Shown here: positions 1 through 64,000 of the stretch, one piece after another
Numbering within the stretch: position 1 is the first letter of the stretch
How the letters are laid out: each line of letters starts with the position of its first letter
Source: a virus
Lineage: Duplodnaviria; Caudoviricetes
Length of the DNA stretch: 64,000 bases
IMG/VR virus record: IMGVR_UViG_3300020192_000279
Span: 43,016 to 107,015 of that record
Strand: one strand, 5' to 3'
Program-made: the position numbers and the translations under genes
The notes under the pieces: generated by a model
Databases searched by the model: none
The model's input: the letters and a program-made list of their open reading frames with translations, nothing else
Told to the model about the DNA's origin: nothing

Positions 1-162
1 TCATTTCAAGACGAAAACGATCTCGTTGGCAATATTCCAAAAATGTTTTCTGTGGGAGAAAGTCTTTCCAAGAGAATTGCCACTCAGGGCCAAGAGCATT
101 GCTTGAAGAACCATACCTACAGGAATAGATGTTCGGCTATTTTGACTAGGATATTCCCGTAA
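1..162 (+). CDS. C-terminal fragment of CgeB-like (Glyco_trans_1_2) glycosyltransferase, 5'-partial
   Basis: Frame 1 reads ...IATQGQEHCLKNHTYRNR..TAA, the same C-terminal motif as ORF 926-1894. Confidence 0.6.
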   Translation, partial: SFQDENDLVGNIPKMFSVGESLSKRIATQGQEHCLKNHTYRNRCSAILTRIFP

Positions 163-254
163 TTATTCCAGATAGTGCTGGACAAGATGTTGTTTTTAAG
201 TAACCATATATATAGGCACCGTTGTTTGACGATCTTAAAAAAAGTTGTTTCCAC

Positions 255-929
255 ATGAAAGAGTCTGACAAGATTAGTATTTTAGTTTGCTGTCACAGCA
301 ACGATCATGAGCACGACATGCTTTTGCAAGCTGCTCTTGAGTCTTTAACTCGACAGACGTATCAAAATTTTGAAACTGTTTTAGTGCTTGATGAGTGTCA
401 TGAAGGCACGAAATGGATAGCTGAGCCCTATAAGGATATTTTAAGTATTAAGATCCATGAGCGTCCCCATAAGCAAGGCTTGGCAATAGCCAAGAACTTT
501 GGTTTAGCTCGCTGTGCGGGTCAATGGGTTGCCTACCTTGATGCTGACGATCAGTGGATGGATTGTAAGCTTGAACTGCAACGCAACTTCCTTTTAGAGA
601 ACGAGAATACGGATTTTGTATTTTGTGAAGTATGGGATAATCATGCTGGTACGCTAACTCCTAACTGTTTCAAGATTGGGCAATACGAAACCCACGCGGC
701 AATCGCTACTGCGATGCCGCGTGAGAATGTTGTATGTCACGGCTCAGCGTTAATTCGTAAATTAGCTATTGATTCTCTGGGTGGTTACAGTACTCACCGT
801 TCACTATTGGGTCGCGAAGACTGGGATTTGTGGCAAAGAGCTATCGCTAATGGATTTCATTTCTATAAAATACCAGAAAGATTGTATATTTATGGCATGG
901 GAACTAGCGTTGTTCGTGGCGAAATATGA
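255..929 (+). CDS. GT2 family glycosyltransferase
   Basis: ISILV..., GLAIAKNFGL, YLDADD and EDWDLW motifs; start placed at ATG 255. Confidence 0.9.
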   Translation: MKESDKISILVCCHSNDHEHDMLLQAALESLTRQTYQNFETVLVLDECHEGTKWIAEPYKDILSIKIHERPHKQGLAIAKNFGLARCAGQWVAYLDADDQWMDCKLELQRNFLLENENTDFVFCEVWDNHAGTLTPNCFKIGQYETHAAIATAMPRENVVCHGSALIRKLAIDSLGGYSTHRSLLGREDWDLWQRAIANGFHFYKIPERLYIYGMGTSVVRGEI

Positions 930-1894
930 TGAAAAAAGTCTTGTATGTAGGTTTGTTGCATAACTATGGTAAGCCCGAAGAGGGCTTCTCATACGAGCAT
1001 ATGAATATTGAAGCTGGCCTTCGTGACTGTGATATGTTTGAAGTGACGTATTGGTATCCTGATTCGTACGTCTATCAAGATTCTGCCGAAGAAGTTTTCA
1101 CGAGCCAGAAGTTCGACGCCATCTTTCATGTCGCCTTTAACGAATCACTAGATCTGCCTGAGGGGGTAGCAAAGCTAGCCCTCAGGCAGGATATTCCAGT
1201 CATACAATGGGATTGCGACAGCTCTTGGCGTTTCCAGAACTGGATCTTCCCGCGTCGTGACCGCGTGAGTCACTTTGTCACGACACATTCAGCCATGGTG
1301 CCGCAGTACGAGAAGAATGGCTTGAAAGTTATTAAGTCACAGTGGGCTGGTTCCCCGGCGTATAAGGCGAATTCGGGGGTGTATATGTACGACGCTACGT
1401 TTGTTGGCCAGAAGCATGGTCAGATGCCGAATGGCAAATTTCTACGCTCAGAGATCGTGGATGCCATTATGAATGCTGGTATCCGCGTTGACATCTTTGG
1501 TAATTACTGGGATGGCTATGCTAATTGGCATGGCTACGCGAAGGACTTTGAAGAAGTGATTCGCGTATTCAATCAGTCGCGTGTCAATTTGAATCTGTCG
1601 AATCCATGGCATCATGGAACGATGCCACAGATTAAGGGCAGGCACTTCGAAATTCCTCAGTGTCAAGGGTTTCAGATTAGTACGCCAGCAGACGATCTTG
1701 AATCTTACTTTGTACCAGACAAGGAAATAGTCATTGCCAAAAACGTTCAAGAGTTGATTGAGAAGACACAATACTATCTTGCCAATCCAGAGGAGCGAGA
1801 GGTAATTGCTCAAGCGGGTCGTGACCGTATGCTTCGTGACCATCAATGGTACCATCGTTTCGAGTACATCTTTAAGGAAGTGGGATTGCTATGA
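926..1894 (+). CDS. CgeB-like/GT4-related glycosyltransferase
   Basis: YDATFVG, SRVNLN, KGRHFEIP, YYLANPEERE..A..G..R...H motifs. Confidence 0.85.
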   Translation: MMKKVLYVGLLHNYGKPEEGFSYEHMNIEAGLRDCDMFEVTYWYPDSYVYQDSAEEVFTSQKFDAIFHVAFNESLDLPEGVAKLALRQDIPVIQWDCDSSWRFQNWIFPRRDRVSHFVTTHSAMVPQYEKNGLKVIKSQWAGSPAYKANSGVYMYDATFVGQKHGQMPNGKFLRSEIVDAIMNAGIRVDIFGNYWDGYANWHGYAKDFEEVIRVFNQSRVNLNLSNPWHHGTMPQIKGRHFEIPQCQGFQISTPADDLESYFVPDKEIVIAKNVQELIEKTQYYLANPEEREVIAQAGRDRMLRDHQWYHRFEYIFKEVGLL

Positions 1895-2424
1895 GATTGA
1901 ATCTAGCATCACACGGCGACAACCGCGAAGGTTACGTCAACATTGATTACGATCATCCCTCGGCAGACCTCAAGGCCGATGTTTCGGCACTGCCGTACGA
2001 GGAAGATTCGGTAGATCAGATCCTGGCTTACCACATTCTCGAACACTTTCGAGCCGGTGAGTACGAGCCACAACTATCGAATCCGCTCAATCCCAAGACA
2101 GCAATGGCTGCTCTTGCTGAGTGGCGTCGAGTCCTGAAACCGGGCGGCACACTAGAGATCAAGGTGCCGGACTTCGAGAAGATCGTTTGGCTTTACTTCA
2201 ACTTCCCTCAATGGGCCAGAGCAGAATCCAGCGTCAACGCTCCATTTGGTAGCTACTCGGATTGGGTTGTATCTAACGGGCAGCACCAGTGCCTCTTCGA
2301 CAAGAAGGCCATGCACAAGCTTCTGACGTTGTGTGGCTTCAAGGACATCACGTTCGTTGACTCGCCAGCGGTTGCCGTAATTGACAGAGCGAATTTAGAG
2401 ATGTATGTAATCTGCTCTAAGTGA
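1891..2424 (+). CDS. SAM-dependent methyltransferase (type 11)
   Basis: RLNLA, GYVNID, HILEHF, RVLKPGG.LEI.VPD. Confidence 0.85.
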   Translation: MRLNLASHGDNREGYVNIDYDHPSADLKADVSALPYEEDSVDQILAYHILEHFRAGEYEPQLSNPLNPKTAMAALAEWRRVLKPGGTLEIKVPDFEKIVWLYFNFPQWARAESSVNAPFGSYSDWVVSNGQHQCLFDKKAMHKLLTLCGFKDITFVDSPAVAVIDRANLEMYVICSK

Positions 2425-2792
2425 TGGTACGCACATACAAAACACTTGAGTTTGGTAGAGCTTCTGGCAATGAAGTATGGCGGTCATACATCGCTCGTGC
2501 CGCATCTAAGGGACTGGCTTGGGAATTGACACGCTGTGAATTTGATGCACTGATATCTCGATCATGTGTCTATTGCAGTAGACCTCCCGGCAACATCAAA
2601 AACAACGGCAGAAACTATGGCCATTTGTTTTACAATGGCATTGATAGAGTTGACAATCGTCTCGGATACATCAAGAGTAATGTAGTCTCGTGCTGTGCCA
2701 TCTGTAACAGAGCTAAAGGCACGCTCACCACACAAGAATTCGATCTATGGATTCATGATCTCATGCGAGTACAACATGGACTACCAAACTAG
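2421..2792 (+). CDS. HNH homing endonuclease
   Basis: CVYC...NGIDRVD..GY...NVVSCCAICNRAK. Confidence 0.8.
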   Translation: MMVRTYKTLEFGRASGNEVWRSYIARAASKGLAWELTRCEFDALISRSCVYCSRPPGNIKNNGRNYGHLFYNGIDRVDNRLGYIKSNVVSCCAICNRAKGTLTTQEFDLWIHDLMRVQHGLPN

Positions 2793-3411
2793 ACGCGACA
2801 ATCACGACTTCATGACCGAAGAGCACATCTCGGTGTTCCTACGTAATCACAACACGGGCACGGACAACCTGGGTCGTCATCGCCTAGCAGCTATCGTTCG
2901 CGAACACGCGAAGCCAATGGTGCTTGACGTAGCCTGCGGGACCTGCGTTACGTGGGAGGTCATGAAGGCCGTTGGCGTTGACTGCCAATACTGGGGCTTT
3001 GATCGCACCGAAAAGATGCTCGCCCACGCCAGAGCCCTGTATGGCGATGAGATCTACCTCCGCAAAGGCTTCATCCAATCTCTTCCTTTTGAAGCTGATT
3101 CTTTTGACATCGTTATTGCTCGCCACATTCTCGAACACTTAGGCGAAGGTTATGAACAAGCAATCAAGGAAGTCTATCGCGTTGCGTCGAAAGAGGCGAT
3201 CGTTATTCTTTTCGAGGACTTGGCCGACATGCCGCACGATGTCATCAAGGAGTCAGAGCCAGACGAGAATGATTGTACCTACTTCTGGAACACATATGCT
3301 CATGATAAGTTCATGACCTTCCTTGGTACACTGGGATGCCAAGTCAAGGTGGAGTACGTTCGTACGCCCGGTGCTGCTGCTAATGATACGATCATTCGAC
3401 TTATCAAATAA
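2776..3411 (+). CDS. Class I SAM-dependent methyltransferase
   Basis: VLDVACGT, LPFEADSFDIV, HILEHL. Confidence 0.85.
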   Translation: MDYQTRRDNHDFMTEEHISVFLRNHNTGTDNLGRHRLAAIVREHAKPMVLDVACGTCVTWEVMKAVGVDCQYWGFDRTEKMLAHARALYGDEIYLRKGFIQSLPFEADSFDIVIARHILEHLGEGYEQAIKEVYRVASKEAIVILFEDLADMPHDVIKESEPDENDCTYFWNTYAHDKFMTFLGTLGCQVKVEYVRTPGAAANDTIIRLIK

Positions 3412-3965
3412 TGCACAAACGAATTCAAAACCTTGACGGCAAGAAGTTTGGTAGCTTGACGGCTACTAACATAACTCGTAAACGTCGTAATAGAAAATTG
3501 CAGCGTCTATGTCATTGTGATTGTGGGCAAGATTCTTGGGTCGAGACAAATGCCTTGATAAGCGGCGGCACCAAAAGTTGTGGCTGTAAGCAAGGCGGTG
3601 GTAGAAAATTGTCTTTTGGTACCGCCTCAAGAAATGAAGTCTTAAGAAATTACAAAAGCAGTGCTAAGAAACGTGCTCTTGTTTGGAAAATTACCGACAA
3701 AGAGTTTGACGAGCTAACAAGTGGCATATGTCATTATTGTGGCTCGCCACCCTCTAGAGTCAAACATACTGGAAGAAATTATGGTGACTTTGTTTATAAT
3801 GGTATTGATAGAATTGATAGTGCTATAGGATATACTGTCAAAAATGTTGTCCCTTGTTGTACGCTATGCAATAGAGCTAAAAACACCATGAACTATATTG
3901 ATTTTATTCATTGGATTGATAATATCAGGACGCACAATCGTTTGGAGGTTGTATATGTTTCATGA
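3411..3965 (+). CDS. HNH homing endonuclease with N-terminal CxCDCG module
   Basis: GKKFGSL..CHCDCG..SCGC; CHYC..NGIDRID..CCTLCNRAK. Confidence 0.85.
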   Translation: MHKRIQNLDGKKFGSLTATNITRKRRNRKLQRLCHCDCGQDSWVETNALISGGTKSCGCKQGGGRKLSFGTASRNEVLRNYKSSAKKRALVWKITDKEFDELTSGICHYCGSPPSRVKHTGRNYGDFVYNGIDRIDSAIGYTVKNVVPCCTLCNRAKNTMNYIDFIHWIDNIRTHNRLEVVYVS

Positions 3966-4803
3966 TGTGACGTACGGGGTTTTGCATTACAATCCCAGCC
4001 TAGATGCAGGTGCGACTCGTGCGTATATTAATGCTGTTGATTCTTTAGCACAAAATAGAAGCTCTAGTTTGCGTAGTGAAATTTTTCTTATTGATCAAAA
4101 TAGTGATCAAGAGTTAACGAATACACTTGCTAAAAAATATGGCTTTAGTTCATTATGTTTAAACAAAAACATTGGCATTAGTCGTGGTATTAACCTACTT
4201 GCCAATATAGCTCGTGGCGAATTTGTGTCTCTTGTGACCTCTGACGTGACGTTTACGCCTGGACTAGATGACGCTTTGGTATCGACACTTCGTGCCGATC
4301 CCAAAATTTATCAGATCTGTCCAACGTCAGACAACTCATCGCTAGATCATCAACGAATGCAACAAGCTCGTCCAGACGGCATTCTTGTCGAAAACCTTGT
4401 ACAAGAATTGACTATCCAGTTTTGGCCACGTACTGTTTTCGACAAGATCGGATACTTTGACGAACGCTGGAAAGCATGCTATGAGAATATGGACTTTGCT
4501 CTACGTGCGTTTCTGGAAGGTGGCTCTGTAGTTGTTGATCAGCGTGTCTTTTGTCATCACGAACATAATGGCACCACTAAGAGCGGTGCTATTCACAAGG
4601 CGTATGACGGCTATATGTCAATGCCCAATGGTCTTGATCATCAGCCGCTCTTGCAGATGTGGCGTGACAAGTGGCCCAACCTTGAAAGATACATGAATCA
4701 CTATGACACATTCACTAAGGATATGGGCCAAACGCGGGCGGCAATGTTTTTTGCGTATAGCAAGAACGTGTATCTGCCGTATGTACAAGAGGTCCCTTAT
4801 TAA
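3955..4803 (+). CDS. GT2 family glycosyltransferase
   Basis: LIDQNS, NIGISRGIN, TSDV, IGYFDE..YENMDFALR. Confidence 0.8.
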   Translation: MFHDVTYGVLHYNPSLDAGATRAYINAVDSLAQNRSSSLRSEIFLIDQNSDQELTNTLAKKYGFSSLCLNKNIGISRGINLLANIARGEFVSLVTSDVTFTPGLDDALVSTLRADPKIYQICPTSDNSSLDHQRMQQARPDGILVENLVQELTIQFWPRTVFDKIGYFDERWKACYENMDFALRAFLEGGSVVVDQRVFCHHEHNGTTKSGAIHKAYDGYMSMPNGLDHQPLLQMWRDKWPNLERYMNHYDTFTKDMGQTRAAMFFAYSKNVYLPYVQEVPY

Positions 4804-4804
4804 C

Positions 4805-5386
4805 ATGAAACGCTACGATATCATTCGTCATCTGATTGAGGCACGCGACTACAAGTCGTATCTTGAAATTGGTGTACTGGGACAGGAAACATTCAACAGC
4901 TTGCCGCCATTAGATGTTAAACATAGTGTTGATCCTAATGGGCAAGCTGTGTTTAATACTACCTCCGACGACTTTTTCAAGAATCATTGTGATCAATATT
5001 ATGATTTAATCTTTATTGACGGCTTGCATCTTGAAGAGCAAGTGCAAAGAGATATGGAAAATTCATTGACACACCTAAACGAAGGTGGCATAATTATAGT
5101 ACATGACTGCTTGCCTTCGGCAGAGTACGAGCAACTGCGAGAAGGTGTTAGTGGCAAACCATGGACTGGGGACGTGTGGAAGGCATTTGCAAAGCTGCGA
5201 GCGGATCGTAGGGACTTAATTATGCGTGTTGTGGATACTGATTATGGATGTGGGTTAATTGAGCGTGGTGTCGATCCGGTCGAGTACCACTCAATTGATG
5301 GCGATTACACCTGGGACTTCTTCTGTAAGAATCGTAACAAAATCATGGGTGTGATTACACCGGAGCAGTTCATTGGACGTTCATAA
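4805..5386 (+). CDS. Class I SAM methyltransferase (Methyltransf_24-like)
   Basis: YLEIGV, YDLIFIDGLH, GGIIIVHD. Confidence 0.85.
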   Translation: MKRYDIIRHLIEARDYKSYLEIGVLGQETFNSLPPLDVKHSVDPNGQAVFNTTSDDFFKNHCDQYYDLIFIDGLHLEEQVQRDMENSLTHLNEGGIIIVHDCLPSAEYEQLREGVSGKPWTGDVWKAFAKLRADRRDLIMRVVDTDYGCGLIERGVDPVEYHSIDGDYTWDFFCKNRNKIMGVITPEQFIGRS

Positions 5387-5900
5387 TCGAGATTGGGTTG
5401 TAGCTCGTAACAATCTTTTGAATGGCAAGCTACTTGAGATTGGTAGTTTTGTTGTGCCCGGCCAAGAACAGATTGCCTTGCGACCAGCAGTCGCAAAGTT
5501 TGTCAATAGCTATCTCGGCATTGACATGCGTGAAGGCCCTGGCGTTGATCTCGTAACTAGCGAAGACAACGCCTTTCCTTTTGAAGATAACACATTTGAT
5601 GTCGTTGTATCGTTAGATACCCTTGAACACGTTCGCAACCCTTGGACGTTCATTGAAAACGCAGCGAGAGTCCTAAAGCCCGGTGGTCACTTCTTTTTGG
5701 CTACCGTGTTTTCATTTCCTATTCATGGTTACCCGGATGACTACTGGCGTTTCACCCCCAATTGCTTGAAGATGCTCATCGAGACCTATGGTCTCGAAGT
5801 GGCAGGTGATTTGACGCCATCTGAATGCTGTACTAAAAACCCTGCACATCACTTGGCGAACCCGACAATCGTTCGTCTAATTGCTAGAAAGCCACTATGA
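5373..5900 (+). CDS. SAM-dependent methyltransferase
   Basis: LLEIGS, FDVVVS..TLEHV, VLKPGG, HGYPDDYWRFT. Confidence 0.85.
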   Translation: MDVHNRDWVVARNNLLNGKLLEIGSFVVPGQEQIALRPAVAKFVNSYLGIDMREGPGVDLVTSEDNAFPFEDNTFDVVVSLDTLEHVRNPWTFIENAARVLKPGGHFFLATVFSFPIHGYPDDYWRFTPNCLKMLIETYGLEVAGDLTPSECCTKNPAHHLANPTIVRLIARKPL

Positions 5901-6883
5901 ACGCCAAGACATTAGTTACTGGTTCGTCTGGATTTTTAGGTAAACATGTCGTTCCACTCTTACGTGCCGATGGTCATGAAGTGATGACCCCATCAAGTAA
6001 CTCTTTGAACTTACTTGACCAAGACGCTCAGGCAATTGCGAGGTATCTTGTTTTCCACGAGGTAAGTACGGTTGTTCATCTTGCTGCAATTTGTGGTGGC
6101 ATCGGCATCAATAAAGACAATCCAGGTAAGTTCATGTATGAGAACTTGCAGATGGGTCTTAACGTTATCGAGGCGTGTCGCCTCGCTAACGTAAAGAAGC
6201 TTGTGAATTTGAGTACCGTCTGCTCGTATCCCAAGAACACGCCGGTGCCATTTCAAGAGAGTGATCTATGGAATGGCTATCCCGAAGAGACGAATGCTCC
6301 ATATGGCATTGCTAAGAAAACGATTGTGGAGCTTGGTATTGCATACCATAAGCAGTATGGTTTAAACGTCACTAATCTAGTGCCGGTTAATATGGCCGGT
6401 GAGCACGATCATTTCGATCTTTATTCCTCTCATGTTGTGCCAGCTTTGATTCGCAAGTTTGAAGAAGCTGATCAACAAAGAGAGTATGTAGATATCTACT
6501 CAGTGTACCAAACGTTACCAACTGACAAAGCTTTGATTAGTGCCCCACTTGTGACCTTATGGGGTACAGGATCTGCTTCTCGCGAGTTTTTGTATGCCGG
6601 TGATTGTGCCAAAGCGATTGCAATTGCCGTTCAAAAGAATACGGGGCCAGATCCCATCAATCTTGGCACTGGTCAAGAAATTACCATCAAGCAGTTAGCC
6701 GAGTTGGTAAAGCAAATTGGTGGTTATTTTTCCAATGTCAAATGGGATCATACTAAGCCAGATGGTCAGCCACGCAGATCACTAGATGTTTCAAGAGCCA
6801 AGAACGTGCTTCGCTGGGAAGCAACCACACCGATCGAAGAAACTGTGCGACGCACAATTGAATGGTATAGACAGAACCAATGA
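5897..6883 (+). CDS. fcl: GDP-L-fucose synthase
   Basis: GSSGFLG, HLAA..GGI, YGIAKK, SHVVPALIRK, WGTG..SREFLY, KPDGQPR. Confidence 0.95.
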   Translation: MNAKTLVTGSSGFLGKHVVPLLRADGHEVMTPSSNSLNLLDQDAQAIARYLVFHEVSTVVHLAAICGGIGINKDNPGKFMYENLQMGLNVIEACRLANVKKLVNLSTVCSYPKNTPVPFQESDLWNGYPEETNAPYGIAKKTIVELGIAYHKQYGLNVTNLVPVNMAGEHDHFDLYSSHVVPALIRKFEEADQQREYVDIYSVYQTLPTDKALISAPLVTLWGTGSASREFLYAGDCAKAIAIAVQKNTGPDPINLGTGQEITIKQLAELVKQIGGYFSNVKWDHTKPDGQPRRSLDVSRAKNVLRWEATTPIEETVRRTIEWYRQNQ

Positions 6884-7899
6884 GCAAGACAGCTATCATT
6901 ACGGGCATCGGCGGCATGGACGGATTTTATCTATCTCGTTTATTGCTTGAAAAGAACTATAGGGTTGTTGGTATACTGCGTCGCTCTGCCAATAAGAACG
7001 ACGCTCGCTTACGCACATTGCAAGGCTCACCCAACCTGCATCTAGTGTATGGCGACATTACCGATGCGGCAAGTATCAGTACGATAGTTGAGCAGTTTAG
7101 ACCTGATGAATTTTATCATCTAGCCGCCAACTCTTTCGTGGGATGCTCATGGACATCGCCCAACCATGTGTTTGAAACGAATACAATTGGTGTAATTAAT
7201 TGCCTAGAAGCATTGCGACAGTTCAAGAAGGACTGTCGTTTTTACTTTGCTGGCAGTAGCGAGATGTATGGCGATTACGTTAAGCGTAAGGGCGGCAACG
7301 TTCTTCTGGACGAAAACTCACCAATGATTGCCGCATCACCTTATGGAGTATCTAAGGTAGCGGGATATCAAATGACAAAGGTGTACAGAGAGTCATATGA
7401 TATGTTTGCTGCGTGCGGCATTCTATTCAATCACTCTGCTCCTCATCGCGGCGAAGAGTTTTTTACTCGAAAAGTCACAAGTCAGTTGGCCAAGATCTTT
7501 TGGGGCCGTCAAGATCAACTTGTCTTGGGCAACCTTACTGCCAAACGTGACGAGGGCTATAGTGGCGATTACGTTAAGGCTATGTGGCTCATGCTGCAAC
7601 ATGACAAGCCAGACGATTTCGTTATTTCAACCGGCGAGACCCATAGCTGTCTAGAATGGCTTGACCACACACTCGACTTCTTTCACCTTTCAAGCGATTG
7701 TGTTACCACGTCTTCTAGTTTGGTTCGCCCCAACGAAGTGAATGTATTAATTGGTGACTCTACTAAAGCACGCGAGGTTTTAGGGTGGACGCCATCTGTA
7801 AGCTACAAAGAATTGAATACTAAGATGTGTTGTTATGATTACCATCTTCAATCATTGAACCCCGAGTTCGCTCGTCGAGCGGACGAGTTCCTTTTCTAG
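6880..7899 (+). CDS. gmd: GDP-mannose 4,6-dehydratase
   Basis: TGIGGMDG, HLAA.SFV, SSEMYG, SPYGVSK, GILFNH, FFTRKV, LGNL.AKRD. Confidence 0.95.
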   Translation: MSKTAIITGIGGMDGFYLSRLLLEKNYRVVGILRRSANKNDARLRTLQGSPNLHLVYGDITDAASISTIVEQFRPDEFYHLAANSFVGCSWTSPNHVFETNTIGVINCLEALRQFKKDCRFYFAGSSEMYGDYVKRKGGNVLLDENSPMIAASPYGVSKVAGYQMTKVYRESYDMFAACGILFNHSAPHRGEEFFTRKVTSQLAKIFWGRQDQLVLGNLTAKRDEGYSGDYVKAMWLMLQHDKPDDFVISTGETHSCLEWLDHTLDFFHLSSDCVTTSSSLVRPNEVNVLIGDSTKAREVLGWTPSVSYKELNTKMCCYDYHLQSLNPEFARRADEFLF

Positions 7900-7907
7900 G
7901 AGTAAAT

Positions 7908-8594
7908 ATGAATAAGAATGAAAAGCCGCATGAGATCACTGAACGTGAGAAGCGTGCATGGCAAGAGGGTTCTAAGACCCGCAAACGTGATCGTCCTACA
8001 TTGACAATGCTACAGCGTATTGTATTCTTGAAGATGGTTGCACAGCTTTCAAGTAATACAGCATTCGAAAGAACGCTTGGATTGAGTGCTGCCGACGTTG
8101 ACTTCTATAAAAATGAGTTCAATGTTGAAAATCAAAGTGATGCTAGACGTTTGTATAAACGCCTAGAGACCGACATGATTGAAGGTAACGAAGAGCGTAT
8201 TATTAGCGAGACAGGCAAAGCTCGTGACGCTGAGGCTACTGCTAATCTTAGACTGAAAGAGCTTGAATTGCGTAAGACGATTGAGAAACGTGAAAAGGCC
8301 GTTGGCACGCCGAACGGTAATGCAATTCGTACTGAGGATGCCGAACGTCAACAACGTTTCCAGCAAGAGCAAGACGCTCAAATGACAGAAGCTCTTAGCA
8401 AGAGTGAGCCTTGGTTTTTGCCACTTGAAGGCTCTGAATCCGATAGACGCGGTATTACCGAACGTTTCCGTCGAGACGTTGAGAATGGTGGTTTACAGTT
8501 TTGTGTCAATAAGTATCAGGCCAATATTCTTCAATTGAAAACAGAAGCGGCAAGACTCAAGCTTCGCATCAATTGGGATAGAGTCAAAAGATAA
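7908..8594 (+). CDS. Hypothetical charged/coiled-coil protein
   Basis: 228-aa ORF with AGGAG RBS. Confidence 0.6.
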   Translation: MNKNEKPHEITEREKRAWQEGSKTRKRDRPTLTMLQRIVFLKMVAQLSSNTAFERTLGLSAADVDFYKNEFNVENQSDARRLYKRLETDMIEGNEERIISETGKARDAEATANLRLKELELRKTIEKREKAVGTPNGNAIRTEDAERQQRFQQEQDAQMTEALSKSEPWFLPLEGSESDRRGITERFRRDVENGGLQFCVNKYQANILQLKTEAARLKLRINWDRVKR

Positions 8595-8604
8595 ACCGCA
8601 AACT

Positions 8605-9324
8605 ATGAAATTGACGCATCAAAGTTTGCAACAACTCTACGATACCATGTCGTTGGATGAAATGGCTATTCATGTAGGCATGTCAAAGTCTACCCTGTAT
8701 TATCATATGAAAAAGTTGGGCATCGCCCGTAGAGGTAAGAGTGACGCTCAACGTAAACACATTGAGACTATTGGTCATCAGAGAACTGGCAGCCATCATA
8801 CGAGCGAGGCTCGCGAAAAGATATCGACGGGCACGAAAGAGTTTTGGGAGTCCGATAGAGGTAAAGATCAGAAGGCTGCGTTACGTAAATTGCGTCGCCA
8901 AGAATGGTCAGATAGTACAAGTAAGAGGCGTGGTGCCGTACTGGCACGCCTTCAAGATGCTCACAGGCCGGAGCCCGGCGAGCTTTCGAACTTTGGAAAG
9001 AAGTTGTCCACGTTCCTTGCAAGTAGGGAACGTGTTTCTACAGGAATCCGACTGACGAACGATCACATTAGTGACATAATCTTAGAGGACAGGAAGGTGG
9101 TTATAGAGCTTATCTTCCCGATTAGTATCTATGGTGAACAACAACAACATCGACTCGAAGAACGGTACGCACGCCTCACGCAGCATTTGAATGCCGCAGG
9201 CTATCGCGTTATGATCATCGAAGACAAGTCCAATTCTGTATCGCAAGCTCGCTGTCAGCGGGTATATGATCAACTCTGTCTCTTTTTTCAAGAGACGCAA
9301 CAGGCCAAGACAATCATTTCATGA
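8605..9324 (+). CDS. HTH/NUMOD3-like DNA-binding protein with degenerate Vsr-like nuclease domain
   Basis: N-terminal HTH, HHTSEAREKIS, C-terminal D...K.VIE...GYRV. Confidence 0.55.
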   Translation: MKLTHQSLQQLYDTMSLDEMAIHVGMSKSTLYYHMKKLGIARRGKSDAQRKHIETIGHQRTGSHHTSEAREKISTGTKEFWESDRGKDQKAALRKLRRQEWSDSTSKRRGAVLARLQDAHRPEPGELSNFGKKLSTFLASRERVSTGIRLTNDHISDIILEDRKVVIELIFPISIYGEQQQHRLEERYARLTQHLNAAGYRVMIIEDKSNSVSQARCQRVYDQLCLFFQETQQAKTIIS

Positions 9325-10028
9325 CTATCACACCCAAGCTACCCCGATACGGCACTAACTGGGAAGATCAACTTCAACCTACCGACATTGGTACTCGAAA
9401 AGAAGATAATAGGGAGATGCGAGTTGTATACTTGCGTGGTCTACAACGTCTTGCTCAAGAAGCTGGCATGATTCGCAGTGAATGTAGACTCAACTTCATC
9501 ACAAAGGACCAGACCGGATCAGTTGGCATCATGCAGGCTGTGTATACGGTTGAGTTTTCTGATGGTACTTGGTGGGTTGGAGCAGCCGACTGTAACTCGG
9601 CGAATACGTCAGAGAAGTACATGAAGTATCCAACGGCGGTGGCCGAGTCTCGTGCAGAAGCCCGTTGCCTTCGCAAGGCCCTGAACATTGGTATCCTGTC
9701 GTCGGAAGAGATTGGCTTTACTGATGGTGGTGCGATTGAACAAATTGCGGCCTCATCGAATAAGCAAGTGGATACACAGGTTGTGAAGGCTATTGAAAAG
9801 CTTTGTGAGTCTCGTGGCGTTACGAACGCCGAAGTGCTCGAAGCGGTTCTTAGTAAAGATCGCAATAGCTCCGTCTTTGAGCTTGGCGAATTGACGGTTG
9901 ACGAAGGTCAGAAAGCCATGGGATGGCTAAACGAACAGAAACCGAAGGCGGTCAAGTTGACTGCTACCCAAGAACGTGACGCCCGCAAGAAGGAATTGCG
10001 GGCACAGGCAGATAAGGATAATTCATGA
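9321..10028 (+). CDS. Putative ssDNA-annealing recombinase (Sak/Rad52-like)
   Basis: AVAESRAEARCLRKAL motif. Confidence 0.5.
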   Translation: MTITPKLPRYGTNWEDQLQPTDIGTRKEDNREMRVVYLRGLQRLAQEAGMIRSECRLNFITKDQTGSVGIMQAVYTVEFSDGTWWVGAADCNSANTSEKYMKYPTAVAESRAEARCLRKALNIGILSSEEIGFTDGGAIEQIAASSNKQVDTQVVKAIEKLCESRGVTNAEVLEAVLSKDRNSSVFELGELTVDEGQKAMGWLNEQKPKAVKLTATQERDARKKELRAQADKDNS

Positions 10029-10366
10029 AGATTACATATACAAGCAAGAGTGGTCGTCTCGCCGCAGAGTTTGACGAGAAGTCCCAAAAAGATCTCTTCC
10101 AACAGATTTCTACATTTCAAGAAGTCTTTGAAGAGACGAAGTGTGGTGTCTGCGGTAACGAAGATTTGCGTTTTGTTGTCCGCAACGTTAAGGACAACGA
10201 TTTTTATGAACTCCACTGCTTGAACATTTCTTGCAAGTCTCGCTTGGCGTTTGGACAGCACAAGAAGGGTGAAACGCTGTTTCCGAGTCGCAAGGACGAC
10301 GAAGGTAAGTGGCTACGTAACGGCGGTTGGACCAAGTGGAACCCTGATACGAAGAAGGAAGAGTGA
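10025..10366 (+). CDS. Zn-ribbon phage protein
   Basis: CGVC...C...C, conserved-looking FGQ..LFP..W..W tail. Confidence 0.6.
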   Translation: MKITYTSKSGRLAAEFDEKSQKDLFQQISTFQEVFEETKCGVCGNEDLRFVVRNVKDNDFYELHCLNISCKSRLAFGQHKKGETLFPSRKDDEGKWLRNGGWTKWNPDTKKEE

Positions 10367-10746
10367 TGAATACATTCCGCCTTACTTTTCAAGAGTATCA
10401 AAAGCTTGCTGCCGCTACCGCAGTTTATCCTTTTGTTGGGGTCAGTCCAAATAGTGTTGGTGAGACTGCACATTGTGAAAACTACATTTATCCTGCTCTT
10501 GGATTATGTGGAGAGGCTGGTGAAGTAGCTGAAAAAATCAAGAAGATTATTCGTGATAAAGGTGGTGCAGTATCAATAGAAGATAAGATGGCTATTGCCA
10601 AAGAGCTTGGCGACGTTATGTGGTATCTTGCCGCTCTATGCAAAGAACTTGATCTTGATATGGGTGAAGTCGCTCAATGTAATCTTGACAAGCTTGCTGC
10701 TCGTGCATCAAAAGGAACTCTTGGTGGAAGCGGTGATAGCAGATGA
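10363..10746 (+). CDS. MazG-like NTP pyrophosphohydrolase
   Basis: LGLCGEAGEVAEKIKK, ELGDVMWY, N..KL..R, GSGD.R. Confidence 0.92.
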   Translation: MMNTFRLTFQEYQKLAAATAVYPFVGVSPNSVGETAHCENYIYPALGLCGEAGEVAEKIKKIIRDKGGAVSIEDKMAIAKELGDVMWYLAALCKELDLDMGEVAQCNLDKLAARASKGTLGGSGDSR

Positions 10747-11036
10747 GACGCATTGGTGATGGAACTCCTGTAGACAAGAAGGTGTTTACGTGCCCGCAAT
10801 GCTTGCGGATACGTATGACTCGTCCATTGGATCATACAGTGTCTCTTGACAAACAAGAATTCAAGACGAAAGATGGTTCGTCTATTTTGTTAATGATTGA
10901 CACTTGCGACTCTTGCGTCGCAAGGAATTATCGTAGGTATTTTGAACCAACGAGAGCAGACATTCGCAAAGTTCTCAGGGCTATGAATGATGAGGCTCGG
11001 GTGTCGCCTGATGTATCGCTAGAAGAATTGCTGTAG
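10743..11036 (+). CDS. Hypothetical Zn-binding protein
   Basis: CPQC...CDSC, coupled to neighbours. Confidence 0.55.
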   Translation: MRRIGDGTPVDKKVFTCPQCLRIRMTRPLDHTVSLDKQEFKTKDGSSILLMIDTCDSCVARNYRRYFEPTRADIRKVLRAMNDEARVSPDVSLEELL

Positions 11037-11037
11037 T

Positions 11038-12264
11038 ATGGTCAAACACGCAAATTTGTGGTTTGAATCGTGCCCAACCAAGCGTGAACTCACGTCTGGA
11101 CTGATAAAGAATGTTGACACGCTCATCATCGGTGGCGGACTCGCCGGGGTGAGCTTGCTTTATAATCTTGTCAATAGCGGCATGGTCAATACATATCTCG
11201 TTGAAGAAAACTCTGTTGGGTTTCATGGGTCCGGTCGTGGCATGGGACAGCTTATGCTACGCGGTAGCAAGCTCTTTCATGAAATGCCAGATGGTGAAGA
11301 GTACCTGAATTTCGTTAGCGACAATAACTGTCGTTTCTTGAAAGGGTTACGAGCACTGTCCTTTGATCATGACCTTCGTGAAACTGGTGGTCTAAGACTT
11401 GCTGTGAACGATCAAGAGATGGCGTTGCTTGAACATGAATCATGGTTTATTCAACAGGTGCGTGGGATCGACTGTCCAATTCTTTCGAGACGACAGTTAG
11501 ATTTACTAGTACCAGCTAAACATTTCATAGGCGGTATGTTTGTTCCTAATGAAGCTTCGTACAATCCATACAAAGTTGTGAATGGTTTGCGAGATACTGT
11601 TGAAAAAAACGGATTTCGTGTCTTTACTAACACTCAGGTAGAATCTGTACTTGCAAACGACGATGGAAGTTTAACTGTTTTAATTCGTCATCGTGGCACC
11701 ATTCGAGCCAAACAAGTAGTGTATTGTCTTGGTGGATATACGAGTAGACTGCTACCAGAATTTGCGGACGTGCTTGTTCCATTTAGAGAGCAAGTAGTTG
11801 CTACCGATTATCTTGAAAACGACGCTGTACAGACGCTCCCGACTATGAGCATTTCATGCAATAATGGTCAGGAGCGATTTCGTCAGTACGCGAGTCGTTT
11901 CCTTATGGGAGGCATGCGACAGTCTGTGCGAGGCCAACAAGAAGGTCTCGTATACGACGGAGAGATTAGTTCTGCGGTGTATGAAAAACTTCGTGTATTC
12001 GCCATCGAATCTTTTCCAGTCTTAAAACATTCTAAGTTCAGTCATGTCTGGTCAGGTGTTTTCTGTGGCACCAAAGATGATAAGCCATTGATTGGTCCGG
12101 TACCAAATCGCCCCAATCAATACATGATGACTGGTTTCGGTTGTTATGATTCTAGCAACGCAATTCTCGGCAGTATGTTGATCAAGGATTACATTAAGCA
12201 CAAGGGCTCGGCTGGGCCGGGCCACCAAATTTTGCATCCAGGACGCTTCTTTAATGAAATCTAA
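11038..12264 (+). CDS. FAD-dependent oxidoreductase (DAO/PuuB family)
   Basis: IIGGGLAG, SGRGMG, HVWSG, D.KPLIG. Confidence 0.85.
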   Translation: MVKHANLWFESCPTKRELTSGLIKNVDTLIIGGGLAGVSLLYNLVNSGMVNTYLVEENSVGFHGSGRGMGQLMLRGSKLFHEMPDGEEYLNFVSDNNCRFLKGLRALSFDHDLRETGGLRLAVNDQEMALLEHESWFIQQVRGIDCPILSRRQLDLLVPAKHFIGGMFVPNEASYNPYKVVNGLRDTVEKNGFRVFTNTQVESVLANDDGSLTVLIRHRGTIRAKQVVYCLGGYTSRLLPEFADVLVPFREQVVATDYLENDAVQTLPTMSISCNNGQERFRQYASRFLMGGMRQSVRGQQEGLVYDGEISSAVYEKLRVFAIESFPVLKHSKFSHVWSGVFCGTKDDKPLIGPVPNRPNQYMMTGFGCYDSSNAILGSMLIKDYIKHKGSAGPGHQILHPGRFFNEI

Positions 12265-12727
12265 ACATAGAAATTCAGATGGTAAACGTTATTATGATAT
12301 TAAAGGCGATCCCATGGCCTTAGATCAACGTAGAGAATTAAGGCTATCATATGATAGTAGGTTATGGAATAAAGCAGTGAAGGCTTATAGTGCTCTTGTA
12401 AAGAAAGACTCTGAGCGTGGCCATACTGCCATTACATTTGGCTATCCATTTAAAGTACTAACGCTACAAGAGTATTTGCAGATCGTTATACTTCCGTGTT
12501 ATTATTGTGATAACGTTCCTTCGCTTGGTGCAGACAGAATGGATAATGATATGGGTCATTGGTCATCTAATGTTGTGCCATGTTGTGAAAAATGTAATGT
12601 CATATTAGGTACATTACCATTTAATGTGAAAGAAAATCTTAAGGATGGTCTAAAGAGGTCCGTGAAGGACGGCTTATTAGACGCCTGGACGCCCATATAC
12701 AAGACAAAGAAAAAGAGTTGGCTATGA
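12254..12727 (+). CDS. HNH endonuclease
   Basis: CYYC..GADRMDN..GH...NVVPCC..CN. Confidence 0.75.
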   Translation: MKSKHRNSDGKRYYDIKGDPMALDQRRELRLSYDSRLWNKAVKAYSALVKKDSERGHTAITFGYPFKVLTLQEYLQIVILPCYYCDNVPSLGADRMDNDMGHWSSNVVPCCEKCNVILGTLPFNVKENLKDGLKRSVKDGLLDAWTPIYKTKKKSWL

Positions 12728-14604
12728 AACTTGAAGGCTTAAGTCACGAAATCTTTACTCAACGTTATGCTATGCCAACTGAGCGAGAATGGAGTCAGTG
12801 TGCTCGTAGAGTCAGCGAGAATATTGCTCGTGAAGAAAAAGACGACGTTCAGAAACACTGGTCTAATACGTTTTACGAAGTCATAAATAATGGATGGTTT
12901 ATGCCGGGTGGTCGTATTCTTTTTGGTGCTGGTCGTAGACAATTTAATATGTTGAATTGCTATAGATTACATCCAGAGGACACGGTTGAAAGTATTGGCA
13001 ATACAATCAAGGAAACGTACATCATTTCTTGCGGTGGTGGCGGCATTGGGTTCAATTTTTCCGACATTCGCCCCAAGGGAGACAACATTCAGAACATATC
13101 CCACTCTGCTCCCGGTGCTGTTTCTGTTATGAGAATGATCAATGAAGTTGGCGAGCACGTTCGTAGCGGTAAAAATAGACGTACGGCACTTATTGCTATT
13201 TTGAATGTAACTCATCCAGACCTACTTGATTTCTTGCACGTCAAGTTAGATCTCAATGAGCTTACTAATTTCAATATCAGTATCGGTATCACCAATGATT
13301 TTCTAGACGCTGTGAGAAAAAATCTTGAATGGACGTTTCGCTTTCAAGGACGTGAATATCATGTTTACGATATTGATCGCACAAACACAATTGGTACAGA
13401 TACTGTACGTGTTGTGGGGTTAAACACAGAAGACGCCTTAGGTCGAGCAAAGCATCACCATAGAATCACTCAGGATGATAAGCTTGACAATGTACGTGTT
13501 TACAAGCTTTATGCTCGTGAGATTTGGGACATCATGATTGTCAATAGCTGGAAGAGCGGCGATCCCGGTATTTACAATATTGACCTTGCTAACTCATATA
13601 CAAACGTTTCATATTTTGAATCATTGGACTCTCCTAATCCGTGTGGTGAAATTCCGTTGCCGCCATATGGCAATTGTTGTCTTGGCCACATCAATCTTTC
13701 TGAGATGGTTGATCATAAAAAACATGATGTGGATTGGAAACGTTTTGCAAATACTGTTCGTACGGGCATTAGATTTTTAGATAATGTTTTGTCTGCTAAT
13801 CATTATCCTGTACCAGAATGTAAGACGATTGGTCAGCGTAGTCGTCGTATTGGTCTTGGGGTTACTGGCTTACATTACATGTTGATTAAACTTGGTTATA
13901 AATATGGAGACGAAAAGTGCTTAGAGTTTCTAGAAAGATTATTTGCTACATTTAGAGACGAAGCTTACAAAGCCTCTGTTGAATTATCAAAAGAAAAGGG
14001 TGCTTTTTCAGCATTTGATGCTGAAAAATATTCACAAGAAGTGTTTTTTGCTCATTTGCCAGCACGTATTCAAACAGAGATAAAGAAGCATGGCGTACGT
14101 AATGCCGTGATGTTAACAATTGCACCCTGTGGAACCAATAGTATGGTGCTGGGAGTTTCTTCTGGTATTGAACCTATCTTTGCTCCACTCTATAAGCGTC
14201 GTTTTAAAGAGGGAAATATTTGGCGTGAAGAATTCGTAGCCGATTCTCTATTCGCTGAGTACTACAAAAACGGCAGGGATGTTAGCGTTTTCAAGGGTGC
14301 ATACGATATTTCAGTTAGAGATCACATCCGCGTACAGGCAACAATTCAGAAGTACATTGATTCTGCTATTTCCAAAACTACAAATCTACCCAATGATTAT
14401 CCTGTTGAACAACTAAGTGACGTCATTCTTGAGTTTGCTTCTTATGTTAAGGGTTTCACAATCTATCGTTCTGGCTCAAAAGGATCTGAGCCATTGCAGC
14501 CTATTGACATGAATGATCAAGCTGTGTTAGACTTCGCTATGGAGAGGGCTGGTCTAGGAGTTAAGAGTCTTGAGGCTTGTCGTGATGGACTTTGTGAAAT
14601 CTAG
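12724..14604 (+). CDS. nrdJ: Class II (B12-dependent) ribonucleotide reductase
   Basis: PGGRI, GGGIG, NPCGE, CCLG.INL, TIAP.GT, SKT.N, KG.TIYR; no beta subunit adjacent. Confidence 0.9.
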   Translation: MKLEGLSHEIFTQRYAMPTEREWSQCARRVSENIAREEKDDVQKHWSNTFYEVINNGWFMPGGRILFGAGRRQFNMLNCYRLHPEDTVESIGNTIKETYIISCGGGGIGFNFSDIRPKGDNIQNISHSAPGAVSVMRMINEVGEHVRSGKNRRTALIAILNVTHPDLLDFLHVKLDLNELTNFNISIGITNDFLDAVRKNLEWTFRFQGREYHVYDIDRTNTIGTDTVRVVGLNTEDALGRAKHHHRITQDDKLDNVRVYKLYAREIWDIMIVNSWKSGDPGIYNIDLANSYTNVSYFESLDSPNPCGEIPLPPYGNCCLGHINLSEMVDHKKHDVDWKRFANTVRTGIRFLDNVLSANHYPVPECKTIGQRSRRIGLGVTGLHYMLIKLGYKYGDEKCLEFLERLFATFRDEAYKASVELSKEKGAFSAFDAEKYSQEVFFAHLPARIQTEIKKHGVRNAVMLTIAPCGTNSMVLGVSSGIEPIFAPLYKRRFKEGNIWREEFVADSLFAEYYKNGRDVSVFKGAYDISVRDHIRVQATIQKYIDSAISKTTNLPNDYPVEQLSDVILEFASYVKGFTIYRSGSKGSEPLQPIDMNDQAVLDFAMERAGLGVKSLEACRDGLCEI

Positions 14605-14638
14605 TAGACATGAGACTGATCTTGGTCATAATATAGAC

Positions 14639-14911
14639 ATGCAGAACACACAAAAGTACGTTATGATCTTCGCTAGGGACGAGCAGGGTAACGAAATCAA
14701 ATATCGTTTCATGCTTTCCATTAGTAAGTCAATTAAGTCAGTCGAAGAGAAGCTTCTTAAGGCTGTGATGGGTACCGATGGAGTCGATCGTATCGAGATT
14801 CATGGTCGATACACGGCTGAGGTCGTGATCGCTCGTGCCTTTGATGCCGAAGAGGTATTAAAGGTACTCACGCCCAAGCTCGATGAAGTACTCAGCGACA
14901 TCATTGTATGA
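14639..14911 (+). CDS. Hypothetical protein, leaderless
   Basis: TAGACA-N16-CATAAT ends 6 nt before the ATG. Confidence 0.6.
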   Translation: MQNTQKYVMIFARDEQGNEIKYRFMLSISKSIKSVEEKLLKAVMGTDGVDRIEIHGRYTAEVVIARAFDAEEVLKVLTPKLDEVLSDIIV

Positions 14912-15537
14912 ATCAGCACACTAACGTAGTAGAACTGATCGGACATTATGGTGGTGACGAGTCACATGCTCTGTCTGCGTGGACTAGTACAAGCCGCGAT
15001 CTTACAGACGAGAAGCGTGGGCGTATGGGTCGTCTACTTGAATCTCTTGCTAAGGCAGGTCATCACACACCATTTGAAAAAAGTCAATTACATTTTCTTG
15101 TCACTTGTGATACCGCAAGTCACATTCATATCATTAAGCATCGCATCGGTGTTAGTGTGAATGCCGAATCTGCTCGTTACAAGGAACTCAAAGAAGACAA
15201 ATATTATCTGCCACAAGACTGGTCTCAAGAATCACGAGATGATCTTGAGTGTAGCATAAAGAAATGCTATGTGGAATACCACCGTTATGTGCGTGAGCTT
15301 GAAAAACAAGGCATTGACAAAAAACGTGCTAAAGAATCCGCACGCTTCATTCTTCCTTACGCTAATCAGTTGGTGCTTGATGTGAGTTTTAACTTTCGTT
15401 CCTTTATGCACTTCCAAGGACTGAGAAATAACGAACATGCTCAGCTAGAGATTCGGACAATCGCTCAACAAATGTTGCGTTTAGTTAAAGACACTGGTCA
15501 GTTTGACATGTCATTGAAGGCATTTGAATATGCTTAA
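14908..15537 (+). CDS. thyX: FAD-dependent thymidylate synthase
   Basis: H.TPFE, KHR......ESARY, ESARFILP, N.RS..HF..LR, HAQ.EIR. Confidence 0.95.
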   Translation: MNQHTNVVELIGHYGGDESHALSAWTSTSRDLTDEKRGRMGRLLESLAKAGHHTPFEKSQLHFLVTCDTASHIHIIKHRIGVSVNAESARYKELKEDKYYLPQDWSQESRDDLECSIKKCYVEYHRYVRELEKQGIDKKRAKESARFILPYANQLVLDVSFNFRSFMHFQGLRNNEHAQLEIRTIAQQMLRLVKDTGQFDMSLKAFEYA

Positions 15538-15563
15538 CTTATGGTCTAATTGACGTTCTTTCA

Positions 15564-15586
15564 AGACCCGCTAAAAGCGGGCCTTA
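15564..15586 (+). terminator. Probable terminator hairpin after thyX
   Basis: CCCGCT-AAA-AGCGGG inverted repeat; weak U tract. Confidence 0.45.
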
Positions 15587-15640
15587 GTGTATTCATCTAA
15601 GGTCGGGTATCGTTTTTGTACCTTTTCAAGGAAGTTCAGT

Positions 15641-16087
15641 ATGACCTCAATAGTAGCATCAATCGTAGGCAGTGGAACATTGCATTTTACTCGTGCAATT
15701 CTTCCACCTTCTCAGCGTGGCACCCAACTTGGTTCCGAGGGTGTTCGCACCGGAACACAGGTAATGATTGGCAACCCCGAAGACATGAATTCGGTTGATG
15801 CCTTTGCCGTCTCTGGTGTGTCGCTGGCGGGAACTCCTGTGCTAATCTGGGGACCGGGTATTAGCTCTTTACCTAGACAGCGAGAAGTGACGATTAAAAA
15901 TCAAGGACCGGGCTCTGTTTACATTGGCCCAAACTCAACTGCTGTCATTACACCCAGTGGTTTCCAGATCAATCCACCTACGGCGAACAACACGTTCAAC
16001 GAAGTAAAGCTTCCATTCTTGTGGAACGTAGACATTTGGGCTAGAGCAGATGGTGCCGGTGCGTCGGTAACTATTATCGCTTACTGA
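15641..16087 (+). CDS. Putative virion beta-sandwich protein
   Basis: R.V.IKN.G...VYIG....T...GF motif shared with next ORF. Confidence 0.55.
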   Translation: MTSIVASIVGSGTLHFTRAILPPSQRGTQLGSEGVRTGTQVMIGNPEDMNSVDAFAVSGVSLAGTPVLIWGPGISSLPRQREVTIKNQGPGSVYIGPNSTAVITPSGFQINPPTANNTFNEVKLPFLWNVDIWARADGAGASVTIIAY

Positions 16088-16114
16088 TGACACAACCCCT
16101 TTAAAGGGGAGCCC

Positions 16115-16549
16115 ATGTCCTTAGAATACAGCACAATTATTGGCTCAGGTACAACTCCTCATCTAGCACCGTCGCCGGTCTATAACTTTCTAGATGGTAC
16201 GTTTCCGATTCCTGATCAACGCACGGACCTTCGTGCCCGTCGTGGCGAAGGCACCGTCATTCTCAATCCCGAGAACTTCTCGGTGTCGATTGGATTGCGT
16301 CAGCAGGCCATATCTGTTTCAAGCGAAATAGCACTGCCGCTAAATCCCCTAGAGAATAGACGTGCTCTTGTTTTGCACAACGCTGGTCCAGGTATACTGT
16401 ATATCGGATTATCTGGTGTCACTACTATTGATGGTTTCCCAATTGCTGTAAATGAAAAGATAGCAATTGACTGCCAGGGAACCCCGAACGTAACCCTTTA
16501 CGGCGTCTCTGACTCGACTTGCGATGTCAGAGTGCTTGAGTTTGCGTAA
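16115..16549 (+). CDS. Putative virion beta-sandwich protein (paralog)
   Basis: RRALVLHNAG...LYIG..VT..GFP. Confidence 0.55.
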   Translation: MSLEYSTIIGSGTTPHLAPSPVYNFLDGTFPIPDQRTDLRARRGEGTVILNPENFSVSIGLRQQAISVSSEIALPLNPLENRRALVLHNAGPGILYIGLSGVTTIDGFPIAVNEKIAIDCQGTPNVTLYGVSDSTCDVRVLEFA

Positions 16550-16941
16550 TGGTCAGCATTGGCGGTATCGTATCGCTTGGCGGGGGCACAAGCGGTGGGG
16601 GCGGCGGGTCTACATCCGGCATCCAGTCTATCAACGGCCAGACTGGCCCGACTGTTTCATTCACTGGCGTCAACGGCATTGTAGTGACCGCTGGCGGCAA
16701 CCAGATTGTTATCGACGGTGCGGGTGCATCAGGCGTAACGAGCAAGTTCGCACAGTCCTTTTCTTCTATTTCAAGTGGATTGTTTACGCATGGATTAGGT
16801 ACTTTAGATGTGCTGGTTCAGGTGTACGATAATGGCTCTCCTAGACGTGCCATGATGCCTGACGATATCATTATTGAGAATACTACACAAGTGTCACTAA
16901 TCTTCAATACTCCACAATCTGGACGTGTTGTGATTGTTTAG
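16549..16941 (+). CDS. Putative tail-fibre-associated protein
   Basis: SINGQTG repeat; C-terminal H.LGT.DV.VQVYD domain; ends TAG. Confidence 0.6.
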   Translation: MVSIGGIVSLGGGTSGGGGGSTSGIQSINGQTGPTVSFTGVNGIVVTAGGNQIVIDGAGASGVTSKFAQSFSSISSGLFTHGLGTLDVLVQVYDNGSPRRAMMPDDIIIENTTQVSLIFNTPQSGRVVIV

Positions 16942-16965
16942 TGTAATTATATTTGGAGGAACACC

Positions 16966-17736
16966 ATGGTAAGACTAAATGGCGATCTCATTCCCGGTAG
17001 TAGTGGTCAAGCACATTTGGGCGTGAACGGTGGCGTAGGCGATGCATTTGATATAACCACGCTAACACCGTTTGGTCATATTCATATGAACTCTGGCGTC
17101 TGGCACGATCCTATGACGGGTCAATCAGGCGTCCTTAGATACAGCCAAGCCGCTAGTGCGTTCCAGATCTCCATCGACGGTGGTAGAACGTTCAACGACT
17201 TGGTGACTGGTGCCACGACAGTGGCATCTGTTGGTGTAATTGGTGGTGCTAATCTCACCGGCAACATCGACCTAGCGACCCAAGCGAGCGGCTTCCTTGC
17301 TATCTTTGACACTGCTGGTGCAAGCCCAATCAATTTTGCCGTTAATCATCTAGGTCTATCTGGCTTGTGGAGATTCCCAACACAAGGCTTCAATGGATCT
17401 GTTGTCAATCAATTGACAGACTTTAATGGCACGACAGTACAGGGCTCAGTCAGTGTAGTTGGTGCCTCTGGTGTTGTTGTTGATATTATTGGTCAAGTTA
17501 TGACCATTACCGCTGGCAATACACTTCTAAGATCATTTGCTCAAACCTTTGTTGCTGCTACGTCTTGGACCGTCACGCACAATCTTGGTACGGCTGACGT
17601 ATCTGTTGATGTATACGACTCAAGTAGTCCACGCCTAGCAATCATTCCTGATGCTATCGCTATTACGGACACCAATACTGTAACGGTGACATTTAACGTT
17701 GCTCAAGCTGGACGAATTATCATCACAGGATTCTAA
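16966..17736 (+). CDS. Putative tail-fibre protein
   Basis: G/S/T-rich, C-terminal VTHNLGT.DV.VDVYD domain, GGAGG RBS. Confidence 0.6.
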   Translation: MVRLNGDLIPGSSGQAHLGVNGGVGDAFDITTLTPFGHIHMNSGVWHDPMTGQSGVLRYSQAASAFQISIDGGRTFNDLVTGATTVASVGVIGGANLTGNIDLATQASGFLAIFDTAGASPINFAVNHLGLSGLWRFPTQGFNGSVVNQLTDFNGTTVQGSVSVVGASGVVVDIIGQVMTITAGNTLLRSFAQTFVAATSWTVTHNLGTADVSVDVYDSSSPRLAIIPDAIAITDTNTVTVTFNVAQAGRIIITGF

Positions 17737-17737
17737 C

Positions 17738-19192
17738 ATGGCGAGAGAAACTGGTGACTTGTGGCCGCAGTCTAGTGGTTCTGCATCTTTAGGTGCGGAG
17801 ATGAGTAATGGTGGATTTACTGGAGCGATACGTCCATTCGCTCATGTACATATGTACAGTGGTATATTTCATAATTCACTTGTTAATAGTTCTGGTATCA
17901 TTAGATTAGATAAAGGCAAGGGATTTTTTAATGCACTTGCTCCATCTTTTTCATTTTCTTTTAATGGCGGGAAGAATTTTCCGTTGGAAATTGGTGGTGC
18001 TTCATCACAACCAGTATCAGAAGCTGCGTATATTGAGACACCAAGAGGAGACTTGCGTCTTACTGCAAGCGGCACTTTAACGCTTTTAAGTCTTAATAGC
18101 GACATTGGCGTTCTAACAAGTAATGGAAGTGTTGCAATTCAGACTATTGGTACTGGTAACGAAATCCATTCCATTAAAGGTTTTATTTCATTACAGACTT
18201 TGACTGGGGATATAGTCATTAATAGTGCTGGCAGTGCTACACTACAAGCTTTTAGTAATAGCGGTGTTCTACTTTATCAGTTTGGTCCATACCAATCTTG
18301 GTACATGAAGACTACCCACGCTAACACTGGCGGTCCATTCAACGATGGCTACTGGCCTATTGCTCACTCGGGTAACGTTAGTCAAATGATCAATCAGGCC
18401 GTACTCGGCCTGAGCAGCGGATTGCAGGTCGCCTATAATGGTGGTCGTCGTATCATCACGAACAGTACAATAGGCGACCTGGAGTTCGTCTCCGATACAG
18501 CCAAGACTAAGTTCGCTGGTACGACTCGTGCATCATTGAATATGTCTGGTGTATTGACACGTCCTAGTACGTCGCTTGAAATTGGCGATATGTGGATGTA
18601 TGATAACAGTGCTATTGAGGCACTTGGCAATAATACAAATGCCTCTAGTCGTGCTGAGTCTACCGCTAAGGCTCTTGGATTAGCTACGCTATGTTATAAC
18701 ACTGGTTCTGGCGTCATTAATGTCTCGAATGGATCGGGCATTGTTCAGTACTTTAATACCGGCACCATGCAGGTGACTTTAGTTGCTCAGGTCATTCCGT
18801 TCAATACGGACTTTCCTATTAGTGACAGGAATTATGGACTCGGTACTGGTTCTGCTAGCGGTCAAGTGACTATCTTTTCGCCAGGGCTCTATCGTGCAAC
18901 CTATAAAATTCTATTGAACAAGACAGTCGGCACTACTCCACAAACTTGTATTATAAGTGCACGCCAAAATGGTAGCAATCTTTTGGGATCTGCTACTAGT
19001 ACATTCCATTTCGATAATACAACAGCGGCTCAAAATGCTGGTAGTGCTGTCGTGTTATTTAATGCAAACGCTGGAGACACTTTTGACATAACTGTATTAT
19101 CAAGTCTTGATGGAGCGAACAACGTTACTCTCGGTGTTCGTGGTGCCTTAGTGCAGATTGATAAAATTGGCCCCAAACGTGGAAGGTTCTAA
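17738..19192 (+). CDS. Putative fibre/adhesin with C1q/BclA-like C-terminus
   Basis: G/S/T-rich; IPFN..VTI.SPGLY..Y..AGD C-terminal pattern. Confidence 0.55.
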   Translation: MARETGDLWPQSSGSASLGAEMSNGGFTGAIRPFAHVHMYSGIFHNSLVNSSGIIRLDKGKGFFNALAPSFSFSFNGGKNFPLEIGGASSQPVSEAAYIETPRGDLRLTASGTLTLLSLNSDIGVLTSNGSVAIQTIGTGNEIHSIKGFISLQTLTGDIVINSAGSATLQAFSNSGVLLYQFGPYQSWYMKTTHANTGGPFNDGYWPIAHSGNVSQMINQAVLGLSSGLQVAYNGGRRIITNSTIGDLEFVSDTAKTKFAGTTRASLNMSGVLTRPSTSLEIGDMWMYDNSAIEALGNNTNASSRAESTAKALGLATLCYNTGSGVINVSNGSGIVQYFNTGTMQVTLVAQVIPFNTDFPISDRNYGLGTGSASGQVTIFSPGLYRATYKILLNKTVGTTPQTCIISARQNGSNLLGSATSTFHFDNTTAAQNAGSAVVLFNANAGDTFDITVLSSLDGANNVTLGVRGALVQIDKIGPKRGRF

Positions 19193-19193
19193 T

Positions 19194-19517
19194 ATGTTTG
19201 CCGAAACCATTACAAGCTTTGGTGATATTGTAAGTATACTGGTGCAACAATACGGCATTACAGGGCTAGCATTTGGTGGACTCTTGTGGCTTCTATGGAA
19301 GAACAAGAAGGACGCTGACGTGCGTATCACAGAGCTTGAGCGTGCAGCAGACTCTTATCAGTCTGGTCAAGTTGCCAACTACAAAGAGATGATCATAGAA
19401 TATGTTGATCTCGTTAAGGGGAACACAGACATGCTCGCTAAGCTAACTACCTGTCTTGAGTCAATGAATAATACTCTACTTAGGCTAGAAGATAAGAAGC
19501 AAGAAAAGCAAGAATAG
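19194..19517 (+). CDS. Membrane protein, holin-like
   Basis: One N-terminal TM helix plus coiled coil. Confidence 0.4.
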   Translation: MFAETITSFGDIVSILVQQYGITGLAFGGLLWLLWKNKKDADVRITELERAADSYQSGQVANYKEMIIEYVDLVKGNTDMLAKLTTCLESMNNTLLRLEDKKQEKQE

Positions 19518-19524
19518 AAACACT

Positions 19525-19556
19525 CGGGGCCGCGATAAGCGGCCCCGGTTGTTTTA
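19525..19556. terminator. Terminator between convergent gene blocks
   Basis: CGGGGCCGC-GATAA-GCGGCCCCG followed by GTTGTTTT. Confidence 0.8.
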
Positions 19557-19793
19557 CACGATGTTTGGTTTGGCGTTGTTAGGATCGCCTCGCTTCTCGA
19601 TCCTCTCTTTGTCCGCAGCTACACTCGCTTCGGGCGTCATTACGCACGCACCAAACGGTTTACGTTCTGGGCGTCCAAAGAAGGCCATGATCTCAGTCCT
19701 GAGACTTGCACGCACCTCTTGTGGTACATTGAATTGTTCTAAGCGTTCACGCAGAATGCGATCCAGCGTGAGTCCATTGTCATTACTGTTCAT
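19554..19793 (-). CDS. Hypothetical protein
   Basis: ORF coupled to upstream gene. Confidence 0.5.
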   Translation of the reverse strand: MNSNDNGLTLDRILRERLEQFNVPQEVRASLRTEIMAFFGRPERKPFGACVMTPEASVAADKERIEKRGDPNNAKPNIV

Positions 19794-20289
19794 TTTTCCA
19801 CATTCTTTTAAAGCGGTTGATAGTACGTCTCTTGAATGAGCGTGCTTGATCTTTATCTATCTTATCTAGTTTGGCAGCCAACTCACTAACCTTTGAGTGG
19901 TCCTTGGGAGCCAATAGATCCTCTCCATCCCTAACCTTTGCCTTAACATATTCGGCTGTCTTCTTACGAAAGAAGACGAGCGATCGAATAGTGGGCACCA
20001 ATTCACGACGAATAGTTTGTTGCCACCTGCGACAAGTATCGTCGAGCGGCGGGACCTGACTGTTAAGTTCATCTATGATTCGCGAGTCATTGTATACCAT
20101 CACGTCACCCTGAATGCCTTGTTTTCGAGCCACTTCCTTGAGGGCTAGAAATAACACCTTATAGGTGTGGTGAATCTCATTAAAGATAGGATGGCCACGT
20201 TCATCCGTTGCCGGGGTGCATTTGAAGCTAGCTTCAACGCCTTCCCCGGCAACATAGTAACCATCTTTGGTAACAAAGACCGTGATCAT
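19783..20289 (-). CDS. Degenerate RNase H-like fold protein
   Basis: V.VYNDSRII..LN resembles RNase HI motif. Confidence 0.4.
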   Translation of the reverse strand: MITVFVTKDGYYVAGEGVEASFKCTPATDERGHPIFNEIHHTYKVLFLALKEVARKQGIQGDVMVYNDSRIIDELNSQVPPLDDTCRRWQQTIRRELVPTIRSLVFFRKKTAEYVKAKVRDGEDLLAPKDHSKVSELAAKLDKIDKDQARSFKRRTINRFKRMWKNEQ

Positions 20290-20816
20290 TGTGCCGAACG
20301 ACAGAAGTCAGCTTTCATTTCCGTAGCCTGTGCTTGCTCGACTGGCGTAACTACGCCAGCAGTGCGTAGAGCGTTAGCAACAATAGTCAGTACTTCTTGG
20401 GTACGTGGCGAGAGTTCAAACACATTCGTCTCGGGATTCAACCATTCCAAGGCACCACGAGCTAGCAATTCTTGTTCGACAACAAGCAAGATGAATTCAA
20501 CTTCATCATTATCAAAGCCAGCCTTACGAAGAGCCGGAACAATCAAGGACTTCACTCCACCAGCAATGGGTTCGCCCTTAATGCCATCAATGATTGCGGC
20601 CACAACGCCGAGTTGATCATGAGTGACAAGGTCCTCCTGTAGAAGGCGGGTAGCACCAATCTTCACACCCAACTGAATGTACAGCTTCCACTTGCTGTAT
20701 TCAAGTTCGGTCATCTCTTCAATCTGCTTAACTCCACCCCCTCCGGTGTTGACGCACGATACGAATCCGCTCGATAGAGCGGCACAAAATACCAACACTG
20801 TTACAATTTTCTTCAT
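20286..20816 (-). CDS. Putative lipoprotein
   Basis: Signal peptide MKKIVTVLVF...FVSC. Confidence 0.6.
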   Translation of the reverse strand: MKKIVTVLVFCAALSSGFVSCVNTGGGGVKQIEEMTELEYSKWKLYIQLGVKIGATRLLQEDLVTHDQLGVVAAIIDGIKGEPIAGGVKSLIVPALRKAGFDNDEVEFILLVVEQELLARGALEWLNPETNVFELSPRTQEVLTIVANALRTAGVVTPVEQAQATEMKADFCRSAQ

Positions 20817-21403
20817 GATTCATTCTTCTTTCGAGCTACTGGACTGTGACCTTCTCGGGTGTCGGTTGGAGCCCTTGCACCCAAGAACGCCGCCTTTTCT
20901 TCTACTGTTTTTTCATTGATACGCTTACGGCAGTCTCTACACGTACGGTAGATATGACGTCTACCATCCTTCATGGTTGTATTGATGGGACTTTTATTGA
21001 TGTGTAAACATTTACCATCTACTGCCATTCCTGGCAAAATGATATCTTGATCTTCTGATATTTCACGAGGATCTGTGTCAACGCCTTCCTCGATCATCTC
21101 TCGTTTCTTTGCAGTAACAAAACTAGCATCGTCTTCACGAGGAGAGTCATCATCCAGGTCAGCAAATGTACGCCGACCTGGATTTTCGGAATGGCTCTGG
21201 CGGGCACCGCCAACAAAGTCCCAGTCCTCGGGCAACAAGTTGCCCGAGACAAGCTGTTGCTCAAGTTTTGCGGCTGCTGCCGCAGAGAGTTCGTATGTGC
21301 GACCAGTCTTCTTGCCGCTTTTCTTTATAACCAACGTGACTGTATCGGCGGGATCATATTCCTGCTTGGTTAAATCACATTCTTGAACAACACGTCTTGC
21401 CAT
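20813..21403 (-). CDS. Hypothetical Zn-binding protein
   Basis: N-terminal ECDL, C-terminal C.H...CRDC. Confidence 0.5.
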   Translation of the reverse strand: MARRVVQECDLTKQEYDPADTVTLVIKKSGKKTGRTYELSAAAAAKLEQQLVSGNLLPEDWDFVGGARQSHSENPGRRTFADLDDDSPREDDASFVTAKKREMIEEGVDTDPREISEDQDIILPGMAVDGKCLHINKSPINTTMKDGRRHIYRTCRDCRKRINEKTVEEKAAFLGARAPTDTREGHSPVARKKNES

Positions 21404-22092
21404 TACGGTAAATCCTGACTTCTGTATGCTTCGTATCTACGAAGAACTTCCTTAACGATTGGTGAGCGTTGAACCGTCTCAATATTCTCCATTGAGATTA
21501 CACCCACTCCTGGTACCCCATCTAGTACGTTGATTGCCTCAATCAAAGCACTGTTTTCTGGACGAATGTCGCACTGATCCATATCGCCAGCAATTACTAG
21601 CTTGGAATGCTTACCAACTCTAGTAAGTAACATCTTCATAGCGTCACCATCCAGAGGAACGTTTTGTGCTTCCTCTACGATAATGAAGCAGTTGTTGAAT
21701 GAGCGTCCACGACACAGACTTAAGACCGTGAACTCAAACTTGTCACGAACGATGTTGTTAATGTCTTGTTCATTTTGAAACATAAGACGCATGTTGTCTC
21801 TTAGACCTAGAACATACGGCGTTACCTTTTCATCAACTGTACCCGGCAGAGCACCAAGTTTTTCTCCAGTATTGGATTGAATATATGGACGAACGATCAC
21901 AATGCGTTGAATGCCGCCTCTTTTGGGGGCATTCATCATCATGGTCAATGCCTTATTGACCGCCAAGAATGTCTTTCCTGTACCGGCATAGCCGTTACAG
22001 ATAGTGATAATGTTTCGATCTAGTGAATCTTGATACTCTTCTTGTCCTGGTGCTGGTTGAGCGGGAACAAATCGGATTTCACTTTTTTGCAT
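21403..22092 (-). CDS. phoH: PhoH-family ATPase
   Basis: GYAGTGKT, LG.LPG, RGRSF, EEAQN, LTR.G, GD..Q.D, VQRS. Confidence 0.95.
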   Translation of the reverse strand: MQKSEIRFVPAQPAPGQEEYQDSLDRNIITICNGYAGTGKTFLAVNKALTMMMNAPKRGGIQRIVIVRPYIQSNTGEKLGALPGTVDEKVTPYVLGLRDNMRLMFQNEQDINNIVRDKFEFTVLSLCRGRSFNNCFIIVEEAQNVPLDGDAMKMLLTRVGKHSKLVIAGDMDQCDIRPENSALIEAINVLDGVPGVGVISMENIETVQRSPIVKEVLRRYEAYRSQDLP

Positions 22093-22095
22093 CTA

Positions 22096-22713
22096 TCATC
22101 CTCTATTGGCCCTACGAGAAGCTTTTGCTTTCTTGTTTTGGGCACGACGATCCGCAATAACCTTGCGACGGTGGGGGGTAAGTTTCATGCCAAACTTCGT
22201 TTGGCTAACTTGTACTGACATTTCATTCTCAAGGTGATGAGAAATGATCGTACCATTCAGGTGGTCCATTTCATGCATCACACATCTTGCCCAAAAACCC
22301 TTGAATACTTCCGTCTTGACCTCGCCGTCAAGCTCGTGATATTGAAGAGTAATTTGCTTTGGTCTTTTAATCATTGCACCAAATCCAGGAAGTGACAGGC
22401 ATGCTTCGCCGTCCTTCTTCGTCTCGCGACTACGCGAGATAACTGCCGGATTAATGAATGCACGATTCACGCCCTTTTCGCGAAGCAAGAAGATCCGTTT
22501 AGGATAGCCTACCTGTACGGCGGCTAAACCTGCGGCTTGTTCTCCAAGCACATCAAGGACAGCATCCATTTTGCCAATGACGGCTGCATCAGTATCATTA
22601 ATGGGTAAGCTACATGGTTGCGACGCACCTTCAAGCAAAGGCCAGCGTTCTTGATCTTGGGGCGTGATTATCACTGATTCTTGTGTTGATGATTCCATAC
22701 TCGATTGATCCAT
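22096..22713 (-). CDS. def: Peptide deformylase
   Basis: GLAAVQVG, EACLS, HEMDHLNG. Confidence 0.95.
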   Translation of the reverse strand: MDQSSMESSTQESVIITPQDQERWPLLEGASQPCSLPINDTDAAVIGKMDAVLDVLGEQAAGLAAVQVGYPKRIFLLREKGVNRAFINPAVISRSRETKKDGEACLSLPGFGAMIKRPKQITLQYHELDGEVKTEVFKGFWARCVMHEMDHLNGTIISHHLENEMSVQVSQTKFGMKLTPHRRKVIADRRAQNKKAKASRRANRG

Positions 22714-23429
22714 TTCAAAAATTCCTCGGTTGTCTTGACGTGCTTCCCGTAATTACAATCTTTACAAGATGTCACACAGTTGTCTAGTGAATAGCCAAGA
22801 TTACTATCAATCCTGTCAATGCCGTTTGTCCGAATCAGACCATCCTCGTGACGCCGCTTGGCTTGTTCTGACCGAACTTGTTTGTATCTAGTCTTATTAA
22901 AGACGTTTTGTGCTATTGATGGAAGAGCACCACAATAATAACAACTTGAAAAAATGAAGCGTTCAAACTCGTCTTTTGTTAATGACCAAGACAAGTGTCT
23001 TTTTTCTGCTCCGCCTTTGTAGCGGGACATGTAGTTATTGATATTTGTTTCTTTAGGATCTCTTGAAAAGAGAGGAGCGTGAACACGCCATTGACATCCA
23101 CATGACCTATTGGGTGTTCTACGAATTTGCCTGCTGTCTAAGATGATTTCATTGCCACAATCACATCTCGCCTGCCATTGCACGTACTTATCATTCTTGA
23201 CAAGTTTTTGATCATCGGATACACGCCCTAAGATGGTCATATATCCAATACGCTTTCCTGTATAATCTATTGCTTTGTGTGCCACATCAAGTAGTACACT
23301 ATTAGCACGCGGCATGAGTGTGATATTAGGACAGAATCTCATAGCCATCTTCCTTGACAAGGATACATCTTTCCGAATGAGCAACCCATGATCCGTCTTT
23401 AGAGCGTGCCGTCCAGCCATCATCACCAA
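22671..23429 (-). CDS. HNH homing endonuclease (true start probably near 23280-23315)
   Basis: CDCG, SCGC, CYYC, NGIDRID, C..CN..K. Confidence 0.8.
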   Translation of the reverse strand: MVMMAGRHALKTDHGLLIRKDVSLSRKMAMRFCPNITLMPRANSVLLDVAHKAIDYTGKRIGYMTILGRVSDDQKLVKNDKYVQWQARCDCGNEIILDSRQIRRTPNRSCGCQWRVHAPLFSRDPKETNINNYMSRYKGGAEKRHLSWSLTKDEFERFIFSSCYYCGALPSIAQNVFNKTRYKQVRSEQAKRRHEDGLIRTNGIDRIDSNLGYSLDNCVTSCKDCNYGKHVKTTEEFLKWINRVWNHQHKNQ

Positions 23430-24102
23430 TCACAAACTCTGTTGATCCGAATGTCACAACTGGTTCGAGACAAATAATATCGCCGGTCTTAAGCTTATAC
23501 GCAGCATACTCTCTTTCAAGTTGCCACTGCTTAATCTTAGAGAGCGATCTATCTATTCCATTGGGGATAAAGGGCTCTTCATGTAATGTTCGCCCTATCT
23601 TATGACCACCCCAAGCAAGACATATATTGACGCCTAATGCAGCGGCTCTAGCCTCAGCAACTCTAGCTATTTCAAGTAAACTAACGCCATCTTTAAGCAC
23701 AGACATCTCAGCTTCTAATACACCCTCTACAGCAGTAATGAGACGTTCTTGAAAAGGAAAAAATGTAGGGCGTGTTACATCAGAAACGATGCGGGTGCGT
23801 GCAGAGTCCACACACCATCCTTCATAGCTACAGCCCACGTCTACGGTGAGTAGATCGCCGTCTTTTAGAACGTAGTTGTTCGGGACGCCGTGTACGACAA
23901 CATCGTTAGGCGATAAGCAGCAGACTCCTGTGAAGCCGCGATAGCCCTTAAAGATTGGTACACATCCAAATATAGCGAAGTGTTGCTCTATCGCGTCGTT
24001 AATCTCTAAGAGAGTTGTTCCCGGAACGGCATAGCTAAATCCTAATTCAATAGCTATGCGATTGATTTCACCGGCGTGGCGAGTAGCTTCGAGTCTATCC
24101 AT
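23326..24102 (-). CDS. map: Methionine aminopeptidase type I
   Basis: S.ND.VVHG.P, DVG, DSART, GH.IG..LHE.P, EP, AHSE. Confidence 0.95.
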   Translation of the reverse strand: MDRLEATRHAGEINRIAIELGFSYAVPGTTLLEINDAIEQHFAIFGCVPIFKGYRGFTGVCCLSPNDVVVHGVPNNYVLKDGDLLTVDVGCSYEGWCVDSARTRIVSDVTRPTFFPFQERLITAVEGVLEAEMSVLKDGVSLLEIARVAEARAAALGVNICLAWGGHKIGRTLHEEPFIPNGIDRSLSKIKQWQLEREYAAYKLKTGDIICLEPVVTFGSTEFVIGDDGWTARSKDGSWVAHSERCILVKEDGYEILS

Positions 24103-24694
24103 GTTCGTCAACCCAATACTTGATCTTTCGCCAGTGTGACAGCGTTTCACGGTAAGCCTTTTCAGGACTTTTCAAGTGAAACGATGGGTGGTAAGTCACA
24201 ATAACCTTAGAAGCGTAGCCATCTACAGTGTAATTCAGCCAGCCGTCTTTATTGGACAGCTTATCAAAGAAAAACCGATTCAATGCACCCTTAATTGGCT
24301 CGCCTCTAAATTGTTCAAGTGCAGATCGTCCAAGCAATACTATTAACTTGGGACGCAGCAACTTGATCTGTAGGTCGAGCCGCCATTTACACGAGTCCAT
24401 TTCTTCTTTTCGAGGCGTTCTGTCATTAGGTGTACGACATAGAACCGTGTTTGTGATATAGACATCTTGACGTGTCACGCCAAGGTAACTAAGGATTGAG
24501 TCTAATTTTTGTCCAGCTTTTCCTAGAAAAGGAATGCCCTCCAGGTCCTCTTCTTCGCCAGGGGCTTCTCCAACAATCAAAATCAATGGTTCGTGTGAGC
24601 CTGATCCGAATACAACCTTCTTGCGGGTTTTACATAGGTCGCAAGATCCGCACGAAGACATCTGTTCTTGAAGAGCATCAAGCCGAGCATTCAT
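24095..24694 (-). CDS. Uracil-DNA glycosylase family 4
   Basis: C..C.LC, GEAPG.EED..G.PF.G.AG, TN.V.CR, YHPS. Confidence 0.92.
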   Translation of the reverse strand: MNARLDALQEQMSSCGSCDLCKTRKKVVFGSGSHEPLILIVGEAPGEEEDLEGIPFLGKAGQKLDSILSYLGVTRQDVYITNTVLCRTPNDRTPRKEEMDSCKWRLDLQIKLLRPKLIVLLGRSALEQFRGEPIKGALNRFFFDKLSNKDGWLNYTVDGYASKVIVTYHPSFHLKSPEKAYRETLSHWRKIKYWVDEHG

Positions 24695-25629
24695 ACATTA
24701 TGTCCCGTGAACAACTCGTTAGTCCAATTGCCCTTAGTCTTTCTTCGCAGTGCGTCTCCACCGAAGTGAAGTAAGTTCATCATGGAGTCGGCTGATGCTG
24801 CGATACGACCTTCAATCGTCTTGATGTCTGTCATTTCATTGCAAGAGTTTTCAAGAGCTTGCTTCTTAGCTTCCGGCACTTGTATTTCAAGGTCATTCTC
24901 AACGTGAATCATTAGATGATCCACATAGCGGGCACTTGCACGATTGATACCTGTCATATAGAATGCGTCCTTCGGACGCAGGTAGCCATTCACATAGCAG
25001 GTTGACGTGTGCCAGCCGATGTTGCGGAAGATACAGGCTGCCATGACCAGTGAAATGTTCAGGGGGGTTTCAGATTCTTTTGCCTGTACGGCCATCACCT
25101 TGGCTAATCGTAGCGAGCCAGCGACGTGTACTAAAAGACCGCCGCGATAAGCCAGGGGGCCGCTCAAGCCATAGGGGCTAGTCTTGAGAGCGTGTAGCAT
25201 ATCGAGACGATGAATAGCGTTACCCACGACATTGCGGTAGTGCTCATCAGCCATTGTCTCGAAGGCTTCTTCAACGTCTGCTGCACACGCAGCCAGAGCG
25301 GCGTCACTCATGCCCTTCACATAGTCGTGAATATTGAGGGGCGTATCTACCTCAACGACCTTACTGGCGTCTACAGAGAACTCTAGGTCGTCCTTGTAGG
25401 GCTTTAACTCTACTGCCATACGATAATACTGACCTTCAACTAAGGTGCTGTCGTAATTCCATACGACACCTTCAATTTCTCCAGTAATATCTCGAAGCGT
25501 TGCCTTGGCGAATCTACTGCCAGAGGTCGTTAGCATGGCTTCATTTTGCGTAACCTTTTGAACAAGAAAGATCTGTCGGTAACGACCAGCTTTCAAGTCC
25601 TTGATCGCAACATACGTTTCAGTATTCAT
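24691..25629 (-). CDS. YhaM/Cbf1-like OB-fold + HD protein with degenerate HD motif
   Basis: L.D.TGEI...W OB fold, GGLL.H; FRNIG where HDIG is expected. Confidence 0.65.
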   Translation of the reverse strand: MNTETYVAIKDLKAGRYRQIFLVQKVTQNEAMLTTSGSRFAKATLRDITGEIEGVVWNYDSTLVEGQYYRMAVELKPYKDDLEFSVDASKVVEVDTPLNIHDYVKGMSDAALAACAADVEEAFETMADEHYRNVVGNAIHRLDMLHALKTSPYGLSGPLAYRGGLLVHVAGSLRLAKVMAVQAKESETPLNISLVMAACIFRNIGWHTSTCYVNGYLRPKDAFYMTGINRASARYVDHLMIHVENDLEIQVPEAKKQALENSCNEMTDIKTIEGRIAASADSMMNLLHFGGDALRRKTKGNWTNELFTGHNV

Positions 25630-25831
25630 ATCTGTTGCGTCTGCCACCCTGCGTTCGATCATCCCCCTGTTTACAGGTTGGGCATCGAGCGACCTTGCGG
25701 GTAATGATGTAGATTTCATCTGGCTGTTCTCTTTCTGAACCTGGATTAAGGATGACCTTCAATTGTCCGCCGTAGTAACAGCCGCGACACTTGCCGCATT
25801 CAATAAGAGTGATAGTCTTAGGCGTTTTCAT
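25619..25831 (-). CDS. Small Zn-finger protein
   Basis: CGKC...CPTC. Confidence 0.5.
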   Translation of the reverse strand: MKTPKTITLIECGKCRGCYYGGQLKVILNPGSEREQPDEIYIITRKVARCPTCKQGDDRTQGGRRNRYEY

Positions 25832-26330
25832 GACTCAATCTCTTTTCCAGCAACCTGACGAGTCGTTTGATATGCGTGGCCACACCCTGATGTGAGATGT
25901 CACTTGACTCCGCTATCTTTCGAAACGACTTACCTTTGACATAGTACTCGATTAAGAAGTGTGCGTTTGGCTCTTCCGCAACCGCACTAAAAATAGAATC
26001 CATAAGCTCGCTTTCTTCAAGTGAGTTGTCTACATAGCCGGGTTCGAGCGTAGCGTCAAGCTCTAAACGATTATCGGAGATGCGAGTCCTTTCAAGAATA
26101 TAGCGTAGCATACGTCCACGCATATACAAATAAGCGAAGGTCGTGAACTTAGCTTTTGTTGAGTCATAGTTTTTGACTGCACTAAGCAGGCCAACCCACG
26201 CCTCTTGTTCAAGGTCTTCGTACGTAATTAGTGGATCTTTTCTTGCGTACACAAGGAATGGACGTATAATACTACTGATTAGTGCGTCCCATTCACATTT
26301 TGGCAAAGAGCCTAAAGTTTTATCGTTCAT
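25818..26330 (-). CDS. Sigma-70 family RNA polymerase sigma factor
   Basis: EDL.QEA..GL..A...YD...KF.TFA region 2; C-terminal HTH. Confidence 0.85.
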   Translation of the reverse strand: MNDKTLGSLPKCEWDALISSIIRPFLVYARKDPLITYEDLEQEAWVGLLSAVKNYDSTKAKFTTFAYLYMRGRMLRYILERTRISDNRLELDATLEPGYVDNSLEESELMDSIFSAVAEEPNAHFLIEYYVKGKSFRKIAESSDISHQGVATHIKRLVRLLEKRLSHENA

Positions 26331-26715
26331 AAGAGTCAATTTGTGCGACTAGCATTGTAATGTACGTGCTCTTTTCGTCGTTTGTCAGAGCAGCCCAGTG
26401 AGAGATTACGTCGAGATTGCCACCGTTTGGCACTTCTTCGTTACCCACTATTTGGCGATGCCGATATAGCACTCGTCCTTCTATGTCTTGCACTACAAAG
26501 GTTACCACATGAAAGTCTTCGCTGTCGGTTAAATTCCAGAAGTACTTGAGCAGTTCGTTGTATTGCACTACAGCCTTCTTTGGTTTACCGCCCTTTTCTA
26601 TCAGGACAAAGATAACCTTATCCTGGTTTTTCCAGCCATCTGATTCTAGCTCGGCGTGTAATTGCTTTACTCGGTCCCAATTGATTTTGATCGTCATGAG
26701 ATAAGCCCCTTTCAA
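26320..26715 (-). CDS. Hypothetical protein
   Basis: ORF with RBS. Confidence 0.5.
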   Translation of the reverse strand: MKGAYLMTIKINWDRVKQLHAELESDGWKNQDKVIFVLIEKGGKPKKAVVQYNELLKYFWNLTDSEDFHVVTFVVQDIEGRVLYRHRQIVGNEEVPNGGNLDVISHWAALTNDEKSTYITMLVAQIDSYER

Positions 26716-26731
26716 GGAAGGATTACACTAA

Positions 26732-27988
26732 TCACGCAACGCGACCATCCTCGATGTAAACACCCATTCTATCTTCGGAGTTGCGTGAGGCGTATTCAAT
26801 CCAGATCTGAAAGTCACTGTCAACAGCCATAGACTTAATAACCGCCATACTGGCGTCATCCAGTAGCGAACCGTCTGTAATGCGAATGACACGTAAAGTT
26901 GGATTGGATGCCATCGCGATAGCAAGCGAGATTTTTAGTCTGCGTGCCGCAGAGGCTTGACAGAATGGTACGTCTGTACCGTCTTCATTGATAATACGCA
27001 CACCTTCGGCATTGATAGTAAAGCCCTTGACCGGCAAGGGGGCAGCTTCTAGAGCTTCCGCCTTTTCAATCTCGATCAGTTCCATCTTTGCGTTCAGCGA
27101 TGTGATGTTAGTATCTACACCTTCTAGTGCCGTGCGTAGCTTACGATACTCGATAACTTCACGAGCACGGCGATTGTTGTTCTCAATGTCCTTGAGTTGA
27201 CTTTGCAAAAACGTAACGTCAACAACTTCTGTCTTGCCAAGCTCAGCAGTGTTTGCTCCCATGATCATGGCGGAGTTGTTCATTACTACCTGTAGTCTTT
27301 GAATCTCACGGAGGGCATCTGCGGACGCCTTGATAGCACGCTCGTTCTCAGCTTGCAAGTCCTTGATTCGTTGATTAACTGCCATGCCAACTGTGATAGA
27401 GACGGTGAGATCTAGGCTAGACCATTCTTCTGCTGGATCTTGATCTGTTGGTGGACGAACATTCGCCAACAAACTAGCCAGACGTTTCTTTTCACGGTTG
27501 GCATCGGTGCGAGATTCGTAGGCAGTTTGTATGCGGGCGTCGAAGTCCGCCAAGTTCAACTTGCCATCCGTAATCTTAAACAAGAGGTCGGCCAGCATGG
27601 TACGCTGCTCTTGTTCGGTTTTTCTAGCAAACTCCCATGGATCGAATGAAAGATCACCAATCATTCCATCAAGTAGTTTTTGAGGAGACGACACCTTATT
27701 GCCTTCTGGCGTACGAACTTCTAAAGTGCTGCCGCCCTCAGTAAAACGACGAGTCACAATGTAGTCGCCCAGATCCAAAGTCGTCACGGCACTTTTCTCG
27801 CCACGACGTATTGGCTGCGGACTACTCTTGGATGCTGCCCTGTATTCGAGTGCGAGATAGATACAGTCAAGCACAGAAGTTTTGCCATTTTCATTCTTAC
27901 CACTGATAACTACTACGTTATCAGTGGGGGTAATGTCAATAGCCTTAAGTCGCTTGATGTTTTCAGCTTGTAATTGAATGATCTTCAT
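26732..27988 (-). CDS. SMC/Rad50-like AAA ATPase
   Basis: GKNENGKT Walker A, coiled coil, DGSLLD. Confidence 0.85.
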   Translation of the reverse strand: MKIIQLQAENIKRLKAIDITPTDNVVVISGKNENGKTSVLDCIYLALEYRAASKSSPQPIRRGEKSAVTTLDLGDYIVTRRFTEGGSTLEVRTPEGNKVSSPQKLLDGMIGDLSFDPWEFARKTEQEQRTMLADLLFKITDGKLNLADFDARIQTAYESRTDANREKKRLASLLANVRPPTDQDPAEEWSSLDLTVSITVGMAVNQRIKDLQAENERAIKASADALREIQRLQVVMNNSAMIMGANTAELGKTEVVDVTFLQSQLKDIENNNRRAREVIEYRKLRTALEGVDTNITSLNAKMELIEIEKAEALEAAPLPVKGFTINAEGVRIINEDGTDVPFCQASAARRLKISLAIAMASNPTLRVIRITDGSLLDDASMAVIKSMAVDSDFQIWIEYASRNSEDRMGVYIEDGRVA

Positions 27989-28340
27989 TGTTAAACGTTT
28001 TCAGAAAGCTGTAGAATTGTTCTTGACAAATTGGACATAGGCCCGGCTCATTCAGGTATCTGCCGTGCTCGCAGTGTTCGCGATACGGTACGTGCATCAT
28101 ATGGCTTTCTGTATCACTCTCTCTAGTCCACGATACATTGCCACGTTCAATACGATCGTGCCCATTTTCTTCTATTTTAAGCAGATGACAGATGCCACAG
28201 GTGCAAACGCCATGTAGTTTCCAGCGACCACAGTCGCTATCGCACATATATTTGCCGTTGTCAAGCTTACGCCATGACCTTACTGGCTCACCTCGTATAG
28301 CCAGAATGAAATATCGAATGGCACGTCTCAATCTATTCAT
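27963..28340 (-). CDS. Cys/His-rich hypothetical protein
   Basis: CTCG, CEHG, CPIC. Confidence 0.45.
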   Translation of the reverse strand: MNRLRRAIRYFILAIRGEPVRSWRKLDNGKYMCDSDCGRWKLHGVCTCGICHLLKIEENGHDRIERGNVSWTRESDTESHMMHVPYREHCEHGRYLNEPGLCPICQEQFYSFLKTFNNEDHSITS

Positions 28341-28936
28341 TAGCGTGCGAACTCGAACGTCACCGTTTCGCTTACGTTTGATAGTCCGCCCAGGCTTTGC
28401 ATTGTTTGCCATAATAGTTTATCGTGATTATCTGATGGCTGCCAGCCATCAGTGAGTTGAAAAAGTGCTCGTGTGTGTGCCATACCAACCGTTAAGATAT
28501 CCGTACTGTTTGTTTGGCCTACTCTACGATTGACCTGTTTCGAGCGTGGAGATTTACGTCTCCATGAAAAGGAGCGTCCAATAGTTCTTAACATAGTTGC
28601 TTGAGGATTCTCCTCAAGCAGGCTTGAAAAAGTAGAAAGATGGTTGGGTAGCCACACGTCGTCGTCGTCGATGTACGCAATCCAGGGATTAGAACCTAAC
28701 GCCACACCTTTATTGCGAGCCCAGGCACCGAAGTCTTCGTGACAGGGTACGTCTGAGTGAACGACCTTCACTTGTGGACTATCGACAATGTGTTCTAGGC
28801 GTGACATACCGTCACATACTATCCAAAGACACCAGTCCTTATAATCTTGATGTAGGACTGATTCGATAGCTTGAAACAGGCTGAGCCTGCCGACTGACGG
28901 AAGGATGATATCAAACTTCACTTGAGAGGTCTCCAC
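28340..28936 (-). CDS. GT2 family glycosyltransferase
   Basis: AIESVL.Q, ARNKG, IAYIDDDD.W.PNHL. Confidence 0.9.
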   Translation of the reverse strand: METSQVKFDIILPSVGRLSLFQAIESVLHQDYKDWCLWIVCDGMSRLEHIVDSPQVKVVHSDVPCHEDFGAWARNKGVALGSNPWIAYIDDDDVWLPNHLSTFSSLLEENPQATMLRTIGRSFSWRRKSPRSKQVNRRVGQTNSTDILTVGMAHTRALFQLTDGWQPSDNHDKLLWQTMQSLGGLSNVSETVTFEFAR

Positions 28937-29403
28937 ACAAACTTACCAACTGGTATTTTATATGATGGTTTATGCCCGAATCCCGACCACGGGATGATCT
29001 TGCATGTATCTATAATGTCTTGGAGGGCCGCAGGCTTGAGCATCGTATAGCGTGGTATGTTTTCATTAGATCCATTGATCATCAGGACGATTGCATCATC
29101 ACGTAGGTATGACTTTACTTGAGAAGCCTTCAAATGAAAGAACTTATCCAGTAGTGGCTTTGAAAATTTGACTTCGACTTTACCATAACCCTCAACATTA
29201 AAGTCGGGATCCATGGACACTTCTTTGTCTGTCAGTAGCTCGCCAGTTTGACCGCAGCCGGTATCAGTATACTTTGGCCGAACGCCACTGGTGCGTTCGA
29301 CCAAATCTAGCCACATAATGAACAACGCACGCTCTTCTTTCGTCCTAGATTTAATGTCCTTCTTGAACTGATCTTCGGAACGACTATCATAGCGGTAATT
29401 CAT
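28918..29403 (-). CDS. PD-(D/E)xK nuclease-like protein
   Basis: PDF...VEVK. Confidence 0.55.
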   Translation of the reverse strand: MNYRYDSRSEDQFKKDIKSRTKEERALFIMWLDLVERTSGVRPKYTDTGCGQTGELLTDKEVSMDPDFNVEGYGKVEVKFSKPLLDKFFHLKASQVKSYLRDDAIVLMINGSNENIPRYTMLKPAALQDIIDTCKIIPWSGFGHKPSYKIPVGKFVWRPLK

Positions 29404-29464
29404 TTTTATAGCTTCAAAGGTGTTCTTGGTCTAGCGATGTCGCCACAAGAAGCTGTACCGTCCA

Positions 29465-30064
29465 TTACTTCACAAGTCTTTCAATGACATCCGGCTGAGA
29501 CAAGACCTTGCGGAATTTGTGCAGCACTTGAAAACAACAATGAGAATCATATAGAGCGGCGTGGAACTTACTCTTGCCAAGATAGCTCATGTCGATTTTG
29601 AGAGCCTTCACTGTCTGCGACAGACTTGCTCCACCCTTGATTGCTTCATTGCCAGCAAACAATCGGATGAGGGGCATAGAGTCAACGTAACGGTACGTGA
29701 AGTTGGCTTCAAATTGTTGAGGCTCGATACCATAAATACCATACGCCAACATTCGTACATCGAATGCTATATTGTGACCGCCCATGATCTGAGCACCATT
29801 ATCGTGCCACATGTCTACGAATTTACTCTGGATTACTTCCGTTGTTTCCCCTTCTGAGAAGGCTTGTGACGGAGTAATGCCATGAATTTCGATGGCCTTT
29901 GGCGTAAACTTATAGTCTTCAATAGACGGCAGCTTATGCAGAGATTCAAACTGAGAAATAATCTCGCCAGTTTCAAGATCGCCAACAAGAGCACCAACCG
30001 AGAACACTGAGTGTACCTTGGGATCTAATCCGCCCGTTTCACTGTCAAACACCATGATTCGCAT
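29465..30064 (-). CDS. DEDDh 3'-5' exonuclease
   Basis: FDSETGG, GHNI.FD, H.A.YD. Confidence 0.9.
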   Translation of the reverse strand: MRIMVFDSETGGLDPKVHSVFSVGALVGDLETGEIISQFESLHKLPSIEDYKFTPKAIEIHGITPSQAFSEGETTEVIQSKFVDMWHDNGAQIMGGHNIAFDVRMLAYGIYGIEPQQFEANFTYRYVDSMPLIRLFAGNEAIKGGASLSQTVKALKIDMSYLGKSKFHAALYDSHCCFQVLHKFRKVLSQPDVIERLVK

Positions 30065-30173
30065 TTTTATTCCTCATCTTTTCTTTTAGTCGCCTGAACG
30101 CAAATGACTCCAGCACCCATTAGGTTCTATTCGAACCTTCTGCATGAATCGTACTGGAATTGATTTTTTCATC

Positions 30174-30611
30174 TTACGATACGCATTGTGTATTAACCGC
30201 CTTCACGGCTTCGTCAAACATACCAACGATCTTTACCCACTGATCGTCGCGTGCCATCGGGGAACGCAAGGCAACATTGCCAAGCTTGCCAACATTCGAA
30301 AACGTCGGGTCCGTACAAGCGTGTTCGGGTTTGAATACCTTGCGGAATACACGCACAACTGCACGAGCATCTACCTTGTCCAACAGGTGCTCCACGACGC
30401 CAACAAACTTGACGTTGTTATTGCCTTCAATCGTACTCACAATACGTTGAGCCAGAATGTGGCGGGCCAACTTGCGGTTGAAGCAGTCGCCATCACGCAC
30501 GAAGCCAACTGACATATAGGCGACGCCAGCAATCACTGCGACGCCAACACTGATGCCGTCAGCAGGACGGTGAGAAAATGCCATCGCATCAATCAATTCA
30601 AAAACCTTCAT
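30174..30611 (-). CDS. Hypothetical phage protein
   Basis: D.FNRKLAR motif; start placed at ATG 30611. Confidence 0.5.
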   Translation of the reverse strand: MKVFELIDAMAFSHRPADGISVGVAVIAGVAYMSVGFVRDGDCFNRKLARHILAQRIVSTIEGNNNVKFVGVVEHLLDKVDARAVVRVFRKVFKPEHACTDPTFSNVGKLGNVALRSPMARDDQWVKIVGMFDEAVKAVNTQCVS

Positions 30612-30778
30612 TTGAAGTCTTTCATTGTACGGGTGGTTGGACTTGGCTGAGAACAGACAAGGCCAGGAAAAGGTTAACGGTAACTCCGATTGGAGCACCG
30701 ACGTTAGTTGTACGGAGGGCAGCCATTAAAATGCGTGCCTCATCCCCGGACAGTGCGATATTGGGTTCGTGTTGTGTA

Positions 30779-31504
30779 TCAGTCATTGATCAAACCATAT
30801 TTTTTCAAGACGGAGCGTAGATAGTTTTCAAGGTCATCGAATGAACCATTGTTCTGGTACGTGTTCTCAAACACTTCGTTATCTAGGGCCGTTTCACTTG
30901 CGTGATTATCTTTAAGGCCCGTAGACCTCTCTATTCTAATGATGACGCCGCCCGCCTCTTCTGTCACGCTCTTTTCGTTAGGAAAGCGACAGTCCGTTAT
31001 GATTACTACGTCAGTGCCCCAATCGCGGTTAAATGGAGCTTTAGCCCATACTGGATCGTAAATCGCACGAAAGATGTCAGTACCCATCACTTGAAGCACT
31101 TCACGATTAGTCATGGCACCAGTTCGCGGCAGTAGTTTACCATCAAGTTGGTCAATTTCTATACTATATTTCAAGCGAACGTTGAGAGTGAATCCATCCC
31201 ATAGAATGTGGGAGCGTTCGTTTTTTTGTACGTTAGTGCCGTAGACTCCCGTGGGACGCAAGCCTAAGATGTCAACGCACATATTCTTGAGAGGTTCAGC
31301 GAACGCAGTAAGGACCGCTGTCTTACCTTGCGACTCTAGGACCTGAACAATCATTCCAGCCGCTGTGTCTTTACCAACTTGCTTCTTTCCTGACAGTGCA
31401 ATGAACACTGGAGAGGCATGGGGGGTATTTTTAGTCATATCTTCTAGTCCTACTGTTAGAGTGTCGTGTGGTGTACCATAGTCTACTTCATCAAACCAAT
31501 TCAT
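30779..31504 (-). CDS. Deoxynucleoside monophosphate kinase
   Basis: GKKQVGKDT, FA.PLK, RE.LQ..GTD, D.RF.NE, H.SE. Confidence 0.9.
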   Translation of the reverse strand: MNWFDEVDYGTPHDTLTVGLEDMTKNTPHASPVFIALSGKKQVGKDTAAGMIVQVLESQGKTAVLTAFAEPLKNMCVDILGLRPTGVYGTNVQKNERSHILWDGFTLNVRLKYSIEIDQLDGKLLPRTGAMTNREVLQVMGTDIFRAIYDPVWAKAPFNRDWGTDVVIITDCRFPNEKSVTEEAGGVIIRIERSTGLKDNHASETALDNEVFENTYQNNGSFDDLENYLRSVLKKYGLIND

Positions 31505-31538
31505 GCGTGCATCAATCTTGAAAAAACTGTAGGTGTCT

Positions 31539-32021
31539 CTAGTACTCCCCTAAGATACCCTTCACGACGTACAGGGCGTCTGCGATATTGGTTGTGCGAA
31601 ACTGACAGCATTCGGTGACAAATGCGTGTTCGTGCAAATTGCCAGTCTCTTCAATGATTAAGATGATAGGAATATCTCGGGCATTGGCCCAGCCGACCTC
31701 TACCATTGATCCAATAGAAACTCTTTTCGAGCCAAGTAAATTGAGAATCATGACATCAGTATTGAGACAATAAAACCTGTCACGAGTCACAACACCAGTC
31801 GGCGTACTCATGGCACGCACCGCACACTCAAGTCCAGGTGTGATTTCACAATCAGTTAATACACCTTTGTGATGACGTAGATGCACCGCTGAACTGAGTG
31901 GGCTAATGGCCTTGATGCCTGATTTAGCAAGCTCTTCTTGTGCGTCTTGACGCCATTCTGTAGCTTCGTCATACGTGAGACCACTGATTGGACCAGCCAA
32001 GTATACCGTTTTGTTTACCAT
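31539..32021 (-). CDS. Nucleoside 2-deoxyribosyltransferase-like
   Basis: VYLAGPI, RD......D, S.G...E.GWA. Confidence 0.8.
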   Translation of the reverse strand: MVNKTVYLAGPISGLTYDEATEWRQDAQEELAKSGIKAISPLSSAVHLRHHKGVLTDCEITPGLECAVRAMSTPTGVVTRDRFYCLNTDVMILNLLGSKRVSIGSMVEVGWANARDIPIILIIEETGNLHEHAFVTECCQFRTTNIADALYVVKGILGEY

Positions 32022-32122
32022 TATCGTAGTCTCGTCTTTAAATTATAGGGTTCATAGTGTCAGATCCTTTGTTGAGTCTCGCTACTACTCGGCAACTGTG
32101 TCCGTCATAGACAACGAACAAT

Positions 32123-32350
32123 TTAGTCCATGATTTCGAATTTGAATCCATAGATCATTTCAAGTTCTTTAACGATAGCAGTGAAGTATAGCATGGCAGA
32201 GTCATTACCGGCCTTAACTAGATTGCTTTCAGCAATAGCTAGATTGGATAAGACTAGACCATAGTTACGTAAGCCGTCTGCACCACAAGTCGTCTTAGGT
32301 TTGCCAACTTCTACAATACGCAATGGCTTGCTTTCAAAGTATCTCTTCAT
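32123..32350 (-). CDS. Small hypothetical protein (tandem paralog A)
   Basis: C-terminus nearly identical to next ORF. Confidence 0.55.
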   Translation of the reverse strand: MKRYFESKPLRIVEVGKPKTTCGADGLRNYGLVLSNLAIAESNLVKAGNDSAMLYFTAIVKELEMIYGFKFEIMD

Positions 32351-32360
32351 AGTAGCTTTC

Positions 32361-32558
32361 TTAGTCAATGATTTCGAATTTGAATCCATATACTGTTTCA
32401 AGTTCTTCAACGATAGCAATGAGGTATGGTATGGCAGAGTCATTGCCGGCCCTAACTAGATTGTTTTGAACAATAGCCATATCAATTAAGATACGTGCCT
32501 CTAGACCATAGTTACGAAAGTCATCTTCATCTGCAATACGTAGAAATGTAGTATTCAT
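32361..32558 (-). CDS. Small hypothetical protein (tandem paralog B)
   Basis: RNYGL...NLV.AGNDSA..Y..AIV.ELE..YGFKFEI.D shared. Confidence 0.55.
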   Translation of the reverse strand: MNTTFLRIADEDDFRNYGLEARILIDMAIVQNNLVRAGNDSAIPYLIAIVEELETVYGFKFEIID

Positions 32559-33616
32559 TCTTGCGTGACGGGCTTGCCTTTTTCATCCTTAACCTTTTCA
32601 AGGACAATTTTCCAGATATTGTCTATCATCTTCTTCTTATCTAATAGACCAAAGACAATACCAGTTAAGGTCTTGGGCGTGTTTGCCTGGATCCAGAGAG
32701 CTTGCGTCTTGCGATCTGCATCAGGGATGCGACCGGCAATATCCTCAGTCTCGATACGCAGCTTGTCGTGCATAGTCTGCACGTAAGCACGGATGTCGTC
32801 GAAGTCCTGTCGAATACCATGAGGCAATTCGCGAAGCGTTACGCCGTATTCCTTGCCACGGATAAGCTCGATGACCCCTTTCGGGCTCATGTAATTCAGG
32901 AGTCGGTGGACACGCAGGTAGGCCGGTGATTTGACTTTAACACGACGACCGCTCGCAAAGCGAGCGACGTATCCCTCGTGGTTATCCTCGAAAGGAATGT
33001 CGCCACGTAAGTCCAGATTGTAGCGGCTGGGCCGCTTAAAGCCACACTTCTCTGCGAGTTGATCAACTCGCATGGGGTGCCATTCCGTTCCGCCGTGCTC
33101 GATAACACCGAGTAGACACAGGAACGTCTCGCCCTTGTAATCTACGACGATCCGGTTCTCTGGATAGATAATCTCGAAGATTGGCGTGCAGTCCTTCGGC
33201 AGCAATTGCGTAGGATAGTTAGCATTCAAGATCTGAGTGCCCATCTTTGCCTGATTCGACTCCATGCTACCGGGAGTCGCCAGTGACCACGACACGTCAC
33301 CCGTCAAGAAGTATCCGATACCACATGAGCCGTCCACCTTCTCCGCGATCTCGATCTCTTCATCCCACGGAAGATTCTCCACCATCGTCTCGGAGACCTC
33401 TCCGAGGTTGAAGAACTTCGGAAAGGGGCGAGCCACTACCGTTCCATCGGAACGGAAGATGATACCGCGAGCCTGACGGTTCGTGTCGTTCCAGAGACCC
33501 TGGATGTGGGTGTCCTGGGTGTATTTGAAGATCGCGAGGTCGCCCGTTCGTGAGACGTTGACACGACCTTCGTGTACCTCGCGAAGGAGCTTCTGATAAA
33601 GTATGTAGTCTTTCAC
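32555..33616 (-). CDS. T4 Rnl1-type RNA ligase
   Basis: ARG, RPF.KFFN, EKVDGS, FE.I.P.NRIV, EG.V, KVK. Confidence 0.92.
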   Translation of the reverse strand: MKDYILYQKLLREVHEGRVNVSRTGDLAIFKYTQDTHIQGLWNDTNRQARGIIFRSDGTVVARPFPKFFNLGEVSETMVENLPWDEEIEIAEKVDGSCGIGYFLTGDVSWSLATPGSMESNQAKMGTQILNANYPTQLLPKDCTPIFEIIYPENRIVVDYKGETFLCLLGVIEHGGTEWHPMRVDQLAEKCGFKRPSRYNLDLRGDIPFEDNHEGYVARFASGRRVKVKSPAYLRVHRLLNYMSPKGVIELIRGKEYGVTLRELPHGIRQDFDDIRAYVQTMHDKLRIETEDIAGRIPDADRKTQALWIQANTPKTLTGIVFGLLDKKKMIDNIWKIVLEKVKDEKGKPVTQE

Positions 33617-34845
33617 GCTAGTGCCTTTACTCGTGCCTGCTCCATCTTTTGCTTAATGGCTTCGCCATTTCGTAAATTAGCGAACTGATCGCCCTTCACG
33701 CTGCGGAATCTATCCGCAGCGTCTAGCACAGCTTGACGCTGCGGATAGGGCTTGTCATGAAAGTCGGGTCCACGCCCTTGAGCGTCTGCCTGCGAAGCAA
33801 GCGTAACGCATTCAATTAGCGTGTTGCCGTGAGCGGCCCCTAGTCGATCAAGGAGTCGTACCTTTGTCGTAGACCTCAAGGAATCGAAACGATGGATATT
33901 CAGGTGCTCTCGTGACGTAGCTACACCAACATCTCTGAGTGCGTTGGGCACCTTTAAACGATCACAGAATTTATGTACCAATGGTATACCCAACGCCTCA
34001 TGATTGTAATGGTGCGGTAGGTTATCGTCGTCAGTCACAGCCTTTCCTAGGTCGTGGACCAATGCAGCAAACATCGTGGCGTCATCCGCCCCGAGTTCGC
34101 GTGCTCGATCCACGACTAGAAGCGTGTGAACGAATGCGTCACCCTCCGGGTGATGCTTCTCTGGTTGGACTCGTCCAGCCAGAGCAGCGATTTCTGGGAA
34201 CACTTCTGCCAAACATTGGAAGTCTCGAAGTGCCTTAAAGAATGCACTCGGCTTGGCCGAACGTAACGCCTTCATAAGCTCCTCAAAAACACGCTCGCCA
34301 GCGAGCGTGGGAAGCTCGAAACGCAAGAATTGGCACATATTCACAAGCTCTTGCGTAGGCTGGAGTCCGAGTTGGGCTGCAAACCTTGCAGCACGCAACA
34401 CACGTAACGGATCCTCAACGAAGTGCTCGCTGACGGGAATCAATCTTTTTTCAGCAATTGCCTTACGACCACCGAACGGGTCGATAATCTCACCCGTGAA
34501 CGGTTCCATAGCCATAGCATTAATCGTCAAGTCACGACGGAACAAATCTTGTTCAATCGTGATGCCGCCCGTATCACAGACGAATCCCGTGTGACCAGCA
34601 CTGACCTTGCGTTCCGTACGAGCTAGGGCAATTTCGATACCCGCAACGATAACGATAGGAAAATCCTTACCTACGGCATCGCCTTCTGGAAAGGCTGCAA
34701 GCAACTGCGGCATCGTCAGGCCAATGACGCAGATGTCCACGTCATTCGACTCGCGACCCATTACGTGATCGCGGACGGCCCCACCAACCACAAAGGGGTG
34801 GCCACCAACCGCTTGAATGCGGCGGCAAAGCTCAAGATGTTCCAT
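33613..34845 (-). CDS. cca: CCA-adding tRNA nucleotidyltransferase with HD domain
   Basis: VGGAVRD, D.D, RRDLTINA, EDPLRVLRAARF, HHPEGD, HDLGK. Confidence 0.93.
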   Translation of the reverse strand: MEHLELCRRIQAVGGHPFVVGGAVRDHVMGRESNDVDICVIGLTMPQLLAAFPEGDAVGKDFPIVIVAGIEIALARTERKVSAGHTGFVCDTGGITIEQDLFRRDLTINAMAMEPFTGEIIDPFGGRKAIAEKRLIPVSEHFVEDPLRVLRAARFAAQLGLQPTQELVNMCQFLRFELPTLAGERVFEELMKALRSAKPSAFFKALRDFQCLAEVFPEIAALAGRVQPEKHHPEGDAFVHTLLVVDRARELGADDATMFAALVHDLGKAVTDDDNLPHHYNHEALGIPLVHKFCDRLKVPNALRDVGVATSREHLNIHRFDSLRSTTKVRLLDRLGAAHGNTLIECVTLASQADAQGRGPDFHDKPYPQRQAVLDAADRFRSVKGDQFANLRNGEAIKQKMEQARVKALA

Positions 34846-34858
34846 GTCTCAATATACC

Positions 34859-35287
34859 TTACGTCGTGGGCGTAGTCAACTTCTTTCGCAGATTCATGAG
34901 AGCCTTACCCAGAAAATTACTTCCCTTGCCGTTGCAGACTCCCCAAAACGTATCGCCCCAGGTATTACCTTCGATCAATTCGGCATCGCCAGTGGCGACA
35001 AGAGCGTCCTTAAGCACTTCTTCTGAAAATTTACTTACAAGTATATCTTCCATTACAACGATCTTGTTCCAATTGGGACGTAATACCAGTGCTCTGCCAA
35101 GGTGTTTAGAGAGGCTTGCATCCATTAAAGGTTGTGTAAATGCTCGCCTTGCTTCCATGTTCAGGGTCTTGGCGGCTTGAAAAGCATGTTCGCTAGAAGG
35201 ATAAATTAGTCCCTCATAACCTACATTACATCTGTAGAAATTACTCAGGAAGGCGTATTCGCCACGAAATTGTTCAATTCTTTTCAT
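34859..35287 (-). CDS. NADAR family protein
   Basis: FLSNFY, EH.FQA.K, LIEGN.W.D.FWG, G.N.LG..LM. Confidence 0.92.
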   Translation of the reverse strand: MKRIEQFRGEYAFLSNFYRCNVGYEGLIYPSSEHAFQAAKTLNMEARRAFTQPLMDASLSKHLGRALVLRPNWNKIVVMEDILVSKFSEEVLKDALVATGDAELIEGNTWGDTFWGVCNGKGSNFLGKALMNLRKKLTTPTT

Positions 35288-35565
35288 AACGACTACACTC
35301 CGTAACGACATTAAAGACGAGCGGTGATACAATCGACTGACCGGGCTGCGAACGCCAGAAACATACCGATCGCACCTTCTGGAGATCAACCGAGATTTGG
35401 GAAAAGCCGGGACTTTCTGCATTGTCACCGTCGAATGTATTGCCCTGTATCACTTCTGGCTGCATGAAAGTTTGCACCTCGTGATCCTGCAACGTCATGC
35501 CATGTCGGCACGTCCAGCACCGACTTTGTTGGGGTGTCAGCGGCGTGTCTTCTTCATCTTCATGC
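35274..35565 (-). CDS. Hypothetical Cys-containing protein
   Basis: CWTC...C...C. Confidence 0.45.
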
Positions 35566-35976
35566 ATATTCTTGTTCACTTTCAAGCGGTTGATACTTGT
35601 TGATTTGCCTTTGAACAATCTCTTTGGTTACACCATGAGTGTTTCGGGACGCGAATAGTTTGGCGTCCCACGGACCCTTGATTCGATAAATTGTGACTTC
35701 GTAATCAAATTCCTTAGCTATTTGAAGGTACGGAGTTAATTCCCAGCGAGTCATGCTCGTGTTCGACACGACCACCAGTTCTTTTTCGCTACTGACAGCT
35801 TCACGAACACGACGTTGACAGTCAGCGTGAGCTTGACTCAGCTTATTGGCCTCAAAAACGTACGTGCCGCTCTGCATAAAGAATTCGTCTGCCTCAAAGT
35901 GGAGACCTCCGAGTGCTTTAGCGGCGGTGGACTTGCCCGAGCCACTCGGCCCACGAAAGATGATGAGCTTCTTCAT
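35560..35976 (-). CDS. AAA_33/polynucleotide-kinase-like P-loop protein
   Basis: RGPSGSGKST, AH..C, SNT, RN.HGV. Confidence 0.85.
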   Translation of the reverse strand: MKKLIIFRGPSGSGKSTAAKALGGLHFEADEFFMQSGTYVFEANKLSQAHADCQRRVREAVSSEKELVVVSNTSMTRWELTPYLQIAKEFDYEVTIYRIKGPWDAKLFASRNTHGVTKEIVQRQINKYQPLESEQEYA

Positions 35977-35990
35977 TGCTTTACCATACA

Positions 35991-36023
35991 ACAGGGGCAC
36001 GCTCTTGTCAAGCGTGCCCCTGT
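35991..36023 (-). promoter_or_regulatory. 13-bp hairpin with -35 box in its loop; promoter TTGACA-N17-TATGGT
   Basis: ACAGGGGCACGCT-TGACAAG-AGCGTGCCCCTGT. Confidence 0.7.
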
Positions 36024-36042
36024 GAAAACTTGATCTAAAGGA

Positions 36043-36420
36043 TCAGAACAGCTTGCCTTCGCTCGTAGCTGCCTCAACTTCTACAGGAGGTGCGTCGCTC
36101 TTTTGTCCACCACTGACGAAGCTGAATCCGCTGAAGTTGTCGAGAATCACTTCAAGCTTGGAACGCTTCTCGCCTTCCTTAGTTTCCCAGCGGTTCTGAC
36201 GAATAGAGCCCTTTACGATGATCTGTTTACCCTTCGTGAAGTGAGCCTTGATCGTCTCAACTTGCTTACCAAAGGCTACACAATCAACGAATGCCGTTTC
36301 CTTGTTTTCACCAAATCCGTTGTTCACGGCGACGGTAAAACGAGCCACGTTCTTTTCTTGACCGACGATCTCAGGATCAGCCGTCAAATTACCCTGCAAA
36401 ATCACTACGTTCAAATTCAT
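36043..36420 (-). CDS. ssb: Single-stranded DNA-binding protein
   Basis: N.V.L.GNLT.DPE, F.VAVN, F.DCVAFGK, KG..I.V.G. Confidence 0.93.
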   Translation of the reverse strand: MNLNVVILQGNLTADPEIVGQEKNVARFTVAVNNGFGENKETAFVDCVAFGKQVETIKAHFTKGKQIIVKGSIRQNRWETKEGEKRSKLEVILDNFSGFSFVSGGQKSDAPPVEVEAATSEGKLF

Positions 36421-36782
36421 ACTACTATTTCCTTGGCTGCGATAGCAGCGATAACTTCTTGTAATGCCTGCTCACGAGTGAGCGTGCCATCCTTGTGTCG
36501 TTGATATTGTTCACGACTCATGCGAAATCTACGGACCACGCCCGTAGCCGCCTGTACTCTTTCCGAGAAATTTGCGATGGTCAATCCATTTTCAAGATAG
36601 ACCGAATCAGGAACCTCAGGCTTTCTAGGCTTAAGCTTCTCGGCTCCACCAGCCGCAATAAACTCAGCAAATGCCTGTTCTCGTGTCAACGTACTAGCTT
36701 CGATACGTGCGAACTGTTCGTTGCTAACACGAAAACGGAACCCCGTCTTTTCGTGAAAGTTTTCTAGCGTTAGATCATTCAT
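36417..36782 (-). CDS. Hypothetical protein with internal duplication
   Basis: LT..NF.E...RFR.S.EQ....TLTREQA occurs twice. Confidence 0.6.
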   Translation of the reverse strand: MNDLTLENFHEKTGFRFRVSNEQFARIEASTLTREQAFAEFIAAGGAEKLKPRKPEVPDSVYLENGLTIANFSERVQAATGVVRRFRMSREQYQRHKDGTLTREQALQEVIAAIAAKEIVV

Positions 36783-36893
36783 GTTGTGCCTCCATGTAAC
36801 TATTATGACAGATTGGGTTTCTAGCGTCTATCTGAAATTCGAATTCGTAGGAAAGGTGATTATAGTCTAAACTTACTCAGGGCATTGAGTGTT

Positions 36894-37982
36894 TCACAGA
36901 TCCTTAGAATCACGGAATACGATACCTACAGGGAAACGGGGAATACCGTCGTCCGTGAGGTCGAAGTAGCGGACGGTGAGCTTCTTACCGATGTACTTTT
37001 TGCGTTCCGCATAAAAGCGGCGACGTTCGTCCATGGTAACCTTCATCGTGCATTCGAAAAGTCCACCATTACTTTGACAGGTCCACACGACGCACGCTGT
37101 CATCTTGCCACGACCGTCACGAGCATCGACAACGAGGAATTCGGCATCTTGGAATTCCTTTACCTTTAGAAGCTCAGAAGAGCGATGTCCCCAAAGGTAT
37201 TGTCCATGACCAAGACGTAGAATTGCACCTTCATAGCCCTCTTGGACGAATTGACCGTACAGAGTCATTAGCTCTGTGTGTGATGCGACTTTAAAAGTAG
37301 GTACACGTTTGACATTTTTGAATTCCGCGATCGAATTCAGCTTGAGTGTACGTTCTTCAAAAGTGAGTGTTTCATCGCCTTCGTCACAAACCGGCACGTC
37401 ATAGACGTTGTAGATAATCTGCTCACTGCCGGGCTTCCACTTTTTGACGAGCGAAGTCACCGTTTGGCATGATAGGCCATGATAGTAAAGCTCGCCATCA
37501 AGAACCATGTCGCGGGGCAACCATTTTTCAAGCTGCTCTTGAATGGGCGGCATCTTGTATGGCTTACCCGATCGCGAGGTCAAAGCGACCTTATTGCCTT
37601 CCCATTCAGCTAAACAGCGAACGCCATCTAGCTTGGGTTGCACGAAAGCTGGGAAAGAGACATTCTTCTTCTTATCCTCGTACTTATGAGCTAACATCGG
37701 AAGGCGTAGCTCCTCCTGAGCCCCTTCCTTCGTCTCACTGTACTTTCTCTCGACTTTAAAGGTCCAGAGTGATTGAGCCTCCGCCTCGGCTTGTGCATCA
37801 GGCGTCGTGGCGTTCGAACGTCCTACGTTCTTCGAGATAGCCTTTTTCAAGCTTTGTTGAAGCTTACCGCCAACCTGACCATACTCGGTCATGATCGTGT
37901 CGCCTTTGGCCCAAACTCGCCATTGACGGAGATCTCCGCCCTTGGCTTTGTGATAAAGGACAGGAAGTTTCATATCCATCAA
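36894..37982 (-). CDS. ATP-dependent DNA ligase with N-terminal WGR-like domain
   Basis: PMLA, QPKLDGVRC, LDGELY, EG.ILR, LLKVK, PRFP. Confidence 0.92.
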   Translation of the reverse strand: MMDMKLPVLYHKAKGGDLRQWRVWAKGDTIMTEYGQVGGKLQQSLKKAISKNVGRSNATTPDAQAEAEAQSLWTFKVERKYSETKEGAQEELRLPMLAHKYEDKKKNVSFPAFVQPKLDGVRCLAEWEGNKVALTSRSGKPYKMPPIQEQLEKWLPRDMVLDGELYYHGLSCQTVTSLVKKWKPGSEQIIYNVYDVPVCDEGDETLTFEERTLKLNSIAEFKNVKRVPTFKVASHTELMTLYGQFVQEGYEGAILRLGHGQYLWGHRSSELLKVKEFQDAEFLVVDARDGRGKMTACVVWTCQSNGGLFECTMKVTMDERRRFYAERKKYIGKKLTVRYFDLTDDGIPRFPVGIVFRDSKDL

Positions 37983-39067
37983 TGACGCTCGGTTCCGCCC
38001 TTACGGGTCAGGTAATCATGACTAATGACTTTGAAAATACGACGCTTCGGATGCGGGTCAAGATCTCCCTTACCCCAAGTCTCTTCGTCCATTGGACGGA
38101 CAACTATACCCTCTTTGATTTGACCGGGCGACAATACACTGTCGCCTTCCGCTAGTTCACACAATTCCTTGAAAGTGTAAACAGTAGGGTTTATGTGCGG
38201 GACGATCGGTAATTCGCATTGAACGCAGATTTCCTTGACGTACGCCCAAGGCAAGTAAGTGCCGTTGATCGCGATGTCGAAAATACGCCACGCCTTTTCT
38301 TTGCCGTAAGTCAAATCCTGTACGCCAGGACCGAAGATCTCGCCGAAGACGAGAATGGAGTCGATGAGCACGTGACCATCGGCGTGTCCTGGTACGCTCG
38401 TGGTTGTCAGGATATCGTACAAGGTATTCAGGCCCTTATCGTAAAGCTCGAAAGGTAGACCGTAAACTCCGGCCTGCTCAATCTTACGTTGCGTGCGGTG
38501 AGTACCAGCAACCTTTTCAAGGTAGTCATTGCCTATCTCGTTCGAGGAACGAACACAGCCCACGCGGCTATTCGTGCCATGAATCTTTTCCGTCAGAATC
38601 AACGGTGCTCCGTAATTCAATTGATCCGGGAAGTTGCGAAGATTCTGAATATCCGTGTACGTATGGAAGAGCGGATGATTGCGGACCATCTGTCCCAGCG
38701 ACGTACTTTCAGGCTCTTCGTATTTTTCAATGCCAAGATATTCGGCCAGATTCGTTCCAATAGGATCATCACCCGGCACAGGAGCGAGGAAGCCAAAACT
38801 AGGAGCACCGCGTAGCTTCACAGCCTTGACGCGACCCTTAGTGGCGTCTTTCTTCCACGAAAGATAGTCGCGTACACCCCAGGCAATAGCCCAGTCCTTT
38901 GGCACCATAACATCGGGCGGAACGTGGACAGCTAGCTGACCGACAACATAATTGCCCTTGCCAGAGACAATCTGCCAACCACCAACTTTCACAATTTCAA
39001 GCTTATCCGCATTAGGATGCGGATGTACTTCGTCAATCTTTACAACAAGTACAAGAAGATCACTCAT
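37979..39067 (-). CDS. RNA ligase, DRB0094 family
   Basis: HPNADKLE, KLRG..S.G, TEKIHGTN, FGEIFG, EG.V, K.IS..YL. Confidence 0.9.
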   Translation of the reverse strand: MSDLLVLVVKIDEVHPHPNADKLEIVKVGGWQIVSGKGNYVVGQLAVHVPPDVMVPKDWAIAWGVRDYLSWKKDATKGRVKAVKLRGAPSFGFLAPVPGDDPIGTNLAEYLGIEKYEEPESTSLGQMVRNHPLFHTYTDIQNLRNFPDQLNYGAPLILTEKIHGTNSRVGCVRSSNEIGNDYLEKVAGTHRTQRKIEQAGVYGLPFELYDKGLNTLYDILTTTSVPGHADGHVLIDSILVFGEIFGPGVQDLTYGKEKAWRIFDIAINGTYLPWAYVKEICVQCELPIVPHINPTVYTFKELCELAEGDSVLSPGQIKEGIVVRPMDEETWGKGDLDPHPKRRIFKVISHDYLTRKGGTERH

Positions 39068-39836
39068 GGTTAAGCCGGGCTCGGATTTCAGCGAGCGTAG
39101 TTGTGTTGTATTGCATGCCGTTTGAGTAAACAAGTTGGAAGGCACAGGAGTTGACCTGTTCCCACGAAGCTTCCTGTCGCATCACAAATGACTTGCCGAA
39201 ATCGGCTTCGTAGACAGCGATCAGTCCCTTGGCAGACTTCTTGCTGAAAGCCCCCTTGTTTGTCTTGGGGTCTTTGAAAATGGCTCGTTCCTCGCCGTTA
39301 ACCACACCGAAGGTAGCCTTCATCGCGAAACCAAATGTGTCGCGAGTTACATACTGATATGTGTAGCTGCCGATACCAGCGACCCAATTTACGCTTGCGA
39401 AGCCCTTAGCCTTAAGCTCTTGATTGATCTTTCTTGCCAAAGGCAAGGTGATGCTGTCGCCGTAGATTAGACCGATGTGCGGATCCAATTCCTTGAAGCC
39501 TGCGGCATTCGTGACGCCGCCAAAAAGCTCCCAAAGTACTTCAACAGATCCCTTGAATTCCGGGCTGCTGGGTGCGGCGTCAGGGTCTCCGCAAATGATC
39601 TCCAATGGCGTCTTGGGACTTGAGTCCGGTCGAATCACCAACTTGCCATTTCGGGCCATGATTTCCTCCCGCAATTGCGGGAGGATGGTAGTTAGAACAC
39701 CCCAGTAGTCCCAAGTGTCTGATACGACACTAACGATGCCTGTAGGGTAGACACTAAGTAGACGCTTGAAATACTCTAATTCGCCATAAAAGAGTTTTTC
39801 GTGTTCGTTAAGAGTGCGAATTCGTTTTCGAGTCAT
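39060..39836 (-). CDS. NAMPT/Namat, C-terminal half
   Basis: YPTGIVSVVSDTWD, VIRPDS, IYGDSIT, GIGSYTYQY.TRDT, KDPKT, KKSAKG. Confidence 0.9.
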   Translation of the reverse strand: MTRKRIRTLNEHEKLFYGELEYFKRLLSVYPTGIVSVVSDTWDYWGVLTTILPQLREEIMARNGKLVIRPDSSPKTPLEIICGDPDAAPSSPEFKGSVEVLWELFGGVTNAAGFKELDPHIGLIYGDSITLPLARKINQELKAKGFASVNWVAGIGSYTYQYVTRDTFGFAMKATFGVVNGEERAIFKDPKTNKGAFSKKSAKGLIAVYEADFGKSFVMRQEASWEQVNSCAFQLVYSNGMQYNTTTLAEIRARLNHE

Positions 39837-39847
39837 GGTAATGTATT

Positions 39848-39876
39848 AGTATACAACGGAGTGTTCGGAATGTCAA
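39848..39876 (-). promoter_or_regulatory. Sigma70-type promoter dedicated to the C-terminal NAMPT half
   Basis: TTGACA-N17-TATACT in the 55-bp gap. Confidence 0.8.
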
Positions 39877-39891
39877 GCAAAAGATAACTTA

Positions 39892-40725
39892 TCAAGGAAG
39901 CGATCTAATGAACTTCCAAGTTTGTGACGCTTCATTCCACTCTTCTTCTACAGAAGTGATGATGGCTGCCCTATCCATTGATACTAAAGAGGCGACAGAA
40001 TGTTCGGTTGCCGCCACGCTACATCCGACAAGCTCTTTGTCGGAGTCGGCACCGTAATACTGTTCAAGGAAGTCAATCGCTGGAACGGTGTCCGATCCGA
40101 CAAAGGACAGAAGGTGAGCCGCACCACTCGTGCAGGCAGCTTCGATACCGGGCATGCCACGGAACGAGAAGTCGTGACCTTGAAAGGAAGTAAAACCAAC
40201 GTCAGCTCCGGTCTCTTTCGCCGCTCGCACAAATTCCTTCTTGTATTCTGCCGCGATCGTGGCTGACGTGCAGGGTTGCCAGAGCGTCGCAGACAGAATC
40301 GTTTCGAGGTAATTCGGGAGCCAGAAGCCGCTCGGGTGCGTGTTGTGAATGACTACCGGAGGTACCCCAATCGGAACTCGACTACCTTCTGGTAGTGCGA
40401 GAATTCGAACCGGCAGATATCCCAGGGCGTGCAACGCCCTGATGTGATCCATCGGGACGGTATCCTTGCCAAGAGCATTGTCTACACGACGCTTGTACCT
40501 CGCGACCACTTCTTCAACAGGTCGCGAGAAGAAGTTGACATTCCACTCGTGAGCAAGAAATCTTTGAATGAAGTATTGAAGGCCAAAAAATACCACGGAT
40601 TCCACTCCGTCGATCCGTGAGGATCGCGGGGTGAAGTTCGAGAAAACGAGGCTCGTGCCCTCGGGGTATTGGCGACGGTGGTCGGCCTTGTACCAGTCGA
40701 TACTATGAAGCGGATGAGTATTCAT
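39892..40725 (-). CDS. NAMPT/Namat, N-terminal half
   Basis: D.YK..H..QYP, FTPR, FFGLQ, LPEG, HDFS.RG, HL.SF.GSD, ATEHSV. Confidence 0.9.
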   Translation of the reverse strand: MNTHPLHSIDWYKADHRRQYPEGTSLVFSNFTPRSSRIDGVESVVFFGLQYFIQRFLAHEWNVNFFSRPVEEVVARYKRRVDNALGKDTVPMDHIRALHALGYLPVRILALPEGSRVPIGVPPVVIHNTHPSGFWLPNYLETILSATLWQPCTSATIAAEYKKEFVRAAKETGADVGFTSFQGHDFSFRGMPGIEAACTSGAAHLLSFVGSDTVPAIDFLEQYYGADSDKELVGCSVAATEHSVASLVSMDRAAIITSVEEEWNEASQTWKFIRSLP

Positions 40726-40792
40726 TGGGAGATGTAGTCATTAAAAGATGCACAGATCATGAACAATATTACAGGAAGACAAAACAACATGT

Positions 40793-41572
40793 TCATAGTT
40801 TTAGTTGCCTAATCATCGGGTCGTCAAATGTTGCAAAACTGTCCGTGCAGTAGATTCGCTCGATCTTGCCGTCAAAGACGGCAAGGCCATTCGAGAAGAT
40901 CGCATGCGTTACGACCAAGTATACCTTTGCCTTCGGAGAACACAAGTGAATTGCTTTCGCGATCTCTGTAAAAGTGCGACCGCCATCGCAAAGGTCATCT
41001 ACAATCACGAACTTGTCGTATATGCGAATGTTAGTGGAGGTGGTGTTTATTTCCGTGCCAACAACCTTGCCGTTTTCGTCACGACGCTTGCTGCATTGCA
41101 CTAAATCGCAGTTGAGTGGGATTTGATGGCTAACCCAGGTCGCAGCACCGGCATCGGGCGACACGAAACAAACGTTGTCGTCGCCAATATCCTTGAGAGC
41201 CAAGTCCACAAGTCGGATCGTGGGCTCGACAATACTGGCATTGGGCAGATATTTCTTCAATGCCACAGGATTGTGCGGCTTGACGACATCGATCGTTTCG
41301 AGGCGAAGGCTACACAAGTAATCGCATACAATCTTGATGTCGATAGCCTCGCCAGGGGAGAAGCGGCGGTCACAGCGAGCAGCCAGCAAGTAATTGACTT
41401 GAAGGTGCCTGATCTCCGGGTGAATCTCCAAAACCTGAGCGATCAAGAAGAGGTCGTCGAAATTACGGATACTAGCACTAAGTGTAGTGGAGCCCTTGAG
41501 ATCCATCGTTGACACAATGTGCTTGTGACCATCGGGATAGTGAGAGACCTTGAAATCGGATAGATTAACCAT
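40793..41572 (-). CDS. Ribose-phosphate pyrophosphokinase-like (NARP1 Adps candidate)
   Basis: YPDG, AR.DR, PH, SPDAGA, K.RD, IVDDLCDGG.TF, VTHAIFS.G; adjacent to NAMPT homolog. Confidence 0.88.
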   Translation of the reverse strand: MVNLSDFKVSHYPDGHKHIVSTMDLKGSTTLSASIRNFDDLFLIAQVLEIHPEIRHLQVNYLLAARCDRRFSPGEAIDIKIVCDYLCSLRLETIDVVKPHNPVALKKYLPNASIVEPTIRLVDLALKDIGDDNVCFVSPDAGAATWVSHQIPLNCDLVQCSKRRDENGKVVGTEINTTSTNIRIYDKFVIVDDLCDGGRTFTEIAKAIHLCSPKAKVYLVVTHAIFSNGLAVFDGKIERIYCTDSFATFDDPMIRQLKL

Positions 41573-41597
41573 TTGCTTTACTCTTTCTTACAGTGTT

Positions 41598-41686
41598 TGG
41601 TGCGGGTGACAGGCATCGAACCTGCAAGCCTTTTTAGGGGCACGGGATCCTAAGTCCCGCGTGTCTGCCAATTCCACCACACCCGC
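41598..41686 (-). tRNA. tRNA-Leu(TAG)
   Basis: Cloverleaf, long V arm, CCA. Confidence 0.95.
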
Positions 41687-41722
41687 GTGTGTTCCTCTAT
41701 TATACGCTACTTCGTAGCGTTG

Positions 41723-42082
41723 TCAAGCTTGAAACTTCATCTTCTTGAATTTTAACTGCTTGCTTGTTTTGCGTCTATGGCAATTAGCACACAACACGTC
41801 ACACTTATCTAATTCCTTCTGGAGTCTTATTAGAGAGAATTTCCTATGCTTTATAGCACGCGATATTGTTGTCTCTTTTGTTTTCCTGTTTCTGTGATCA
41901 AATTCCAATACAATGGGGTCATTTTCACCACAAACAATACAGAATTTGTCTTTTAAGTATTGCCAAACGTACATGCGATTGCGTTGTATTACATCAAGTT
42001 GCCTTTTACGATATTGACGTTTATTGGCATTGTAATGAGCTTGCTGTGCCGCCAATTGTTTTACTCTGTTTTTGAATGGCAT
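41723..42082 (-). CDS. HNH endonuclease
   Basis: C..CGE..P.VLEFDH, KC.VLCANCHR. Confidence 0.88.
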   Translation of the reverse strand: MPFKNRVKQLAAQQAHYNANKRQYRKRQLDVIQRNRMYVWQYLKDKFCIVCGENDPIVLEFDHRNRKTKETTISRAIKHRKFSLIRLQKELDKCDVLCANCHRRKTSKQLKFKKMKFQA

Positions 42083-42084
42083 AT

Positions 42085-42171
42085 TGGTGGCCTCGGTCGG
42101 ACTCGAACCGACACGCTTTTTAGGGCACTAGATTTTGAGTCTAGCGGGTCTGCCAATTCCCCCACGAGGCC
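42085..42171 (-). tRNA. tRNA-Leu(CAA)
   Basis: CTAGA-CTCAAAA-TCTAG, CCA. Confidence 0.95.
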
Positions 42172-42177
42172 GCTATA

Positions 42178-42699
42178 TCAAACATTGTGTTGGCAGATGA
42201 TGGCATCAGGGAAATAGTGTTCGATAATGGCCAAGTAAATACCCCACTCTCCGCCGCCAAGGCCGCATCCCATCTTGAAAGGGAAGTAAAGAGGAACACC
42301 CTTGTCAAGTTTCGGAGCAAGCGACTCAAAGGCTCTTGCCGTGGCATCGTAGCTAGTCATTCGCCACCTAGAGGAAATGTAACCTTGGCCAAAAACGTTT
42401 GCGATTTTGAGGTGCTTGTGATTAGGTACCGTCCACATGAACGTTTTGCCAAGCATCACGTCGTTAGCAAGTTGCTCTTGACAAAGAATGTCGCCGTCTT
42501 CTGTAAGATAACCACTGAGACGTTCGTTATCTACTGACTTAATCCACTTGGCAATACAATCTTGATATTCTTTTTCAAGACCTGGGAACTTCTTGGCGAG
42601 TGCGTAGGCGATGCCGCCCCCCATGATGCCTTGGCAGTTGACCTGATGGAAGAGAACGCCATCCGTGAGAGCAAGCATGTCCTGTTTGATGATCTTCAT
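42178..42699 (-). CDS. Macro domain protein (Poa1p-like)
   Basis: HQVNC.G.MGGGIA, N.FGQ, P..GCGLGGG.W; leaderless promoter. Confidence 0.9.
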   Translation of the reverse strand: MKIIKQDMLALTDGVLFHQVNCQGIMGGGIAYALAKKFPGLEKEYQDCIAKWIKSVDNERLSGYLTEDGDILCQEQLANDVMLGKTFMWTVPNHKHLKIANVFGQGYISSRWRMTSYDATARAFESLAPKLDKGVPLYFPFKMGCGLGGGEWGIYLAIIEHYFPDAIICQHNV

Positions 42700-42744
42700 G
42701 TTCTATAGTATCACGCGACTGTCACGTTGTCCAGTAAAAAGTAC

Positions 42745-42819
42745 TGGTAGGTCCAGATCGACTTGCACGATCCTTTACGAGTTAAAAGCTCGTTACTTCG
42801 CTTTCTAAGTTTTGAACCC
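42745..42819 (-). tRNA. tRNA-Lys(TTT), atypical D and T loops
   Basis: ACGAG-CTTTTAA-CTCGT; T loop TGCAAGT; CCA. Confidence 0.8.
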
Positions 42820-42830
42820 ACAATTTAATT

Positions 42831-42905
42831 TGGTATCCCTACTAGGACTTGAACCTAGATTGTCGGATTAGAAATCCGATGTTCTGTCCTTTGAACTATA
42901 GGGAC
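42831..42905 (-). tRNA. tRNA-Arg(TCT)
   Basis: Cloverleaf, CCA. Confidence 0.93.
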
Positions 42906-42911
42906 CTGTAG

Positions 42912-43002
42912 TGGTGCGTCCACCAGGATTCGAACCTGGGATGGTGATTGCTCACGTTTGATTAAGAATCAAATACCTTCGGCCTACTCGGTACATGGAC
43001 GC
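42912..43002 (-). tRNA. tRNA with CTT (Lys) anticodon and long variable arm
   Basis: TTTGA-TTCTTAA-TCAAA; V arm GTGA-GCAA-TCAC; CCA. Confidence 0.85.
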
Positions 43003-43029
43003 ATTCATATGTTGCGTGTAATTTAATGA

Positions 43030-43105
43030 TGGTAAGGGCGGCGAGACTCGAACTCGCGGTCTGCTGGTTCCAAACCAGCCGGAATAACCACTATCCTACG
43101 CCCTT
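43030..43105 (-). tRNA. tRNA-Pro(TGG)
   Basis: Cloverleaf, CCA. Confidence 0.9.
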
Positions 43106-43118
43106 ATCAGTGTTGTTT

Positions 43119-43196
43119 TGGTCCGCAGAGGTGGAATTGAACCAGACCTACCTCTCGGTTATCAGCCGAGTGCAAATACCGTTATGCTTCCTGCGG
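43119..43196 (-). tRNA. tRNA-Ile(GAT), bulged T stem
   Basis: CTCGG-CTGATAA-CCGAG, CCA. Confidence 0.8.
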
Positions 43197-43204
43197 AATT
43201 GTTT

Positions 43205-43291
43205 TGGCGGAGAGGTAGAGGAATCGAACCCCGGACCTTGCGATCCCCCCGGCATTCAAAACCGGCTGCCGACCATTCAGCGGTACCTTCC
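43205..43291 (-). tRNA. tRNA-Ser(TGA), 8/4-type fold
   Basis: 8-bp bulged acceptor, 4-bp T stem, long V arm, G73-CCA. Confidence 0.8.
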
Positions 43292-43300
43292 GTTTGTTTG

Positions 43301-43432
43301 TTAGCGACGCCGCTCCAACCAGCGAATGATGTCGTTTCCAACATGCTCGCCACGTTGACGCAGTGACTTGAAATAGGAAAGAGCTTCGGCAACGCTCATT
43401 TTTCCAGACTTGACGTTTTCACGAATTCCCAT
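43301..43432 (-). CDS. 43-aa hypothetical protein (not in ORF track)
   Basis: MGIRENVKSG...WLERRR*, directly after the 43435 stop. Confidence 0.45.
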   Translation of the reverse strand: MGIRENVKSGKMSVAEALSYFKSLRQRGEHVGNDIIRWLERRR

Positions 43433-43434
43433 TG

Positions 43435-43830
43435 CTATATATCTCTTGTGAATTTGACGTTTTTGATTAGCTCGCCAATTCCTTGGTCGAGTAGATCTTG
43501 GAATAGCTTCTTCTGTCCATGTTCATCATACACTTTATCGGCGTAGTGGTCAAGCCAAGAATAGAATTTTTCGTCTTGCTCGACATCAATCGTACGGCCA
43601 GTCAAGTGCTCGAAATAGTCACTGTCAACGCCTTTTGCGGGGCGAATGCGAATGATAATCTCACCTTTTCGAGTAGTTATGCCAGACGGAGACTTGGGCG
43701 GTTTTGGATTTTCGACACCAGATGGAATGACAATATGTCCTCCACCAGATAGCAGAATACGCTCAGCTTCCGCCTCTCGTGCCGAAAGACCGCGAGCCAA
43801 CTCGTCTTTGGTGCGTCGTAAGTGTGTCAT
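43435..43830 (-). CDS. Hypothetical protein
   Basis: Coupled ORF. Confidence 0.55.
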   Translation of the reverse strand: MTHLRRTKDELARGLSAREAEAERILLSGGGHIVIPSGVENPKPPKSPSGITTRKGEIIIRIRPAKGVDSDYFEHLTGRTIDVEQDEKFYSWLDHYADKVYDEHGQKKLFQDLLDQGIGELIKNVKFTRDI

Positions 43831-44108
43831 GATTGTTTTGCATAGCTATTTTCGATAGCGAAAAACAGTTCGTATTCGGGATTTGCGTCGTCCCATGACC
43901 ATTTACAGGCATAAAACCCACCCGTTGAACAACGATAGTTTTTTTTGTCAGTACTCAAGATGATTTCAATGAGTTCTTCTGCCGAATCTCTCAGTCTTTC
44001 GACTGACGGAGAAGTATCTTCGTGCCAGTAGGTCCAGCCTTCCTTCACCATGTGGTTATGAATAGCTTGAAAGTTGATGCCGTCAAGCAACTTGCTTTTG
44101 ATGTCCAT
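43827..44108 (-). CDS. Hypothetical phage protein
   Basis: F..IH..M....W.Y...STGGF pattern. Confidence 0.55.
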   Translation of the reverse strand: MDIKSKLLDGINFQAIHNHMVKEGWTYWHEDTSPSVERLRDSAEELIEIILSTDKKNYRCSTGGFYACKWSWDDANPEYELFFAIENSYAKQS

Positions 44109-44277
44109 CAGTTTCTCTCAAGCCACTCGATCAAGGTTTTGAGAAGGAAGAGAAGACCGACCATGCAAGCACACCACCACATGATATTGACGATGACGAA
44201 TACCCAGAAAGCGATTTTGAACTTCATGTCTCTATGATATCACTTTTCAAGCGAAGTGCAAGTATATTTTCAGATTT

Positions 44278-44367
44278 TGGCGGTAGGTGTAGGATTCGAA
44301 CCTACGGGAACTTTCGCTCCGTTCCCTTAGCAAGGGAGTGCATTCAGCCAGACTCTGCCAACCTACC
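44278..44367 (-). tRNA. tRNA-Ser(GCT)
   Basis: Cloverleaf, long V arm, CCA. Confidence 0.92.
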
Positions 44368-44368
44368 G

Positions 44369-44445
44369 TGGAGCCCAGTATAGGATTTGAACCTATGAAT
44401 TACCGATTTGCAATCGGCAGCATTGGACCGCTCTGCCAACTGGGC
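44369..44445 (-). tRNA. tRNA-Cys(GCA)
   Basis: Cloverleaf, U73, CCA. Confidence 0.93.
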
Positions 44446-44454
44446 ATTGTATAG

Positions 44455-44526
44455 TTCCTCTTCCACGATTCGAACGTGGACTAAGTGCTTCAAAGGCACT
44501 TGTGCTAGCCATTACACCAAAGAGGA
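44455..44526 (-). tRNA. tRNA-Gln(TTG), no encoded CCA
   Basis: AGTGC-CTTTGAA-GCACT. Confidence 0.9.
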
Positions 44527-44527
44527 G

Positions 44528-44602
44528 TGGTGTCGGATCCAGGAATCGAACCTGGACCAACTGACTCAGAATCAGTTGTGCTGCCAATTACACCAACCCG
44601 AT
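44528..44602 (-). tRNA. tRNA-Gln(CTG)
   Basis: ACTGA-TTCTGAG-TCAGT, CCA. Confidence 0.9.
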
Positions 44603-45021
44603 TATGTTGGCCACACGTATGGCAATGACTGATCTTCTTGCCAGCCATATTTACCATAGAATACTATATCCTTGCGGAGTAGATTTGATCTATGAGAGGC
44701 ATGAAAAGTAGGATCACCAAACCAAATTGGCATTGCTACATCTTGTGTTGGAGCAAAATGCATGTTGTTTTTATAGCCGCGTTTAATCCACTCCTCAATC
44801 ATCGTATTCATATACAAACGCAGAGCGTTTGGGTATGGACGCCACATGATCGCGGCAGGGTGATTTCTCCAACCCTTTTTTGATACGCGACCTTCAAGTG
44901 CCCAAGAGTCGTCAATCGCCATTAGCAATTGAAAAGCCTCAACACGTTGTTTACCAAGTCTACGATAGTCTAGTGTCTCTGCCGAGGCCCTAAAGTCTGG
45001 AAATGGTAAAAAGGTCTGCAT
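44602..45021 (-). CDS. Pyrimidine-dimer DNA glycosylase-like (MSMEG_6728 family)
   Basis: MQTFLP, LD..RLGKQRVEA.Q, HPA..MW, H.SH.SNLLRKD. Confidence 0.9.
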   Translation of the reverse strand: MQTFLPFPDFRASAETLDYRRLGKQRVEAFQLLMAIDDSWALEGRVSKKGWRNHPAAIMWRPYPNALRLYMNTMIEEWIKRGYKNNMHFAPTQDVAMPIWFGDPTFHASHRSNLLRKDIVFYGKYGWQEDQSLPYVWPT

Positions 45022-45072
45022 CAGAGTCCGCTAAAAGTTGTTGAATGGATGGCGACGTTATAGCCCGTATAC

Positions 45073-45450
45073 TTAGAGAGTGTACTCCCAGCTACCGTCA
45101 GAAGCAAGCACTTTCAAGGATCTGACAGCAGTTGTCATAATCGTGCCGTTTCCATTGCCAAGCCGATTATTGGGGTGCCAAAATTCTATATACATGTCAA
45201 TGCCAAGCCATCCTTGCTTGAGCATAGAGCCTCCCCACGTTGAGCCAGCAATCGAAGCCTCTGTCGGTTCCTCGAAATAGAAGCCGCCCTCGATCATGTA
45301 CTTTCCGTTTTCAAGCACTTCGATCCTGTATAGCGTGTTCCGAGTTTGAGCCTCAAGACAGGTCCCAACCGCCAGCTTATCTAGCTGAACGCCGCCATTC
45401 TTCTTGGACTCTTCGATGTTACGAACGATATCAGGATGTAGATTTGTCAT
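45073..45450 (-). CDS. Hypothetical protein
   Basis: T.NT.Y, GST.GGSM. Confidence 0.6.
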   Translation of the reverse strand: MTNLHPDIVRNIEESKKNGGVQLDKLAVGTCLEAQTRNTLYRIEVLENGKYMIEGGFYFEEPTEASIAGSTWGGSMLKQGWLGIDMYIEFWHPNNRLGNGNGTIMTTAVRSLKVLASDGSWEYTL

Positions 45451-45459
45451 TGTATTTTG

Positions 45460-45530
45460 CAGGGGCCGTAAGAATCGAACTCACGTCTATTGATTTGGAA
45501 TCAACTATATTACCACTATACGAGACCCCT
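45460..45530 (-). tRNA. tRNA-Trp(CCA), no encoded CCA end
   Basis: Cloverleaf. Confidence 0.9.
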
Positions 45531-45534
45531 ATTG

Positions 45535-45840
45535 TCATTTCCAGAGAGATAAGGTCTTGAAAAAGGCGTCCCATTCAGGACGCGGACAGAAGACTGCACC
45601 CACTACTCGATTGCCGAGAGCACTTTCCGTCATAACTACATTGTCGTCCGCAAGATCGAGTGCCTTTTCAAGCCCGTCTCGCGAAACGCTACACGTGACC
45701 TTCTTGAAAGATGAGTCAAGCCACAGCTTCATATTTGACGAACTGCCATATCGTAGGTAGCACGCGAGCGAAGCGTGAGCAGCGATGTTGACAGCGTGAC
45801 CGACGGGCACGTCGTCAAGAATCAGGATGTACATCTTCAT
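45535..45840 (-). CDS. PTH2-like peptidyl-tRNA hydrolase
   Basis: KMYIL....G.A....AHAS, W....KKV. Confidence 0.7.
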   Translation of the reverse strand: MKMYILILDDVPVGHAVNIAAHASLACYLRYGSSSNMKLWLDSSFKKVTCSVSRDGLEKALDLADDNVVMTESALGNRVVGAVFCPRPEWDAFFKTLSLWK

Positions 45841-45885
45841 CGTAAGTTCTTTCTTTTCAAGCTCGTACGCTATTCGCGAAGAGTG

Positions 45886-45960
45886 TGGTAGGCCCAACAG
45901 GATTTGAACCCGTATCGTCGGTTCCGTAGACCGAAGTTCTTCCAGTTGAACTATGAGCCC
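45886..45960 (-). tRNA. tRNA-Arg(ACG)
   Basis: Cloverleaf, CCA. Confidence 0.93.
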
Positions 45961-45971
45961 GTGTTGTTATT

Positions 45972-46047
45972 TGGGGTGGATAAGGGGTTTCGATCCCCCA
46001 CTTACAGCGTCACAAGCTGTCGTGCAGGCCACTACACTATATCCACC
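45972..46047 (-). tRNA. tRNA-His(GTG)
   Basis: G-1:C73, CCA. Confidence 0.93.
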
Positions 46048-46051
46048 GTGC

Positions 46052-46438
46052 TTATTCTTCGACTGCCTTCGCAAAAGCAGCCAGTCCATCTTGTGTGTCG
46101 ATGTGATAGCAGTAGGGTACTCCATCTTCACCGAACCAAGTCTCGGGCGGACGACATGCACAGTCTCCGCCCGCTCTTGCTACTTGGCCGTGTGTCTCGA
46201 AAAGGCGTTTTGCCGTAGCCATTGTCATCGGTTTATACGGCGGCTTCCATTCCGCGACCCAATACCGCCAAGCTCGCTTAACGATCCATCCCCGTTTTTC
46301 AAACCATCCAAAGATGTCGGTTTTTACTTCCCCGGCTTGTAATAGCCTAAAGGGAAAAACGGGGATGCCCGCTTGTTCCAATTCTCTGCGACAGACTTCG
46401 TCGCACATTTCTTTGGATTGACCGGCAAGATTACGCAT
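46052..46438 (-). CDS. Hypothetical phage protein
   Basis: NLAG, EL..AGI, RAW.YW, YHIDT..GL. Confidence 0.65.
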   Translation of the reverse strand: MRNLAGQSKEMCDEVCRRELEQAGIPVFPFRLLQAGEVKTDIFGWFEKRGWIVKRAWRYWVAEWKPPYKPMTMATAKRLFETHGQVARAGGDCACRPPETWFGEDGVPYCYHIDTQDGLAAFAKAVEE

Positions 46439-46480
46439 GCTGATATCATAGCTCGCCAAAGCGAGCTAGTCAAGAAAAGT

Positions 46481-46565
46481 TGGTAGGAACAGTCGGGATC
46501 GAACCGACACGCCGTTAGGCACATCATTTTAAGTGATGGGCGTCTGCCAATTCCGCCATGTCCCC
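46481..46565 (-). tRNA. tRNA-Leu(TAA)
   Basis: Cloverleaf, CCA. Confidence 0.93.
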
Positions 46566-46571
46566 GTGTAT

Positions 46572-46648
46572 TGGTCCGCTATCTAGGAATTGAACCTAGC
46601 CCTGAGGTTAATAAGACCCCTGCATGACGACCAGTGTGCTAATAGCGG
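46572..46648 (-). tRNA. tRNA-Ile(TAT) with U37
   Basis: GGGGT-CTTATTA-ACCTC, CCA. Confidence 0.8.
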
Positions 46649-47083
46649 TCAGTCCAGTGTACAAGCCATTGCATTCGAGGTGTTGAACGTGATCGCACCA
46701 GAGTTCGTGTCACGGTACCACCACTGAAAAAGGAGCGTCGTGCCAAGCGGCATCAGCGTCAAGTCAACCTGACGAGTTGCGTTGCCGTTCACGGTAGCAG
46801 TCGGCCCACCGACGCGAACGAACTGCCCGAGCGGATTGATACATAACGTGCCGTTACCAAAAGGAACGTTGAACTGGGTCGTGCCACACGTCAGTTGTGC
46901 AAACGACTGAGGCATTGCGTTCGTCAGCGTACAGCCGAGGTTGTTGTCGATTCGCGTTAGCGAGCCGGTGTAGTCACAATGAGCAACCAATCCAAGAGAA
47001 TTGGGCTGCGAATCGCAGTAGTTGTAAGCGGAGCCAGCGGAGGCGGTAAGTGCTAGGAGGCACACAGCGATGATGTTCTTCAT
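46649..47083 (-). CDS. Secreted protein with YC..NS.G / PFGNG.LC / Q.WYRD domain
   Basis: Signal peptide plus motifs; leaderless promoter. Confidence 0.7.
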   Translation of the reverse strand: MKNIIAVCLLALTASAGSAYNYCDSQPNSLGLVAHCDYTGSLTRIDNNLGCTLTNAMPQSFAQLTCGTTQFNVPFGNGTLCINPLGQFVRVGGPTATVNGNATRQVDLTLMPLGTTLLFQWWYRDTNSGAITFNTSNAMACTLD

Positions 47084-47089
47084 GCTCTA

Positions 47090-47117
47090 ATGATACATCA
47101 TTTTCGCGGTTTGTCAA
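47090..47117 (-). promoter_or_regulatory. Sigma70-type promoter, leaderless
   Basis: TTGACA-N16-TATCAT-N6-ATG. Confidence 0.8.
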
Positions 47118-47125
47118 GCAAAAAA

Positions 47126-47695
47126 TCACTCTAAGCCGATGTACGAGCCGACGCCGATGGTCGCGTTCTCGACGATGGTCACGTTCTTGCCGACGGTTGA
47201 GTCATCGCCGATGATCGCGTGCTCGCCGATGGTCGCGTGCTCGCCGATGGTCACGTTCCAGCCGATGTACGAGTCCTCGCCGATGGTCGCGTCCCGACCG
47301 ATGGTCGAACCCCGACCGATTATCACGTACTCGCCGATGTTCGCGTACTCGCCGATGTTCGAGTACGAGCCGATGGTCACGTTCTTACCGATGGTAACGT
47401 TCTCGCCGATGGTCACGTGCTCGCCGACGGTCGCGTTATTGCCGACGGTCGCGTTCCTACCGATGTTCGAGCCCCAGCCGATGTTCGAGTACGAGCCGAT
47501 GTACGAGCCGTCACCGATGTTCGAACTCCGGCCGATGGTCGCGTGCTCGCCGATGGTCACGTACTTACCGATGGTAACGTTCTCGCCGATGGTCACGTGC
47601 TCGCCGATGGTCGAGTACGAGCCGATGTACAAGTTCTCCCCGACGTTGACTTGAACGGTCTTGCCGTTCGGGTTCGTGTGCGTGATGGTTTTCAT
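47126..47695 (-). CDS. Left-handed beta-helix hexapeptide-repeat protein
   Basis: About 28 xxxx[IV]G repeats encoded by 18-bp units. Confidence 0.85.
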   Translation of the reverse strand: MKTITHTNPNGKTVQVNVGENLYIGSYSTIGEHVTIGENVTIGKYVTIGEHATIGRSSNIGDGSYIGSYSNIGWGSNIGRNATVGNNATVGEHVTIGENVTIGKNVTIGSYSNIGEYANIGEYVIIGRGSTIGRDATIGEDSYIGWNVTIGEHATIGEHAIIGDDSTVGKNVTIVENATIGVGSYIGLE

Positions 47696-47701
47696 GCTTC
47701 A

Positions 47702-47729
47702 ATTATACATCATTCTTGCGGTTCGTCAA
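47702..47729 (-). promoter_or_regulatory. Sigma70-type promoter, leaderless
   Basis: TTGACG-N16-TATAAT-N6-ATG. Confidence 0.8.
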
Positions 47730-47737
47730 GCAAAAAA

Positions 47738-48358
47738 TCATTCATACGTCACTCTAATTCTCAGTAACGTAATGTTCTCGTTCCAGTCAGTACCCCACGT
47801 TCCCCAATGTCCATGAGGAACGCCGACAATTGTTTCTTGAAAGCGTGGGCTGAAATTAATCGTGACATTACCACTACCTTCAAACAGCATCATTTTTACT
47901 GGATTGGTGCATACCGTCCACGCATCCACACTTGTCACGCCAGCAATATGACCCTGATAACCGCTAGGACCATCAAAGTCAACTCGACCGTCAAATGGCG
48001 ATAGACTGTCTTGATGAATATAAGTCCAGCCAATCGGCTCTGGACTGTCATTTAGTCTATTACGAAATATGGGATTGAATCCATTGAATGGTTCAATGCT
48101 CCAAAATTGTCTATCTCGCCAGATATGGAGAGTATTTGGAAGATATGCTTGCGACACGTTTTCAAGCCTATAGTCAAGACTCAAGCATTGACCTGGACCG
48201 ATACGTTGAAATTCCACCTTCGTAACGTGTCCGTTCACGCGAGGAATGGTAACGGGAAAATTGAAATTGTCGATGACGATACCGTTATCACAAAGATTGA
48301 TAACACCTGGACCTGGACGCTCGAAAGTGACGATGGTTGCAAGTAATAGTGTAAGCAT
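47738..48358 (-). CDS. Secreted protein, choice-of-anchor E-like
   Basis: Hydrophobic N-terminus; FDG.VDF.G.SG motif. Confidence 0.5.
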   Translation of the reverse strand: MLTLLLATIVTFERPGPGVINLCDNGIVIDNFNFPVTIPRVNGHVTKVEFQRIGPGQCLSLDYRLENVSQAYLPNTLHIWRDRQFWSIEPFNGFNPIFRNRLNDSPEPIGWTYIHQDSLSPFDGRVDFDGPSGYQGHIAGVTSVDAWTVCTNPVKMMLFEGSGNVTINFSPRFQETIVGVPHGHWGTWGTDWNENITLLRIRVTYE

Positions 48359-48371
48359 GTTTAATATGGTT

Positions 48372-48460
48372 TGGCTAGGGAGGTAGGTTACGATCCTACA
48401 GTTGAGATTGCTCTCGCTACATTAACAGTGTAGTGCGTCTACCAGTTCCGCCACCCCCTA
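48372..48460 (-). tRNA. tRNA with GTT (Asn) anticodon and long variable arm
   Basis: CTACA-CTGTTAA-TGTAG; V arm GAGA-GCAA-TCTC; G73-CCA. Confidence 0.85.
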
Positions 48461-48480
48461 GTGTTTTGTTTTTGTTGTAT

Positions 48481-48554
48481 TGGTAGGCAATGAGGGAATT
48501 GAACCCCCGACTTCTGGATGTAAACCAGACGTTTTACCACTAGACTAATCGCCC
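48481..48554 (-). tRNA. tRNA-Val(TAC)
   Basis: Cloverleaf, CCA. Confidence 0.93.
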
Positions 48555-48562
48555 GTGCTAAG

Positions 48563-48889
48563 TCAATCCCAAAGATGGAAAAAGTACTCTCGGAAAAGAT
48601 CAAGGCCAGTTTTAACCTCAGCCTGCTCTTCCTCAGTCAGCATGTACATTGCACCCTCTGAATCGACAATCAGCTTGAATGCCCTATGCATCTTTTCAAG
48701 CATGACAAGCCACGCTTCGTTACCGCCATCCAACCCCATTGGAAAGCCATGATTATAAGTGTCAATAAAAGCTCGCAGACGAGGCTCGATGAATGCAGCG
48801 ACTGTAGTATTAAGAGACCACAATTCGCTATCGTCAAATCCGCGAGTAAGACGTTGCCACAAGAAGTGTATCTTGCGAGATAATTTCAT
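48563..48889 (-). CDS. Conserved phage hypothetical protein
   Basis: WQR..RGFDD.E.WSL...PRL..F...W...L..M..AF..GL.LF..Y...LWD. Confidence 0.7.
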   Translation of the reverse strand: MKLSRKIHFLWQRLTRGFDDSELWSLNTTVAAFIEPRLRAFIDTYNHGFPMGLDGGNEAWLVMLEKMHRAFKLIVDSEGAMYMLTEEEQAEVKTGLDLFREYFFHLWD

Positions 48890-48907
48890 ATTAATCCTAA
48901 AGTGTAT

Positions 48908-48984
48908 TGGAGCCATCGGTGGGCCACGATCCCACAACCTATCGCTTACAAAGCGATTGCACCGCCCACTTGTGCTACGATGGC
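48908..48984 (-). tRNA. tRNA-Thr(TGT)
   Basis: Cloverleaf, T loop ATCGTGG, CCA. Confidence 0.9.
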
Positions 48985-49025
48985 ATTTTCTTTTTACGAA
49001 TGCGTTTAGCATTCTTATATGATGT

Positions 49026-49078
49026 TGGTAGACCGTGACGGTGATGCTCTATCATACACCCTCTTACGAGGGTGTGGG
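49026..49078 (-). pseudogene. 3' half of a tRNA-like gene with closed anticodon hairpin
   Basis: ACACCCTC-GTAA-GAGGGTGT, T-like arm, ACCA; 5' half missing. Confidence 0.45.
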
Positions 49079-49110
49079 CTTGAAAAAGAAGAATTACATT
49101 TTCAAGTGTA

Positions 49111-49174
49111 TGGTGCCTCCCCGACGACCTTCTGCTCTTCACGCAGACGCTACTACTAACTGAGCTACAGAAGC
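49111..49174 (-). pseudogene. tRNA-Phe(GAA) lacking T loop and 3' T strand
   Basis: TCTGC-GTGAAGA-GCAGA then AGGTCGTCGG-GGAGGC-ACCA. Confidence 0.7.
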
Positions 49175-49190
49175 AAAAGCATGCTTGTAT

Positions 49191-49268
49191 TGGTGGGGAA
49201 GGCAGGACTCGAACCTGCGACCTTAAGGGTATACACCCTTGTTGCTCTCCCAACTGAGCTACTTCCCC
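49191..49268 (-). ncRNA. tRNA-like RNA with collapsed anticodon loop
   Basis: Perfect acceptor, D and T arms, CCA; AAGGGT-GTAT-ACCCTT. Confidence 0.8.
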
Positions 49269-49291
49269 ATAGTGGAGTTAATGTACTTTGA

Positions 49292-49368
49292 TGGTGGACC
49301 GGGGGAGTGACGATCTCCCGACTTTCGGATGCAAACCGAATGTTTTACCAACTTAGAACTACCAGCCC
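49292..49368 (-). tRNA. tRNA-Ala(TGC)
   Basis: G3:U70, CCA. Confidence 0.93.
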
Positions 49369-49377
49369 ATCATTTGG

Positions 49378-49483
49378 CTTGAAAGTGCTTATGTAGGATT
49401 CGAACCCACATCATCCCGAAAGGGGGATTCCGCTATGCGTTTTTGTGCAAGCTCTACCAGTTGAGCTAATAAACGCTTTCAAG
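49378..49483 (-). ncRNA. tRNA-like element with extended acceptor, aberrant anticodon region, no CCA
   Basis: Canonical D (TAGCTCAACTGGTAGAGC) and T (GTGGGTTCGAATCCTAC) arms. Confidence 0.65.
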
Positions 49484-49488
49484 TATAT

Positions 49489-49565
49489 TGGAGTCTCTTG
49501 AGGGATTCGAACCCTCACTGTCAGCTTGGAAGGCTGTCGTGCTAGCCGTTAAACACCAAAGAGAC
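49489..49565 (-). tRNA. tRNA-Gly(TCC)
   Basis: Cloverleaf, U73, CCA. Confidence 0.9.
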
Positions 49566-49878
49566 GCATATCTTTACTATGTTTTTCAAGAGCATTTTCT
49601 AATTCCATAATGATCTTGCCATAGACAAGCTCTAAATGGTCAGGGACATTGTGACGATGATTCGAACCACGCTTTTCGTGGTACAGGTTCAATACAGCGG
49701 TGATCCGCAGAGCATTGTCACGCACCTTACGGGCCGCAACCCATGATCGCTTCACGTTGTCAGGCGTTTTAGCGTGATCTAACCAGTAAGAACTGTGACC
49801 AACTTTATAAGGCCCAGTCCTGCGTTCTTTTTTGAGGGCCTTTTGCCTCTTAGCCATTTGCTTAATTAGGTTCTTCAA
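49549..49878 (-). CDS. Basic hypothetical protein
   Basis: 109-aa ORF; start uncertain. Confidence 0.5.
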   Translation of the reverse strand: MKNLIKQMAKRQKALKKERRTGPYKVGHSSYWLDHAKTPDNVKRSWVAARKVRDNALRITAVLNLYHEKRGSNHRHNVPDHLELVYGKIIMELENALEKHSKDMRLFGV

Positions 49879-49952
49879 TGCGATCTACGTATTCATAGCG
49901 GTTCACTCCGTTTATTGTTGAGCTTGAAAAGCCAAGTGCATTTCAAGTGTAT

Positions 49953-50028
49953 TGGTGCGGGTAGTGGGACTCGAACCCACGCACTGACCGTTTAGAGCGG
50001 TCTGATCTACCAACTGAACTATACCCGC
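49953..50028 (-). tRNA. Amber suppressor tRNA (CTA anticodon)
   Basis: GACCG-CTCTAAA-CGGTC in a canonical cloverleaf with CCA. Confidence 0.9.
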
Positions 50029-50038
50029 AAAATTGGAA

Positions 50039-50296
50039 TCACACAGGTTTCCAAGTCTTAGTTATTGTCTCTACTTGCTTTACTTCTTCGCATTCAAGAG
50101 AATACTCAAAGTCATAACCATCAAAATAAGTACGGCTGACCACCAGTTCGTAATAAGGCCCGTCCCCTTCTCTAAATATAACACCAAGGACAGACCATTT
50201 CCCTTGGTCTTCCCACTCTCCGGTTTCTATAACCGTATACTTATCCGATTCGTCGGTGAAGATTTCAGCCGCTTCTGATTGTGTTAATTGTATCAT
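50039..50296 (-). CDS. Acidic hypothetical phage protein
   Basis: W...GKW....IF...EV..VE.....W. Confidence 0.6.
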   Translation of the reverse strand: MIQLTQSEAAEIFTDESDKYTVIETGEWEDQGKWSVLGVIFREGDGPYYELVVSRTYFDGYDFEYSLECEEVKQVETITKTWKPV

Positions 50297-50327
50297 AGTT
50301 TCCTGTGGTAAATCAATGCTTGAAAGA

Positions 50328-50417
50328 TGGTGGATCAGGAGGGACTCGAACCCCCGGTGTTAACTCAAAAGAGAAGTGGTCTACAGCCACTTGCCATCGC
50401 CTCTCGGCCACCGATCC
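50328..50417 (-). tRNA. tRNA-Tyr(GTA)
   Basis: Cloverleaf, long V arm, CCA. Confidence 0.92.
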
Positions 50418-50428
50418 ACACTTTGTAC

Positions 50429-50503
50429 TGGCCTCCTCGGTGAGTGTTTCACTCACGTATTAGCCGGGATACGGCTAACATCCTAGCCTAGATGACAAGG
50501 AGG
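50429..50503 (-). ncRNA. tRNA-like RNA (Glu/Asp-like body) with collapsed anticodon
   Basis: TTAGCCG-TATCC-CGGCTAA; G73-CCA. Confidence 0.7.
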
Positions 50504-50504
50504 T

Positions 50505-50700
50505 AATGTGGTTTTTGCCGATTTCTTCACCACAAGTCTTTTATAGCATCGGCTCTACTCCCAATCATTATAATGCCGTACGTCAGATTGGGAGTTGAGT
50601 ACGAGCATATTCTAACCGACACGGGACCAGTCTAAATGGTGCTGCGTGTCGTTGCTTTCTATCCGAATTGTCAAGGTGCCTTTCAGGTACTGAGGCTTGA
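50505..50700 (-). ncRNA. Structured pseudoknotted non-coding segment
   Basis: GCCGAT/ATCGGC and TGTGGT/ACCACA pseudoknot plus two long stems. Confidence 0.55.
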
Positions 50701-50707
50701 AAGTGTA

Positions 50708-50909
50708 TGGTGGAGTCGCGTTGCACGACCCCCGAGGCTATCACCCGGTCCTTTGGAGAACAATAAATTTTAAGTTTACCCATTTTGTGCGGCTTTGTTC
50801 AACCCCGCACTACTCTGACTGCCTGGAAATAAAGAGAGACGGCAGCAGTCGATTAGTTGTTGGCCTTTGAAAAGGCATGAGTCGCTTATCAAAGCGATCA
50901 CCAACTTCA
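50708..50909 (-). ncRNA. About 200-nt RNA ending in a G3:U70 microhelix with ACCA
   Basis: Promoter TTGACT-N17-TATAAT at 50944-50916; GGGGTCG-TGCAACG-CGACTCC-ACCA. Confidence 0.6.
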
Positions 50910-50924
50910 CACTCTATTATACAC

Positions 50925-51401
50925 TCAATCTCCTATGGAGTCAACAAAAATCTGCAAAATCTCGATTGCTTGCGAAACGTGCTCGTCCGTCAGGCCCGTT
51001 TTCATGCTTGTTTGCACGAAAAATGGAAGTTGTTCGGGTAGCATGTCAGAATCGTCATCGAAAATCACGAATTGCGGATCTTGAAGTCCGCAGACATCAA
51101 GCCATCGTTTGATTTCGTCTCCACGCATCGGGCCTAGCGTATCCGTTTTCGAGTCAACGCGGAGCCCAAATTTTCCAAGACGCTCCTGCAAAATTGCAAC
51201 GGAACGTGGCGAATGTCGCCAGGAAGACGACAGAACGATTGTGTGCGTGTAAGAGCGGGCCAGCCTAGCAAATCTCTCAACGCATTTATCGTCTAATGCA
51301 CCAATGCAGGTGCCTTTCGCGGATGCCGCACGAACAGCATCAAAGTTATTCAGAACGCCGTCAACGTCTAGAAAAAAAACAATCATGTTTTGGTATGCCA
51401 C
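50925..51401 (-). CDS. HAD domain protein (Swiss Army Knife RNA-repair type)
   Basis: FLDVDGVLN, IVLSSSWR, RG.EI..WL, FVI.DD..DM, GLT. Confidence 0.88.
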   Translation of the reverse strand: MAYQNMIVFFLDVDGVLNNFDAVRAASAKGTCIGALDDKCVERFARLARSYTHTIVLSSSWRHSPRSVAILQERLGKFGLRVDSKTDTLGPMRGDEIKRWLDVCGLQDPQFVIFDDDSDMLPEQLPFFVQTSMKTGLTDEHVSQAIEILQIFVDSIGD

Positions 51402-51916
51402 CGCTCGCCAACGACGACAGAGAGATCGTCACCGCCGCGATCGTTTTTGTGTTTCTCTCTAATGAATGTCATCCACTTAAAGCCTAATGGTGCAGCGTCC
51501 AAGTCAAAGAAAATCGTGTGCTGTCGTTTCGAGCCCTTGAAAAAGACAAGTTCCCATATTGGGAATTCCATCATATCGTCGGGTTTAGGTTTCACGCCAT
51601 TCAGCGTCATGGTCTGTTGCTCGAACATGCGTCGAACAGCCGACATGCTATTGTCTACGCCGGTCGTTTGCTCTAACGCGGGAAAGCAGTCGCGACTCTC
51701 AATGGCCCACACCAACACAGAATCGGGATCAATCTTCTTGACGATCCTTTCTTTCTTTTCAAGCGTCCCGTCGCGAATAGCGACGGCAATAGCTAGAGCC
51801 TCTTCCTTAGTCTTCGCGGCCTTAACGGCCTTGAAGACTTTAGAAAACAGTGGGCCTGGGGTTATACCCAGGCCCACGAGGTCGTTCTTGTTGAGCATAG
51901 TACCGAAGCGTATCAC
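51383..51916 (-). CDS. Hypothetical protein with CCA-tail-like and S4-like segments
   Basis: DL..LG..PGP; S.S..RR...Q....LNG. Confidence 0.45.
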   Translation of the reverse strand: MIRFGTMLNKNDLVGLGITPGPLFSKVFKAVKAAKTKEEALAIAVAIRDGTLEKKERIVKKIDPDSVLVWAIESRDCFPALEQTTGVDNSMSAVRRMFEQQTMTLNGVKPKPDDMMEFPIWELVFFKGSKRQHTIFFDLDAAPLGFKWMTFIREKHKNDRGGDDLSVVVGERWHTKT

Positions 51917-51946
51917 ACTCGGGTGACAGGTCAGCTACAATCCCAG

Positions 51947-52129
51947 TTATTCATCCGTCCATTGGCTCAACGTGGCGTTTTCTTTCTCTTCTAAGTCTAG
52001 CAACTTGTCTTGAGCGTCTTGAAGATCAGCAAGTTCTTTGTGAGCGAGTTCGAGAATAGCGTGCCAGTCGCCGTCGAGACCTTCGGCGGCGAACTGGTCA
52101 AGTACCCTTCTAAGGTTCTGGTTCATCAT
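51947..52129 (-). CDS. Small coiled-coil protein
   Basis: Follows rIIB. Confidence 0.45.
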   Translation of the reverse strand: MMNQNLRRVLDQFAAEGLDGDWHAILELAHKELADLQDAQDKLLDLEEKENATLSQWTDE

Positions 52130-52131
52130 TT

Positions 52132-53037
52132 CTAGTATCCCCGATAGGGAGAACTACGATCAGGACGGCGACACGACGCTTCATGCTTCTTGCCGCCCTT
52201 CGCACCGCAGTGCGAGCAAGGACTACGCTTGACAGTTCGCTTCACCGTCGTGGTCACTTCGACAACAGCTTCCTCCTCATATGCCGGAGCCTGCTCCGGC
52301 ATAGGATACATCGGACTCTCGATCTGCCCATCAGCCTCGGCGAGCACTTCGTAACGACACACACGCAGCTTGGAACAGTTGTGGTCCTTAGGCACCGCGA
52401 TGCAGTCGGCTGGATTCACTTTCACGAGCACAGTGCGAGCGGCAAAGTCGCGAGCGTACTCCAACGTACCGACGTGGTAGCCGTGGCTACATTCGTTGCG
52501 ACGATCAGGATCGACCTTCTCACGAGACATTTCAATGACGTTGCCAATTGCATTGTTAACCGTACCAGAGTGCTGATCGAACCAGTCGTCACGCACGCCC
52601 TTGTAGCCGACGAAGCAACCATCTTCCGTGATCGGAAACTGACTACGGCCATTGTTGGTGTTTTCCAGAAAGTCGTAGAGTTCCGCGACGGCCATCGGCA
52701 TCGGGTTGGCCATCAGGTTTTCAAGGAATCGAATCAGCGGATCAGTCGGCAGTCCTTCTCGAATGAAGTCGAGAATGCGTTCCGTCACCGTATTGTGAAT
52801 CGGCAGATCGCCGTAGAACACTTGGCCATGCTTGACCGTGACGGGGCTATTTCTCATGGTCGCCGTAATGGTCGCCGGAATGTCGATGAGAGATTCCAGA
52901 TCGTCGTATCGCTTTGCCTTAATCGCTTCCACGATTAAGACGTAGTTTGGATGACTCTTCCCGACCGAGAAGGTCTTGGTATCGAGAATCAGGGTGATGT
53001 TGCCATCGCCCGTAACGAGACTTGCAAAGTTTTTCAT
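52132..53037 (-). CDS. rIIB: rIIB-like protein
   Basis: HPNY, FLENL..NP, ELY.FL, IT.DG.F..YK.V, CS.G.HVG..YA, P.D....K.RVC.Y.V. Confidence 0.9.
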   Translation of the reverse strand: MKNFASLVTGDGNITLILDTKTFSVGKSHPNYVLIVEAIKAKRYDDLESLIDIPATITATMRNSPVTVKHGQVFYGDLPIHNTVTERILDFIREGLPTDPLIRFLENLMANPMPMAVAELYDFLENTNNGRSQFPITEDGCFVGYKGVRDDWFDQHSGTVNNAIGNVIEMSREKVDPDRRNECSHGYHVGTLEYARDFAARTVLVKVNPADCIAVPKDHNCSKLRVCRYEVLAEADGQIESPMYPMPEQAPAYEEEAVVEVTTTVKRTVKRSPCSHCGAKGGKKHEASCRRPDRSSPYRGY

Positions 53038-53040
53038 AGT

Positions 53041-54984
53041 TCAGACGGCCTCAATCAATTTGATGTACTGGATCACTGGTTCCATAGTAATATTACCTCG
53101 GTACCAGTCGATGCCACCCAAAATCGGGTATTTTTCGAAGAATTCTTTCTGATAACGAGGAGCGGTCGGCATCTTGATGTCAAAAATCCGACACAAGCGG
53201 CTGTAAACGCTCATGTTACTGACATTCGCCTCGTAAACCTTAATCAGGTTGTCACACTCTGTCGAGAGTCCAGCAATTTTCTCAATGAGAAACTTATCGC
53301 TAACGTCATCCCGATCATTTTGAAATCTCGACAGAGCAAACATATCAAGATTAGCCAAAAGCTTTTCGGTCATGTCCTTGGCGACAGCGGACAATTCGAT
53401 GATACCGTGCTTGACACGAAGAGAGTCGTATCGCTTGACAGAGATTCCGTAAATTCGCTCGAAGCCGAGCGTGTTCGCGATGATATGAACGTCCTTCGGA
53501 GCGACCCTTTGGCCGTTCCAGATGGCCCAATTACCATCACGCGGCACACAGCAGGCGTCCTTAGCGTCAACGTCGGTAGCCGCGTGAATGCTATTCCACT
53601 CAAAGTTGGGATTACTGCGATTGTCGTGATTGAGAAGCTTGATCGGCATGCTACGCACTGTCGTACGTACGGTTCGAGCCTTACGCGGCACATCCGGCAA
53701 CAGACTCAGCTTGGTCGTCAAGTCGCCAAACAATTCAGTCACGCGAGCGGCGTCCTTAATCTTCACAAGATAGAACCGACTATTGGTATGCGTTTGCATG
53801 TATTGACGAAGGCGACTCTTCATGTTATGCGTCATGTCCGCATCATCTTCAATGAAGATCATTTGATCAATATGTTCGGCAGCACGGAAGTCACCGTGCG
53901 TGCTATTTATGAAGAGTTTTTTGTCACGACGAAGAGAGCAGAATTGCATTGAGTACTTATCCTTCTCTTCTTGTTCGATTGCATCGGTTCCATGAAGCGA
54001 AAGTTCGCTCACCAAGTTACGGTACTTAGCTAGAGCCCGCAGCTTTTTAAGGACCGCCCCTTCGTTCGCGACACGACTTTCAAATTCGGCCCGCACCACA
54101 ATAGCAGCCTCCATAATAGCAGTGGTCACGTTCGCAACCGTCTTGTCGTCGTAATGAACCTCTTCGCGACTAGCGGCAATAGAGACCGCACCCATCGGCA
54201 AGTTCAAGATAATAATGGCATTGTGGCCAAACGGGCAGGCAAAATCGCGATCAGAGACGGCGTAGCAAACCTGACCCATCATGACGTTAAGACGCGATGA
54301 AACAGGTGCTTTATGACTTATGTACAACGAGAATTCACTCGTTTCAAATTCCGGCTTCTCGCTATCGAAGTTGAGTTGGGCACCGACAATGTTCGGACGC
54401 ACCTTGAAAAAGGTGTAGACACGTTGAGCGGCCTTGACGAAAACCTGAGCGTCGCCCGGCTTCGTGTTGATGCGGACCTCCAAGCCGTTCGGCTCGTCCG
54501 TATCGACCGTGTTCAAAAGAGCGAGCGTCGGAATCGACGACTCATTCTTGAAGGCTGAGTACGTGTACTTCTGTTTATCCCAAACAGATATGATCGTGAA
54601 TTGGTCCGTGTACGCAAAGGGGGACTTGCTGCCGATACCTAGACAGCCAGTAAAGTCATTGCTATTCGTGCGAGTACTTTTGCCGTATTTCTTGTATACG
54701 GTTTCGATTTGAGTAGGCGACAAGCCCGTACCGTAGTCACGGATCGACAACCAAGGCTCTAGTGAATTTGGAAGATGAACATCGAACGGCTGATCGGCAC
54801 AGCCAGCATCCGTATGAGAGTCGGATGCATTCGTGGACAATTCACGAACGATAGCCAGCGGCACGTCAGTGTAAATCTTCTTTGAAAGCAAGCTAAACAT
54901 TTCCGCGTTTGCTTCAAAGGAGTACGTGCCTTCCTGGAAGGAGCCAGAGCGTTCGACTTCGAGAGTTGTTTCAGTGAGCTTCAT
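53041..54984 (-). CDS. rIIA: rIIA-like GHKL ATPase
   Basis: IY.D...AIVREL.TNA.D.H, IRDYG.GL, STR, G..G.GSKSPFAY. Confidence 0.9.
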   Translation of the reverse strand: MKLTETTLEVERSGSFQEGTYSFEANAEMFSLLSKKIYTDVPLAIVRELSTNASDSHTDAGCADQPFDVHLPNSLEPWLSIRDYGTGLSPTQIETVYKKYGKSTRTNSNDFTGCLGIGSKSPFAYTDQFTIISVWDKQKYTYSAFKNESSIPTLALLNTVDTDEPNGLEVRINTKPGDAQVFVKAAQRVYTFFKVRPNIVGAQLNFDSEKPEFETSEFSLYISHKAPVSSRLNVMMGQVCYAVSDRDFACPFGHNAIIILNLPMGAVSIAASREEVHYDDKTVANVTTAIMEAAIVVRAEFESRVANEGAVLKKLRALAKYRNLVSELSLHGTDAIEQEEKDKYSMQFCSLRRDKKLFINSTHGDFRAAEHIDQMIFIEDDADMTHNMKSRLRQYMQTHTNSRFYLVKIKDAARVTELFGDLTTKLSLLPDVPRKARTVRTTVRSMPIKLLNHDNRSNPNFEWNSIHAATDVDAKDACCVPRDGNWAIWNGQRVAPKDVHIIANTLGFERIYGISVKRYDSLRVKHGIIELSAVAKDMTEKLLANLDMFALSRFQNDRDDVSDKFLIEKIAGLSTECDNLIKVYEANVSNMSVYSRLCRIFDIKMPTAPRYQKEFFEKYPILGGIDWYRGNITMEPVIQYIKLIEAV

Positions 54985-54993
54985 GTCAGTATC

Positions 54994-55290
54994 TTACCCC
55001 TTAGAGTCTAGCTTGTCAAGTGGAAATTTTGACCCATAGATCAAAAGCAGTCGCAGAAATTCTTGGTACTCGTCACATTGAGTCTGTTCTTTGCTACGCA
55101 GAAGAATAGTTTCAATTGCCGTCGCTCCTGCCATTAGCAAGGTCTCGAAACATTCATGCCCTTTGTCAAAGGCAATGTATTCGTTTTGCCGATCTCCAAC
55201 CACAAAACAAATACGTCTGCAATTGTCCAAAGCTCCCCGATACACGATAATTTCTCTATCCATTAATGGTCTCGCGTTCTTTTCTAGCAA
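54994..55290 (-). CDS. Hypothetical protein
   Basis: Coupled ORF. Confidence 0.45.
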   Translation of the reverse strand: MLEKNARPLMDREIIVYRGALDNCRRICFVVGDRQNEYIAFDKGHECFETLLMAGATAIETILLRSKEQTQCDEYQEFLRLLLIYGSKFPLDKLDSKG

Positions 55291-56015
55291 TACAGCAACT
55301 CAAGCGACTCGCCATTCCATAGAATAGCCTGATGCTGTTCGATACACGGAGCACACGCCCACGTTGTACCTTCGGTTTCACCAGCTTGATACGTGTGATG
55401 ATGTCCAAACACCCAGTGCCTGGGCTTAAACTGCCCTCGAATAGCGTTCAGAGCTTGCTTATCCGATCGCCCAAATTCCTTTTTGTACGAACCATAAGGA
55501 AAGTCGAATGGAAACTCGTGCGAGATCACAAGGTCGATTGTCTGCTGATAATCCAACGCCTCCATGACTTGACGATAGGTGATTGACTCTTGAGGCCACC
55601 ACGACTTACCTTGGATCCGATGATCCTTGTCGATGGATGAAGCACCGCCGAAAAACATCACGGTGTAGTCTGTCAGTCGCAGGACTGATCCACGCGGCTG
55701 ATAGATCATGCCTGACTGAAACGCCCCTTGATCTTTTTCAAGCTGATCGTGATTCTCATGATTACCATCAATCCAATAGAATGGCAGTGCTTCTGCCTTA
55801 GCAATCGTGGACGGATCCATATACGCTTTGTGAAACGTAAAGGGTTTACAGAATCCAGTGCCATTAGCCTGAATGTCGCTACCCGGCCACGCATAGCCAA
55901 AATCTCCCACTTGAATCATATGGGTAATATCAGGGTGCTGCTTGAGAGCACGAGCAATCGTGATGTTGAGATCGCTCCACATTCCGTGGACATCCCCCAA
56001 GATTAAGACCTTCAT
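55284..56015 (-). CDS. Metallophosphoesterase
   Basis: GDVHG, GDFG, GNHE, GGA.SID, SH, GHHH. Confidence 0.92.
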   Translation of the reverse strand: MKVLILGDVHGMWSDLNITIARALKQHPDITHMIQVGDFGYAWPGSDIQANGTGFCKPFTFHKAYMDPSTIAKAEALPFYWIDGNHENHDQLEKDQGAFQSGMIYQPRGSVLRLTDYTVMFFGGASSIDKDHRIQGKSWWPQESITYRQVMEALDYQQTIDLVISHEFPFDFPYGSYKKEFGRSDKQALNAIRGQFKPRHWVFGHHHTYQAGETEGTTWACAPCIEQHQAILWNGESLELLYC

Positions 56016-56194
56016 GATGTCAAGTCTTCTTCGTTTTCAAGCTCAGATTCCTGCCCAGAGAACGCCCAGTACAGAAACAATGTAAATGGAATGATAGGCC
56101 ATATCAGTGACACGAAACCTCGCACCCAGCTATTGTCAGTGTCAGCACGATCCCAGGCGAGAGGTATACCGAGCACGTAGAGGATCCAAAACAT
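56012..56194 (-). CDS. Small membrane protein
   Basis: Two hydrophobic segments. Confidence 0.5.
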   Translation of the reverse strand: MFWILYVLGIPLAWDRADTDNSWVRGFVSLIWPIIPFTLFLYWAFSGQESELENEEDLTS

Positions 56195-57267
56195 CAGTCG
56201 TCCTTGTTTCGACAGGCGGTGAGGTCAGATTGGAATTTACCAGTGAGCAACAGATTGCGGCCAGTCAAGCACACAGCAATGACACGTCGCGGATCGGTAT
56301 TCTGTTCAACGTCCATGCAGTAGCGAATCGCAGGCTCAATCCATGCGACATCACCATTGATAGATTCAACTTCACGATTAAGAATTAGCCGCAAAATTGC
56401 TTCGTTAGGACGCGGACAGTAAATACTGTGAGAGAAACGTGACGCCATTGCCCCTTCGTGACGTGACTTGAAAAGATCAAGGTCATTCACGGTCGCGACG
56501 CAGACGAACGGCACCTTGCGGTAGTAGCTACCACGAGCAGTCACCTTGCGAATTTCCGCTCGACCATCAAGAGCGGACAGTAGCCACATGAAAGCTTGAT
56601 CCGGCACCTTTTCGATCTCTTCAATCACGAGAAGGGGCGGAACAACGTCGGCATCCATGATTGCGGCAATAGCACCAGCAGCCGTAGTCTGAGTGCCGTC
56701 GAATTCGATACAGCCCTCGACCCCCACCATATTCTTGACACCACCCAGAAGATCACTCTTGCCGCATCCGGGCTTGCCGTGCAAGACAGCGTGATAACGT
56801 TTCGTGTAATTGGTATCTTTGGCGGTTTGCAACGACGCCAGAACAATGTCGATTTGCGGATCGAGACCGTACAAGTGATCGAAGTGCGTACCACGTTCGA
56901 TCGTGACTTCCGCAATCACGTCAGTTTCATCGAACACTTCGAGATTGGGGCCGGTGGGCTTATGACCGCCCAGTATGCTCCACTTGCCCTTATTGCCAGC
57001 ACACTTGAAAATGGCGTCCTTGACACCATTGAATTGTTTGGCCGGGTCGCCGCGACCAATGTGCTCGAATTCAAGTTCGACGCTGTAATGCCATTCACCT
57101 TCAACCAAAACAGGCACGATATCGTCTGGCAGTTCGGTTGACAGACGGAATTGTTTGCCTCGTGAGGCCGCGAGAGCACGATCCACGATCTCGTCTACCT
57201 GACGACGTGTAATCGAGACGTTCGAGCGACGTTGGGCTTTGCGTTCGATGGTGATCTTGTGACTCAT
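56194..57267 (-). CDS. AAA+ ATPase, leaderless
   Basis: GKPGCGKS, IEEIEK, ATVN, SRF; promoter TTGACA-N17-TACAAT-N6-ATG. Confidence 0.85.
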   Translation of the reverse strand: MSHKITIERKAQRRSNVSITRRQVDEIVDRALAASRGKQFRLSTELPDDIVPVLVEGEWHYSVELEFEHIGRGDPAKQFNGVKDAIFKCAGNKGKWSILGGHKPTGPNLEVFDETDVIAEVTIERGTHFDHLYGLDPQIDIVLASLQTAKDTNYTKRYHAVLHGKPGCGKSDLLGGVKNMVGVEGCIEFDGTQTTAAGAIAAIMDADVVPPLLVIEEIEKVPDQAFMWLLSALDGRAEIRKVTARGSYYRKVPFVCVATVNDLDLFKSRHEGAMASRFSHSIYCPRPNEAILRLILNREVESINGDVAWIEPAIRYCMDVEQNTDPRRVIAVCLTGRNLLLTGKFQSDLTACRNKDD

Positions 57268-57613
57268 GCCTCTATTGTACCCACTAAACAGCTATTTGTC
57301 AAGTGACTTCCATAAAACGCAGCGACCTAAGAAATAAGCCACTGCGATCAACATGAAGTAGTGTTCACATAGCACGAAAAAGAGAGTAGTGATGGGCAGT
57401 AGAAACATACATACGCTTAACACGATGGAGCCGAGCAGAAGACTCAGGGCGTGGTGCTTCACTTCACTGTCACCATAGCATTTTGAGGCACGAAAACGAT
57501 ACAATTATTGGTTTCAAGACAGAAGACCTTGGCTTGAGGTCCACCGTACAATTTCAAGAACGTCTTGCCGTCATAAGTAAACCACGTTGCGTTTCTTAGA
57601 GACCAAAAGAACT

Positions 57614-57862
57614 TCATACTGCGTAGAAAACAAGGTCTTCTTGTTTCTCGTCCCAGGACATATTCACTAACCCAAGCTCAACCAGACGCATAAGATCTTC
57701 GCTAATCGCCAGAGTATTAATCTCTGTAAGAAGCTGGTCGTCTGTGAAGTAATCTGGCATTCGCGAGATAGCCAATATAGTAATGTACTCGGAGTATTCG
57801 CCGTCAACTGAGACACGTGAGCACTCTTCAAGAGGCTTGAAATAGTCAGATTTATTGTGCAT
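57614..57862 (-). CDS. Hypothetical protein
   Basis: AGGAG RBS before MHNKS. Confidence 0.5.
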   Translation of the reverse strand: MHNKSDYFKPLEECSRVSVDGEYSEYITILAISRMPDYFTDDQLLTEINTLAISEDLMRLVELGLVNMSWDEKQEDLVFYAV

Positions 57863-58047
57863 AATTTCTCCTAAACAGTTTGTCGATTTCAAAACATTCG
57901 GCGTTCGTCTTTTTGTTTCGAGGACCAAAAACGACAGTGATAAAGGCCAGTCTACATCCCTTAAAGTCTGCGTGCCACCACAGATGCCAGCCATCATAAC
58001 GATGCGTCGCTAGATTTAGCCACCATCGACGTGTATGTGCGTTCAGA

Positions 58048-58623
58048 TCAAGCATAGCCGGTAATCGTATTAATGATGCGGACGGCAGTTTCCTCGTCGT
58101 TATCTTTAAGGATGCGGACGGCCATTTTGTGGTACCTGGAACGTTTAATGCCTACGTGTTTCCAGTCCCAAACCTCGTCCTTCTTGATGGTCGTAGCCTT
58201 CTTGGTTCCGCACACACATTCTTCTCGCTTGAAGATGGTGCGTTTGCCAAGTGCTTCGTAGAGGCGTTTTGCCATAGACAAAACTAACTCCTCTTTTTCT
58301 TTTTCAAGCGATTCAGACGTAAAGTGAACTTGCGATACGTCTACACCCTTAGCGTGTAAGTCTCGAAGATAGCGACCTAAGCGAGACCTCTTTCCGCAGT
58401 AACGGAAGTCGAATTCATTGAGGCTAATCTTAGCATTTTTGTCATGCACGACCACAACGCCTAACTGTTTCCATTGGTGACGTTCGCCATAGTGGATAAA
58501 CGTTGCCTGCATTGATGGCGACGCATTAGTCGGTACTGGCACTGGTGGCAAATTACGATTAAAGTTTCGAAGTCCCGCTTGGGCTGTGAAAACGTTCAAT
58601 CGTTTAGGGTTTAAGTGTGTCAT
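58048..58623 (-). CDS. Basic hypothetical protein
   Basis: 191-aa ORF. Confidence 0.55.
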   Translation of the reverse strand: MTHLNPKRLNVFTAQAGLRNFNRNLPPVPVPTNASPSMQATFIHYGERHQWKQLGVVVVHDKNAKISLNEFDFRYCGKRSRLGRYLRDLHAKGVDVSQVHFTSESLEKEKEELVLSMAKRLYEALGKRTIFKREECVCGTKKATTIKKDEVWDWKHVGIKRSRYHKMAVRILKDNDEETAVRIINTITGYA

Positions 58624-59003
58624 GATTGGTAATATTAGCGGTAACGATTGTCACTTTTGCTGTCACAAAAACATAATCACTTTTGTAACGACGTATGTTA
58701 ATCTTCCAGGTCTTCGCCATATTGGGCGAACGGCAGAGGCGTAGGTTTGGGTGTTGCGGTCGGCCACATTTTCTTGACACCCTTAACGACTAAGCCGCCA
58801 ACAATGAGACCGCCAAAGATGACGGGGCACACCACACACATTCACTCACCATCCTTTTCGAGTTGTTCGATTACCCAGATTATCATCTTAAGTTCGGCTT
58901 CTAATATTAGACTCTGTCGTTCAATTAGGGCTCGTTTAGCTCGAAACTGTTCGATTCGGGCCTGTAGCTTAGTTTGCATATCTCAGGATACCCCATCTAG
59001 TGG

Positions 59004-59252
59004 CTAAGTCAAGTTCTTTTCAAGTTCCTTACGCAGAGCCTCCACACACTTATCACAAACCTTACCAGAGACATTATTGAGGCGACCGAGGTCGATACCC
59101 ATGAGTTTGGTGCCGCAAATGGCGATTGTGCCTTCCTTGGCGGGTTTATCCCCGTTGCGGATGATGTGGGCCAGCGGAGGCCAGCAGGACGGAACCTCGT
59201 CCACCATGGGTTCGATTACGGGCTCAGTCAGTGTTTCTTTTATCATTTTCAA
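59004..59252 (-). CDS. DUF3039-like Zn-binding protein
   Basis: H......AICG......C..C. Confidence 0.5.
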   Translation of the reverse strand: MKMIKETLTEPVIEPMVDEVPSCWPPLAHIIRNGDKPAKEGTIAICGTKLMGIDLGRLNNVSGKVCDKCVEALRKELEKNLT

Positions 59253-59736
59253 GCTCTTTCAGAACTGCCCTTAATAGAGTCATATGACCAATAAGAGTAG
59301 TTATGACTGTGGGATTGTCATAGTACATATTCATGATGAGTTCGATGGCGGGAATCGAGTTACGGACCTTAGTGACTAAATTGTCTTCCTTGGTATTACT
59401 CATTTTCATTTTCAAGCTACTCCAAAACCATAGTCAATGTCAATGTACAGATCCTCGTGCGTATTCGCTTTGGGGCGACGCTCATTAGGGTCTATCTTAG
59501 CCGATCCTTTTCTTTTCGTTATAGTTTTTGTTTTCCTGTGCTCACACACAAACACTAACAAAGCTCATTCTCCGCCGGGCAGATTCTTGCAATGGCTCGA
59601 AACGGAATTCTCCAGGATGTCGGCTCGCCCACAAGCACTTCGGCCCCGACCGTGTGTTATCGGACCTCCCTCGCCTGAGTGCGTTTTGCGATCGTGCAGA
59701 TACAAAAAAACACGGCCAGCGTTTGCTTGAAATAGA

Positions 59737-59877
59737 TCAGCTAGCGTCCCTGGACGCAGCTTCCAGCCAACCAGCCTCCCAATCGTCGTGGTCGCTAGTA
59801 CCTTCTCGATACGGGTTATCCTGTAGCCCCTCACCGTCACAGTACGCATCGTAGCCTTCGTCGTATTCTGAACTCAT
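59737..59877 (-). CDS. Acidic Rmf/CrpP-fold peptide, leaderless
   Basis: Y.EGY.AY..G....NPY.......W..GW. Confidence 0.65.
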   Translation of the reverse strand: MSSEYDEGYDAYCDGEGLQDNPYREGTSDHDDWEAGWLEAASRDAS

Positions 59878-59935
59878 GTTTGCATGATAATACTTTTTCG
59901 AGCTATTGTCAAGAAGTTCTTGAAAAAGAAAAAAG

Positions 59936-60030
59936 TGGTTGCACACCTACCCTCTTGAGTGTACTATCTCGTGTCGTCGGGGTGATATCCTGTAATGGGG
60001 CACCTTGGGCGACACGATCTTTTGAATGCA
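59936..60030 (-). ncRNA. Candidate CCA-ended structured RNA
   Basis: TGCATTC/GTGTGCA-A-CCA, 8-bp inner stem, U tract downstream. Confidence 0.4.
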
Positions 60031-60164
60031 GGAGCCCAGCTAGGGCTCGCAAGATAGGTGTCCGCAAACCCCAATCCGGCGGTTTGGCACAATCCAGCAA
60101 ATTGTGGCGTTTTGCGTGTAAACGCTATACGTCTGTTGCCCGTCCTGCACTTTTCAAGGAATAG

Positions 60165-60192
60165 CTTGACATTACGAGGAATCGTGATATGA
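60165..60192 (+). promoter_or_regulatory. Promoter for tRNA-Met
   Basis: TTGACA-N16-TATGAT. Confidence 0.7.
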
Positions 60193-60278
60193 TAGAAGTG
60201 CCAGACTGATGGCTTGAAAAAGTCACCACCTAACTATGCGATTGCCAGTATCGTCAAACTGGTGACAACTTGAAACAC

Positions 60279-60357
60279 TGCGGAGTAGAGAAGCCTGGTT
60301 GTTCTCGTCTGCCTCATAAGCAGAAGATCGTGGGTTCAAATCCCACCTCCGCTACCA
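60279..60357 (+). tRNA. tRNA-Met(CAT), initiator-like
   Basis: U1xU72 mismatch, A11-U24, CTCATAA loop, CCA. Confidence 0.9.
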
Positions 60358-60479
60358 TCTAACTTAGAAATTGGGCCATGTAAAGAAGCGGATAAAGCCT
60401 ACTGACCGTCAAGCCTCAGTAGCCACAAAACCGCAGCCAGTGACGGCTGGAAACGATCAATATAAGATCGTGCCCAACG

Positions 60480-60513
60480 GAGACATCGGGGGTCAAACCC
60501 TGGTGTCTCTTTT
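60480..60513 (+). terminator. Rho-independent terminator
   Basis: GAGACATCGGG...CCTGGTGTCTC-TTTT. Confidence 0.75.
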
Positions 60514-60828
60514 CGTTTGCTTTGTAGCTCGAAAAGGTAGAGTTACTAAGGGAACTATATGCCGCTGGCGTCTCTTCGACACGAACGCTTGGTATTCCTA
60601 AACCAACGGCGTTAGGCATATTAGAGACCGGGGGTCGAGAAAATGGGGTAATAGATATTCCCCTGGGAGTACCGGGGTACGTAAAAAATACGTCTAAGAC
60701 TTAAAAATGAAATTCTGAATAGACATGAGAGAAAACTCTGGAAGTCTGTACAATTCGCTTACTTAGCGTTTCCCAGAAATTTCAGCGGCTTCGTCACCGT
60801 CCTTACTAGTGGCTTGAAAAGGAAGAAC

Positions 60829-60892
60829 TGGGGGCGGGCGTGCTCAACTCCTATCCCCATAGGAGGAGCACCACCCGTCGCCGTGGCCCGCC
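60829..60892 (-). ncRNA. CCA-ended acceptor-stem RNA, copy 1
   Basis: GGCGGGC...GCCCGCC-C-CCA with long inner hairpin. Confidence 0.55.
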
Positions 60893-61144
60893 TTCGCACA
60901 CCCTATCTTACTTCATTTCAAGCACACCGGGTGTCTTGAAGTAGTCTTTTTGGTAAGTGTCCCTAGTAAGTATGGGGTGTGTTTCTTGAAAAGGCTGGAA
61001 GCCTGAGCATCGTCATTACTAGCAATCCCCAGAACTCTGGAAGCTTCGCTACCGTCCTTACTATGCGGCGATCCCAAAAACTCTGGCAGTCTGTACAATC
61101 GCCTTACTAGTGTCTAAAGCAGAAGTGGCTTGAAAAGGAAGAAC

Positions 61145-61215
61145 TGGGGGCGGGCGTGCTCAACTCCTATCCCCATAGGAGGAGCACCACCCGTCGCCGT
61201 GGCCCTTGGCCCGCC
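61145..61215 (-). ncRNA. CCA-ended acceptor-stem RNA, copy 2
   Basis: Same fold; promoter TTGACA-N16-TAAGAT at 61256-61229. Confidence 0.6.
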
Positions 61216-61425
61216 TTCGCAACACCCTATCTTACTTCATTTTCAAGCGATGTCAACAAGGATCCACGATTTTCGTCCCTGATGTCGGATCTTCCAGGGC
61301 GACCGTATCTCGTTGACAGTTACATGTTATCATCGTTTTCAAGCGATGTCAAACAGCCTATATGTTTTATGCTTACATGGTTTTGTCGGTTTGACAAGTA
61401 AAATCATGGATTTATCAGAAACTGT

Positions 61426-61502
61426 TGGAGCGGGTCTCTCCCCGCGTCAAGTCTAGTTACCGAGCCCTTCGGCATGGCGACGCGACTTTCCGTTTGAACC
61501 GC
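61426..61502 (-). ncRNA. CCA-ended RNA with Gly-type acceptor
   Basis: GCGGTTC/GACCCGC-T-CCA; inner CGCGTC/GACGCG stem. Confidence 0.55.
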
Positions 61503-61531
61503 TTGTTACGGAACCGCAACAGAGAGGCAGA

Positions 61532-61627
61532 TGGATGCCCTGAAAGGATTTACACCTAAGTCTTTCGCACTATTTCCTAGGACTGCGTGCGGCTGTTCTG
61601 TTTCTTGTGTTTTTGAACTACAGGGCG
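61532..61627 (-). ncRNA. Expanded tRNA-like RNA with CCA
   Basis: GCCCTG/CAGGGC, TA-GTTC..GAAC D stem, T-like loop, promoter TTGACT-N16-TATGAT directly upstream. Confidence 0.65.
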
Positions 61628-61769
61628 GACATATCATACCATCGTTTTCAAGATAGTCAAGCGGAACGCTTGAAAAAGAAATCGCCCGTCTCGTTTGACA
61701 TTCCCACGGATCGGCGTATCATATGGAGTACCGCCAATCGGCACGAACCAACAACAACGGAGAATCGAC

Positions 61770-62654
61770 ATGATGCAAGCAACGACCGACTTCCTGAACC
61801 GCGAGGGTATGAACTACAGCGTGCAGGCCATGCTGGCACCGCACCCCGTGCATCGTGATCAGAACGTCGAGGGACAGTACCACCTCGTTCGCTCTACGGA
61901 CAATGTCGTGATCTCGCCGAAAACGGTCTCGAAAAAGTACGTCGCGACGTGCCCGATCGACATGATCGCCCCGATCGCCCCTCTGATCGCCGAGGGCTGG
62001 GTGACGCCGGAGCGAGGCTTCATGCTCTCCGGCGGGTCGCACGAGATGCTGGTGTTCAAGATCGACGGCGGCAAGCTCGACAACAGCGGCAAGGTCGACG
62101 GTGAGGATTGGGACCACTTTTTCCAGCTTCACAACTTCCAGGGGTCCGGATCGTTCTTCGGCTCGCTCTTCGCCCGCCGTCAGATCTGCTCGAACGGTGC
62201 CGTTCGCATCGTGAGCAAGGGTAACGGGTTCCGTCTCCGCCACATGGGAGCCCTTCAAGCGAAGTACGAGGATGCCATGCGAACGTGGGAAGATATCCAG
62301 GTCGAGATCCGCAAGCTCTCGAAGCGGATGACGGTCTGGAATGGTCAGACGCTGACCTACTCCGAAGCCGTCGCCCTCTTCCACATGATTTACGATGTCG
62401 AGGATCCGAACGACATCGCGACGCGGACGGAAAACGAACTCAACTTCGCGATCAGCGAGTTCTCGAATCCGGGCCGTGGCACCTACGGCAAGACCGTTGC
62501 GGATGTCTACAACGCGATCACGGCGACGAACACGCACTATGCTCCCAAGAGTAGCCGCGAGACGGAAACGAAGCGTATGTCGAGCCTCTTCAATCCGAAC
62601 GGTTCGCGGAACCTTCTCGAAGGTCGGGCAATCGAAGTGCTGTCGAGCCTCTGA
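61770..62654 (+). CDS. DUF932/DUF945-like early protein
   Basis: VR.TD, VS..Y, N...G.GS, R.IC.NG, RH, YNAIT...H; promoter at 61695. Confidence 0.7.
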   Translation: MMQATTDFLNREGMNYSVQAMLAPHPVHRDQNVEGQYHLVRSTDNVVISPKTVSKKYVATCPIDMIAPIAPLIAEGWVTPERGFMLSGGSHEMLVFKIDGGKLDNSGKVDGEDWDHFFQLHNFQGSGSFFGSLFARRQICSNGAVRIVSKGNGFRLRHMGALQAKYEDAMRTWEDIQVEIRKLSKRMTVWNGQTLTYSEAVALFHMIYDVEDPNDIATRTENELNFAISEFSNPGRGTYGKTVADVYNAITATNTHYAPKSSRETETKRMSSLFNPNGSRNLLEGRAIEVLSSL

Positions 62655-62661
62655 TTAGCCT

Positions 62662-62692
62662 CGGGGTGGCGGTTGACAAGACCGCCACTCCG
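62662..62692 (+). promoter_or_regulatory. Hairpin with -35 box in loop; promoter TTGACA-N17-TATACT
   Basis: CGGGGTGGCGGT-TGACAAG-ACCGCCACTCCG. Confidence 0.7.
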
Positions 62693-62954
62693 GACTATAC
62701 TCTAACCTCATGGCACATCGCTGGGATCGTGAATATAATCGGGCTTCTCGACCTCCGCCCGACCTCATTGGTGACGCCAAAGGCGTTCTCACGGAATGGG
62801 TTATCTTGGCACTAGGGGCCGCATTACTGGGGTGCTTCATCAAGTTTATGGGATGGAACACGGACGACTGACCTAGGGGGCGGCTCAAAAGAGCCGCCCC
62901 CAATTCTTGAAAAGGAGTTGACAGCCGACACTTTCAAGGGTATGATTGGTCACT

Positions 62955-63143
62955 ATGAAGGACAGCATGATCTTGAACACTTTCCTTGGCGTGATTCTCG
63001 CCCTCGCCCTTGGCATCTTGATCGGTATCGTCTGCGGAGTGGAGCGAGTGCAGAAGCAGGCGGTGGCTAACGGTGCAGGCCATTGGGTCGGCATGGGTCC
63101 GAATAGTAGTGAATTCGCGTGGGGCACAGCCCCTCGCAACTGA
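62955..63143 (+). CDS. Small membrane protein
   Basis: TM helix; promoter TTGACA-N17-TATGAT. Confidence 0.6.
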   Translation: MKDSMILNTFLGVILALALGILIGIVCGVERVQKQAVANGAGHWVGMGPNSSEFAWGTAPRN

Positions 63144-63208
63144 AAAGCGGTCGCGATTGCAATTGTGAACGCTTAGGGGGCAAGCCTAATAAGCCCAACC
63201 CCGCCGGT

Positions 63209-63240
63209 AAGGGTCGGAACATATGTTCCGGCCCTTTTTT
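63209..63240 (+). terminator. Rho-independent terminator
   Basis: AAGGGTCGGAACA-TA-TGTTCCGGCCCTT-TTTT. Confidence 0.8.
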
Positions 63241-63548
63241 CGTATCTATACGGCTGCCATTTTGGCAGCCATAATCCTACGGTGGCCCCCGGTCCTCCAC
63301 CATGACGCTGAACTATATCACACGAAACGTGTTACGTCAAGTGGAATCTTCTTCCGCTTTTCTGTCCGATGCACTGTAAAATGAAGCCGCAAACGGCCCT
63401 GGGAGCCCGCAGGCTGCACGATTGACCCCCTCCCCCGCATGGCCTTCTATCTAGGGCGAGCGTGCTATTGGCACGCAACGTACCAGGGCTCCACGGGGCA
63501 AACTTAGTTTTTCTCTTGCTTTTTCGCACTTATAGGGTATCCTAGGAC

Positions 63549-64000
63549 ATGAATACCATCACGCACACGAACCCGAACGGCAAGACCGTTCAAGTCAACG
63601 TCGGCGAGCACGTGACCATCGGCGAGAACGTTACCATCGGTAAGAACGTGACCATCGGCGAGAACGTGACCATCGGCAATAACGCGAACGTCGGCGAATA
63701 CGTGCTCATCGGCCAGGACGCGACCATCGGCCAGGACGTGACCATCGGCCAGGACGTGACCATCGGCGAGCACGCGATCATCGGCTCGTACTCGAACATC
63801 GGCTCGTACATCGGCGAGCACTCAACCGTCGGCGAGCACGCGAACATCGGTAGGAACGCGACCGTCGGCAAGAACGTGACCATCGGCGAGCACGCGAACA
63901 TCGGCAAATACGTGCTCATCGGCGAGCACGCGACTATCGGCAAGAACGTGACCATCGGCAATAACGCGACCGTCGGCGAGTACGCGAACATCGGCCTAGT
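63549..64000 (+). CDS. Second hexapeptide-repeat beta-helix protein, 3'-partial (not in ORF track)
   Basis: MNTITHTNPNGKTVQVNVG then xxxx[IV]G repeats; runs off the window. Confidence 0.85.
   Translation, partial: MNTITHTNPNGKTVQVNVGEHVTIGENVTIGKNVTIGENVTIGNNANVGEYVLIGQDATIGQDVTIGQDVTIGEHAIIGSYSNIGSYIGEHSTVGEHANIGRNATVGKNVTIGEHANIGKYVLIGEHATIGKNVTIGNNATVGEYANIGL

Follow-up and report, generated by a model that had tools for sequence, protein, structure and literature searches.

We found that an asymmetric octamer (CTTGAAAA/TTTTCAAG) is enriched at the DNA level in one phage sub-lineage and that a minority of its copies hold conserved places in promoters, and we regard it as most likely the docking site of a putative DNA-binding protein. 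The window, i.e., the whole stretch of DNA that was analyzed, comprises the right-hand 64 kb of a phage fragment; the 107-kb phage contig is referred to as G000 and a collinear 148-kb relative with ∼74% nucleotide identity as G001.

The window contains 59 exact copies of the octamer, 26 on the plus strand and 33 on the minus strand, compared with 3.71 expected from dinucleotide shuffles of the window (standard deviation, 2.03; largest count, 9; none of 100 shuffles reaching 59). The initial annotation had counted about 56 copies by eye and estimated 2 to 3 from base composition; each of the 18 positions it named is in our match list, and the variants it described as frequent occur 24 (CTTGAAAG) and 19 (CTTGAAAT) times. 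In the 107-kb contig the word is the commonest 8-mer, with 76 copies versus a single one of the reversed word. As a possible refutation, it had been proposed that the enrichment might disappear under a codon-aware or high-order Markov null, for instance if Leu-Glu-Lys codons explained all copies. The enrichment persisted under such nulls: CTTGAAA was the top 7-mer even with a maximal-order Markov model (145 versus 88.9), and coding sequences held 56 copies versus 17.0 ± 3.6 after synonymous-codon shuffling (maximum of 28 in 500 shuffles) and 8.0 ± 2.8 after codon permutation. All five open frames and both orientations are enriched, and Leu-Glu-Lys/Asn tripeptides are spelled with CTTGAAAA in 29 of 40 cases (6.6 expected). 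Leu-Glu is encoded by CTT-GAA 72% of the time when AA follows and 23% of the time otherwise, and the tripeptides LEK (23 versus 8.3 expected), LEN (17 versus 7.5), and FQE (12 versus 3.0) are themselves in excess. Noncoding DNA (12.35 kb) wholly contains 16 copies versus 0.79 expected, an excess of ∼20-fold. These results support a signal at the level of double-stranded DNA, of which a peptide or codon artifact is not the cause. Per kilobase, the 8-mer occurs about 0.7 times and CTYGAAA 1.4 to 1.8 times, with copies on either strand and in every frame.

The recognized word is approximately (G)CT[T/C]GAAA[A/G/T]nG, with the 7-mer CTYGAAA as its core; written as a probe, it is GCTTGAAAAAG. Positions 1, 2, and 4 to 7 are strict, position 3 is T or C, and position 8 is A, G, or T, while G is favored at −1 and +10 alike in the sense, antisense, and noncoding classes. 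Single-mismatch neighbors of the word are mostly at expectation (0.5 to 1.5 times). Given that the word is asymmetric and roughly 10 bp long, its putative reader may bind as a monomer or via a single domain. Where two copies lie at one promoter, they are separated by 16 to 18 bp edge to edge (24 to 26 bp center to center), and this variable spacing argues against a rigid dimer.

The peak noted earlier at the right end of the window stands out in the counts, with 14 of the 59 copies between 59,000 and 63,000 and 10 in the interval from 60 to 64 kb (Table 1). This cluster is packed with σ70-like promoters, one tRNA-Met gene (60279-60357, driven by P60166), and repeated hairpin units, and a matching cluster lies in G001 at 143.4 to 146.7 kb. 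A set of its promoters carries an inverted copy 6 to 8 nt 5′ of the −35 hexamer (about −50 to −43) or a spacer copy 2 to 4 nt 3′ of it (about −27 to −20, in the direction of transcription), and once a copy from +12 to +19. Using a strict promoter pattern (TTGACW-N16-18-TAnnnT) and counting the word when it lay in the spacer or no more than 30 nt upstream, we found it at 9 of 23 promoters in G000 and 8 of 27 in G001; by our estimate from the already enriched genome-wide frequency, chance would give about 2 and 1.5, respectively. All eight spacer copies, four from each phage, are oriented with transcription, and most of the copies upstream are inverted with respect to the promoter. An earlier claim had placed copies in the spacers of at least four promoters; this holds for P61256, P61352, and P61660, with spacers of 16, 17, and 16 nt, and is weaker at 44244, where the −35 element matches 3 of 6 consensus positions and the site is absent from the consensus promoter scan list.

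TABLE 1 Positions of the word and of the features associated with it in the window
Feature	Position	Strand	Details
All 59 exact CTTGAAAA/TTTTCAAG copies	4974..62913		Span from match list, with shuffle control
Early-read gene block	19554..59415	-	tRNAs, rIIA, ligases, small ORFs
Two direct copies	30802..30832	-	23 nt apart, within 3′ end of dNMP-kinase-like gene
Promoter-like site, weak −35	44234..44262	-	TTGCAC ttcg CTTGAAAA gtga TATCAT; copy 44244-44251; ATG 6 nt on
Inverted pair	49079..49106		CTTGAAAA-N12-TTTTCAAG, between tRNA genes 48908-48984 and 49191-49268
Inverted pair	49923..49947		CTTGAAAA-N10-TTTCAAG, beside tRNA 49953-50028
P59012	58985..59024	-	Copy 59017-59024, 4 nt upstream of TTGACT
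Dense cluster	59017..62913		14 exact copies in ∼4 kb, mostly noncoding
P59912	59884..59926	-	TTGACA 59912-59907, TATCAT 59889-59884; spacer variant CTCGAAAA 59902-59895; inverted copy 59919-59926, 6 nt upstream of −35
P60166	60151..60220	+	TTGACA 60166-60171, TATGAT 60188-60193; inverted copy 60151-60158, 7 nt upstream; copy in transcribed leader 60213-60220
P61256	61229..61256	-	TTGACA tcg CTTGAAAA tgaag TAAGAT; spacer copy 61240-61247
P61352	61324..61352	-	TTGACA tcg CTTGAAAA cgatga TAACAT; spacer copy 61336-61343
P61660	61633..61676	-	TTTTCAAG-N8-TTGACT-N2-CTTGAAAA-N6-TATGAT; copies 61669-61676 and 61645-61652
P62918	62906..62946	+	CTTGAAAA (62906-62913)-N4-TTGACA-N8-TTTCAAG (62932-62938)-gg-TATGAT

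Three orthologous promoter pairs of the two phages (59912/144735, 60166/144963, and 62918/165) keep the word despite changed linkers. At P59912, which drives an RMF-like gene, both copies are retained in G001 and the linkers differ; at P60166 the equivalent places in G001 hold TTTTCGAG and CTCGAAAG; and the layout of P62918, immediately preceded by a terminator-like hairpin (hairpin-plus-promoter unit, 62880-62946), is identical in G001. The architecture of P61660, whose upstream copy also precedes the divergent plus-strand promoter P61695 (DUF932 gene) by 18 nt, recurs at G001 145772 and 146351. In variant strains with a 73-nt deletion at two places in the cluster, a copy is retained in the replacing letters. 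This comparison of sequences supports the view that the promoter-associated copies are conserved cis-elements.

As had been noted, copies also occur within genes. About three quarters of them do, in both orientations; promoters account for only some one in every seven to ten copies, and ∼85% are not near promoter elements. Pairs of the motif with TTGACW within 40 nt number 30 versus 21.7 expected in G000 and 15 versus 15.1 in G001. The intragenic density is highest (1.0 8-mers and 1.8 7-mers per kb, sense favored) in the large minus-strand block, which we read as early genes; in both phages, early genes have more sense copies than the codon null predicts (49:29, P = 0.009; 31:23, P = 0.012). 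Accessory early genes of poor conservation are the richest in copies, and none occur in the large genes between 5 and 15 kb of the contig. The inverted pairs described earlier between tRNA genes are present, one of them formed by the octamer at 49923 and a 7-mer copy 18 nt on. Positional conservation is weak, with 6 of 37 aligned 8-mer sites kept (12% background) and 26 to 31% of 7-mers kept versus 15%. Strain-level mismatches, summed over six loci, are equally frequent inside and outside the word (32/1,204 versus 2,370/84,184), and only one of the six loci shows mismatch depletion in the word (0/350). Since the word is mostly intragenic and shows weak positional conservation, no strand polarity across the genome after correction for codon constraints, and no partner word at a constant spacing among 362 sites, it is not a −35 box and is unlike Chi or HIP1.

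Strong enrichment is limited to one phage sub-lineage. CTTGAAA ranks first among all 7-mers in the four closest phages (G000 to G003), whereas more distant relatives, sampled in part as four 11- to 20-kb loci around the polymerase gene (L008 to L010 and L013) and as 43- and 30-kb contigs (G004 and G005, each part of a genome), show only about 2-fold enrichment, with ranks from 80 to 929. Between collinear relatives the density differs ∼3-fold, and between genome regions ∼2-fold. Five unrelated viral contigs have no comparable density (word versus reversed word, 6 versus 4, 6 versus 4, 13 versus 8, 3 versus 5, and 1 versus 1), and the counts in Escherichia coli K-12 are 117 versus 113. Phage-level density is likewise absent from 401 sampled gammaproteobacterial genomes (maximum, ∼0.26 per kb), a result that holds without the 4 of them that are unpublished records. 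No dense genome was found among the 402 bacterial genomes examined. Most of the 401 genomes have 2- to 3-fold more of the word than of its reversed form; therefore, part of the bulk intragenic excess in G001, which is only about 2-fold, is not special. The initial suggestion of a Chi- or HIP1-like signal is not supported, the word being nonpalindromic, without polarity beyond codon constraints, and below phage density both in E. coli K-12 and in the 401 gammaproteobacteria.

The other initial suggestion, the binding site of a global DNA-binding protein, fits the double-stranded DNA signal and the conserved promoter elements, the packaging or nucleoid factor named with it being speculative. Since only one phage lineage shows strong enrichment, the reader is probably phage encoded. 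We tentatively favor, as possible though short of an even chance, an operator of a putative, probably phage-encoded monomer-type regulator, whose copies have multiplied across the genome in a stoperator-like manner. Such a sequence-specific protein would bind the word in double-stranded DNA at sites that bracket or overlap the core of σ70-type early promoters, at the boundary of oppositely transcribed gene blocks, and would compete with or reposition the host RNA polymerase. As infection proceeds, it might switch early promoters off or, less likely, on. The intragenic copies may have multiplied through selection on number rather than place, a plausible role being to block elongation within early genes or to gather the protein onto phage DNA. 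The reader itself, its phage origin, and repression are what we infer from these patterns. When 90 predicted proteins were scanned against Pfam and PHROG, no classical repressor emerged, the sole recognized DNA-reading proteins being two sigma-like factors, one of which contains the only, subthreshold HTH_3 match; no HU/IHF fold was detected. The MotA C-terminal domain likewise gave zero matches, but so did the control for that search, so that this result does not argue for the domain's absence. Most copies are unlike operators in placement and conservation, an observation that speaks against the operator reading.

It is unlikely, yet worth weighing, that the word is instead self-marking or driven in the manner of DNA uptake sequences or Chi, with a process acting on whole phage genomes (recombination-dependent replication via a UvsX-like recombinase, nuclease protection, or packaging) favoring many copies. 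Copies would then accumulate where proteins tolerate them, and promoter copies would be a secondary use. The density on both strands and in all frames, the bending of protein sequence by the word, the high turnover of weakly conserved sites, the richness of accessory early genes relative to the large genes without copies, and the few inverted pairs in noncoding DNA agree with this, as does a phage gene set that includes a UvsX-like recombinase, an exonuclease, and an SbcC-like protein. However, plus-strand genes show no polarity beyond codon constraints, close pairs occur at the random level (10 versus 11.3 and 6 versus 4.9), the sampled bacteria lie far below the phage density, and fixed, conserved promoter placements are unexpected for a pure density signal.

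Somewhat less probable still is a host reader, such as a nucleoid-associated protein, a global regulator, or a component of RNA polymerase such as sigma region 4, which the phage would recruit or soak up. CTTGAAA does resemble a −35 box (TTGAAA and TTGACA differ at one position), C often precedes the phage's own −35 boxes, copies adjoin or fall within core promoters, and the scans found no phage repressor. The copies are not −35 boxes, however: TAnnnT follows at 16 to 18 nt in 5 of 145 sites versus 6.4 expected, and a σ32-type −10 element in 0 versus 0.8. The lack of a fixed-distance partner, the mostly inverted upstream copies, and the restriction of strong enrichment to one sub-lineage of the phage clade also count against a host reader, and the matches to the promoter architecture listed from 185,579 species genomes are scattered over unrelated taxa, as chance predicts.

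A strand-level replication signal, e.g., a start site for a primase of unusual specificity, would need about one site per kb on both strands; the observed spacing agrees with this and falls within the range of Okazaki fragment lengths, which includes about 1 kb, and the phage supplies a DnaB-like helicase, a DnaG-like primase (phrog_47), and a DnaE-like polymerase of its own. We consider it very improbable, since DnaG-type primases use trinucleotides, density varies between collinear relatives and between regions, and the conserved promoter placement is left unexplained. Hardly credible, too, is a compositional or mutational by-product without a reader (codon-pair, repair, or general bacterial oligonucleotide bias), for which the generic gammaproteobacterial excess, the modest bulk excess in G001, and the equal strain-level mismatch rates speak, but which is at odds with the noncoding excess, the enrichment in all frames and both orientations, the unremarkable single-mismatch neighbors, the promoter copies kept while flanks diverge, and the near absence of the reversed word.

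Among known systems, HIP1 of cyanobacteria is likewise a hyperabundant octamer that also occurs within genes (PMC5861425), but it is a palindrome (GCGATCGC) of host genomes, whereas the word here is asymmetric; HIP1 has 0 occurrences in G000 and G001. The PeSL cassettes of T4-type phages combine a near-consensus σ70 early promoter with a stem-loop in variable early regions (PMC4122927, PMC2839356). As described there, they are intergenic and have no extra conserved word around the −35 element, and they leave the intragenic copies here unexplained. The hairpin-plus-promoter units of our cluster resemble them. T4 MotA boxes and φ29 p4 sites are short phage-specified sites near the −35 of promoters read by the host polymerase, and the MotA box replaces the −35 element, being centered near −30. 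The Mot box (TGCTT) is also mentioned in PMC4122927. The word likewise adjoins the −35 region. Unlike at the MotA box, the −35 element here is intact, with copies placed around −47 and −23.

USS, DUS, and Chi are short words found about once per kb on both strands, intragenic, shaping codon and residue choice, and weakly conserved as sites, and the word here shares all of these properties. They belong to bacterial chromosomes, where the uptake or RecBCD machinery of the host recognizes them; Chi has a strong polarity. In contrast to these systems (PMC2346458), our word is dense in one phage lineage only, without polarity beyond codon effects and without a dense host among the bacterial genomes examined. 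The stoperators of Cluster A mycobacteriophages are short asymmetric sites, present in more than 20 genome-wide copies and bound by a monomer (L5 gp71-type repressor); some overlap the early promoter and others stop elongation downstream, with orientation to transcription mattering (PMC9283540). Stoperators are 13-mers in promoters and short intergenic spaces of temperate phages with an identified repressor, whereas the word here has a 7- to 8-bp core and 76 to 188 copies, largely intragenic and in both orientations, in phages with no repressor gene found and no tyrosine integrase in the complete relative. Like stoperators, it is asymmetric, lies with transcription in all eight spacer copies, and favors the sense orientation in early genes.

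We examined the octamer CTTGAAAA (referred to as the word here; probe form GCTTGAAAAAG, 7-mer core CTTGAAA or CTYGAAA) on both strands of the whole 107,015-bp record, G000, whose right-hand 64 kb are the window. G000 is a tailed-phage-type genome and a fragment: it is collinear with 43.7 to 147.9 kb of a relative, G001 (147,927 bp, terminal overlap of 127 bp, rated complete), at ∼74% nucleotide identity, and its right end continues into the start of G001. No close cultured relative was found in the phage collection searched. Recognized genes include those for rIIA, ribonucleotide reductase, a CCA-adding enzyme, RNA ligases, DNA ligases, a DnaB-like helicase, a DnaE-like polymerase, glycosyltransferases, a DnaG-like primase, a UvsX-like recombinase, and two σ factor-like proteins, besides 24 tRNA genes. 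Gene calls were made with our own crude greedy caller (translation table 11); they cover 88% of the contig and overlook at least two real open reading frames (ORFs), which together hold three copies of the word. The genes fall into a + strand block and a − strand block, which we read as the early genes, followed by a largely noncoding, promoter-rich region referred to as the cluster (see the table below). Twenty public assemblies, from roughly 17 studies, are listed as containing the phage; they derive from metagenomes of microbial mats, hypersaline lakes, and freshwater, consist of contigs, and include no RNA data set.

Several features of the gene content were recorded along the way. One tRNA has the anticodon CTA and would read amber codons, and two others have irregular anticodon loops; the table 11 gene calls gave no sign of recoded stops. 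The tRNA array adjoins a complete RNA repair and tRNA care set (two RNA ligases, the CCA-adding enzyme, a "Swiss Army Knife" RNA repair HAD domain, and a PTH2-like hydrolase), which suggests a defense against host anticodon nucleases. Two ORFs together make up a split nicotinamide/nicotinate phosphoribosyltransferase-like gene, one holding the N-terminal domain and the start of the catalytic domain and the other the rest, and G001 matches both. A 549-residue ORF joins an HNH endonuclease-like part (residues 77 to 225) to a dehydrogenase-like part (residues 230 to 549), and two more ORFs are HNH-like.

Coordinates of the features discussed (window positions unless marked otherwise; promoters are given by the position of their −35 box)
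Feature	Position	Strand	Remark
+ strand block	contig 1-62.5 kb	+	replication and nucleotide metabolism genes (gene caller)
− strand block	contig 62.5-103 kb (window 19.5-59.4 kb)	−	tRNAs, rIIA, many small ORFs (gene caller)
Largely noncoding region	59-63 kb		gene caller
Promoters with upstream inverted copies	G000 59912, 60166, 61660; G001 144735, 144963, 145772, 146351, 146693		examples
Promoters with spacer copies	G000 61256, 61352, 61660, 59912; G001 143440, 144735, 145772, 146351		examples
Promoters with close ATG	34879, 36011, 46473, 47117, 55019, 57302, 59012, 59912	−	also in G001 (L030 and others)
ORFs overlooked by gene caller	4703-5386, 22671-23429		second one HNH-like
HNH-like ORF	contig 20655-21077
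HNH/dehydrogenase-like ORF	contig 40213-41862 (L003:10213-11862)		549 residues
σ factor-like gene	25818-26339	−	173 residues
σ factor-like gene	contig 28800-29459 (L002:13800-14459)	+	219 residues
RNA repair/tRNA care set	32555-39145, 45535-45897, 50925-51401	−
Split phosphoribosyltransferase-like gene	39060-39836, 39892-40725	−
tRNAs with CTA anticodon or irregular loops	49953-50028, 49191-49268, 49384-49476	−
His/Cys protein gene	59004-59246	−	80 residues
Ribosome modulation factor-like gene	59737-59877	−	46 residues
Conserved noncoding block	59990-60140
Duplicated 82-nt unit	60808-60889, 61124-61205
18-bp tandem repeat array	63544-64000		reaches contig end

The initial annotation had described the word as strongly overrepresented across the window, and this stands: the window holds 59 exact copies where 3.71 are expected, none of 100 dinucleotide shuffles reached 59, and all 18 individual positions listed there are among the exact copies. 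With 76 copies (0.71 per kb), the word is the commonest 8-mer of the whole contig, where its reversed form occurs once; an order 5 Markov model predicts 36.5. The core CTTGAAA has 145 copies, compared with 30.4 under an order 2 and 88.9 under a maximal-order Markov model, and is the top 7-mer under the latter, while CTYGAAA amounts to 188 copies in 107 kb. An 18-bp tandem repeat array with at least 13 copies in register, across which the depth of public assemblies is several-fold higher, is the probable source of another set of frequent 8-mers, the ACCATCGG/CGATGGTC group.

According to our gene caller, 56 of the 76 copies lie inside coding sequences. The enrichment persists when codons are taken into account, since a within-gene synonymous shuffle, which preserves the protein sequence and codon usage of each gene, yielded 17.0 ± 3.6 coding copies (maximum of 28 in 500 shuffles) and a within-gene codon permutation 8.0 ± 2.8. 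Every stop-free frame is enriched, namely, sense frames 0 (29 versus 7.3 expected) and 2 (3 versus 0.66) and the antisense frames (3 versus 0.47, 11 versus 3.7, and 10 versus 4.7). Nor do Leu-Glu-Lys codons explain the copies, as had been considered: the word spells 29 of the 40 Leu-Glu-Lys/Asn tripeptides (72%), compared with 6.6 expected, and CTT-GAA makes up 72% of Leu-Glu pairs before AA, 36% before A, and 23% elsewhere. These tripeptides themselves occur at over twice the frequency predicted from composition (LEK, 23 versus 8.3; LEN, 17 versus 7.5), and FQE is also in excess (12 versus 3.0). The excess of the word is larger in noncoding DNA: an order 2 model of these 12,354 bp predicts 0.79 copies, and 16 are contained entirely within them.

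Positions 1, 2, 4, 5, 6, and 7 of the word are strict. Position 3 tolerates C (CTCGAAAA, 20 versus 4.2 expected in G000 and 24 versus 5.0 in G001), position 8 favors A and then G or T, and the remaining single-base changes occur at about their expectation. A G is favored immediately 5′ and two bases 3′ of the word in sense, antisense, and noncoding copies. These position and flank preferences indicate an asymmetric site of ∼10 to 11 bp, (G)CT[T/C]GAAA[A/G/T]nG. A HIP1-like signal, as proposed earlier, would be a palindrome, and the word differs from its own reverse complement.

The 7-mer occurs 0.93 times per kb in the + strand block and 1.83 times in the − strand block, rising to 3.2 times over the final 4 kb of the contig; the peak at the right end that had been pointed out is thus real, with 14 of the 59 window copies at 59,000 to 63,000. 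Close pairs are not in excess (10 versus 11.3 expected under random placement). About 60% of the copies are on the − strand in G000 and G001 alike. For the + strand genes, the sense-to-antisense ratio matches the codon null, which explains the ∼60:40 split there, and the strong strand polarity that a Chi-like signal would imply is absent. Given that only the early − strand genes leave the codon null (sense 49:29 against a null of 48%, P = 0.009, in G000; 31:23 against 40%, P = 0.012, in G001), the word may have a modest tie to transcription direction in early genes and shows no Chi-like polarity.

A strict scan for σ70-like promoters (TTGACW-N16-18-TAnnnT) picked out 23 in G000, 9 of them with CTYGAAA in the spacer or at most 30 nt upstream, and 27 in G001, 8 of them with such a copy. 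By our estimate, which takes the genome-wide frequency, itself enriched, as its basis, chance would give about 2 and 1.5. The word-bearing promoters are almost all in the cluster (59 to 63 kb in the window; 143.4 to 146.7 kb plus position 165 in G001), which is equally dense in the word in both phages. The copies take stereotyped places. Upstream, an inverted copy, TTTTCAAG, ends 6 to 8 nt before the −35 box. In the spacer, where the initial annotation had correctly placed copies, a copy oriented with transcription begins 2 to 4 nt past the −35 box. A third layout, CTTGAAA-N5-TTGACA-N8-TTTCAAG-gg-(−10), is common to the promoters at 62918 in G000 and 165 in G001. Orthologous promoters retain their copies and differ in the linkers: the G000 promoter at 59912 reads ...TTTCAAGaacttcTTGACAatagCTCGAAAaagtatTATCAT and its G001 counterpart at 144735 ...TTTCAAGcggcacTTGACTtcctCTCGAAAaggtgTATCAT, and copies are likewise retained in the aligned pair of the promoter at 60166, one of them within the tRNA-Met transcript, at +12 to +19 (CTCGAAAG in G001). 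These comparisons involve the one relative that covers the cluster, G001. In public assemblies, variant strains lack 73 nt at 60200-60274 and at 61352-61426, and the replacing letters contain GCTTGAAAAAGTC and ...CGTTTTCAAG, an anecdotal pointer to copy retention.

The cluster and the early promoters have further peculiarities. At most early-read σ70-like promoters of both phages, an ATG sits just 5 to 6 nt past the −10 box, so that each early unit would have its first gene translated from a leaderless mRNA; such mRNAs are unusual for phages with proteobacterial-looking promoters. The gene behind the word-bearing promoter at 59912 encodes a small protein that is similar to ribosome modulation factor (26.0 bits against Pfam RMF, under the cutoff of 27.9; E value of 1e-5), with a 49-residue counterpart in G001, and one may speculate that this protein and leaderless early mRNAs together serve a takeover of translation initiation. 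Between the divergent promoters at 59912 and 60166 lies a noncoding block, preceded by a conserved GTGTACTATC, that has far fewer mismatches than its flanks in the 79%-identical alignment with G001 and may be an undescribed structured RNA; its sole Rfam match is t44-like, on the − strand, far below the gathering score (21.1 bits, E value of 0.08), and at gathering score Rfam returned only tRNAs. An 82-nt unit duplicated at 100% identity includes a long hairpin, rich in GC, whose − strand end reads ...CCTTTTCAAG. One unit lies behind the promoter at 61256, the other behind CTTGAAAtgaagTAAGAT without a clear −35 box, with four copies of a 32-nt repeat between them; both are candidate small RNA genes.

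Other promoter and partner-element roles of the word were rejected. As a σ70 −35 box, it is followed by TAnnnT at 16 to 18 nt in 5 of 145 copies, versus 6.4 expected (3 versus 3.8 in G001), and as a σ32 −35 box it is followed by CCCAT/CCCCA at 11 to 16 nt in none, versus 0.8 (2 versus 0.7 in G001). A separate class made of the word and a −10 box would show in TAnnnT 3 to 7 nt past the 7-mer (23 versus ∼14.5), an excess that the known promoters explain. Across 362 sites there is no fixed-distance partner that would make the word half of a two-part element, the commonest words at fixed offsets being purine runs just downstream (at most 15 sites), and no general tie to TTGACW emerged (30 versus 21.7 expected in G000 and 15 versus 15.1 in G001). 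A late promoter of a phage σ factor was discarded as well, since the noncoding DNA of the + strand block has no copy and its genes carry another candidate, TTAGTGTAYT. In both phages this element directly follows terminator hairpins upstream of + strand genes, and ...TCATAATG is found at gene starts; the two are candidate promoters for the phage σ factors.

Our leading explanation, to which we give somewhat less than an even chance, is a system of operators combined with either roadblocks or a reservoir, by which one class of early promoters is switched off. A sequence-specific protein would bind double-stranded DNA at the asymmetric ∼10-bp site, and the cluster copies, which overlap the spacer, the −35 box at its upstream edge, and once the transcript start, would repress promoters of the host polymerase, for which such placements are classical. 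Given that the spacing of paired copies varies (16 to 18 bp, 2.3 to 2.5 helical turns), the protein would bind as independent monomers rather than as a rigid dimer. The sense bias in early genes and the uniform direction of the spacer copies are reminiscent of the stoperators of Cluster A mycobacteriophages.

In the G001 alignment, the 8-mer is kept at 6 of 37 aligned copies, compared with a background of 12%, and the 7-mer, under a slightly different mapping, at 22 of 84 sites (26% versus 15%, P = 0.006). In further related records, the 7-mer is kept at 19 of 61 sites in G002 (31% versus 15%, P = 0.001), and 32 of 36 in G003 (89% versus 72%, P = 0.014); in G005 it is kept at 4 of 15 sites and in G004 at none of 16. 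At the strain level (six loci, 94 to 99% identity), our sums give mismatches at 32 of 1,204 positions inside the word and 2,370 of 84,184 outside, with a deficit inside the word at L219 only (0 of 350 versus 2.3% outside); a comparison of four public runs had 40 of 793 differing positions visible. These counts suggest that intragenic copies are under weak constraint at most and that it is their number that is maintained. If the word marks the phage's own DNA or is driven, as uptake sequences or Chi might be taken to suggest, the mass of intragenic copies, their turnover, and their influence on protein sequence are easier to understand than with operators, but the conserved promoter geometry is harder to understand; we consider this reading rather unlikely.

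CTTGAAA ranks first among all 7-mers in G000 to G003, 29th and 21st in the related loci L008 and L009, and 80th to 929th in G004, G005, L010, and L013, which are more distant and enriched ∼2-fold. The fragments of these distant relatives cover 11 to 43 kb of each genome, so that part of the drop in signal may come from the choice of region. The word and its reversed form number 38 and 4 in G001, 17 and 2 in G002, 13 and 2 in G003, 11 and 4 in G004, and 5 and 0 in G005, and the intragenic 7-mer of G001 exceeds the synonymous null ∼2-fold in every region (23 versus 11.1, 27 versus 13.4, and 24 versus 10.2). Five viral contigs, drawn from eight loci that match the 17-mer TTGACATCGCTTGAAAA and presumed to be unrelated negative controls, show no enrichment. 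Another 17-mer, TTGACAAATAGCTGTTT, matched G001 and two unrelated contigs, and a metagenome scan with AAGATAGGTGTCCGCAA gave 68 matches, of which L191, L219, and L228 were treated as strain variants of this phage; the others have mostly unrelated flanks, some in small repeated groups. Queries of viral contigs with the rIIA, DUF932, and AAA proteins found no further relatives of the promoter cluster. We found neither the word nor the clade described in the open-access literature searched; every match listed for the word together with "phage" concerned an unrelated primer or hairpin.

The initial annotation had proposed a check of relatives and candidate hosts for the word; it recurs in the related phages G001 to G003, and no genome dense in it was found among 401 gammaproteobacteria or in Escherichia coli K-12, the latter having 117 copies versus 113 of the reversed form and no enrichment. 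In the 401 genomes, the word is typically 2- to 3-fold more frequent than its reversed form, and none exceeds ∼0.26 per kb in our reading of the table, compared with 0.71 in the phage; this also applies without the four unpublished records (G054, G311, G156, and G323). Gammaproteobacteria were sampled because the only pointer to a host was the small early gene with subthreshold likeness to RMF, so they may not be the host group. The promoter architecture, searched across 185,579 species genomes, gave at least 120 matches scattered over unrelated taxa and no host signal. As the strong signal is confined to one sub-lineage, a phage-encoded reader is suggested, and a host protein reading the word appears unlikely, slightly more so than a self-marking word.

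Pfam and PHROG profile scans of the 90 predicted proteins found no classical repressor-type family and no HU/IHF, and the sole match to HTH_3 is subthreshold and lies inside a σ factor-like gene. The Phage_integrase profile has no match in G000 or in the complete G001, and the MotCF profile none in the phage, the control genomes likewise being without a match. An 80-residue His/Cys protein is 79% identical to its G001 counterpart, compared with 40 to 44% for rIIA and DUF932. It is clade specific, with 11 homologues in 5.8 billion proteins and invariant His27, Cys44, Cys64, and Cys67; its structural model (mean pLDDT of 44.6) was judged unusable. The start codon of its gene is overlapped by a copy of the word in G000, and in G001 a copy is found 20 nt upstream of it. 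Within the phage, the candidates for a reader are the two σ factor-like proteins, this His/Cys protein, the DUF932 protein (61770-62654), and the small ORFs at 57.4 to 59.4 kb.

We regard as very improbable both a signal at the strand level, such as one for a primase, and a pure by-product of composition; the remaining probability goes to some explanation outside those considered. A broader picture, which we offer as a conjecture of low probability, is that the word is a private ∼10-bp self-label of one lineage of large uncultured phages, with a phage-encoded reader lacking a recognizable DNA-binding family, acting both as the operator of immediate-early promoters and as a genome label read by copy number that has rewritten codon and residue choice in ∼100 genes. 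If this were true, a virus would possess its own equivalent of uptake sequences or Chi. If one protein reads it, that protein would represent a new phage family of global regulators or self-recognition factors with a ready, testable site; if no reader exists, the word would show the reach of sequence drive in shaping a viral genome. It may also serve as a metagenome marker for fragments of this sub-lineage.

Abundant selected short words are familiar from bacterial chromosomes, as uptake sequences, Chi, KOPS, and HIP1. The closest known systems are stoperators, uptake sequences and Chi, PeSL cassettes, and the MotA and phi29 p4 sites. The word resembles DNA uptake sequences in occurring about once per kb, on both strands, and inside genes. 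Uptake sequences belong to the genome of a competent host, whose uptake machinery reads them, and Chi is overrepresented in the host chromosome. No sampled gammaproteobacterium was dense in the word, and the actual host may lie elsewhere. The MotA box of T4 replaces the −35 box and sits 11 to 13 bp upstream of a σ70 −10 box; in contrast, word-bearing promoters retain TTGACW. To our knowledge, multicopy phage operators such as stoperators are intergenic. PeSL cassettes pair an early σ70 promoter with a stem-loop in the intergenic spaces of variable regions (PMC4122927); pairs that may be of this kind were seen at 62880-62946, at G001:165, and close to the hairpin units of 60.8 and 61.1 kb. In Cluster A mycobacteriophages, a monomeric repressor on asymmetric sites is reported to block initiation and elongation in an orientation-dependent manner (PMC9283540). 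Stoperators are asymmetric and exceed 20 copies genome-wide, and here 76 8-mers, or 188 CTYGAAA, are nonpalindromic with asymmetric flanks. Unlike stoperators, which occupy promoters and short intergenic spaces in temperate phages with a cognate HTH immunity repressor, most copies here are intragenic, and the phage has neither a Phage_integrase match nor a convincing HTH_3. As to orientation, its early genes favor sense copies and its + strand genes follow the null. Wherever a comparison could be made, the word lacks at least one defining feature of each of these families, and what is unusual is the combination of conserved copies bracketing the −35 box with a codon-shaping intragenic excess in a lytic-looking, ∼150-kb uncultured phage.

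What the first reader, a model, noticed from the sequence alone, without database searches (positions are those of the whole stretch)
42912..43002. tRNA-Lys(CUU) on a class-II body with long variable arm
Seen: CUU anticodon, Ser/Leu/Tyr-style D arm (CCGAGTAGGCCGAAGG), V arm GTGA-GCAA-TCAC, A73. Known: bacterial long V arms are normally limited to Leu, Ser, Tyr and Sec, and tRNA-Lys is the target of PrrC and PARIS. Inference: a nuclease-evading Lys tRNA, or a Leu-charged tRNA that misreads AAG.
Basis: partly seen in the sequence, partly recalled or inferred. Interest (0 to 1): 0.7.

Follow-up and report, generated by a model that had tools for sequence, protein, structure and literature searches.

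The report
Phage lysine tRNA with extra arm
A large phage carries an intact lysine-reading tRNA built on the long-armed body normally reserved for leucine, serine and tyrosine tRNAs, and it proves to be one member of a large, apparently undiscussed family of such phage tRNAs that may help phages survive bacterial enzymes that cut tRNAs.

Summary
Window 42912-43002 (minus strand) is a tRNA gene (Rfam 49.9 bits) with anticodon CUU, A73, encoded CCA, a Ser/Tyr-type D arm and a 17-nt variable region (4-bp stem, GCAA loop). It lies in a 26-tRNA array of a T4-like phage fragment that also encodes RNA ligases, a CCA-adding enzyme and an RNA-repair HAD domain.

It is not a one-off. A second long-armed tRNA (GUU, G73) lies at 48372-48460. 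One pattern scan found 53 IMG/VR stretches with long-armed Lys or Asn tRNAs. Relatives are annotated in cultured phages (Bas33, phiKZ, GAP31, X1, T5-like).

Across the family the discriminator and acceptor pairs follow the anticodon (Asn G73 22/22; Lys G73 0/33). The extra stem and the 15-48 pair covary. AAG is the phage's commonest Lys codon and aligns with Lys in homologues. So Lys charging is likely, and Leu or Ser charging unlikely.

Long arms are enriched in tRNAs for Lys, Asn, Thr(UGU) and Ile. The first three are the known targets of the PARIS nuclease AriB. Published Bas33 rescue data indirectly suggest that such tRNAs work and resist AriB.

Best reading, unproven: a functional Lys tRNA whose altered body evades tRNA-cutting defences.

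The parts
42912..43002 (-). tRNA gene, anticodon CUU (reads AAG, Lys), 91 nt with encoded CCA. It has a class-II-like body.
   Evidence: ARAGORN. Rfam tRNA 49.9 bits. Family model R1 105.4 bits. Sequence read.
42964..42966 (-). Anticodon CUU. The 36-41 stretch reads U-A-A-U-C-A.
   Evidence: The 36-41 motif equals the E. coli AriB recognition and cleavage site quoted in PMC12409363 section 22.
42940..42956 (-). Variable region of 17 nt: C, 4-bp stem GUGA/UCAC with GCAA loop, then CAUC.
   Evidence: In 66 distinct family members, 206 of 220 stem cells are paired, against 119.7 +/- 5.7 in shuffles, with 49 different stem sequences.
42975..42995 (-). Three-nucleotide connector plus a Ser/Tyr-type D arm (3-bp stem, G13-A22, enlarged loop with G18 G19).
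   Evidence: Rfam alignment. D-arm neighbours. Relatives with the same connector.
42915..42915 (-). Discriminator A73.
   Evidence: In the family, A or U occurs in 33 of 33 long-armed Lys tRNAs and G in 22 of 22 long-armed Asn tRNAs.
48372..48460 (-). Second long-armed tRNA of the same phage. Anticodon GUU (Asn), Leu-type D arm, variable region C GAGA GCAA UCUC AACU, U1-A72, G73, CCA.
   Evidence: ARAGORN. R1 44.8 bits. Relative in Pseudomonas phage phiPsa374.
41598..50417 (-). tRNA array that holds both genes. ARAGORN makes 23 calls on this strand, and Rfam adds two (43122-43196 and 49295-49368). No canonical-size Lys or Asn tRNA is present.
32555..34845 (-). Context: Rnl1-family RNA ligase (32555-33616) and CCA-adding enzyme with HD domain (33613-34845).
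   Evidence: PHROGs. Pfam PF09511, PF01743, PF12627, PF01966.
37979..39145 (-). Context: second RNA ligase (PF09414 plus an OB fold).
50925..51401 (-). Context: HAD domain of 'Swiss Army Knife' RNA-repair proteins, next to the array.
   Evidence: Pfam PF18143, 83.4 bits.

Best explanation
The gene encodes a working tRNA that is charged with lysine and reads AAG, the phage's commonest Lys codon.

The parts that LysRS and the ribosome read are standard: a U33-CUU-A37 loop, A73, CCA, and a normal T arm and acceptor stem. The core is rebuilt on a class-II plan, with a 3-bp D stem, an enlarged D loop and a short Tyr-like hairpin that starts at position 45.

I infer that this rebuilt core is what selection acts on. 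It alters the surface between the D loop and the 3' strand of the anticodon stem. Host tRNA-cutting defence nucleases that need a class-I body then bind or cut it poorly, while the phage keeps translating. The AriB nuclease of PARIS is one such enzyme. It cuts between 40 and 41 and, in the authors' AlphaFold 3 model, also holds D-loop residues 16-17.

Shown here:
- The gene and its fold.
- Membership of a large phage family.
- Isotype-consistent identity features.
- Standard meaning of AAG in the phage's genes.

Inferred:
- Lys charging.
- Nuclease resistance.
- The hairpin as the cause of that resistance.
For: 1. It is a real, well-folded tRNA. In the family the variable stem covaries (206/220 cells paired against a shuffle mean of 119.7, maximum 145 of 1000). 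The tertiary 15-48 pair also covaries (G-C 59, A-U 5 of 66).

2. Identity features follow the anticodon.
- Long-armed Asn: G73 in 22/22.
- Long-armed Lys: A73 in 22, U73 in 11, G73 in 0 of 33.
- Long-armed Thr(UGU): U 7, A 2, as in short Thr.
- Long-armed Ile: A in 8/8.
- U1-A72 occurs in 11/22 long Asn and 0/33 long Lys.
- G1-C72 with C2-G71 occurs in 6/9 long Thr.

3. Codon use. AAG 1045 against AAA 555 in 103 ORFs. The 17 AAG sites of the ribonucleotide reductase align with Lys in 49% of homologue residues, as AAA does (48%). Leu, Ser and Tyr are not among the four commonest aligned residues.

4. This is the only Lys tRNA found in the 107-kb record.

5. Long arms are enriched in a particular set of tRNAs. 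Among 760 tRNAs in 52 loci, ARAGORN gave long Lys(UUU) 25, Asn 23, Lys(CUU) 12, Thr(UGU) 8, Met 6 and Ile 7. Leaving out the pattern-selected Lys and Asn, ANN readers were long in 19/195 against 12/384 for other class-I types (odds ratio 3.3). Thr was long only with UGU (9/32, against 0/20 for GGU and CGU).

6. Lys(UUU), Thr(UGU) and Asn(GUU) are the AriB targets (PMC12409363 abstract and sections 20, 22, 23).

7. Indirect experiment. E. coli phage Bas33 (HildyBeyeler) has an 87-nt long-armed Thr(UGU) as its only Thr tRNA in the 28-kb stretch examined. It also has an 86-nt long-armed Asn and no Lys(UUU). The paper reports that T5 tRNA-Lys(UUU) alone rescues Bas33 from PARIS, whereas T7, with no tRNAs, needs Lys plus Thr.

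8. Of 73 locus-by-anticodon cases with a long-armed tRNA, 17 keep a canonical-size copy with the same anticodon alongside. The two copies share only 7-15 of 17 anticodon-arm bases. They look like two maintained lineages, not drifting duplicates.

9. The phage carries two RNA ligases, a CCA-adding enzyme and an RNA-repair HAD domain around the array.
Against: - No charging, expression or cleavage data exist for this tRNA. No RNA run was listed for it.
- The host is unknown, so no particular nuclease can be named.
- The window tRNA keeps the exact U36-A-A-U-C-A41 site and U16 that AriB uses in E. coli tRNA-Lys. Any resistance would have to come from the body alone, which nobody has tested.
- T5 itself evades PARIS with class-I-size tRNAs (Thr 75, Lys 78, Asn 78 nt). 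A long arm is therefore not needed for evasion.
- The enrichment is not exclusive. Long arms also occur in Cys 3, His 2 and single Ala, Pro, Glu, Gln, Trp, Gly and Val tRNAs. Arg(UCU/CCU), which also read ANN codons, were never long (0/41).
- The loci are phylogenetically related and were found with a pattern that fixes U39, C40 and CAUC. Counts for Lys and Asn are biased and the p-values are rough.
- The Bas33 argument is my inference.
- The variable arm is Tyr-like (3-4 bp with 3-4 unpaired nt on the 3' side). With A73 and U35, some charging by TyrRS cannot be excluded.
Confidence: 0.5

Rival explanations
1. It is an ordinary codon-supply tRNA-Lys. It is charged with Lys and used for the phage's abundant AAG codons. 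The long arm has no defence role. It could be a tolerated relic of recombination between tRNA genes. It could also serve something else, such as processing, stability or a handle for a phage RNA enzyme.
For: - AAG is the preferred Lys codon.
- Identity features fit Lys.
- Phage tRNA bodies are plastic in both directions. 29 of 68 Leu tRNAs in the loci have a short variable region, and Bas33 has 77-nt Leu tRNAs.
- The two long-armed tRNAs of the window carry different D-arm types (Ser/Tyr-like and Leu-like), as recombination would give.
- Both share a GCAA loop, which could be a protein handle.
Against: - A neutral relic would not keep a covarying 3-4-bp stem and a covarying 15-48 pair in 66 distinct sequences.
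- It would not recur preferentially in Lys, Asn, Thr(UGU) and Ile.
- It would not sit next to a canonical copy with the same anticodon in 17 of 73 cases.
Confidence: 0.25
2. It is a decoy or competitive inhibitor. The tRNA mainly binds and occupies a tRNA-targeting nuclease and does not decode.
For: - It keeps the U36-A-A-U-C-A41 motif recognised by AriB.
- The authors of PMC12409363 raise the possibility that some overexpressed viral tRNAs inhibit AriB by competition (section 20).
Against: - A pure decoy would not need CCA or isotype-specific discriminators and acceptor pairs across the family.
- It would not need to be the only Lys tRNA of a phage rich in AAG.
- The two roles are not exclusive.
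Confidence: 0.1
3. It is a mis-charging tRNA. A class-II-type synthetase loads it, and it inserts the wrong residue at AAG. TyrRS is the most plausible, then SerRS or LeuRS.
For: - It has a long variable arm, a Ser/Tyr-type D arm and A73.
- The variable-arm geometry is that of phage Tyr tRNAs: 1 nt on the 5' side, 3-4 nt on the 3' side, and a 3-4-bp stem.
- U35 is shared with tRNA-Tyr. That U35 and A73 are the main TyrRS determinants is recalled knowledge, not tested here.
Against: - Discriminators follow the anticodon, not one synthetase.
- Ser-type features are absent. Ser tRNAs have G73 and a 5-6-bp stem with one 3' nt.
- Leu-type D arm and geometry are absent.
- The phage's own AAG sites are Lys in homologues, and AAG is among its most used codons. 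Mistranslation would hit its own proteins hardest.
- Bas33 relies on long-armed Thr and Asn tRNAs as its only ones.
Confidence: 0.08
4. It is a decaying or non-expressed tRNA pseudogene.
For:
- Some family members score poorly with general tools. L004 scores 29.8 bits in Rfam, and ARAGORN misses one.
Against: - All stems are intact, CCA is encoded, and the Rfam score is 49.9 bits.
- Table 3 of the read laying lists no difference inside the gene for run X5, from another study. The 2073-base X5 piece that covers it has 5 differences in all.
- Family-wide covariation argues against decay.
Confidence: 0.04

Closest known systems
[quoted passage not shown] 2024, PMC11464382, passages read; Belukhina et al. 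2025, PMC12409363, abstract and sections 20, 22, 23 read)
   Same: Phage-encoded isoacceptors for the tRNAs that a defence nuclease destroys. They sit in a tRNA array. The isotype set is the same as the main long-armed types found here (Lys, Asn, Thr).
   Different: T5's versions are class-I size (75-78 nt). They escape through base changes at 39, 41 and 16. The window tRNA keeps U39, C40, A41 and U16 and instead has a class-II-type core with a 17-nt variable region. Its resistance is untested.
Long-armed tRNA-Asn, tRNA-Thr and tRNA-Lys annotated without comment in cultured phages: Bas33/HildyBeyeler, STG2 and other T5-like phages, phiKZ, GAP31, Klebsiella Jiaodavirus, Xanthomonas X1 and XacN1, phiPsa374
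   Same: The same architecture: a hairpin of 3-4 bp with a GNRA-type loop after one nucleotide, 3-4 unpaired nt before the T stem, a class-II-type D arm and a cognate discriminator. These are true relatives. X1's Lys(CUU) scores 88.1 bits with model R1.
   Different: Most cultured examples are Asn or Thr. Long-armed Lys was seen in X1, XacN1 and a few others. The window phage has under 35% protein identity to any named phage for rIIA and RNR.
Canonical bacterial class II tRNAs (Leu, Ser, Tyr), especially tRNA-Tyr
   Same: Variable region over 10 nt with a stem-loop, a 3-bp D stem with 13-22 unpaired, and an enlarged D loop. The variable-arm geometry matches phage Tyr tRNAs.
   Different: The anticodon and acceptor features are those of Lys. 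There is an extra nucleotide between the acceptor and D stems.
allo-tRNAs (Mukai et al. 2017, PMC5389517, abstract seen; Krahn et al. 2020, PMC7609411, passages read)
   Same: Long variable arm combined with anticodons of other amino acids. Found in metagenomes.
   Different: allo-tRNAs have 8/4 or 9/3 acceptor/T-stem structures and Ser or Ala identity regardless of anticodon. This family is 7/5, and the first T-stem pair is paired in 66/66 with five pair types. Its identity features follow the anticodon.
T4 Pnkp/Rnl1 repair of PrrC-cut tRNA-Lys (recalled; abstract of PMC2610378 seen in listing)
   Same: A phage answer to attack on tRNA-Lys. The window phage also carries an Rnl1-family ligase and other RNA-repair domains.
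   Different: Repair mends a cut host tRNA. Here the phage brings a structurally different tRNA.

Membership tests
tRNA (Rfam RF00005) | Covariance-model score above the curated gathering score. | tested here: met
   49.9 bits against 29.
tRNA (Rfam RF00005) | L-shape tertiary pair 15-48 maintained. | tested here: met
   The window tRNA has G15-C48. In 66 family members the pair is G-C in 59 and A-U in 5, with 1 A-C and 1 gap.
Class II (long variable arm) tRNA architecture | Variable region over 10 nt that forms a stem-loop. | tested here: met
   17 nt, with a 4-bp stem and GCAA loop. Stem covariation in the family.
Class II (long variable arm) tRNA architecture | Isotype is Leu, Ser, Tyr or Sec in bacteria. 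| tested here: not met
   The anticodon is CUU.
tRNA-Lys (bacterial LysRS identity set, recalled: anticodon U35/U36 and A73) | NUU anticodon and A73. | tested here: met
   CUU and A73. Long-armed Lys tRNAs have A or U at 73 and never G (33/33), as against G in 22/22 long-armed Asn.
tRNA-Lys (bacterial LysRS identity set) | Aminoacylation by LysRS. | not testable with these tools
   This needs a charging assay.
tRNA-Leu | Leu-type D arm with A15-U48, and Leu-type variable-arm geometry. | tested here: not met
   G15-C48. The nearest D arms are long Asn, Ser and long Lys. Leu geometry is (0,1), against (1,4) here. A73 alone is shared.
tRNA-Ser | G73 and a long variable stem close to the T stem. 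| tested here: not met
   A73 here. Phage Ser tRNAs mostly have 5-6-bp stems with one 3' nt (34/60 have geometry 1,1). This one has 4 bp with four 3' nt.
tRNA-Tyr | A73, G34/U35 and a short variable hairpin. | tested here: inconclusive
   A73, U35 and a Tyr-like hairpin geometry are present. G34 and A36 are absent. The synthetase rules are recalled, not tested.
allo-tRNA | 8/4 or 9/3 acceptor/T-stem structure. | tested here: not met
   7/5. An eighth U-G pair is possible in the window tRNA only. The first T-stem pair is kept in 66/66 relatives with covariation.
T5-type PARIS-resistant tRNA-Lys | Escape substitutions at 39, 41 and 16. | tested here: not met
   The window tRNA has U39, C40, A41 and U16 (compared).
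Phage long-armed Lys/Asn/Thr tRNA family (defined here) | Match to model R1 with the variable hairpin and an NNU anticodon. | tested here: met
   105.4 bits, though it is a seed sequence. The best-scoring match from outside the seed loci is L160 at 89.4 bits, and X1 scores 88.1.

The most novel reading that the evidence does not exclude
Phages have evolved, many times and across very different lineages, a second body plan for tRNAs that read A-starting codons (Lys, Asn, Thr, Ile and perhaps Met). This is a class-II-like core with a short hairpin next to the anticodon stem. The cognate synthetase still charges these tRNAs. The new body makes them immune to the anticodon-arm nucleases of bacterial defence systems (the PARIS AriB family, PrrC-like and others). 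This would break the textbook rule that long variable arms belong only to Leu, Ser, Tyr and Sec. It would also be a structural counter-defence distinct from the point mutations known in T5.
Probability: 0.45. Interest if true: 0.8.

Novelty: new variant of a known kind. Interest (0 to 1): 0.62.

Why it matters
If the reading holds, three things follow.

First, the rule that bacterial-type long variable arms mark only Leu, Ser, Tyr and Sec tRNAs fails for a large group of phage tRNAs. LysRS, AsnRS and ThrRS must then tolerate an extra arm.

Second, phages would have a structural way, besides point mutations in the anticodon arm, to make tRNAs resistant to defence nucleases. That would help explain which tRNAs phages carry and why they keep two copies with one anticodon.

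Third, it is directly testable in laboratory phages that already carry such tRNAs: Bas33 and other T5-like phages, phiKZ, Klebsiella T4-like phages and Xanthomonas X1. Annotation pipelines that flag these genes as pseudogenes or odd would need adjusting.

For the single gene in this window alone, the result is more modest. It is one more member of that family.

Tried and rejected
**Recoding of stops or of AAG.**
- Reading TAG, TGA or TAA as sense barely lengthens the longest ORFs.
- AAG, AAA, AAC and AAT sites align with Lys or Asn.
- Rejected.

**Close relatives of the phage.**
- Megablast against phages found nothing.
- rIIB in viral contigs found nothing.
- RNR in viral contigs found only 56-59% relatives.
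- Orthologous arrays in sister phages could therefore not be compared.
- Closer RNR homologues (72-76%) exist on contigs of 130-183 kb in other collections. I did not fetch those contigs, because the look-up tool is marked closed.

**Pattern scans.**
- One search was too narrow: 3 stretches, of which only L004 held tRNAs.
- One search was swamped by a conserved coding gene, which gave 105 of 123 matches.
- One search was my typing slip and gave 0 matches. It was corrected.

**8/4 allo-tRNA fold.** Possible only in the window sequence and not kept in relatives.

**Expression.** No RNA holder is listed. The contigs I laid are DNA only.

**Isotype-specific tRNAscan-SE scores.** I used nearest-neighbour comparison of acceptor, anticodon stem, T arm and D arm instead. 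It put long-armed Lys(UUU) tRNAs first overall, but it is crude.

**Literature.**
- Five searches for a description of long-armed Lys, Asn or Thr phage tRNAs found none.
- Neither did passages of two reviews.
- The word 'variable' does not occur in the main text of PMC12409363.
This is therefore not proof that nobody has described them.

**Host.** Not determined.

Full report
**1. The object**

On the minus strand of window 42912-43002 lies a 91-nt tRNA gene.
- ARAGORN calls it tRNA-Lys(ctt).
- The Rfam tRNA model scores it 49.9 bits against a gathering score of 29.

Read 5' to 3' it has these parts:
- a 7-bp acceptor stem;
- a three-nucleotide connector (Infernal treats the third as an insertion);
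- a 3-bp D stem with G13-A22 and an enlarged loop of the Ser/Tyr kind;
- a 5-bp anticodon stem with loop UUCUUAA;
- a 17-nt variable region (C, GUGA-GCAA-UCAC, CAUC);
- a normal T arm;
- A73 and an encoded CCA.

**2. The setting**

The window is part of a 107,015-base linear virus record, estimated half complete.

The phage has T4-like features:
- rIIA and rIIB;
- an Rnl1-family RNA ligase and a second RNA ligase;
- a DNA ligase;
- a CCA-adding enzyme with an HD domain;
- NAMPT plus a PRPP synthase;
- NADAR;
- a class II ribonucleotide reductase;
- next to the tRNA array, a HAD domain of the 'Swiss Army Knife' RNA-repair proteins.

It is far from any named phage. Protein identity is at most 33% for rIIA and 35% for RNR. 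DNA of the array occurs in microbial-mat, hypersaline-lake and freshwater metagenomes.

The array spans 41598-50417 on the minus strand and holds about 25 tRNAs. A further Met tRNA lies at 60279-60357. The CUU gene lies 6 nt from Arg(UCU) and 27 nt from Pro(UGG). ARAGORN finds no other Lys tRNA in the record.

**3. A second case in the same phage**

Window 48372-48460 encodes an 89-nt tRNA with anticodon GUU (Asn).
- It has U1-A72, G73 and CCA.
- Its D arm is of the Leu type.
- Its variable region has the same layout: C, GAGA-GCAA-UCUC, AACU.

**4. A large family**

Cultured phages:
- Blastn of the two tRNAs against cultured phages hit long tRNAs annotated as Asn, Lys or Thr.
- The hits include Cronobacter phage GAP31, Xanthomonas phage X1, Salmonella phage STG2 (T5-like) and Pseudomonas phage phiPsa374. 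All have the same hairpin layout.
- The 87-nt Thr(UGU) covers at least 80% of the query in 97 of 101 matching records, nearly all T5-like.
- An 86-nt Asn(GUU) does so in 570 of 570 matching records. These include T5-like, Klebsiella T4-like and rV5-like phages.
- phiKZ's only annotated tRNA-Asn is also long-armed, 87-89 nt.
- Long-armed Lys occurs in X1 and XacN1.

Uncultured phages:
- One narrow pattern found 53 IMG/VR stretches. The pattern fixes U36 to C40, one C, a gap of 9-16, CATC and the T loop.
- All 56 matches (the 53 stretches plus the window's own locus L001 and X1's L125) sit in tRNA-like sequence with a CUU, UUU or GUU anticodon. One, the second site in L004, is a D-arm-less tRNA-like sequence.
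- Many lie on contigs of 100-600 kb.

Cellular genomes:
- The same pattern in one genome for each of 185,579 prokaryote species gave 36 stretches.
- Thirteen are such tRNAs. Nine of these lie in tRNA arrays typical of phages, and four are single genes in Actinomycetota MAGs.
- So the type is common in phages and rare in cells.

**5. The fold is real**

I built a covariance model from five gapless relatives and aligned its matches. Among 66 distinct long-armed tRNAs with NNU anticodons:
- The four variable-stem pairs are paired in 206 of 220 cells. Shuffles give 119.7 +/- 5.7, with a maximum of 145 in 1000. There are 49 different stem sequences. The alignment is fitted to the model, which favours pairing.
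- All standard helices covary.
- The tertiary 15-48 pair is G-C in 59 and A-U in 5.
- The acceptor/T-stem structure is 7/5, not 8/4, so these are not allo-tRNAs.

**6. Which amino acid?**

Within the family the discriminator follows the anticodon:

| Long-armed tRNA | Discriminator |
|---|---|
| Asn | G73 in 22/22 |
| Lys | A 22, U 11, G 0 of 33 |
| Thr(UGU) | U 7, A 2 |
| Ile | A 8/8 |

Each mirrors the canonical-size tRNAs of the same loci. The first acceptor pairs do the same:
- U1-A72 in 11/22 long Asn and 0/33 long Lys;
- G1-C72 with C2-G71 in 6/9 long Thr.

If one class-II-type synthetase charged them all, one discriminator would be expected.

The hairpin geometry is 1 nt on the 5' side, a 3-4-bp stem, and 3-4 nt on the 3' side.
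- It differs from phage Ser tRNAs (5-6 bp, one 3' nt).
- It differs from phage Leu tRNAs (0 and 1).
- It resembles phage Tyr tRNAs.

The phage's genes use the standard code here.
- The 17 AAG sites in the ribonucleotide reductase align with Lys in 49% of homologue residues, as AAA does at 48%.
- The next commonest residues are Glu, Arg and Gln, not Leu, Ser or Tyr.
- AAG outnumbers AAA 1045 to 555.

I conclude that Lys charging is likely, Leu or Ser charging unlikely, and some Tyr mischarging not excluded.

**7. Why a long arm?**

The distribution is uneven. Among 760 ARAGORN tRNAs from the 52 loci, the long tRNAs outside Leu, Ser and Tyr were:

| Isotype (anticodon) | Long tRNAs |
|---|---|
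| Lys(UUU) | 25 |
| Asn | 23 |
| Lys(CUU) | 12 |
| Thr(UGU) | 8 |
| Met | 6 |
| Ile | 7 |
| Cys | 3 |
| Ala | 2 |
| His | 2 |
| Pro, Glu, Gln, Trp | 1 each |

Leaving out the pattern-selected Lys and Asn:
- Readers of A-starting codons were long in 19/195, against 12/384 for other class-I types.
- Thr was long only with UGU.
- Arg(UCU/CCU) was never long.

Lys(UUU), Thr(UGU) and Asn(GUU) are exactly the E. coli tRNAs cut by the AriB nuclease of PARIS.
- AriB recognises U36-A-A-U, cuts between 40 and 41 and, in an AlphaFold 3 model supported by a U16C mutant, also holds the D loop (PMC12409363).
- The hairpin of the long-armed tRNAs starts four nucleotides from that cut, and their D loops are rebuilt. 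Steric exclusion is therefore plausible. This is my inference.

There is one indirect experimental hint.
- Phage Bas33 (HildyBeyeler) has only long-armed Thr(UGU) and Asn(GUU) and no Lys(UUU) in its tRNA region.
- The paper reports that T5 tRNA-Lys(UUU) alone rescues Bas33 from PARIS, whereas T7 needs Lys plus Thr.
- The paper does not mention the arm. I could not open its supplement.

**8. Points against**

- T5 itself escapes with class-I-size tRNAs.
- The window tRNA keeps the AriB site and U16 unchanged.
- The host and its defences are unknown.
- The enrichment is partial, and the sample is biased and non-independent.
- No RNA data were found.
- Phage tRNA bodies vary in the other direction too. 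29 of 68 Leu tRNAs have short variable regions.

**9. Verdict**

The gene is a genuine, probably Lys-accepting tRNA of a widespread phage family with a class-II-like body.

I found no description of this family in five literature searches, although hundreds of members are annotated in GenBank.

Evasion of tRNA-targeting defence is the best current explanation, at about even odds. It is directly testable in Bas33, phiKZ and X1.

Noticed in passing
window 48372-48460 (-): Second long-armed tRNA, anticodon GUU (Asn). It has a Leu-type D arm, U1-A72 and G73, an unusual T loop AUCGUAA, and the same hairpin layout and GCAA loop as the CUU tRNA.
   Followed up: yes
window 49953-50028 (-): Amber-suppressor-type tRNA (anticodon CUA, Rfam 66.1 bits). 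Yet reading TAG as sense barely lengthens the longest ORFs (top lengths 1607 to 1623 aa), so there is no sign of TAG recoding in this fragment.
   Followed up: partly
window 49191-49268 (-): tRNA (Rfam 51.7 bits) whose anticodon arm is a perfect 5-bp stem with a 6-nt loop UGUAUA. ARAGORN instead reads a 4-bp stem with an 8-nt loop (four-base 'gtat'). The decoding is unclear.
   Followed up: no
window 49384-49476 (-): 93-nt ARAGORN-only call with a two-base 'anticodon'. It has a normal D arm and T arm and an internal hairpin, and is not found by Rfam at gathering. It is either a degenerate tRNA or a tRNA-like RNA.
   Followed up: no
window 43122-43196 (-) and 49295-49368 (-): Two tRNAs found by Rfam but missed by ARAGORN. 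By reading, they are Ile(GAU) and Ala(UGC) with G3-U70. The Ala has an odd T loop, AUCGUCA.
   Followed up: partly
window 39060-41572 (-) and 34859-35428 (-): NAD-related set. NAMPT appears split into two ORFs (39892-40725 and 39060-39836). There is a PRPP synthase (40793-41572) and a NADAR-domain protein. This may be a counter to NAD-depleting defences.
   Followed up: no
L217 (Bas33) 6829-6905 and 11791-11867; loci L005-L180 in general: The reverse oddity: class-I-size Leu tRNAs (77 nt). 29 of 68 distinct phage Leu tRNAs in the loci have a variable region under 10 nt.
   Followed up: partly
L124 (Cronobacter phage GAP31) 1236-1322: An 87-nt tRNA-Lys(UUU) whose extra length is a hairpin inserted in the D loop, with a normal 5-nt variable loop. 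This is a different rebuild of the same tRNA's body.
   Followed up: no
L004 4387-4459 (-): Directly after a 91-nt long-armed Lys(UUU) lies a CUU tRNA-like sequence. It has a variable hairpin, no proper D arm and no CCA (R1 36.6 bits). Neither ARAGORN nor Rfam calls it.
   Followed up: no
L136, L148, L169, L174, L180, L129, L155, L168 (long-armed Lys): A subfamily of long-armed Lys tRNAs has U73 instead of A73: 11 of 33, against 1 of 27 canonical-size phage Lys tRNAs. The reason is unknown.
   Followed up: no
L184, L186, L187, L193 (Actinomycetota MAGs): Single long-armed Lys(UUU) genes of 85-87 nt that are not in tRNA arrays. They may be cellular or integrated-element copies.
   Followed up: no
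window 42913-43030, run X6: In one freshwater run a contig matches both flanks but carries about 349 other bases in place of the 117 that hold the CUU tRNA. In run X5 no difference is listed inside the tRNA gene. The array seems to vary between strains.
   Followed up: no

What the first reader, a model, noticed from the sequence alone, without database searches (positions are those of the whole stretch)
61532..61660. Expanded tRNA-like RNA predicted to start at its acceptor stem
Seen: (C)GCCCTG-TA-GTTC-[16-nt A-rich loop]-GAAC-AGC-CGCAC-[16-nt loop]-GTGCG-AAAGAC-TTAGG-TGTAAAT-CCTTT-CAGGGCA-T-CCA. The tRNA element order is kept, but the D and anticodon loops are about doubled and position 1:72 is a C-A mismatch. 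The promoter TTGACT-N16-TATGAT puts the predicted start at the first or second stem base, so no RNase P leader would be needed (inference).
Basis: partly seen in the sequence, partly recalled or inferred. Interest (0 to 1): 0.75.

Follow-up and report, generated by a model that had tools for sequence, protein, structure and literature searches.

The report
tRNA-derived small RNA cassette in a phage
A large uncultivated phage carries, directly behind a strong promoter, a 95-base RNA that descends from an arginine tRNA but has loops too large to decode, so it is either a tRNA mimic with a new job or a decaying tRNA copy.

Summary
The described sequence is present on the minus strand (61532-61627). 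The promoter is TTGACT-16-TATGAT, and the predicted start G61626 is the first base of the acceptor-like helix. The "T stem" has only 3 standard pairs, not 5.

The fold alone is not beyond chance. An equally loose cloverleaf+CCA descriptor matches 0.8 times per shuffled genome. ARAGORN and Rfam do not call it.

The sequence is nevertheless tRNA-derived:
- A model built from it finds the phage's own tRNA-Arg(UCU) (32 bits, E 3.7e-6).
- A model built from 18 of the phage's tRNAs finds it end to end (19.2 bits, E 0.003), though a filters-off run gave only 7.7 bits.

It lies in a 2.5 kb non-coding island of reiterated promoters, each followed by a structured RNA. Two neighbouring modules show compensatory changes in relatives.

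The element is kept in 7 of 7 close relatives and 4 of 4 metagenome runs. Changes occur only at three loop positions. Relatives at 70% and 47% neighbour-protein identity carry other cargo behind the same promoter.

Best reading (0.45): a leaderless, non-decoding tRNA mimic. Main rival (0.3): a tRNA pseudogene. No expression data could be obtained.

The parts
61633..61660 (-). Promoter P1: -35 TTGACT (61660-61655), 16-nt spacer holding CTTGAAAACGA, -10 TATGAT (61638-61633)
   Evidence: 10 of 12 consensus positions, TG before the -10. It has 0 of 33 mismatches against L008, L005 and L003. It is also conserved in L010 and L011, where the cargo differs.
61532..61627 (-). tRNA-Arg-derived small RNA, 95-96 nt, from predicted start G61626 (or C61627) to the encoded CCA at 61534-61532
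   Evidence: Sequence. MFE fold equals the cloverleaf. R1 finds tRNA-Arg(UCU) at 32.1 bits. R2 finds this stretch end to end at 19.2 bits, E 0.0028, but only 7.7 bits with filters off. No ARAGORN or Rfam call.
61621..61626 (-). Acceptor-like helix, 5' strand GCCCUG, pairing with CAGGGC 61542-61537. C61627 lies opposite A61536 (C1.A72 in a 7-pair register).
   Evidence: The same GCCCUG/CAGGGC acceptor occurs in 4 real phage tRNAs among 16 pattern hits.
61595..61618 (-). D-like arm: GUUC, 16-nt A-rich loop, GAAC. Near-identical to the D arm of tRNA-Arg(UCU) at 42831-42905 apart from about 8 extra loop bases.
   Evidence: Alignments (23 identical positions in the 5' part).
61566..61591 (-). Central ('anticodon-like') hairpin: CGCAC, 16-nt loop GCAGUCCUAGGAAAUA (holds the palindrome UCCUAGGA), GUGCG
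   Evidence: The only variable positions of the RNA are G61586, U61572 and A61571, at the base of this loop.
61545..61557 (-). T-like arm reduced to AGG, UGUAAAU, CCU (3 pairs), flanked by U.U mismatches
   Evidence: Compare CUAGG-UUCAAGU-CCUAG in tRNA-Arg(UCU).
61532..61536 (-). Single-stranded 3' tail A-U-C-C-A
   Evidence: Most of the phage's tRNA genes as printed also end in an encoded CCA.
61353..61531 (-). Variable spacer downstream of the RNA, with no terminator-like site. It carries a 2-nt indel, a 49-nt indel and a replaced distal segment in the other haplotype.
61252..61352 (-). Neighbouring cassette: promoter P2 (61352-61324) plus module B RNA (61317-61252)
   Evidence: Lost in L003, L005 and L006 by recombination between promoter repeats.
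61124..61256 (-). Neighbouring cassette: promoter P3 (61256-61229) plus module C hairpin (61205-61124). A second exact copy lies at 60889-60808.
61695..62654 (+). Divergent promoter (61695-61722) and DUF932-family gene (61770-62654), used as the anchor to find relatives

Best explanation
The element is a small RNA gene that descends from a phage arginine tRNA of the UCU type. It has lost the features needed for decoding and is kept as a tRNA mimic.

Shown:
- It is sequence-related to the phage's own tRNA-Arg.
- It keeps three fully Watson-Crick helices and an encoded CCA.
- It sits directly behind one copy of a reiterated sigma-70-type promoter, in an island of promoter-plus-structured-RNA cassettes.
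- It is retained with only loop changes in every close relative examined.

Inferred:
- Host RNA polymerase starts at G61626, the first base of the acceptor-like helix. The RNA would then carry a 5' triphosphate and need no RNase P cut.
- The 3' end is made by trimming the variable spacer back to the helix and its AUCCA tail, as for bacterial tRNAs with encoded CCA.
- The result is a stable RNA of about 95 nt.
- It has a 16-nt central loop and lacks both partners of the D-loop/T-loop contact, so it cannot read codons.
- I take it to act by being bound in place of a real tRNA. The most likely role is a decoy or inhibitor for a tRNA-directed host enzyme, for example an anticodon nuclease of an anti-phage defence. 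The fast-changing bases at the foot of the central loop would be the contested surface.
For: tRNA descent:
- R1 (built from the candidate) searched over 150,425 bases gave 5 matches at E<=10. These were itself, then tRNA-Arg(TCT) at 32.1 bits (E 3.7e-6), tRNA-Arg(ACG) at 23.2 bits (E 1e-3) and tRNA-Cys at 19.8 bits (E 9e-3).
- It shares 45 identical positions with tRNA-Arg(TCT) in the two alignable parts, the best of 27 tRNAs.
- Sequence-only test: 7 of 1000 shuffles and 2 of 917 random genome pieces reach the score.
- R2 (18 phage tRNAs, candidate excluded) finds 61532-61627 end to end at 19.2 bits, E 0.0028. It is the 28th of 28 matches, after 27 tRNA or tRNA-like hits. The L008 copy ranks 15th of 19, after 14 tRNAs.

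Structure: the MFE of the exact 95-nt RNA is the cloverleaf, z -2.18.

Promoter and start:
- Module B next door also begins at the predicted +1 of its promoter with the first base of its closing helix.

Context: the two neighbouring cassettes are real structured RNAs. Compensatory changes occur in 5 of 21 pairs and 4 of 21 pairs.

Retention:
- Present in 7 of 7 loci whose neighbour protein is 93-100% identical and in 4 of 4 runs laid, with no indel.
- Module B is missing from 3 of those 7 loci, and the spacer just downstream carries indels.
- Against L008: 2 of 96 mismatches in the RNA versus 67 of 885 in the adjacent gene (Fisher p 0.055).
- All three variable positions lie at the base of the central loop, in three alleles.

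Phage context: it also encodes a CCA-adding enzyme and two RNA ligases, so it invests in tRNA upkeep.
Against: - No transcript evidence: no RNA run holds the stretch.
- ARAGORN at default, -ps and -ps80 finds nothing. At -ps60 it makes 3 calls in 361 nt, one with these ends but another inner fold.
- Rfam finds nothing even at E<=10.
- R2 with filters off gives only 7.7 bits, E 1.4, rank 8 of 27.
- The fold is not exceptional: z -1.22 to -2.18, and the descriptor matches about 0.8 times per shuffled genome.
- No copy was found beyond the closest clade. R1 finds none in L002 or L010-L028. L010 and L011 keep the promoter but hold other cargo. So promoter conservation does not depend on this RNA.
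- With only 3 variable sites no covariation test is possible.
- The contrast with the spacer is weaker than the automatic count suggests. MAFFT gave 14 of 75 mismatches, but by eye the homologous 57 nt have 4 mismatches and the rest is non-homologous.
- Against L003 and L005 the RNA (2 of 96) is not more conserved than the gene (4 and 10 of 885).
- The region recombines between strains, which blurs rate arguments.
- The phage holds other aberrant tRNA-like genes (49384-49476 and 49111-49174), as expected if tRNA copies simply decay.
- The decoy role has no direct support.
Confidence: 0.45

Rival explanations
1. It is a decaying tRNA pseudogene. A copy of a tRNA-Arg gene landed behind, or travelled with, one copy of the reiterated promoter. 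It lost function through loop insertions and T-loop changes, and persists only because the clade is young.
For: - tRNA descent together with loss of every decoding feature.
- Two of five T-stem pairs are broken.
- The element is restricted to relatives whose neighbour protein is at least 93% identical.
- The promoter is kept in L010 and L011 without it.
- Other aberrant tRNA-like genes occur in the same phage.
- Against L003 and L005 the RNA is not more conserved than the gene.
Against: - Three helices (15 pairs) are all Watson-Crick despite large loop changes.
- No indel in 7 of 7 loci and 4 of 4 runs, while the adjacent spacer and module B are rearranged or lost.
- Every observed change lies in one loop.
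- The predicted start falls exactly on the helix, as for module B.
- It sits in an island whose other cassettes are structured RNAs under selection.
Confidence: 0.3
2. It is not a free-standing RNA. It is the structured 5' end of a longer early non-coding transcript that runs on through the spacer and modules B and C. The tRNA-like fold would serve as a processing or stabilising signal: a tRNA-type cut releases or protects what follows.
For: - No terminator-like site on the minus strand between 61626 and 60449.
- Three tandem promoters point the same way.
- Downstream modules are conserved structured RNAs.
- That tRNA-like folds act as processing signals in other systems is recalled knowledge and comes from no call.
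Against: - The sequence directly downstream is the least conserved part of the unit.
- Modules B and C each have their own promoter.
- In L010 and L011 the same position holds unrelated cargo.
Confidence: 0.15
3. It is a chance cloverleaf in a promoter-proximal leader, with no tRNA ancestry.
For: - The loose descriptor matches about 0.8 times per shuffled genome.
- Fold z-scores are weak.
- No ARAGORN or Rfam call.
- R2 with filters off gives 7.7 bits.
Against: - Reciprocal model hits.
- Near-identical D arm and similar T arm to tRNA-Arg(UCU).
- Sequence-only p of about 0.002-0.007.
Confidence: 0.06
4. The signal belongs to a 41-codon reading frame on the plus strand (61531-61656), which has a GAGAGG motif shortly upstream of its ATG.
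For: The ORF is listed. The purine-rich motif is seen.
Against: - No plus-strand promoter-like site upstream.
- The frame runs into promoter P1.
- By my own codon reading of the sequence, the strain variants would give Leu to Pro and Ala to Val (variants).
- It does not account for the tRNA similarity on the other strand.
Confidence: 0.03

Closest known systems
Canonical phage tRNA-Arg(UCU) (Rfam RF00005), e.g. the phage's own gene at 42831-42905
   Same: Acceptor, D arm, T arm and CCA are alignable. It shares 45 identical positions, the D arm is nearly identical, and the element order is the same.
   Different: D loop 16 nt instead of 8. Central loop 16 nt instead of 7. Two extra bases before the central stem. 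T loop UGUAAAU. T stem of 3 pairs. No Rfam or ARAGORN call. Sits 11 kb from the tRNA cluster, directly behind a promoter.
tRNA pseudogenes and aberrant tRNA-like genes of tRNA-rich phages
   Same: A tRNA-derived sequence that gene finders reject. The same phage has other aberrant members (49384-49476 and 49111-49174). Candidate tRNA-like structures in IMG/VR are reported in PMC10690425 (passages read).
   Different: Here the helices are intact, the gene is leaderless behind a near-consensus promoter, and it lies in an island of other structured RNAs.
Phage T4 RNAC and RNAD
   Same: Small phage RNAs of still unknown function (PMC9697503, passages read). That they lie by the T4 tRNA cluster and have tRNA-like ends is recalled, not checked here.
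   Different: No sequence comparison was made. In that paper the T4 RNAs are classed as late RNAs, whereas this element has a host-type promoter.
Leaderless tRNA genes of Nanoarchaeum equitans
   Same: Transcription is placed so that the RNA starts at the mature 5' end, making RNase P unnecessary (PMC10100707 and PMC3491384, search listing and start of abstract only).
   Different: Those are working tRNAs in an archaeon that lacks RNase P. Here it is one non-decoding RNA in a phage whose other tRNAs have leaders: tRNA-Met has 79 nt between the predicted start and its first base, and tRNA-Leu about 5 nt.
Phage tRNAs that counter tRNA-targeting defences
   Same: Phage-encoded tRNA-type RNAs whose anticodon loops differ from the host's and which act in conflicts with tRNA nucleases (PMC10264068, PMC11555353, PMC12409363: listing and start of abstract only).
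   Different: Those are functional decoding tRNAs that replace cleaved host tRNAs. This one could act only as a non-decoding decoy, which is not shown.
tRNA-like domains of tmRNA, bacterial Y RNAs (YrlA) and plant-virus 3' tRNA-like structures
   Same: Non-decoding RNAs that mimic part of a tRNA (recalled).
   Different: ARAGORN tmRNA mode is negative. The only Tymo_tRNA-like match in the region lies on the real tRNA-Met. No YrlA or Y RNA match appears in the Rfam scans. Those families lack this four-arm layout.

Membership tests
tRNA (Rfam RF00005; decoding tRNA) | Score at or above the family threshold of a general tRNA model or finder | tested here: not met
   No RF00005 match at gathering score nor at E<=10 in 60000-62200. 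ARAGORN finds none at default, -ps or -ps80.
tRNA (Rfam RF00005; decoding tRNA) | Cloverleaf with 7-pair acceptor, D arm, anticodon arm and T arm in order, discriminator and CCA | tested here: inconclusive
   Order and CCA are present. Acceptor has 6 pairs plus C.A, D stem 4 of 4, central stem 5 of 5, T stem 3 of 5.
tRNA (Rfam RF00005; decoding tRNA) | 7-nt anticodon loop (U33, purine 37) | tested here: not met
   The loop is 16 nt. A GUCCUAG stretch inside it resembles an Arg(CCU) loop but is not closed by pairs.
tRNA (Rfam RF00005; decoding tRNA) | T loop U54-U55-C56 and D loop G18-G19 for the elbow contact | tested here: not met
   The T loop is UGUAAAU. The D loop AAAAACACAAGAAACA has no GG.
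tRNA-derived sequence (homology to the phage's tRNA-Arg) | Significant reciprocal similarity to bona fide tRNAs | tested here: met
   R1 to tRNA-Arg(TCT): 32.1 bits, E 3.7e-6. R2 to the candidate: 19.2 bits, E 0.0028. Sequence-only: 7 of 1000 and 2 of 917. Caveats: 7.7 bits with filters off, and the E-values are rough.
Independent sigma-70-type transcription unit | -35 and -10 hexamers at the right spacing, with a start site at the RNA's 5' end | tested here: met
   TTGACT-16-TATGAT, 10 of 12. +7 from the -10 is G61626. This is a consensus match only.
Independent sigma-70-type transcription unit | A transcript with these ends exists | not testable with these tools
   No RNA run holds the stretch. 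The runs laid are DNA contigs.
Structured RNA under selection | Compensatory changes in the helices across relatives | tested here: inconclusive
   There are only 3 variable positions in 8 sequences, all in one loop. No copy exists in more distant relatives.
tmRNA | tRNA-like domain plus tag reading frame, detected by ARAGORN -m | tested here: not met
   0 genes with -m -ps80.

The most novel reading that the evidence does not exclude
A phage-encoded, leaderless, non-decoding mimic of tRNA-Arg that works as a decoy or inhibitor of a host tRNA-directed defence nuclease. It would be one cassette of a promoter-delimited array of small counter-defence RNAs that is shuffled by recombination between the promoter repeats. 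The fast-changing bases at the foot of its central loop would mark the arms race.
Probability: 0.15. Interest if true: 0.8.

Novelty: new variant of a known kind. Interest (0 to 1): 0.5.

Why it matters
Phage tRNA genes are now seen as tools against host defences that cut tRNAs. An RNA that keeps the tRNA frame and CCA end but cannot decode would be a different solution: mimicry instead of replacement.

It also comes with a simple, testable design, because the promoter starts the RNA at its mature 5' end.

The surrounding island is of interest too. Reiterated promoters are each followed by a different structured RNA, and cassettes are gained and lost between strains. If it is transcribed as predicted, the island is a compact source of new phage non-coding RNAs.

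If the element is only a pseudogene, it still documents how tRNA copies decay in tRNA-rich phages, and it warns that cloverleaf-plus-CCA patterns alone are near chance level.

Tried and rejected
Searches for relatives:
- Phage record search with 60400-62700: no match.
- Relatives by single proteins in IMG/VR: none for the DUF932 protein or RIIA. With the alignment A1, only one 24%-identity locus.
- 'Relatives' mode is not available for a virus record.

Expression:
- Sequencing runs: 22 listed and no RNA holder, so nothing can be said about expression.

Pattern scans for distant copies:
- GCCCTGTAGTTC-N45-75-CAGGGC gave 16 stretches. Four are ordinary tRNAs and 12 are unrelated.
- TAGGTGTAAATCCT gave 119 stretches. 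None resembles the element.
- The central-hairpin pattern gave 0 in IMG/VR and 2 in bacterial genomes. The R1 match in L165 (13.5 bits) is carried by the pattern itself, and the rest does not fit.

Other tests:
- Antisense targets: no complementarity of 12 nt or more elsewhere in the 107 kb record.
- ARAGORN at -ps60 calls the stretch 'tRNA-Cys', but with 2 other calls in 361 nt. This is not evidence.
- An attP-type tRNA fragment was rejected because the T loop is not that of a working tRNA and no integrase was seen nearby. This is a judgement, not a search.
- TAG recoding was checked because of the CUA suppressor tRNA. Reading TAG as sense lengthens frames no more than reading TAA as sense does.

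Tools and files not available:
- Paper supplements were not opened. The structure lists of PMC10690425 might hold this island.

Full report
**Where the window lies.** The window is the last 64 kb of a 107 kb virus record rated about 50% complete. The record holds 24 ARAGORN tRNA genes. A model of the phage's own tRNAs finds 27 tRNA or tRNA-like matches. The record also encodes a CCA-adding enzyme, two RNA ligases, an RIIA-like protein and a ribonucleotide reductase. The finding lies in a stretch of about 2.5 kb (roughly 59250-61770) without convincing reading frames. This stretch separates leftward genes from a rightward DUF932-family gene at 61770-62654.

**The observation.**
- The promoter is TTGACT (61660-61655), 16 nt, TATGAT (61638-61633).
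- Seven bases on is G61626, the first base of GCCCUG. This pairs with CAGGGC at 61542-61537.
- Inside lie GUUC/GAAC around a 16-nt A-rich loop, CGCAC/GUGCG around a 16-nt loop holding the palindrome UCCUAGGA, and a T-like hairpin.
- The tail is A-U-C-C-A, ending at 61532.
- One correction: TTAGG/CCTTT makes three standard pairs, not five.
- The exact 95-nt RNA folds by minimum free energy into this cloverleaf (-22.5 kcal/mol, z -2.18, 4 of 200 shuffles as good). With a few flanking bases z is only -1.22.

**Is it chance?** As a structure, it could be.
- I wrote a descriptor as loose as this element needs: a 6-pair closing helix, a 4-pair and a 5-pair hairpin with loops of 7-18 nt, and a 3-pair hairpin with a 7-nt loop.
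- It matches 38 places in the record. Eleven have a CCA at the right offset: nine annotated tRNAs, the candidate, and 50433-50502.
- Twenty dinucleotide shuffles gave 23 matches on average and 0.8 with CCA. Eight of the 20 had at least one.
- ARAGORN and Rfam do not call the element. At a 60% threshold ARAGORN calls it with the same ends, but alongside two other calls in 361 nt.

**It is tRNA-derived.** The sequence settles what the structure cannot.
- A covariance model built from the candidate and its two strain variants (R1) was searched over 150 kb. Its three best non-self matches are the phage's tRNA-Arg(TCT) (32.1 bits, E 3.7e-6), tRNA-Arg(ACG) and tRNA-Cys.
- The D arm is nearly identical to that of tRNA-Arg(UCU), apart from about eight extra loop bases. 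The T arm and the ends are similar. There are 45 identical positions, the most among 27 tRNAs.
- A sequence-only test puts the score in the top 7 of 1000 shuffles and 2 of 917 random genome pieces.
- In reverse, a model of 18 of the phage's tRNAs (R2) finds exactly 61532-61627, end to end, at 19.2 bits (E 0.0028). It is the only match after 27 tRNA-type hits. The L008 copy behaves the same way.
- A filters-off run of R2 scored only 7.7 bits (E 1.4, rank 8 of 27), so the reciprocal evidence depends on the scoring mode.
- The same acceptor and D stem occur in ordinary tRNAs of other phages, among them a tRNA-Arg(UCU).
- I conclude with about 0.9 confidence that the element descends from a tRNA of the Arg type.

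**It is not a tRNA.** The central loop has 16 bases. The T loop is UGUAAAU. The D loop has no GG. The two outer T-stem pairs are U.U. These fail the defining features, so I do not file it as a tRNA.

**Surroundings.**
- The promoter is one of three near-identical minus-strand copies, at 61660, 61352 and 61256. All carry CTTGAAAA in the spacer, a word that is over-represented in the window (34 matches against 3.6 expected).
- Behind the second copy lies a 66-nt RNA (module B, 61317-61252). It also begins at the predicted +1 with the first base of its closing helix.
- A relative (L011) carries a homologue of module B with 4 of 21 pairs changed on both sides.
- Behind the third copy lies a long hairpin (module C), present twice as exact 82-nt copies. 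It is conserved in L008, L010, L011 and L019 with 5 of 21 pairs compensated.
- No minus-strand terminator-like site occurs before 60449.
- The island is thus an array of promoter-plus-structured-RNA cassettes.

**Relatives.**
- The phage record search found nothing, and single-protein scans of IMG/VR found nothing.
- An alignment of 24 DUF932 homologues found 26 metagenome loci.
- The seven loci whose protein is 93-100% identical (L003-L009) all carry the RNA. So do all four runs laid.
- Only three positions vary: G61586, U61572 and A61571. All lie at the foot of the central loop, in three alleles.
- L010 (70%) and L011 (47%) keep both divergent promoters, but similarity to the window stops at 61630 and 61651, at or just before the start site. 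Other cargo follows.
- R1 finds no copy in L002 or L010-L028, and only one in the phage's own record.
- Cassettes come and go by recombination between the promoter repeats. Module B is absent from L003, L005 and L006, and a joint 61239 to 61336 with 17 shared bases is seen in two runs.

**Selection.**
- Against L008 the RNA has 2 of 96 mismatches, the promoter 0 of 33, and the neighbouring gene 67 of 885 (Fisher p 0.055).
- The spacer just downstream has a 2-nt indel, a 49-nt indel and a replaced distal part.
- The automatic count of 14 of 75 mismatches in the spacer is inflated by non-homologous sequence. By eye the homologous 57 nt have 4.
- Against L003 and L005 the RNA is not more conserved than the gene.
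- L005 and L008 share one RNA-plus-spacer allele although their genes differ, so the region recombines.
- The evidence for purifying selection is therefore suggestive only. What stands is that the element never carries an indel or a stem change while its neighbours do.

**Mechanism.** My best reading (0.45) is a leaderless, non-decoding tRNA mimic.
- It is started at the helix by host polymerase and trimmed to its CCA tail.
- It is then bound by tRNA-directed proteins in place of a tRNA.
- The specific role of decoy against a tRNA-cutting defence is inference. It is prompted by the current view of phage tRNAs (PMC10264068, PMC11555353, PMC12409363: listings and abstract starts only) and by the variable loop foot.
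- Rivals: a pseudogene (0.3), a 5' processing or stabilising module of a longer transcript (0.15), chance (0.06), and a plus-strand 41-codon frame (0.03).

**Comparison with known systems.**
- It works like other tRNA mimics, but it is not a member of tRNA, tmRNA or any Rfam family.
- Leaderless tRNA transcription has a precedent in Nanoarchaeum (PMC10100707, PMC3491384: listings only).
- T4 RNAC and RNAD are phage small RNAs of unknown function (PMC9697503, passages read).

Noticed in passing
window 61252-61317 (-), with promoter 61324-61352: Module B is a 66-nt RNA that starts at the predicted +1 of its promoter. The 3' strand of its closing helix (GUUGAC) overlaps the -35 of the next promoter. 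A homologue sits behind the first promoter of L011 with 4 of 21 pairs changed on both sides. A further pairing GAUCC/GGAUC (GCCAC/GUGGC in L011) would make a pseudoknot. There is no Rfam match.
   Followed up: partly
window 61124-61205 and 60808-60889 (-): Module C occurs as two exact 82-nt copies of a long hairpin with an invariant GUGCUCC...GAGCACGCCC core. It is conserved in L008, L010, L011 and L019, with 5 of 21 pairs compensated. It may be a protein or RNase III-type recognition hairpin. That suggestion is a guess.
   Followed up: partly
window 60500-61530; loci L003-L009: The island is rearranged between near-identical strains. Joints were seen at 60516 to 60916, 61239 to 61336 (17 shared bases, between promoter repeats), 61352 to 61426 and 61458 to 61523. 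Cassettes are gained and lost by recombination at the reiterated promoters.
   Followed up: partly
window 60279-60357 (+), promoter 60166-60193: This tRNA-Met has a U1.U72 mismatch, G2:C71, C3:G70 and A73, which is initiator-like at the acceptor end. It lacks three G-C pairs in the anticodon stem. It is conserved upstream of the DUF932 gene in L005, L008-L011, L019, L021 and L028.
   Followed up: partly
window 41598-50417 (-): A large tRNA cluster includes a CUA (amber suppressor) tRNA at 49953-50028, a gene with a 4-base anticodon call (49191-49268), a 93-nt aberrant tRNA-like gene (49384-49476) and an extra tRNA-like match at 49111-49174. A crude frame test gave no sign that TAG is read as sense.
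   Followed up: partly
window 50433-50502 (-): The loose cloverleaf+CCA descriptor also matches here, next to tRNA-Tyr. Neither ARAGORN nor Rfam calls it. It may be chance.
   Followed up: no
window 61355-61421: A 67-nt piece of the spacer occurs in other contig contexts in runs X2-X5, with unrelated sequence on both sides. This suggests another shared module in a related phage.
   Followed up: no
window 60732-61108: Repeats of the type TAGTAAGG(N)...CCAGAG occur 4-5 times on the minus strand between the module C copies. The TAGTAAGG word also follows module C in L010 and L019. They could be a phage-specific promoter or a processing motif.
   Followed up: no
whole window: CTTGAAAAYGA (one mismatch allowed) occurs 34 times against 3.6 expected. 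It forms the spacer of the strong promoters and also stands alone.
   Followed up: no
window 63544-63995 (+): A reading frame is made of 18-nt (six-residue) repeats of the type NVTIGE. Its copy number and sequence vary greatly between strains.
   Followed up: no
window 41699-41726 (-): A perfect consensus promoter (TTGACA-16-TATAAT) puts the predicted start about 6 nt before tRNA-Leu(UAG) at 41686. Very short tRNA leaders therefore exist elsewhere in this phage.
   Followed up: no
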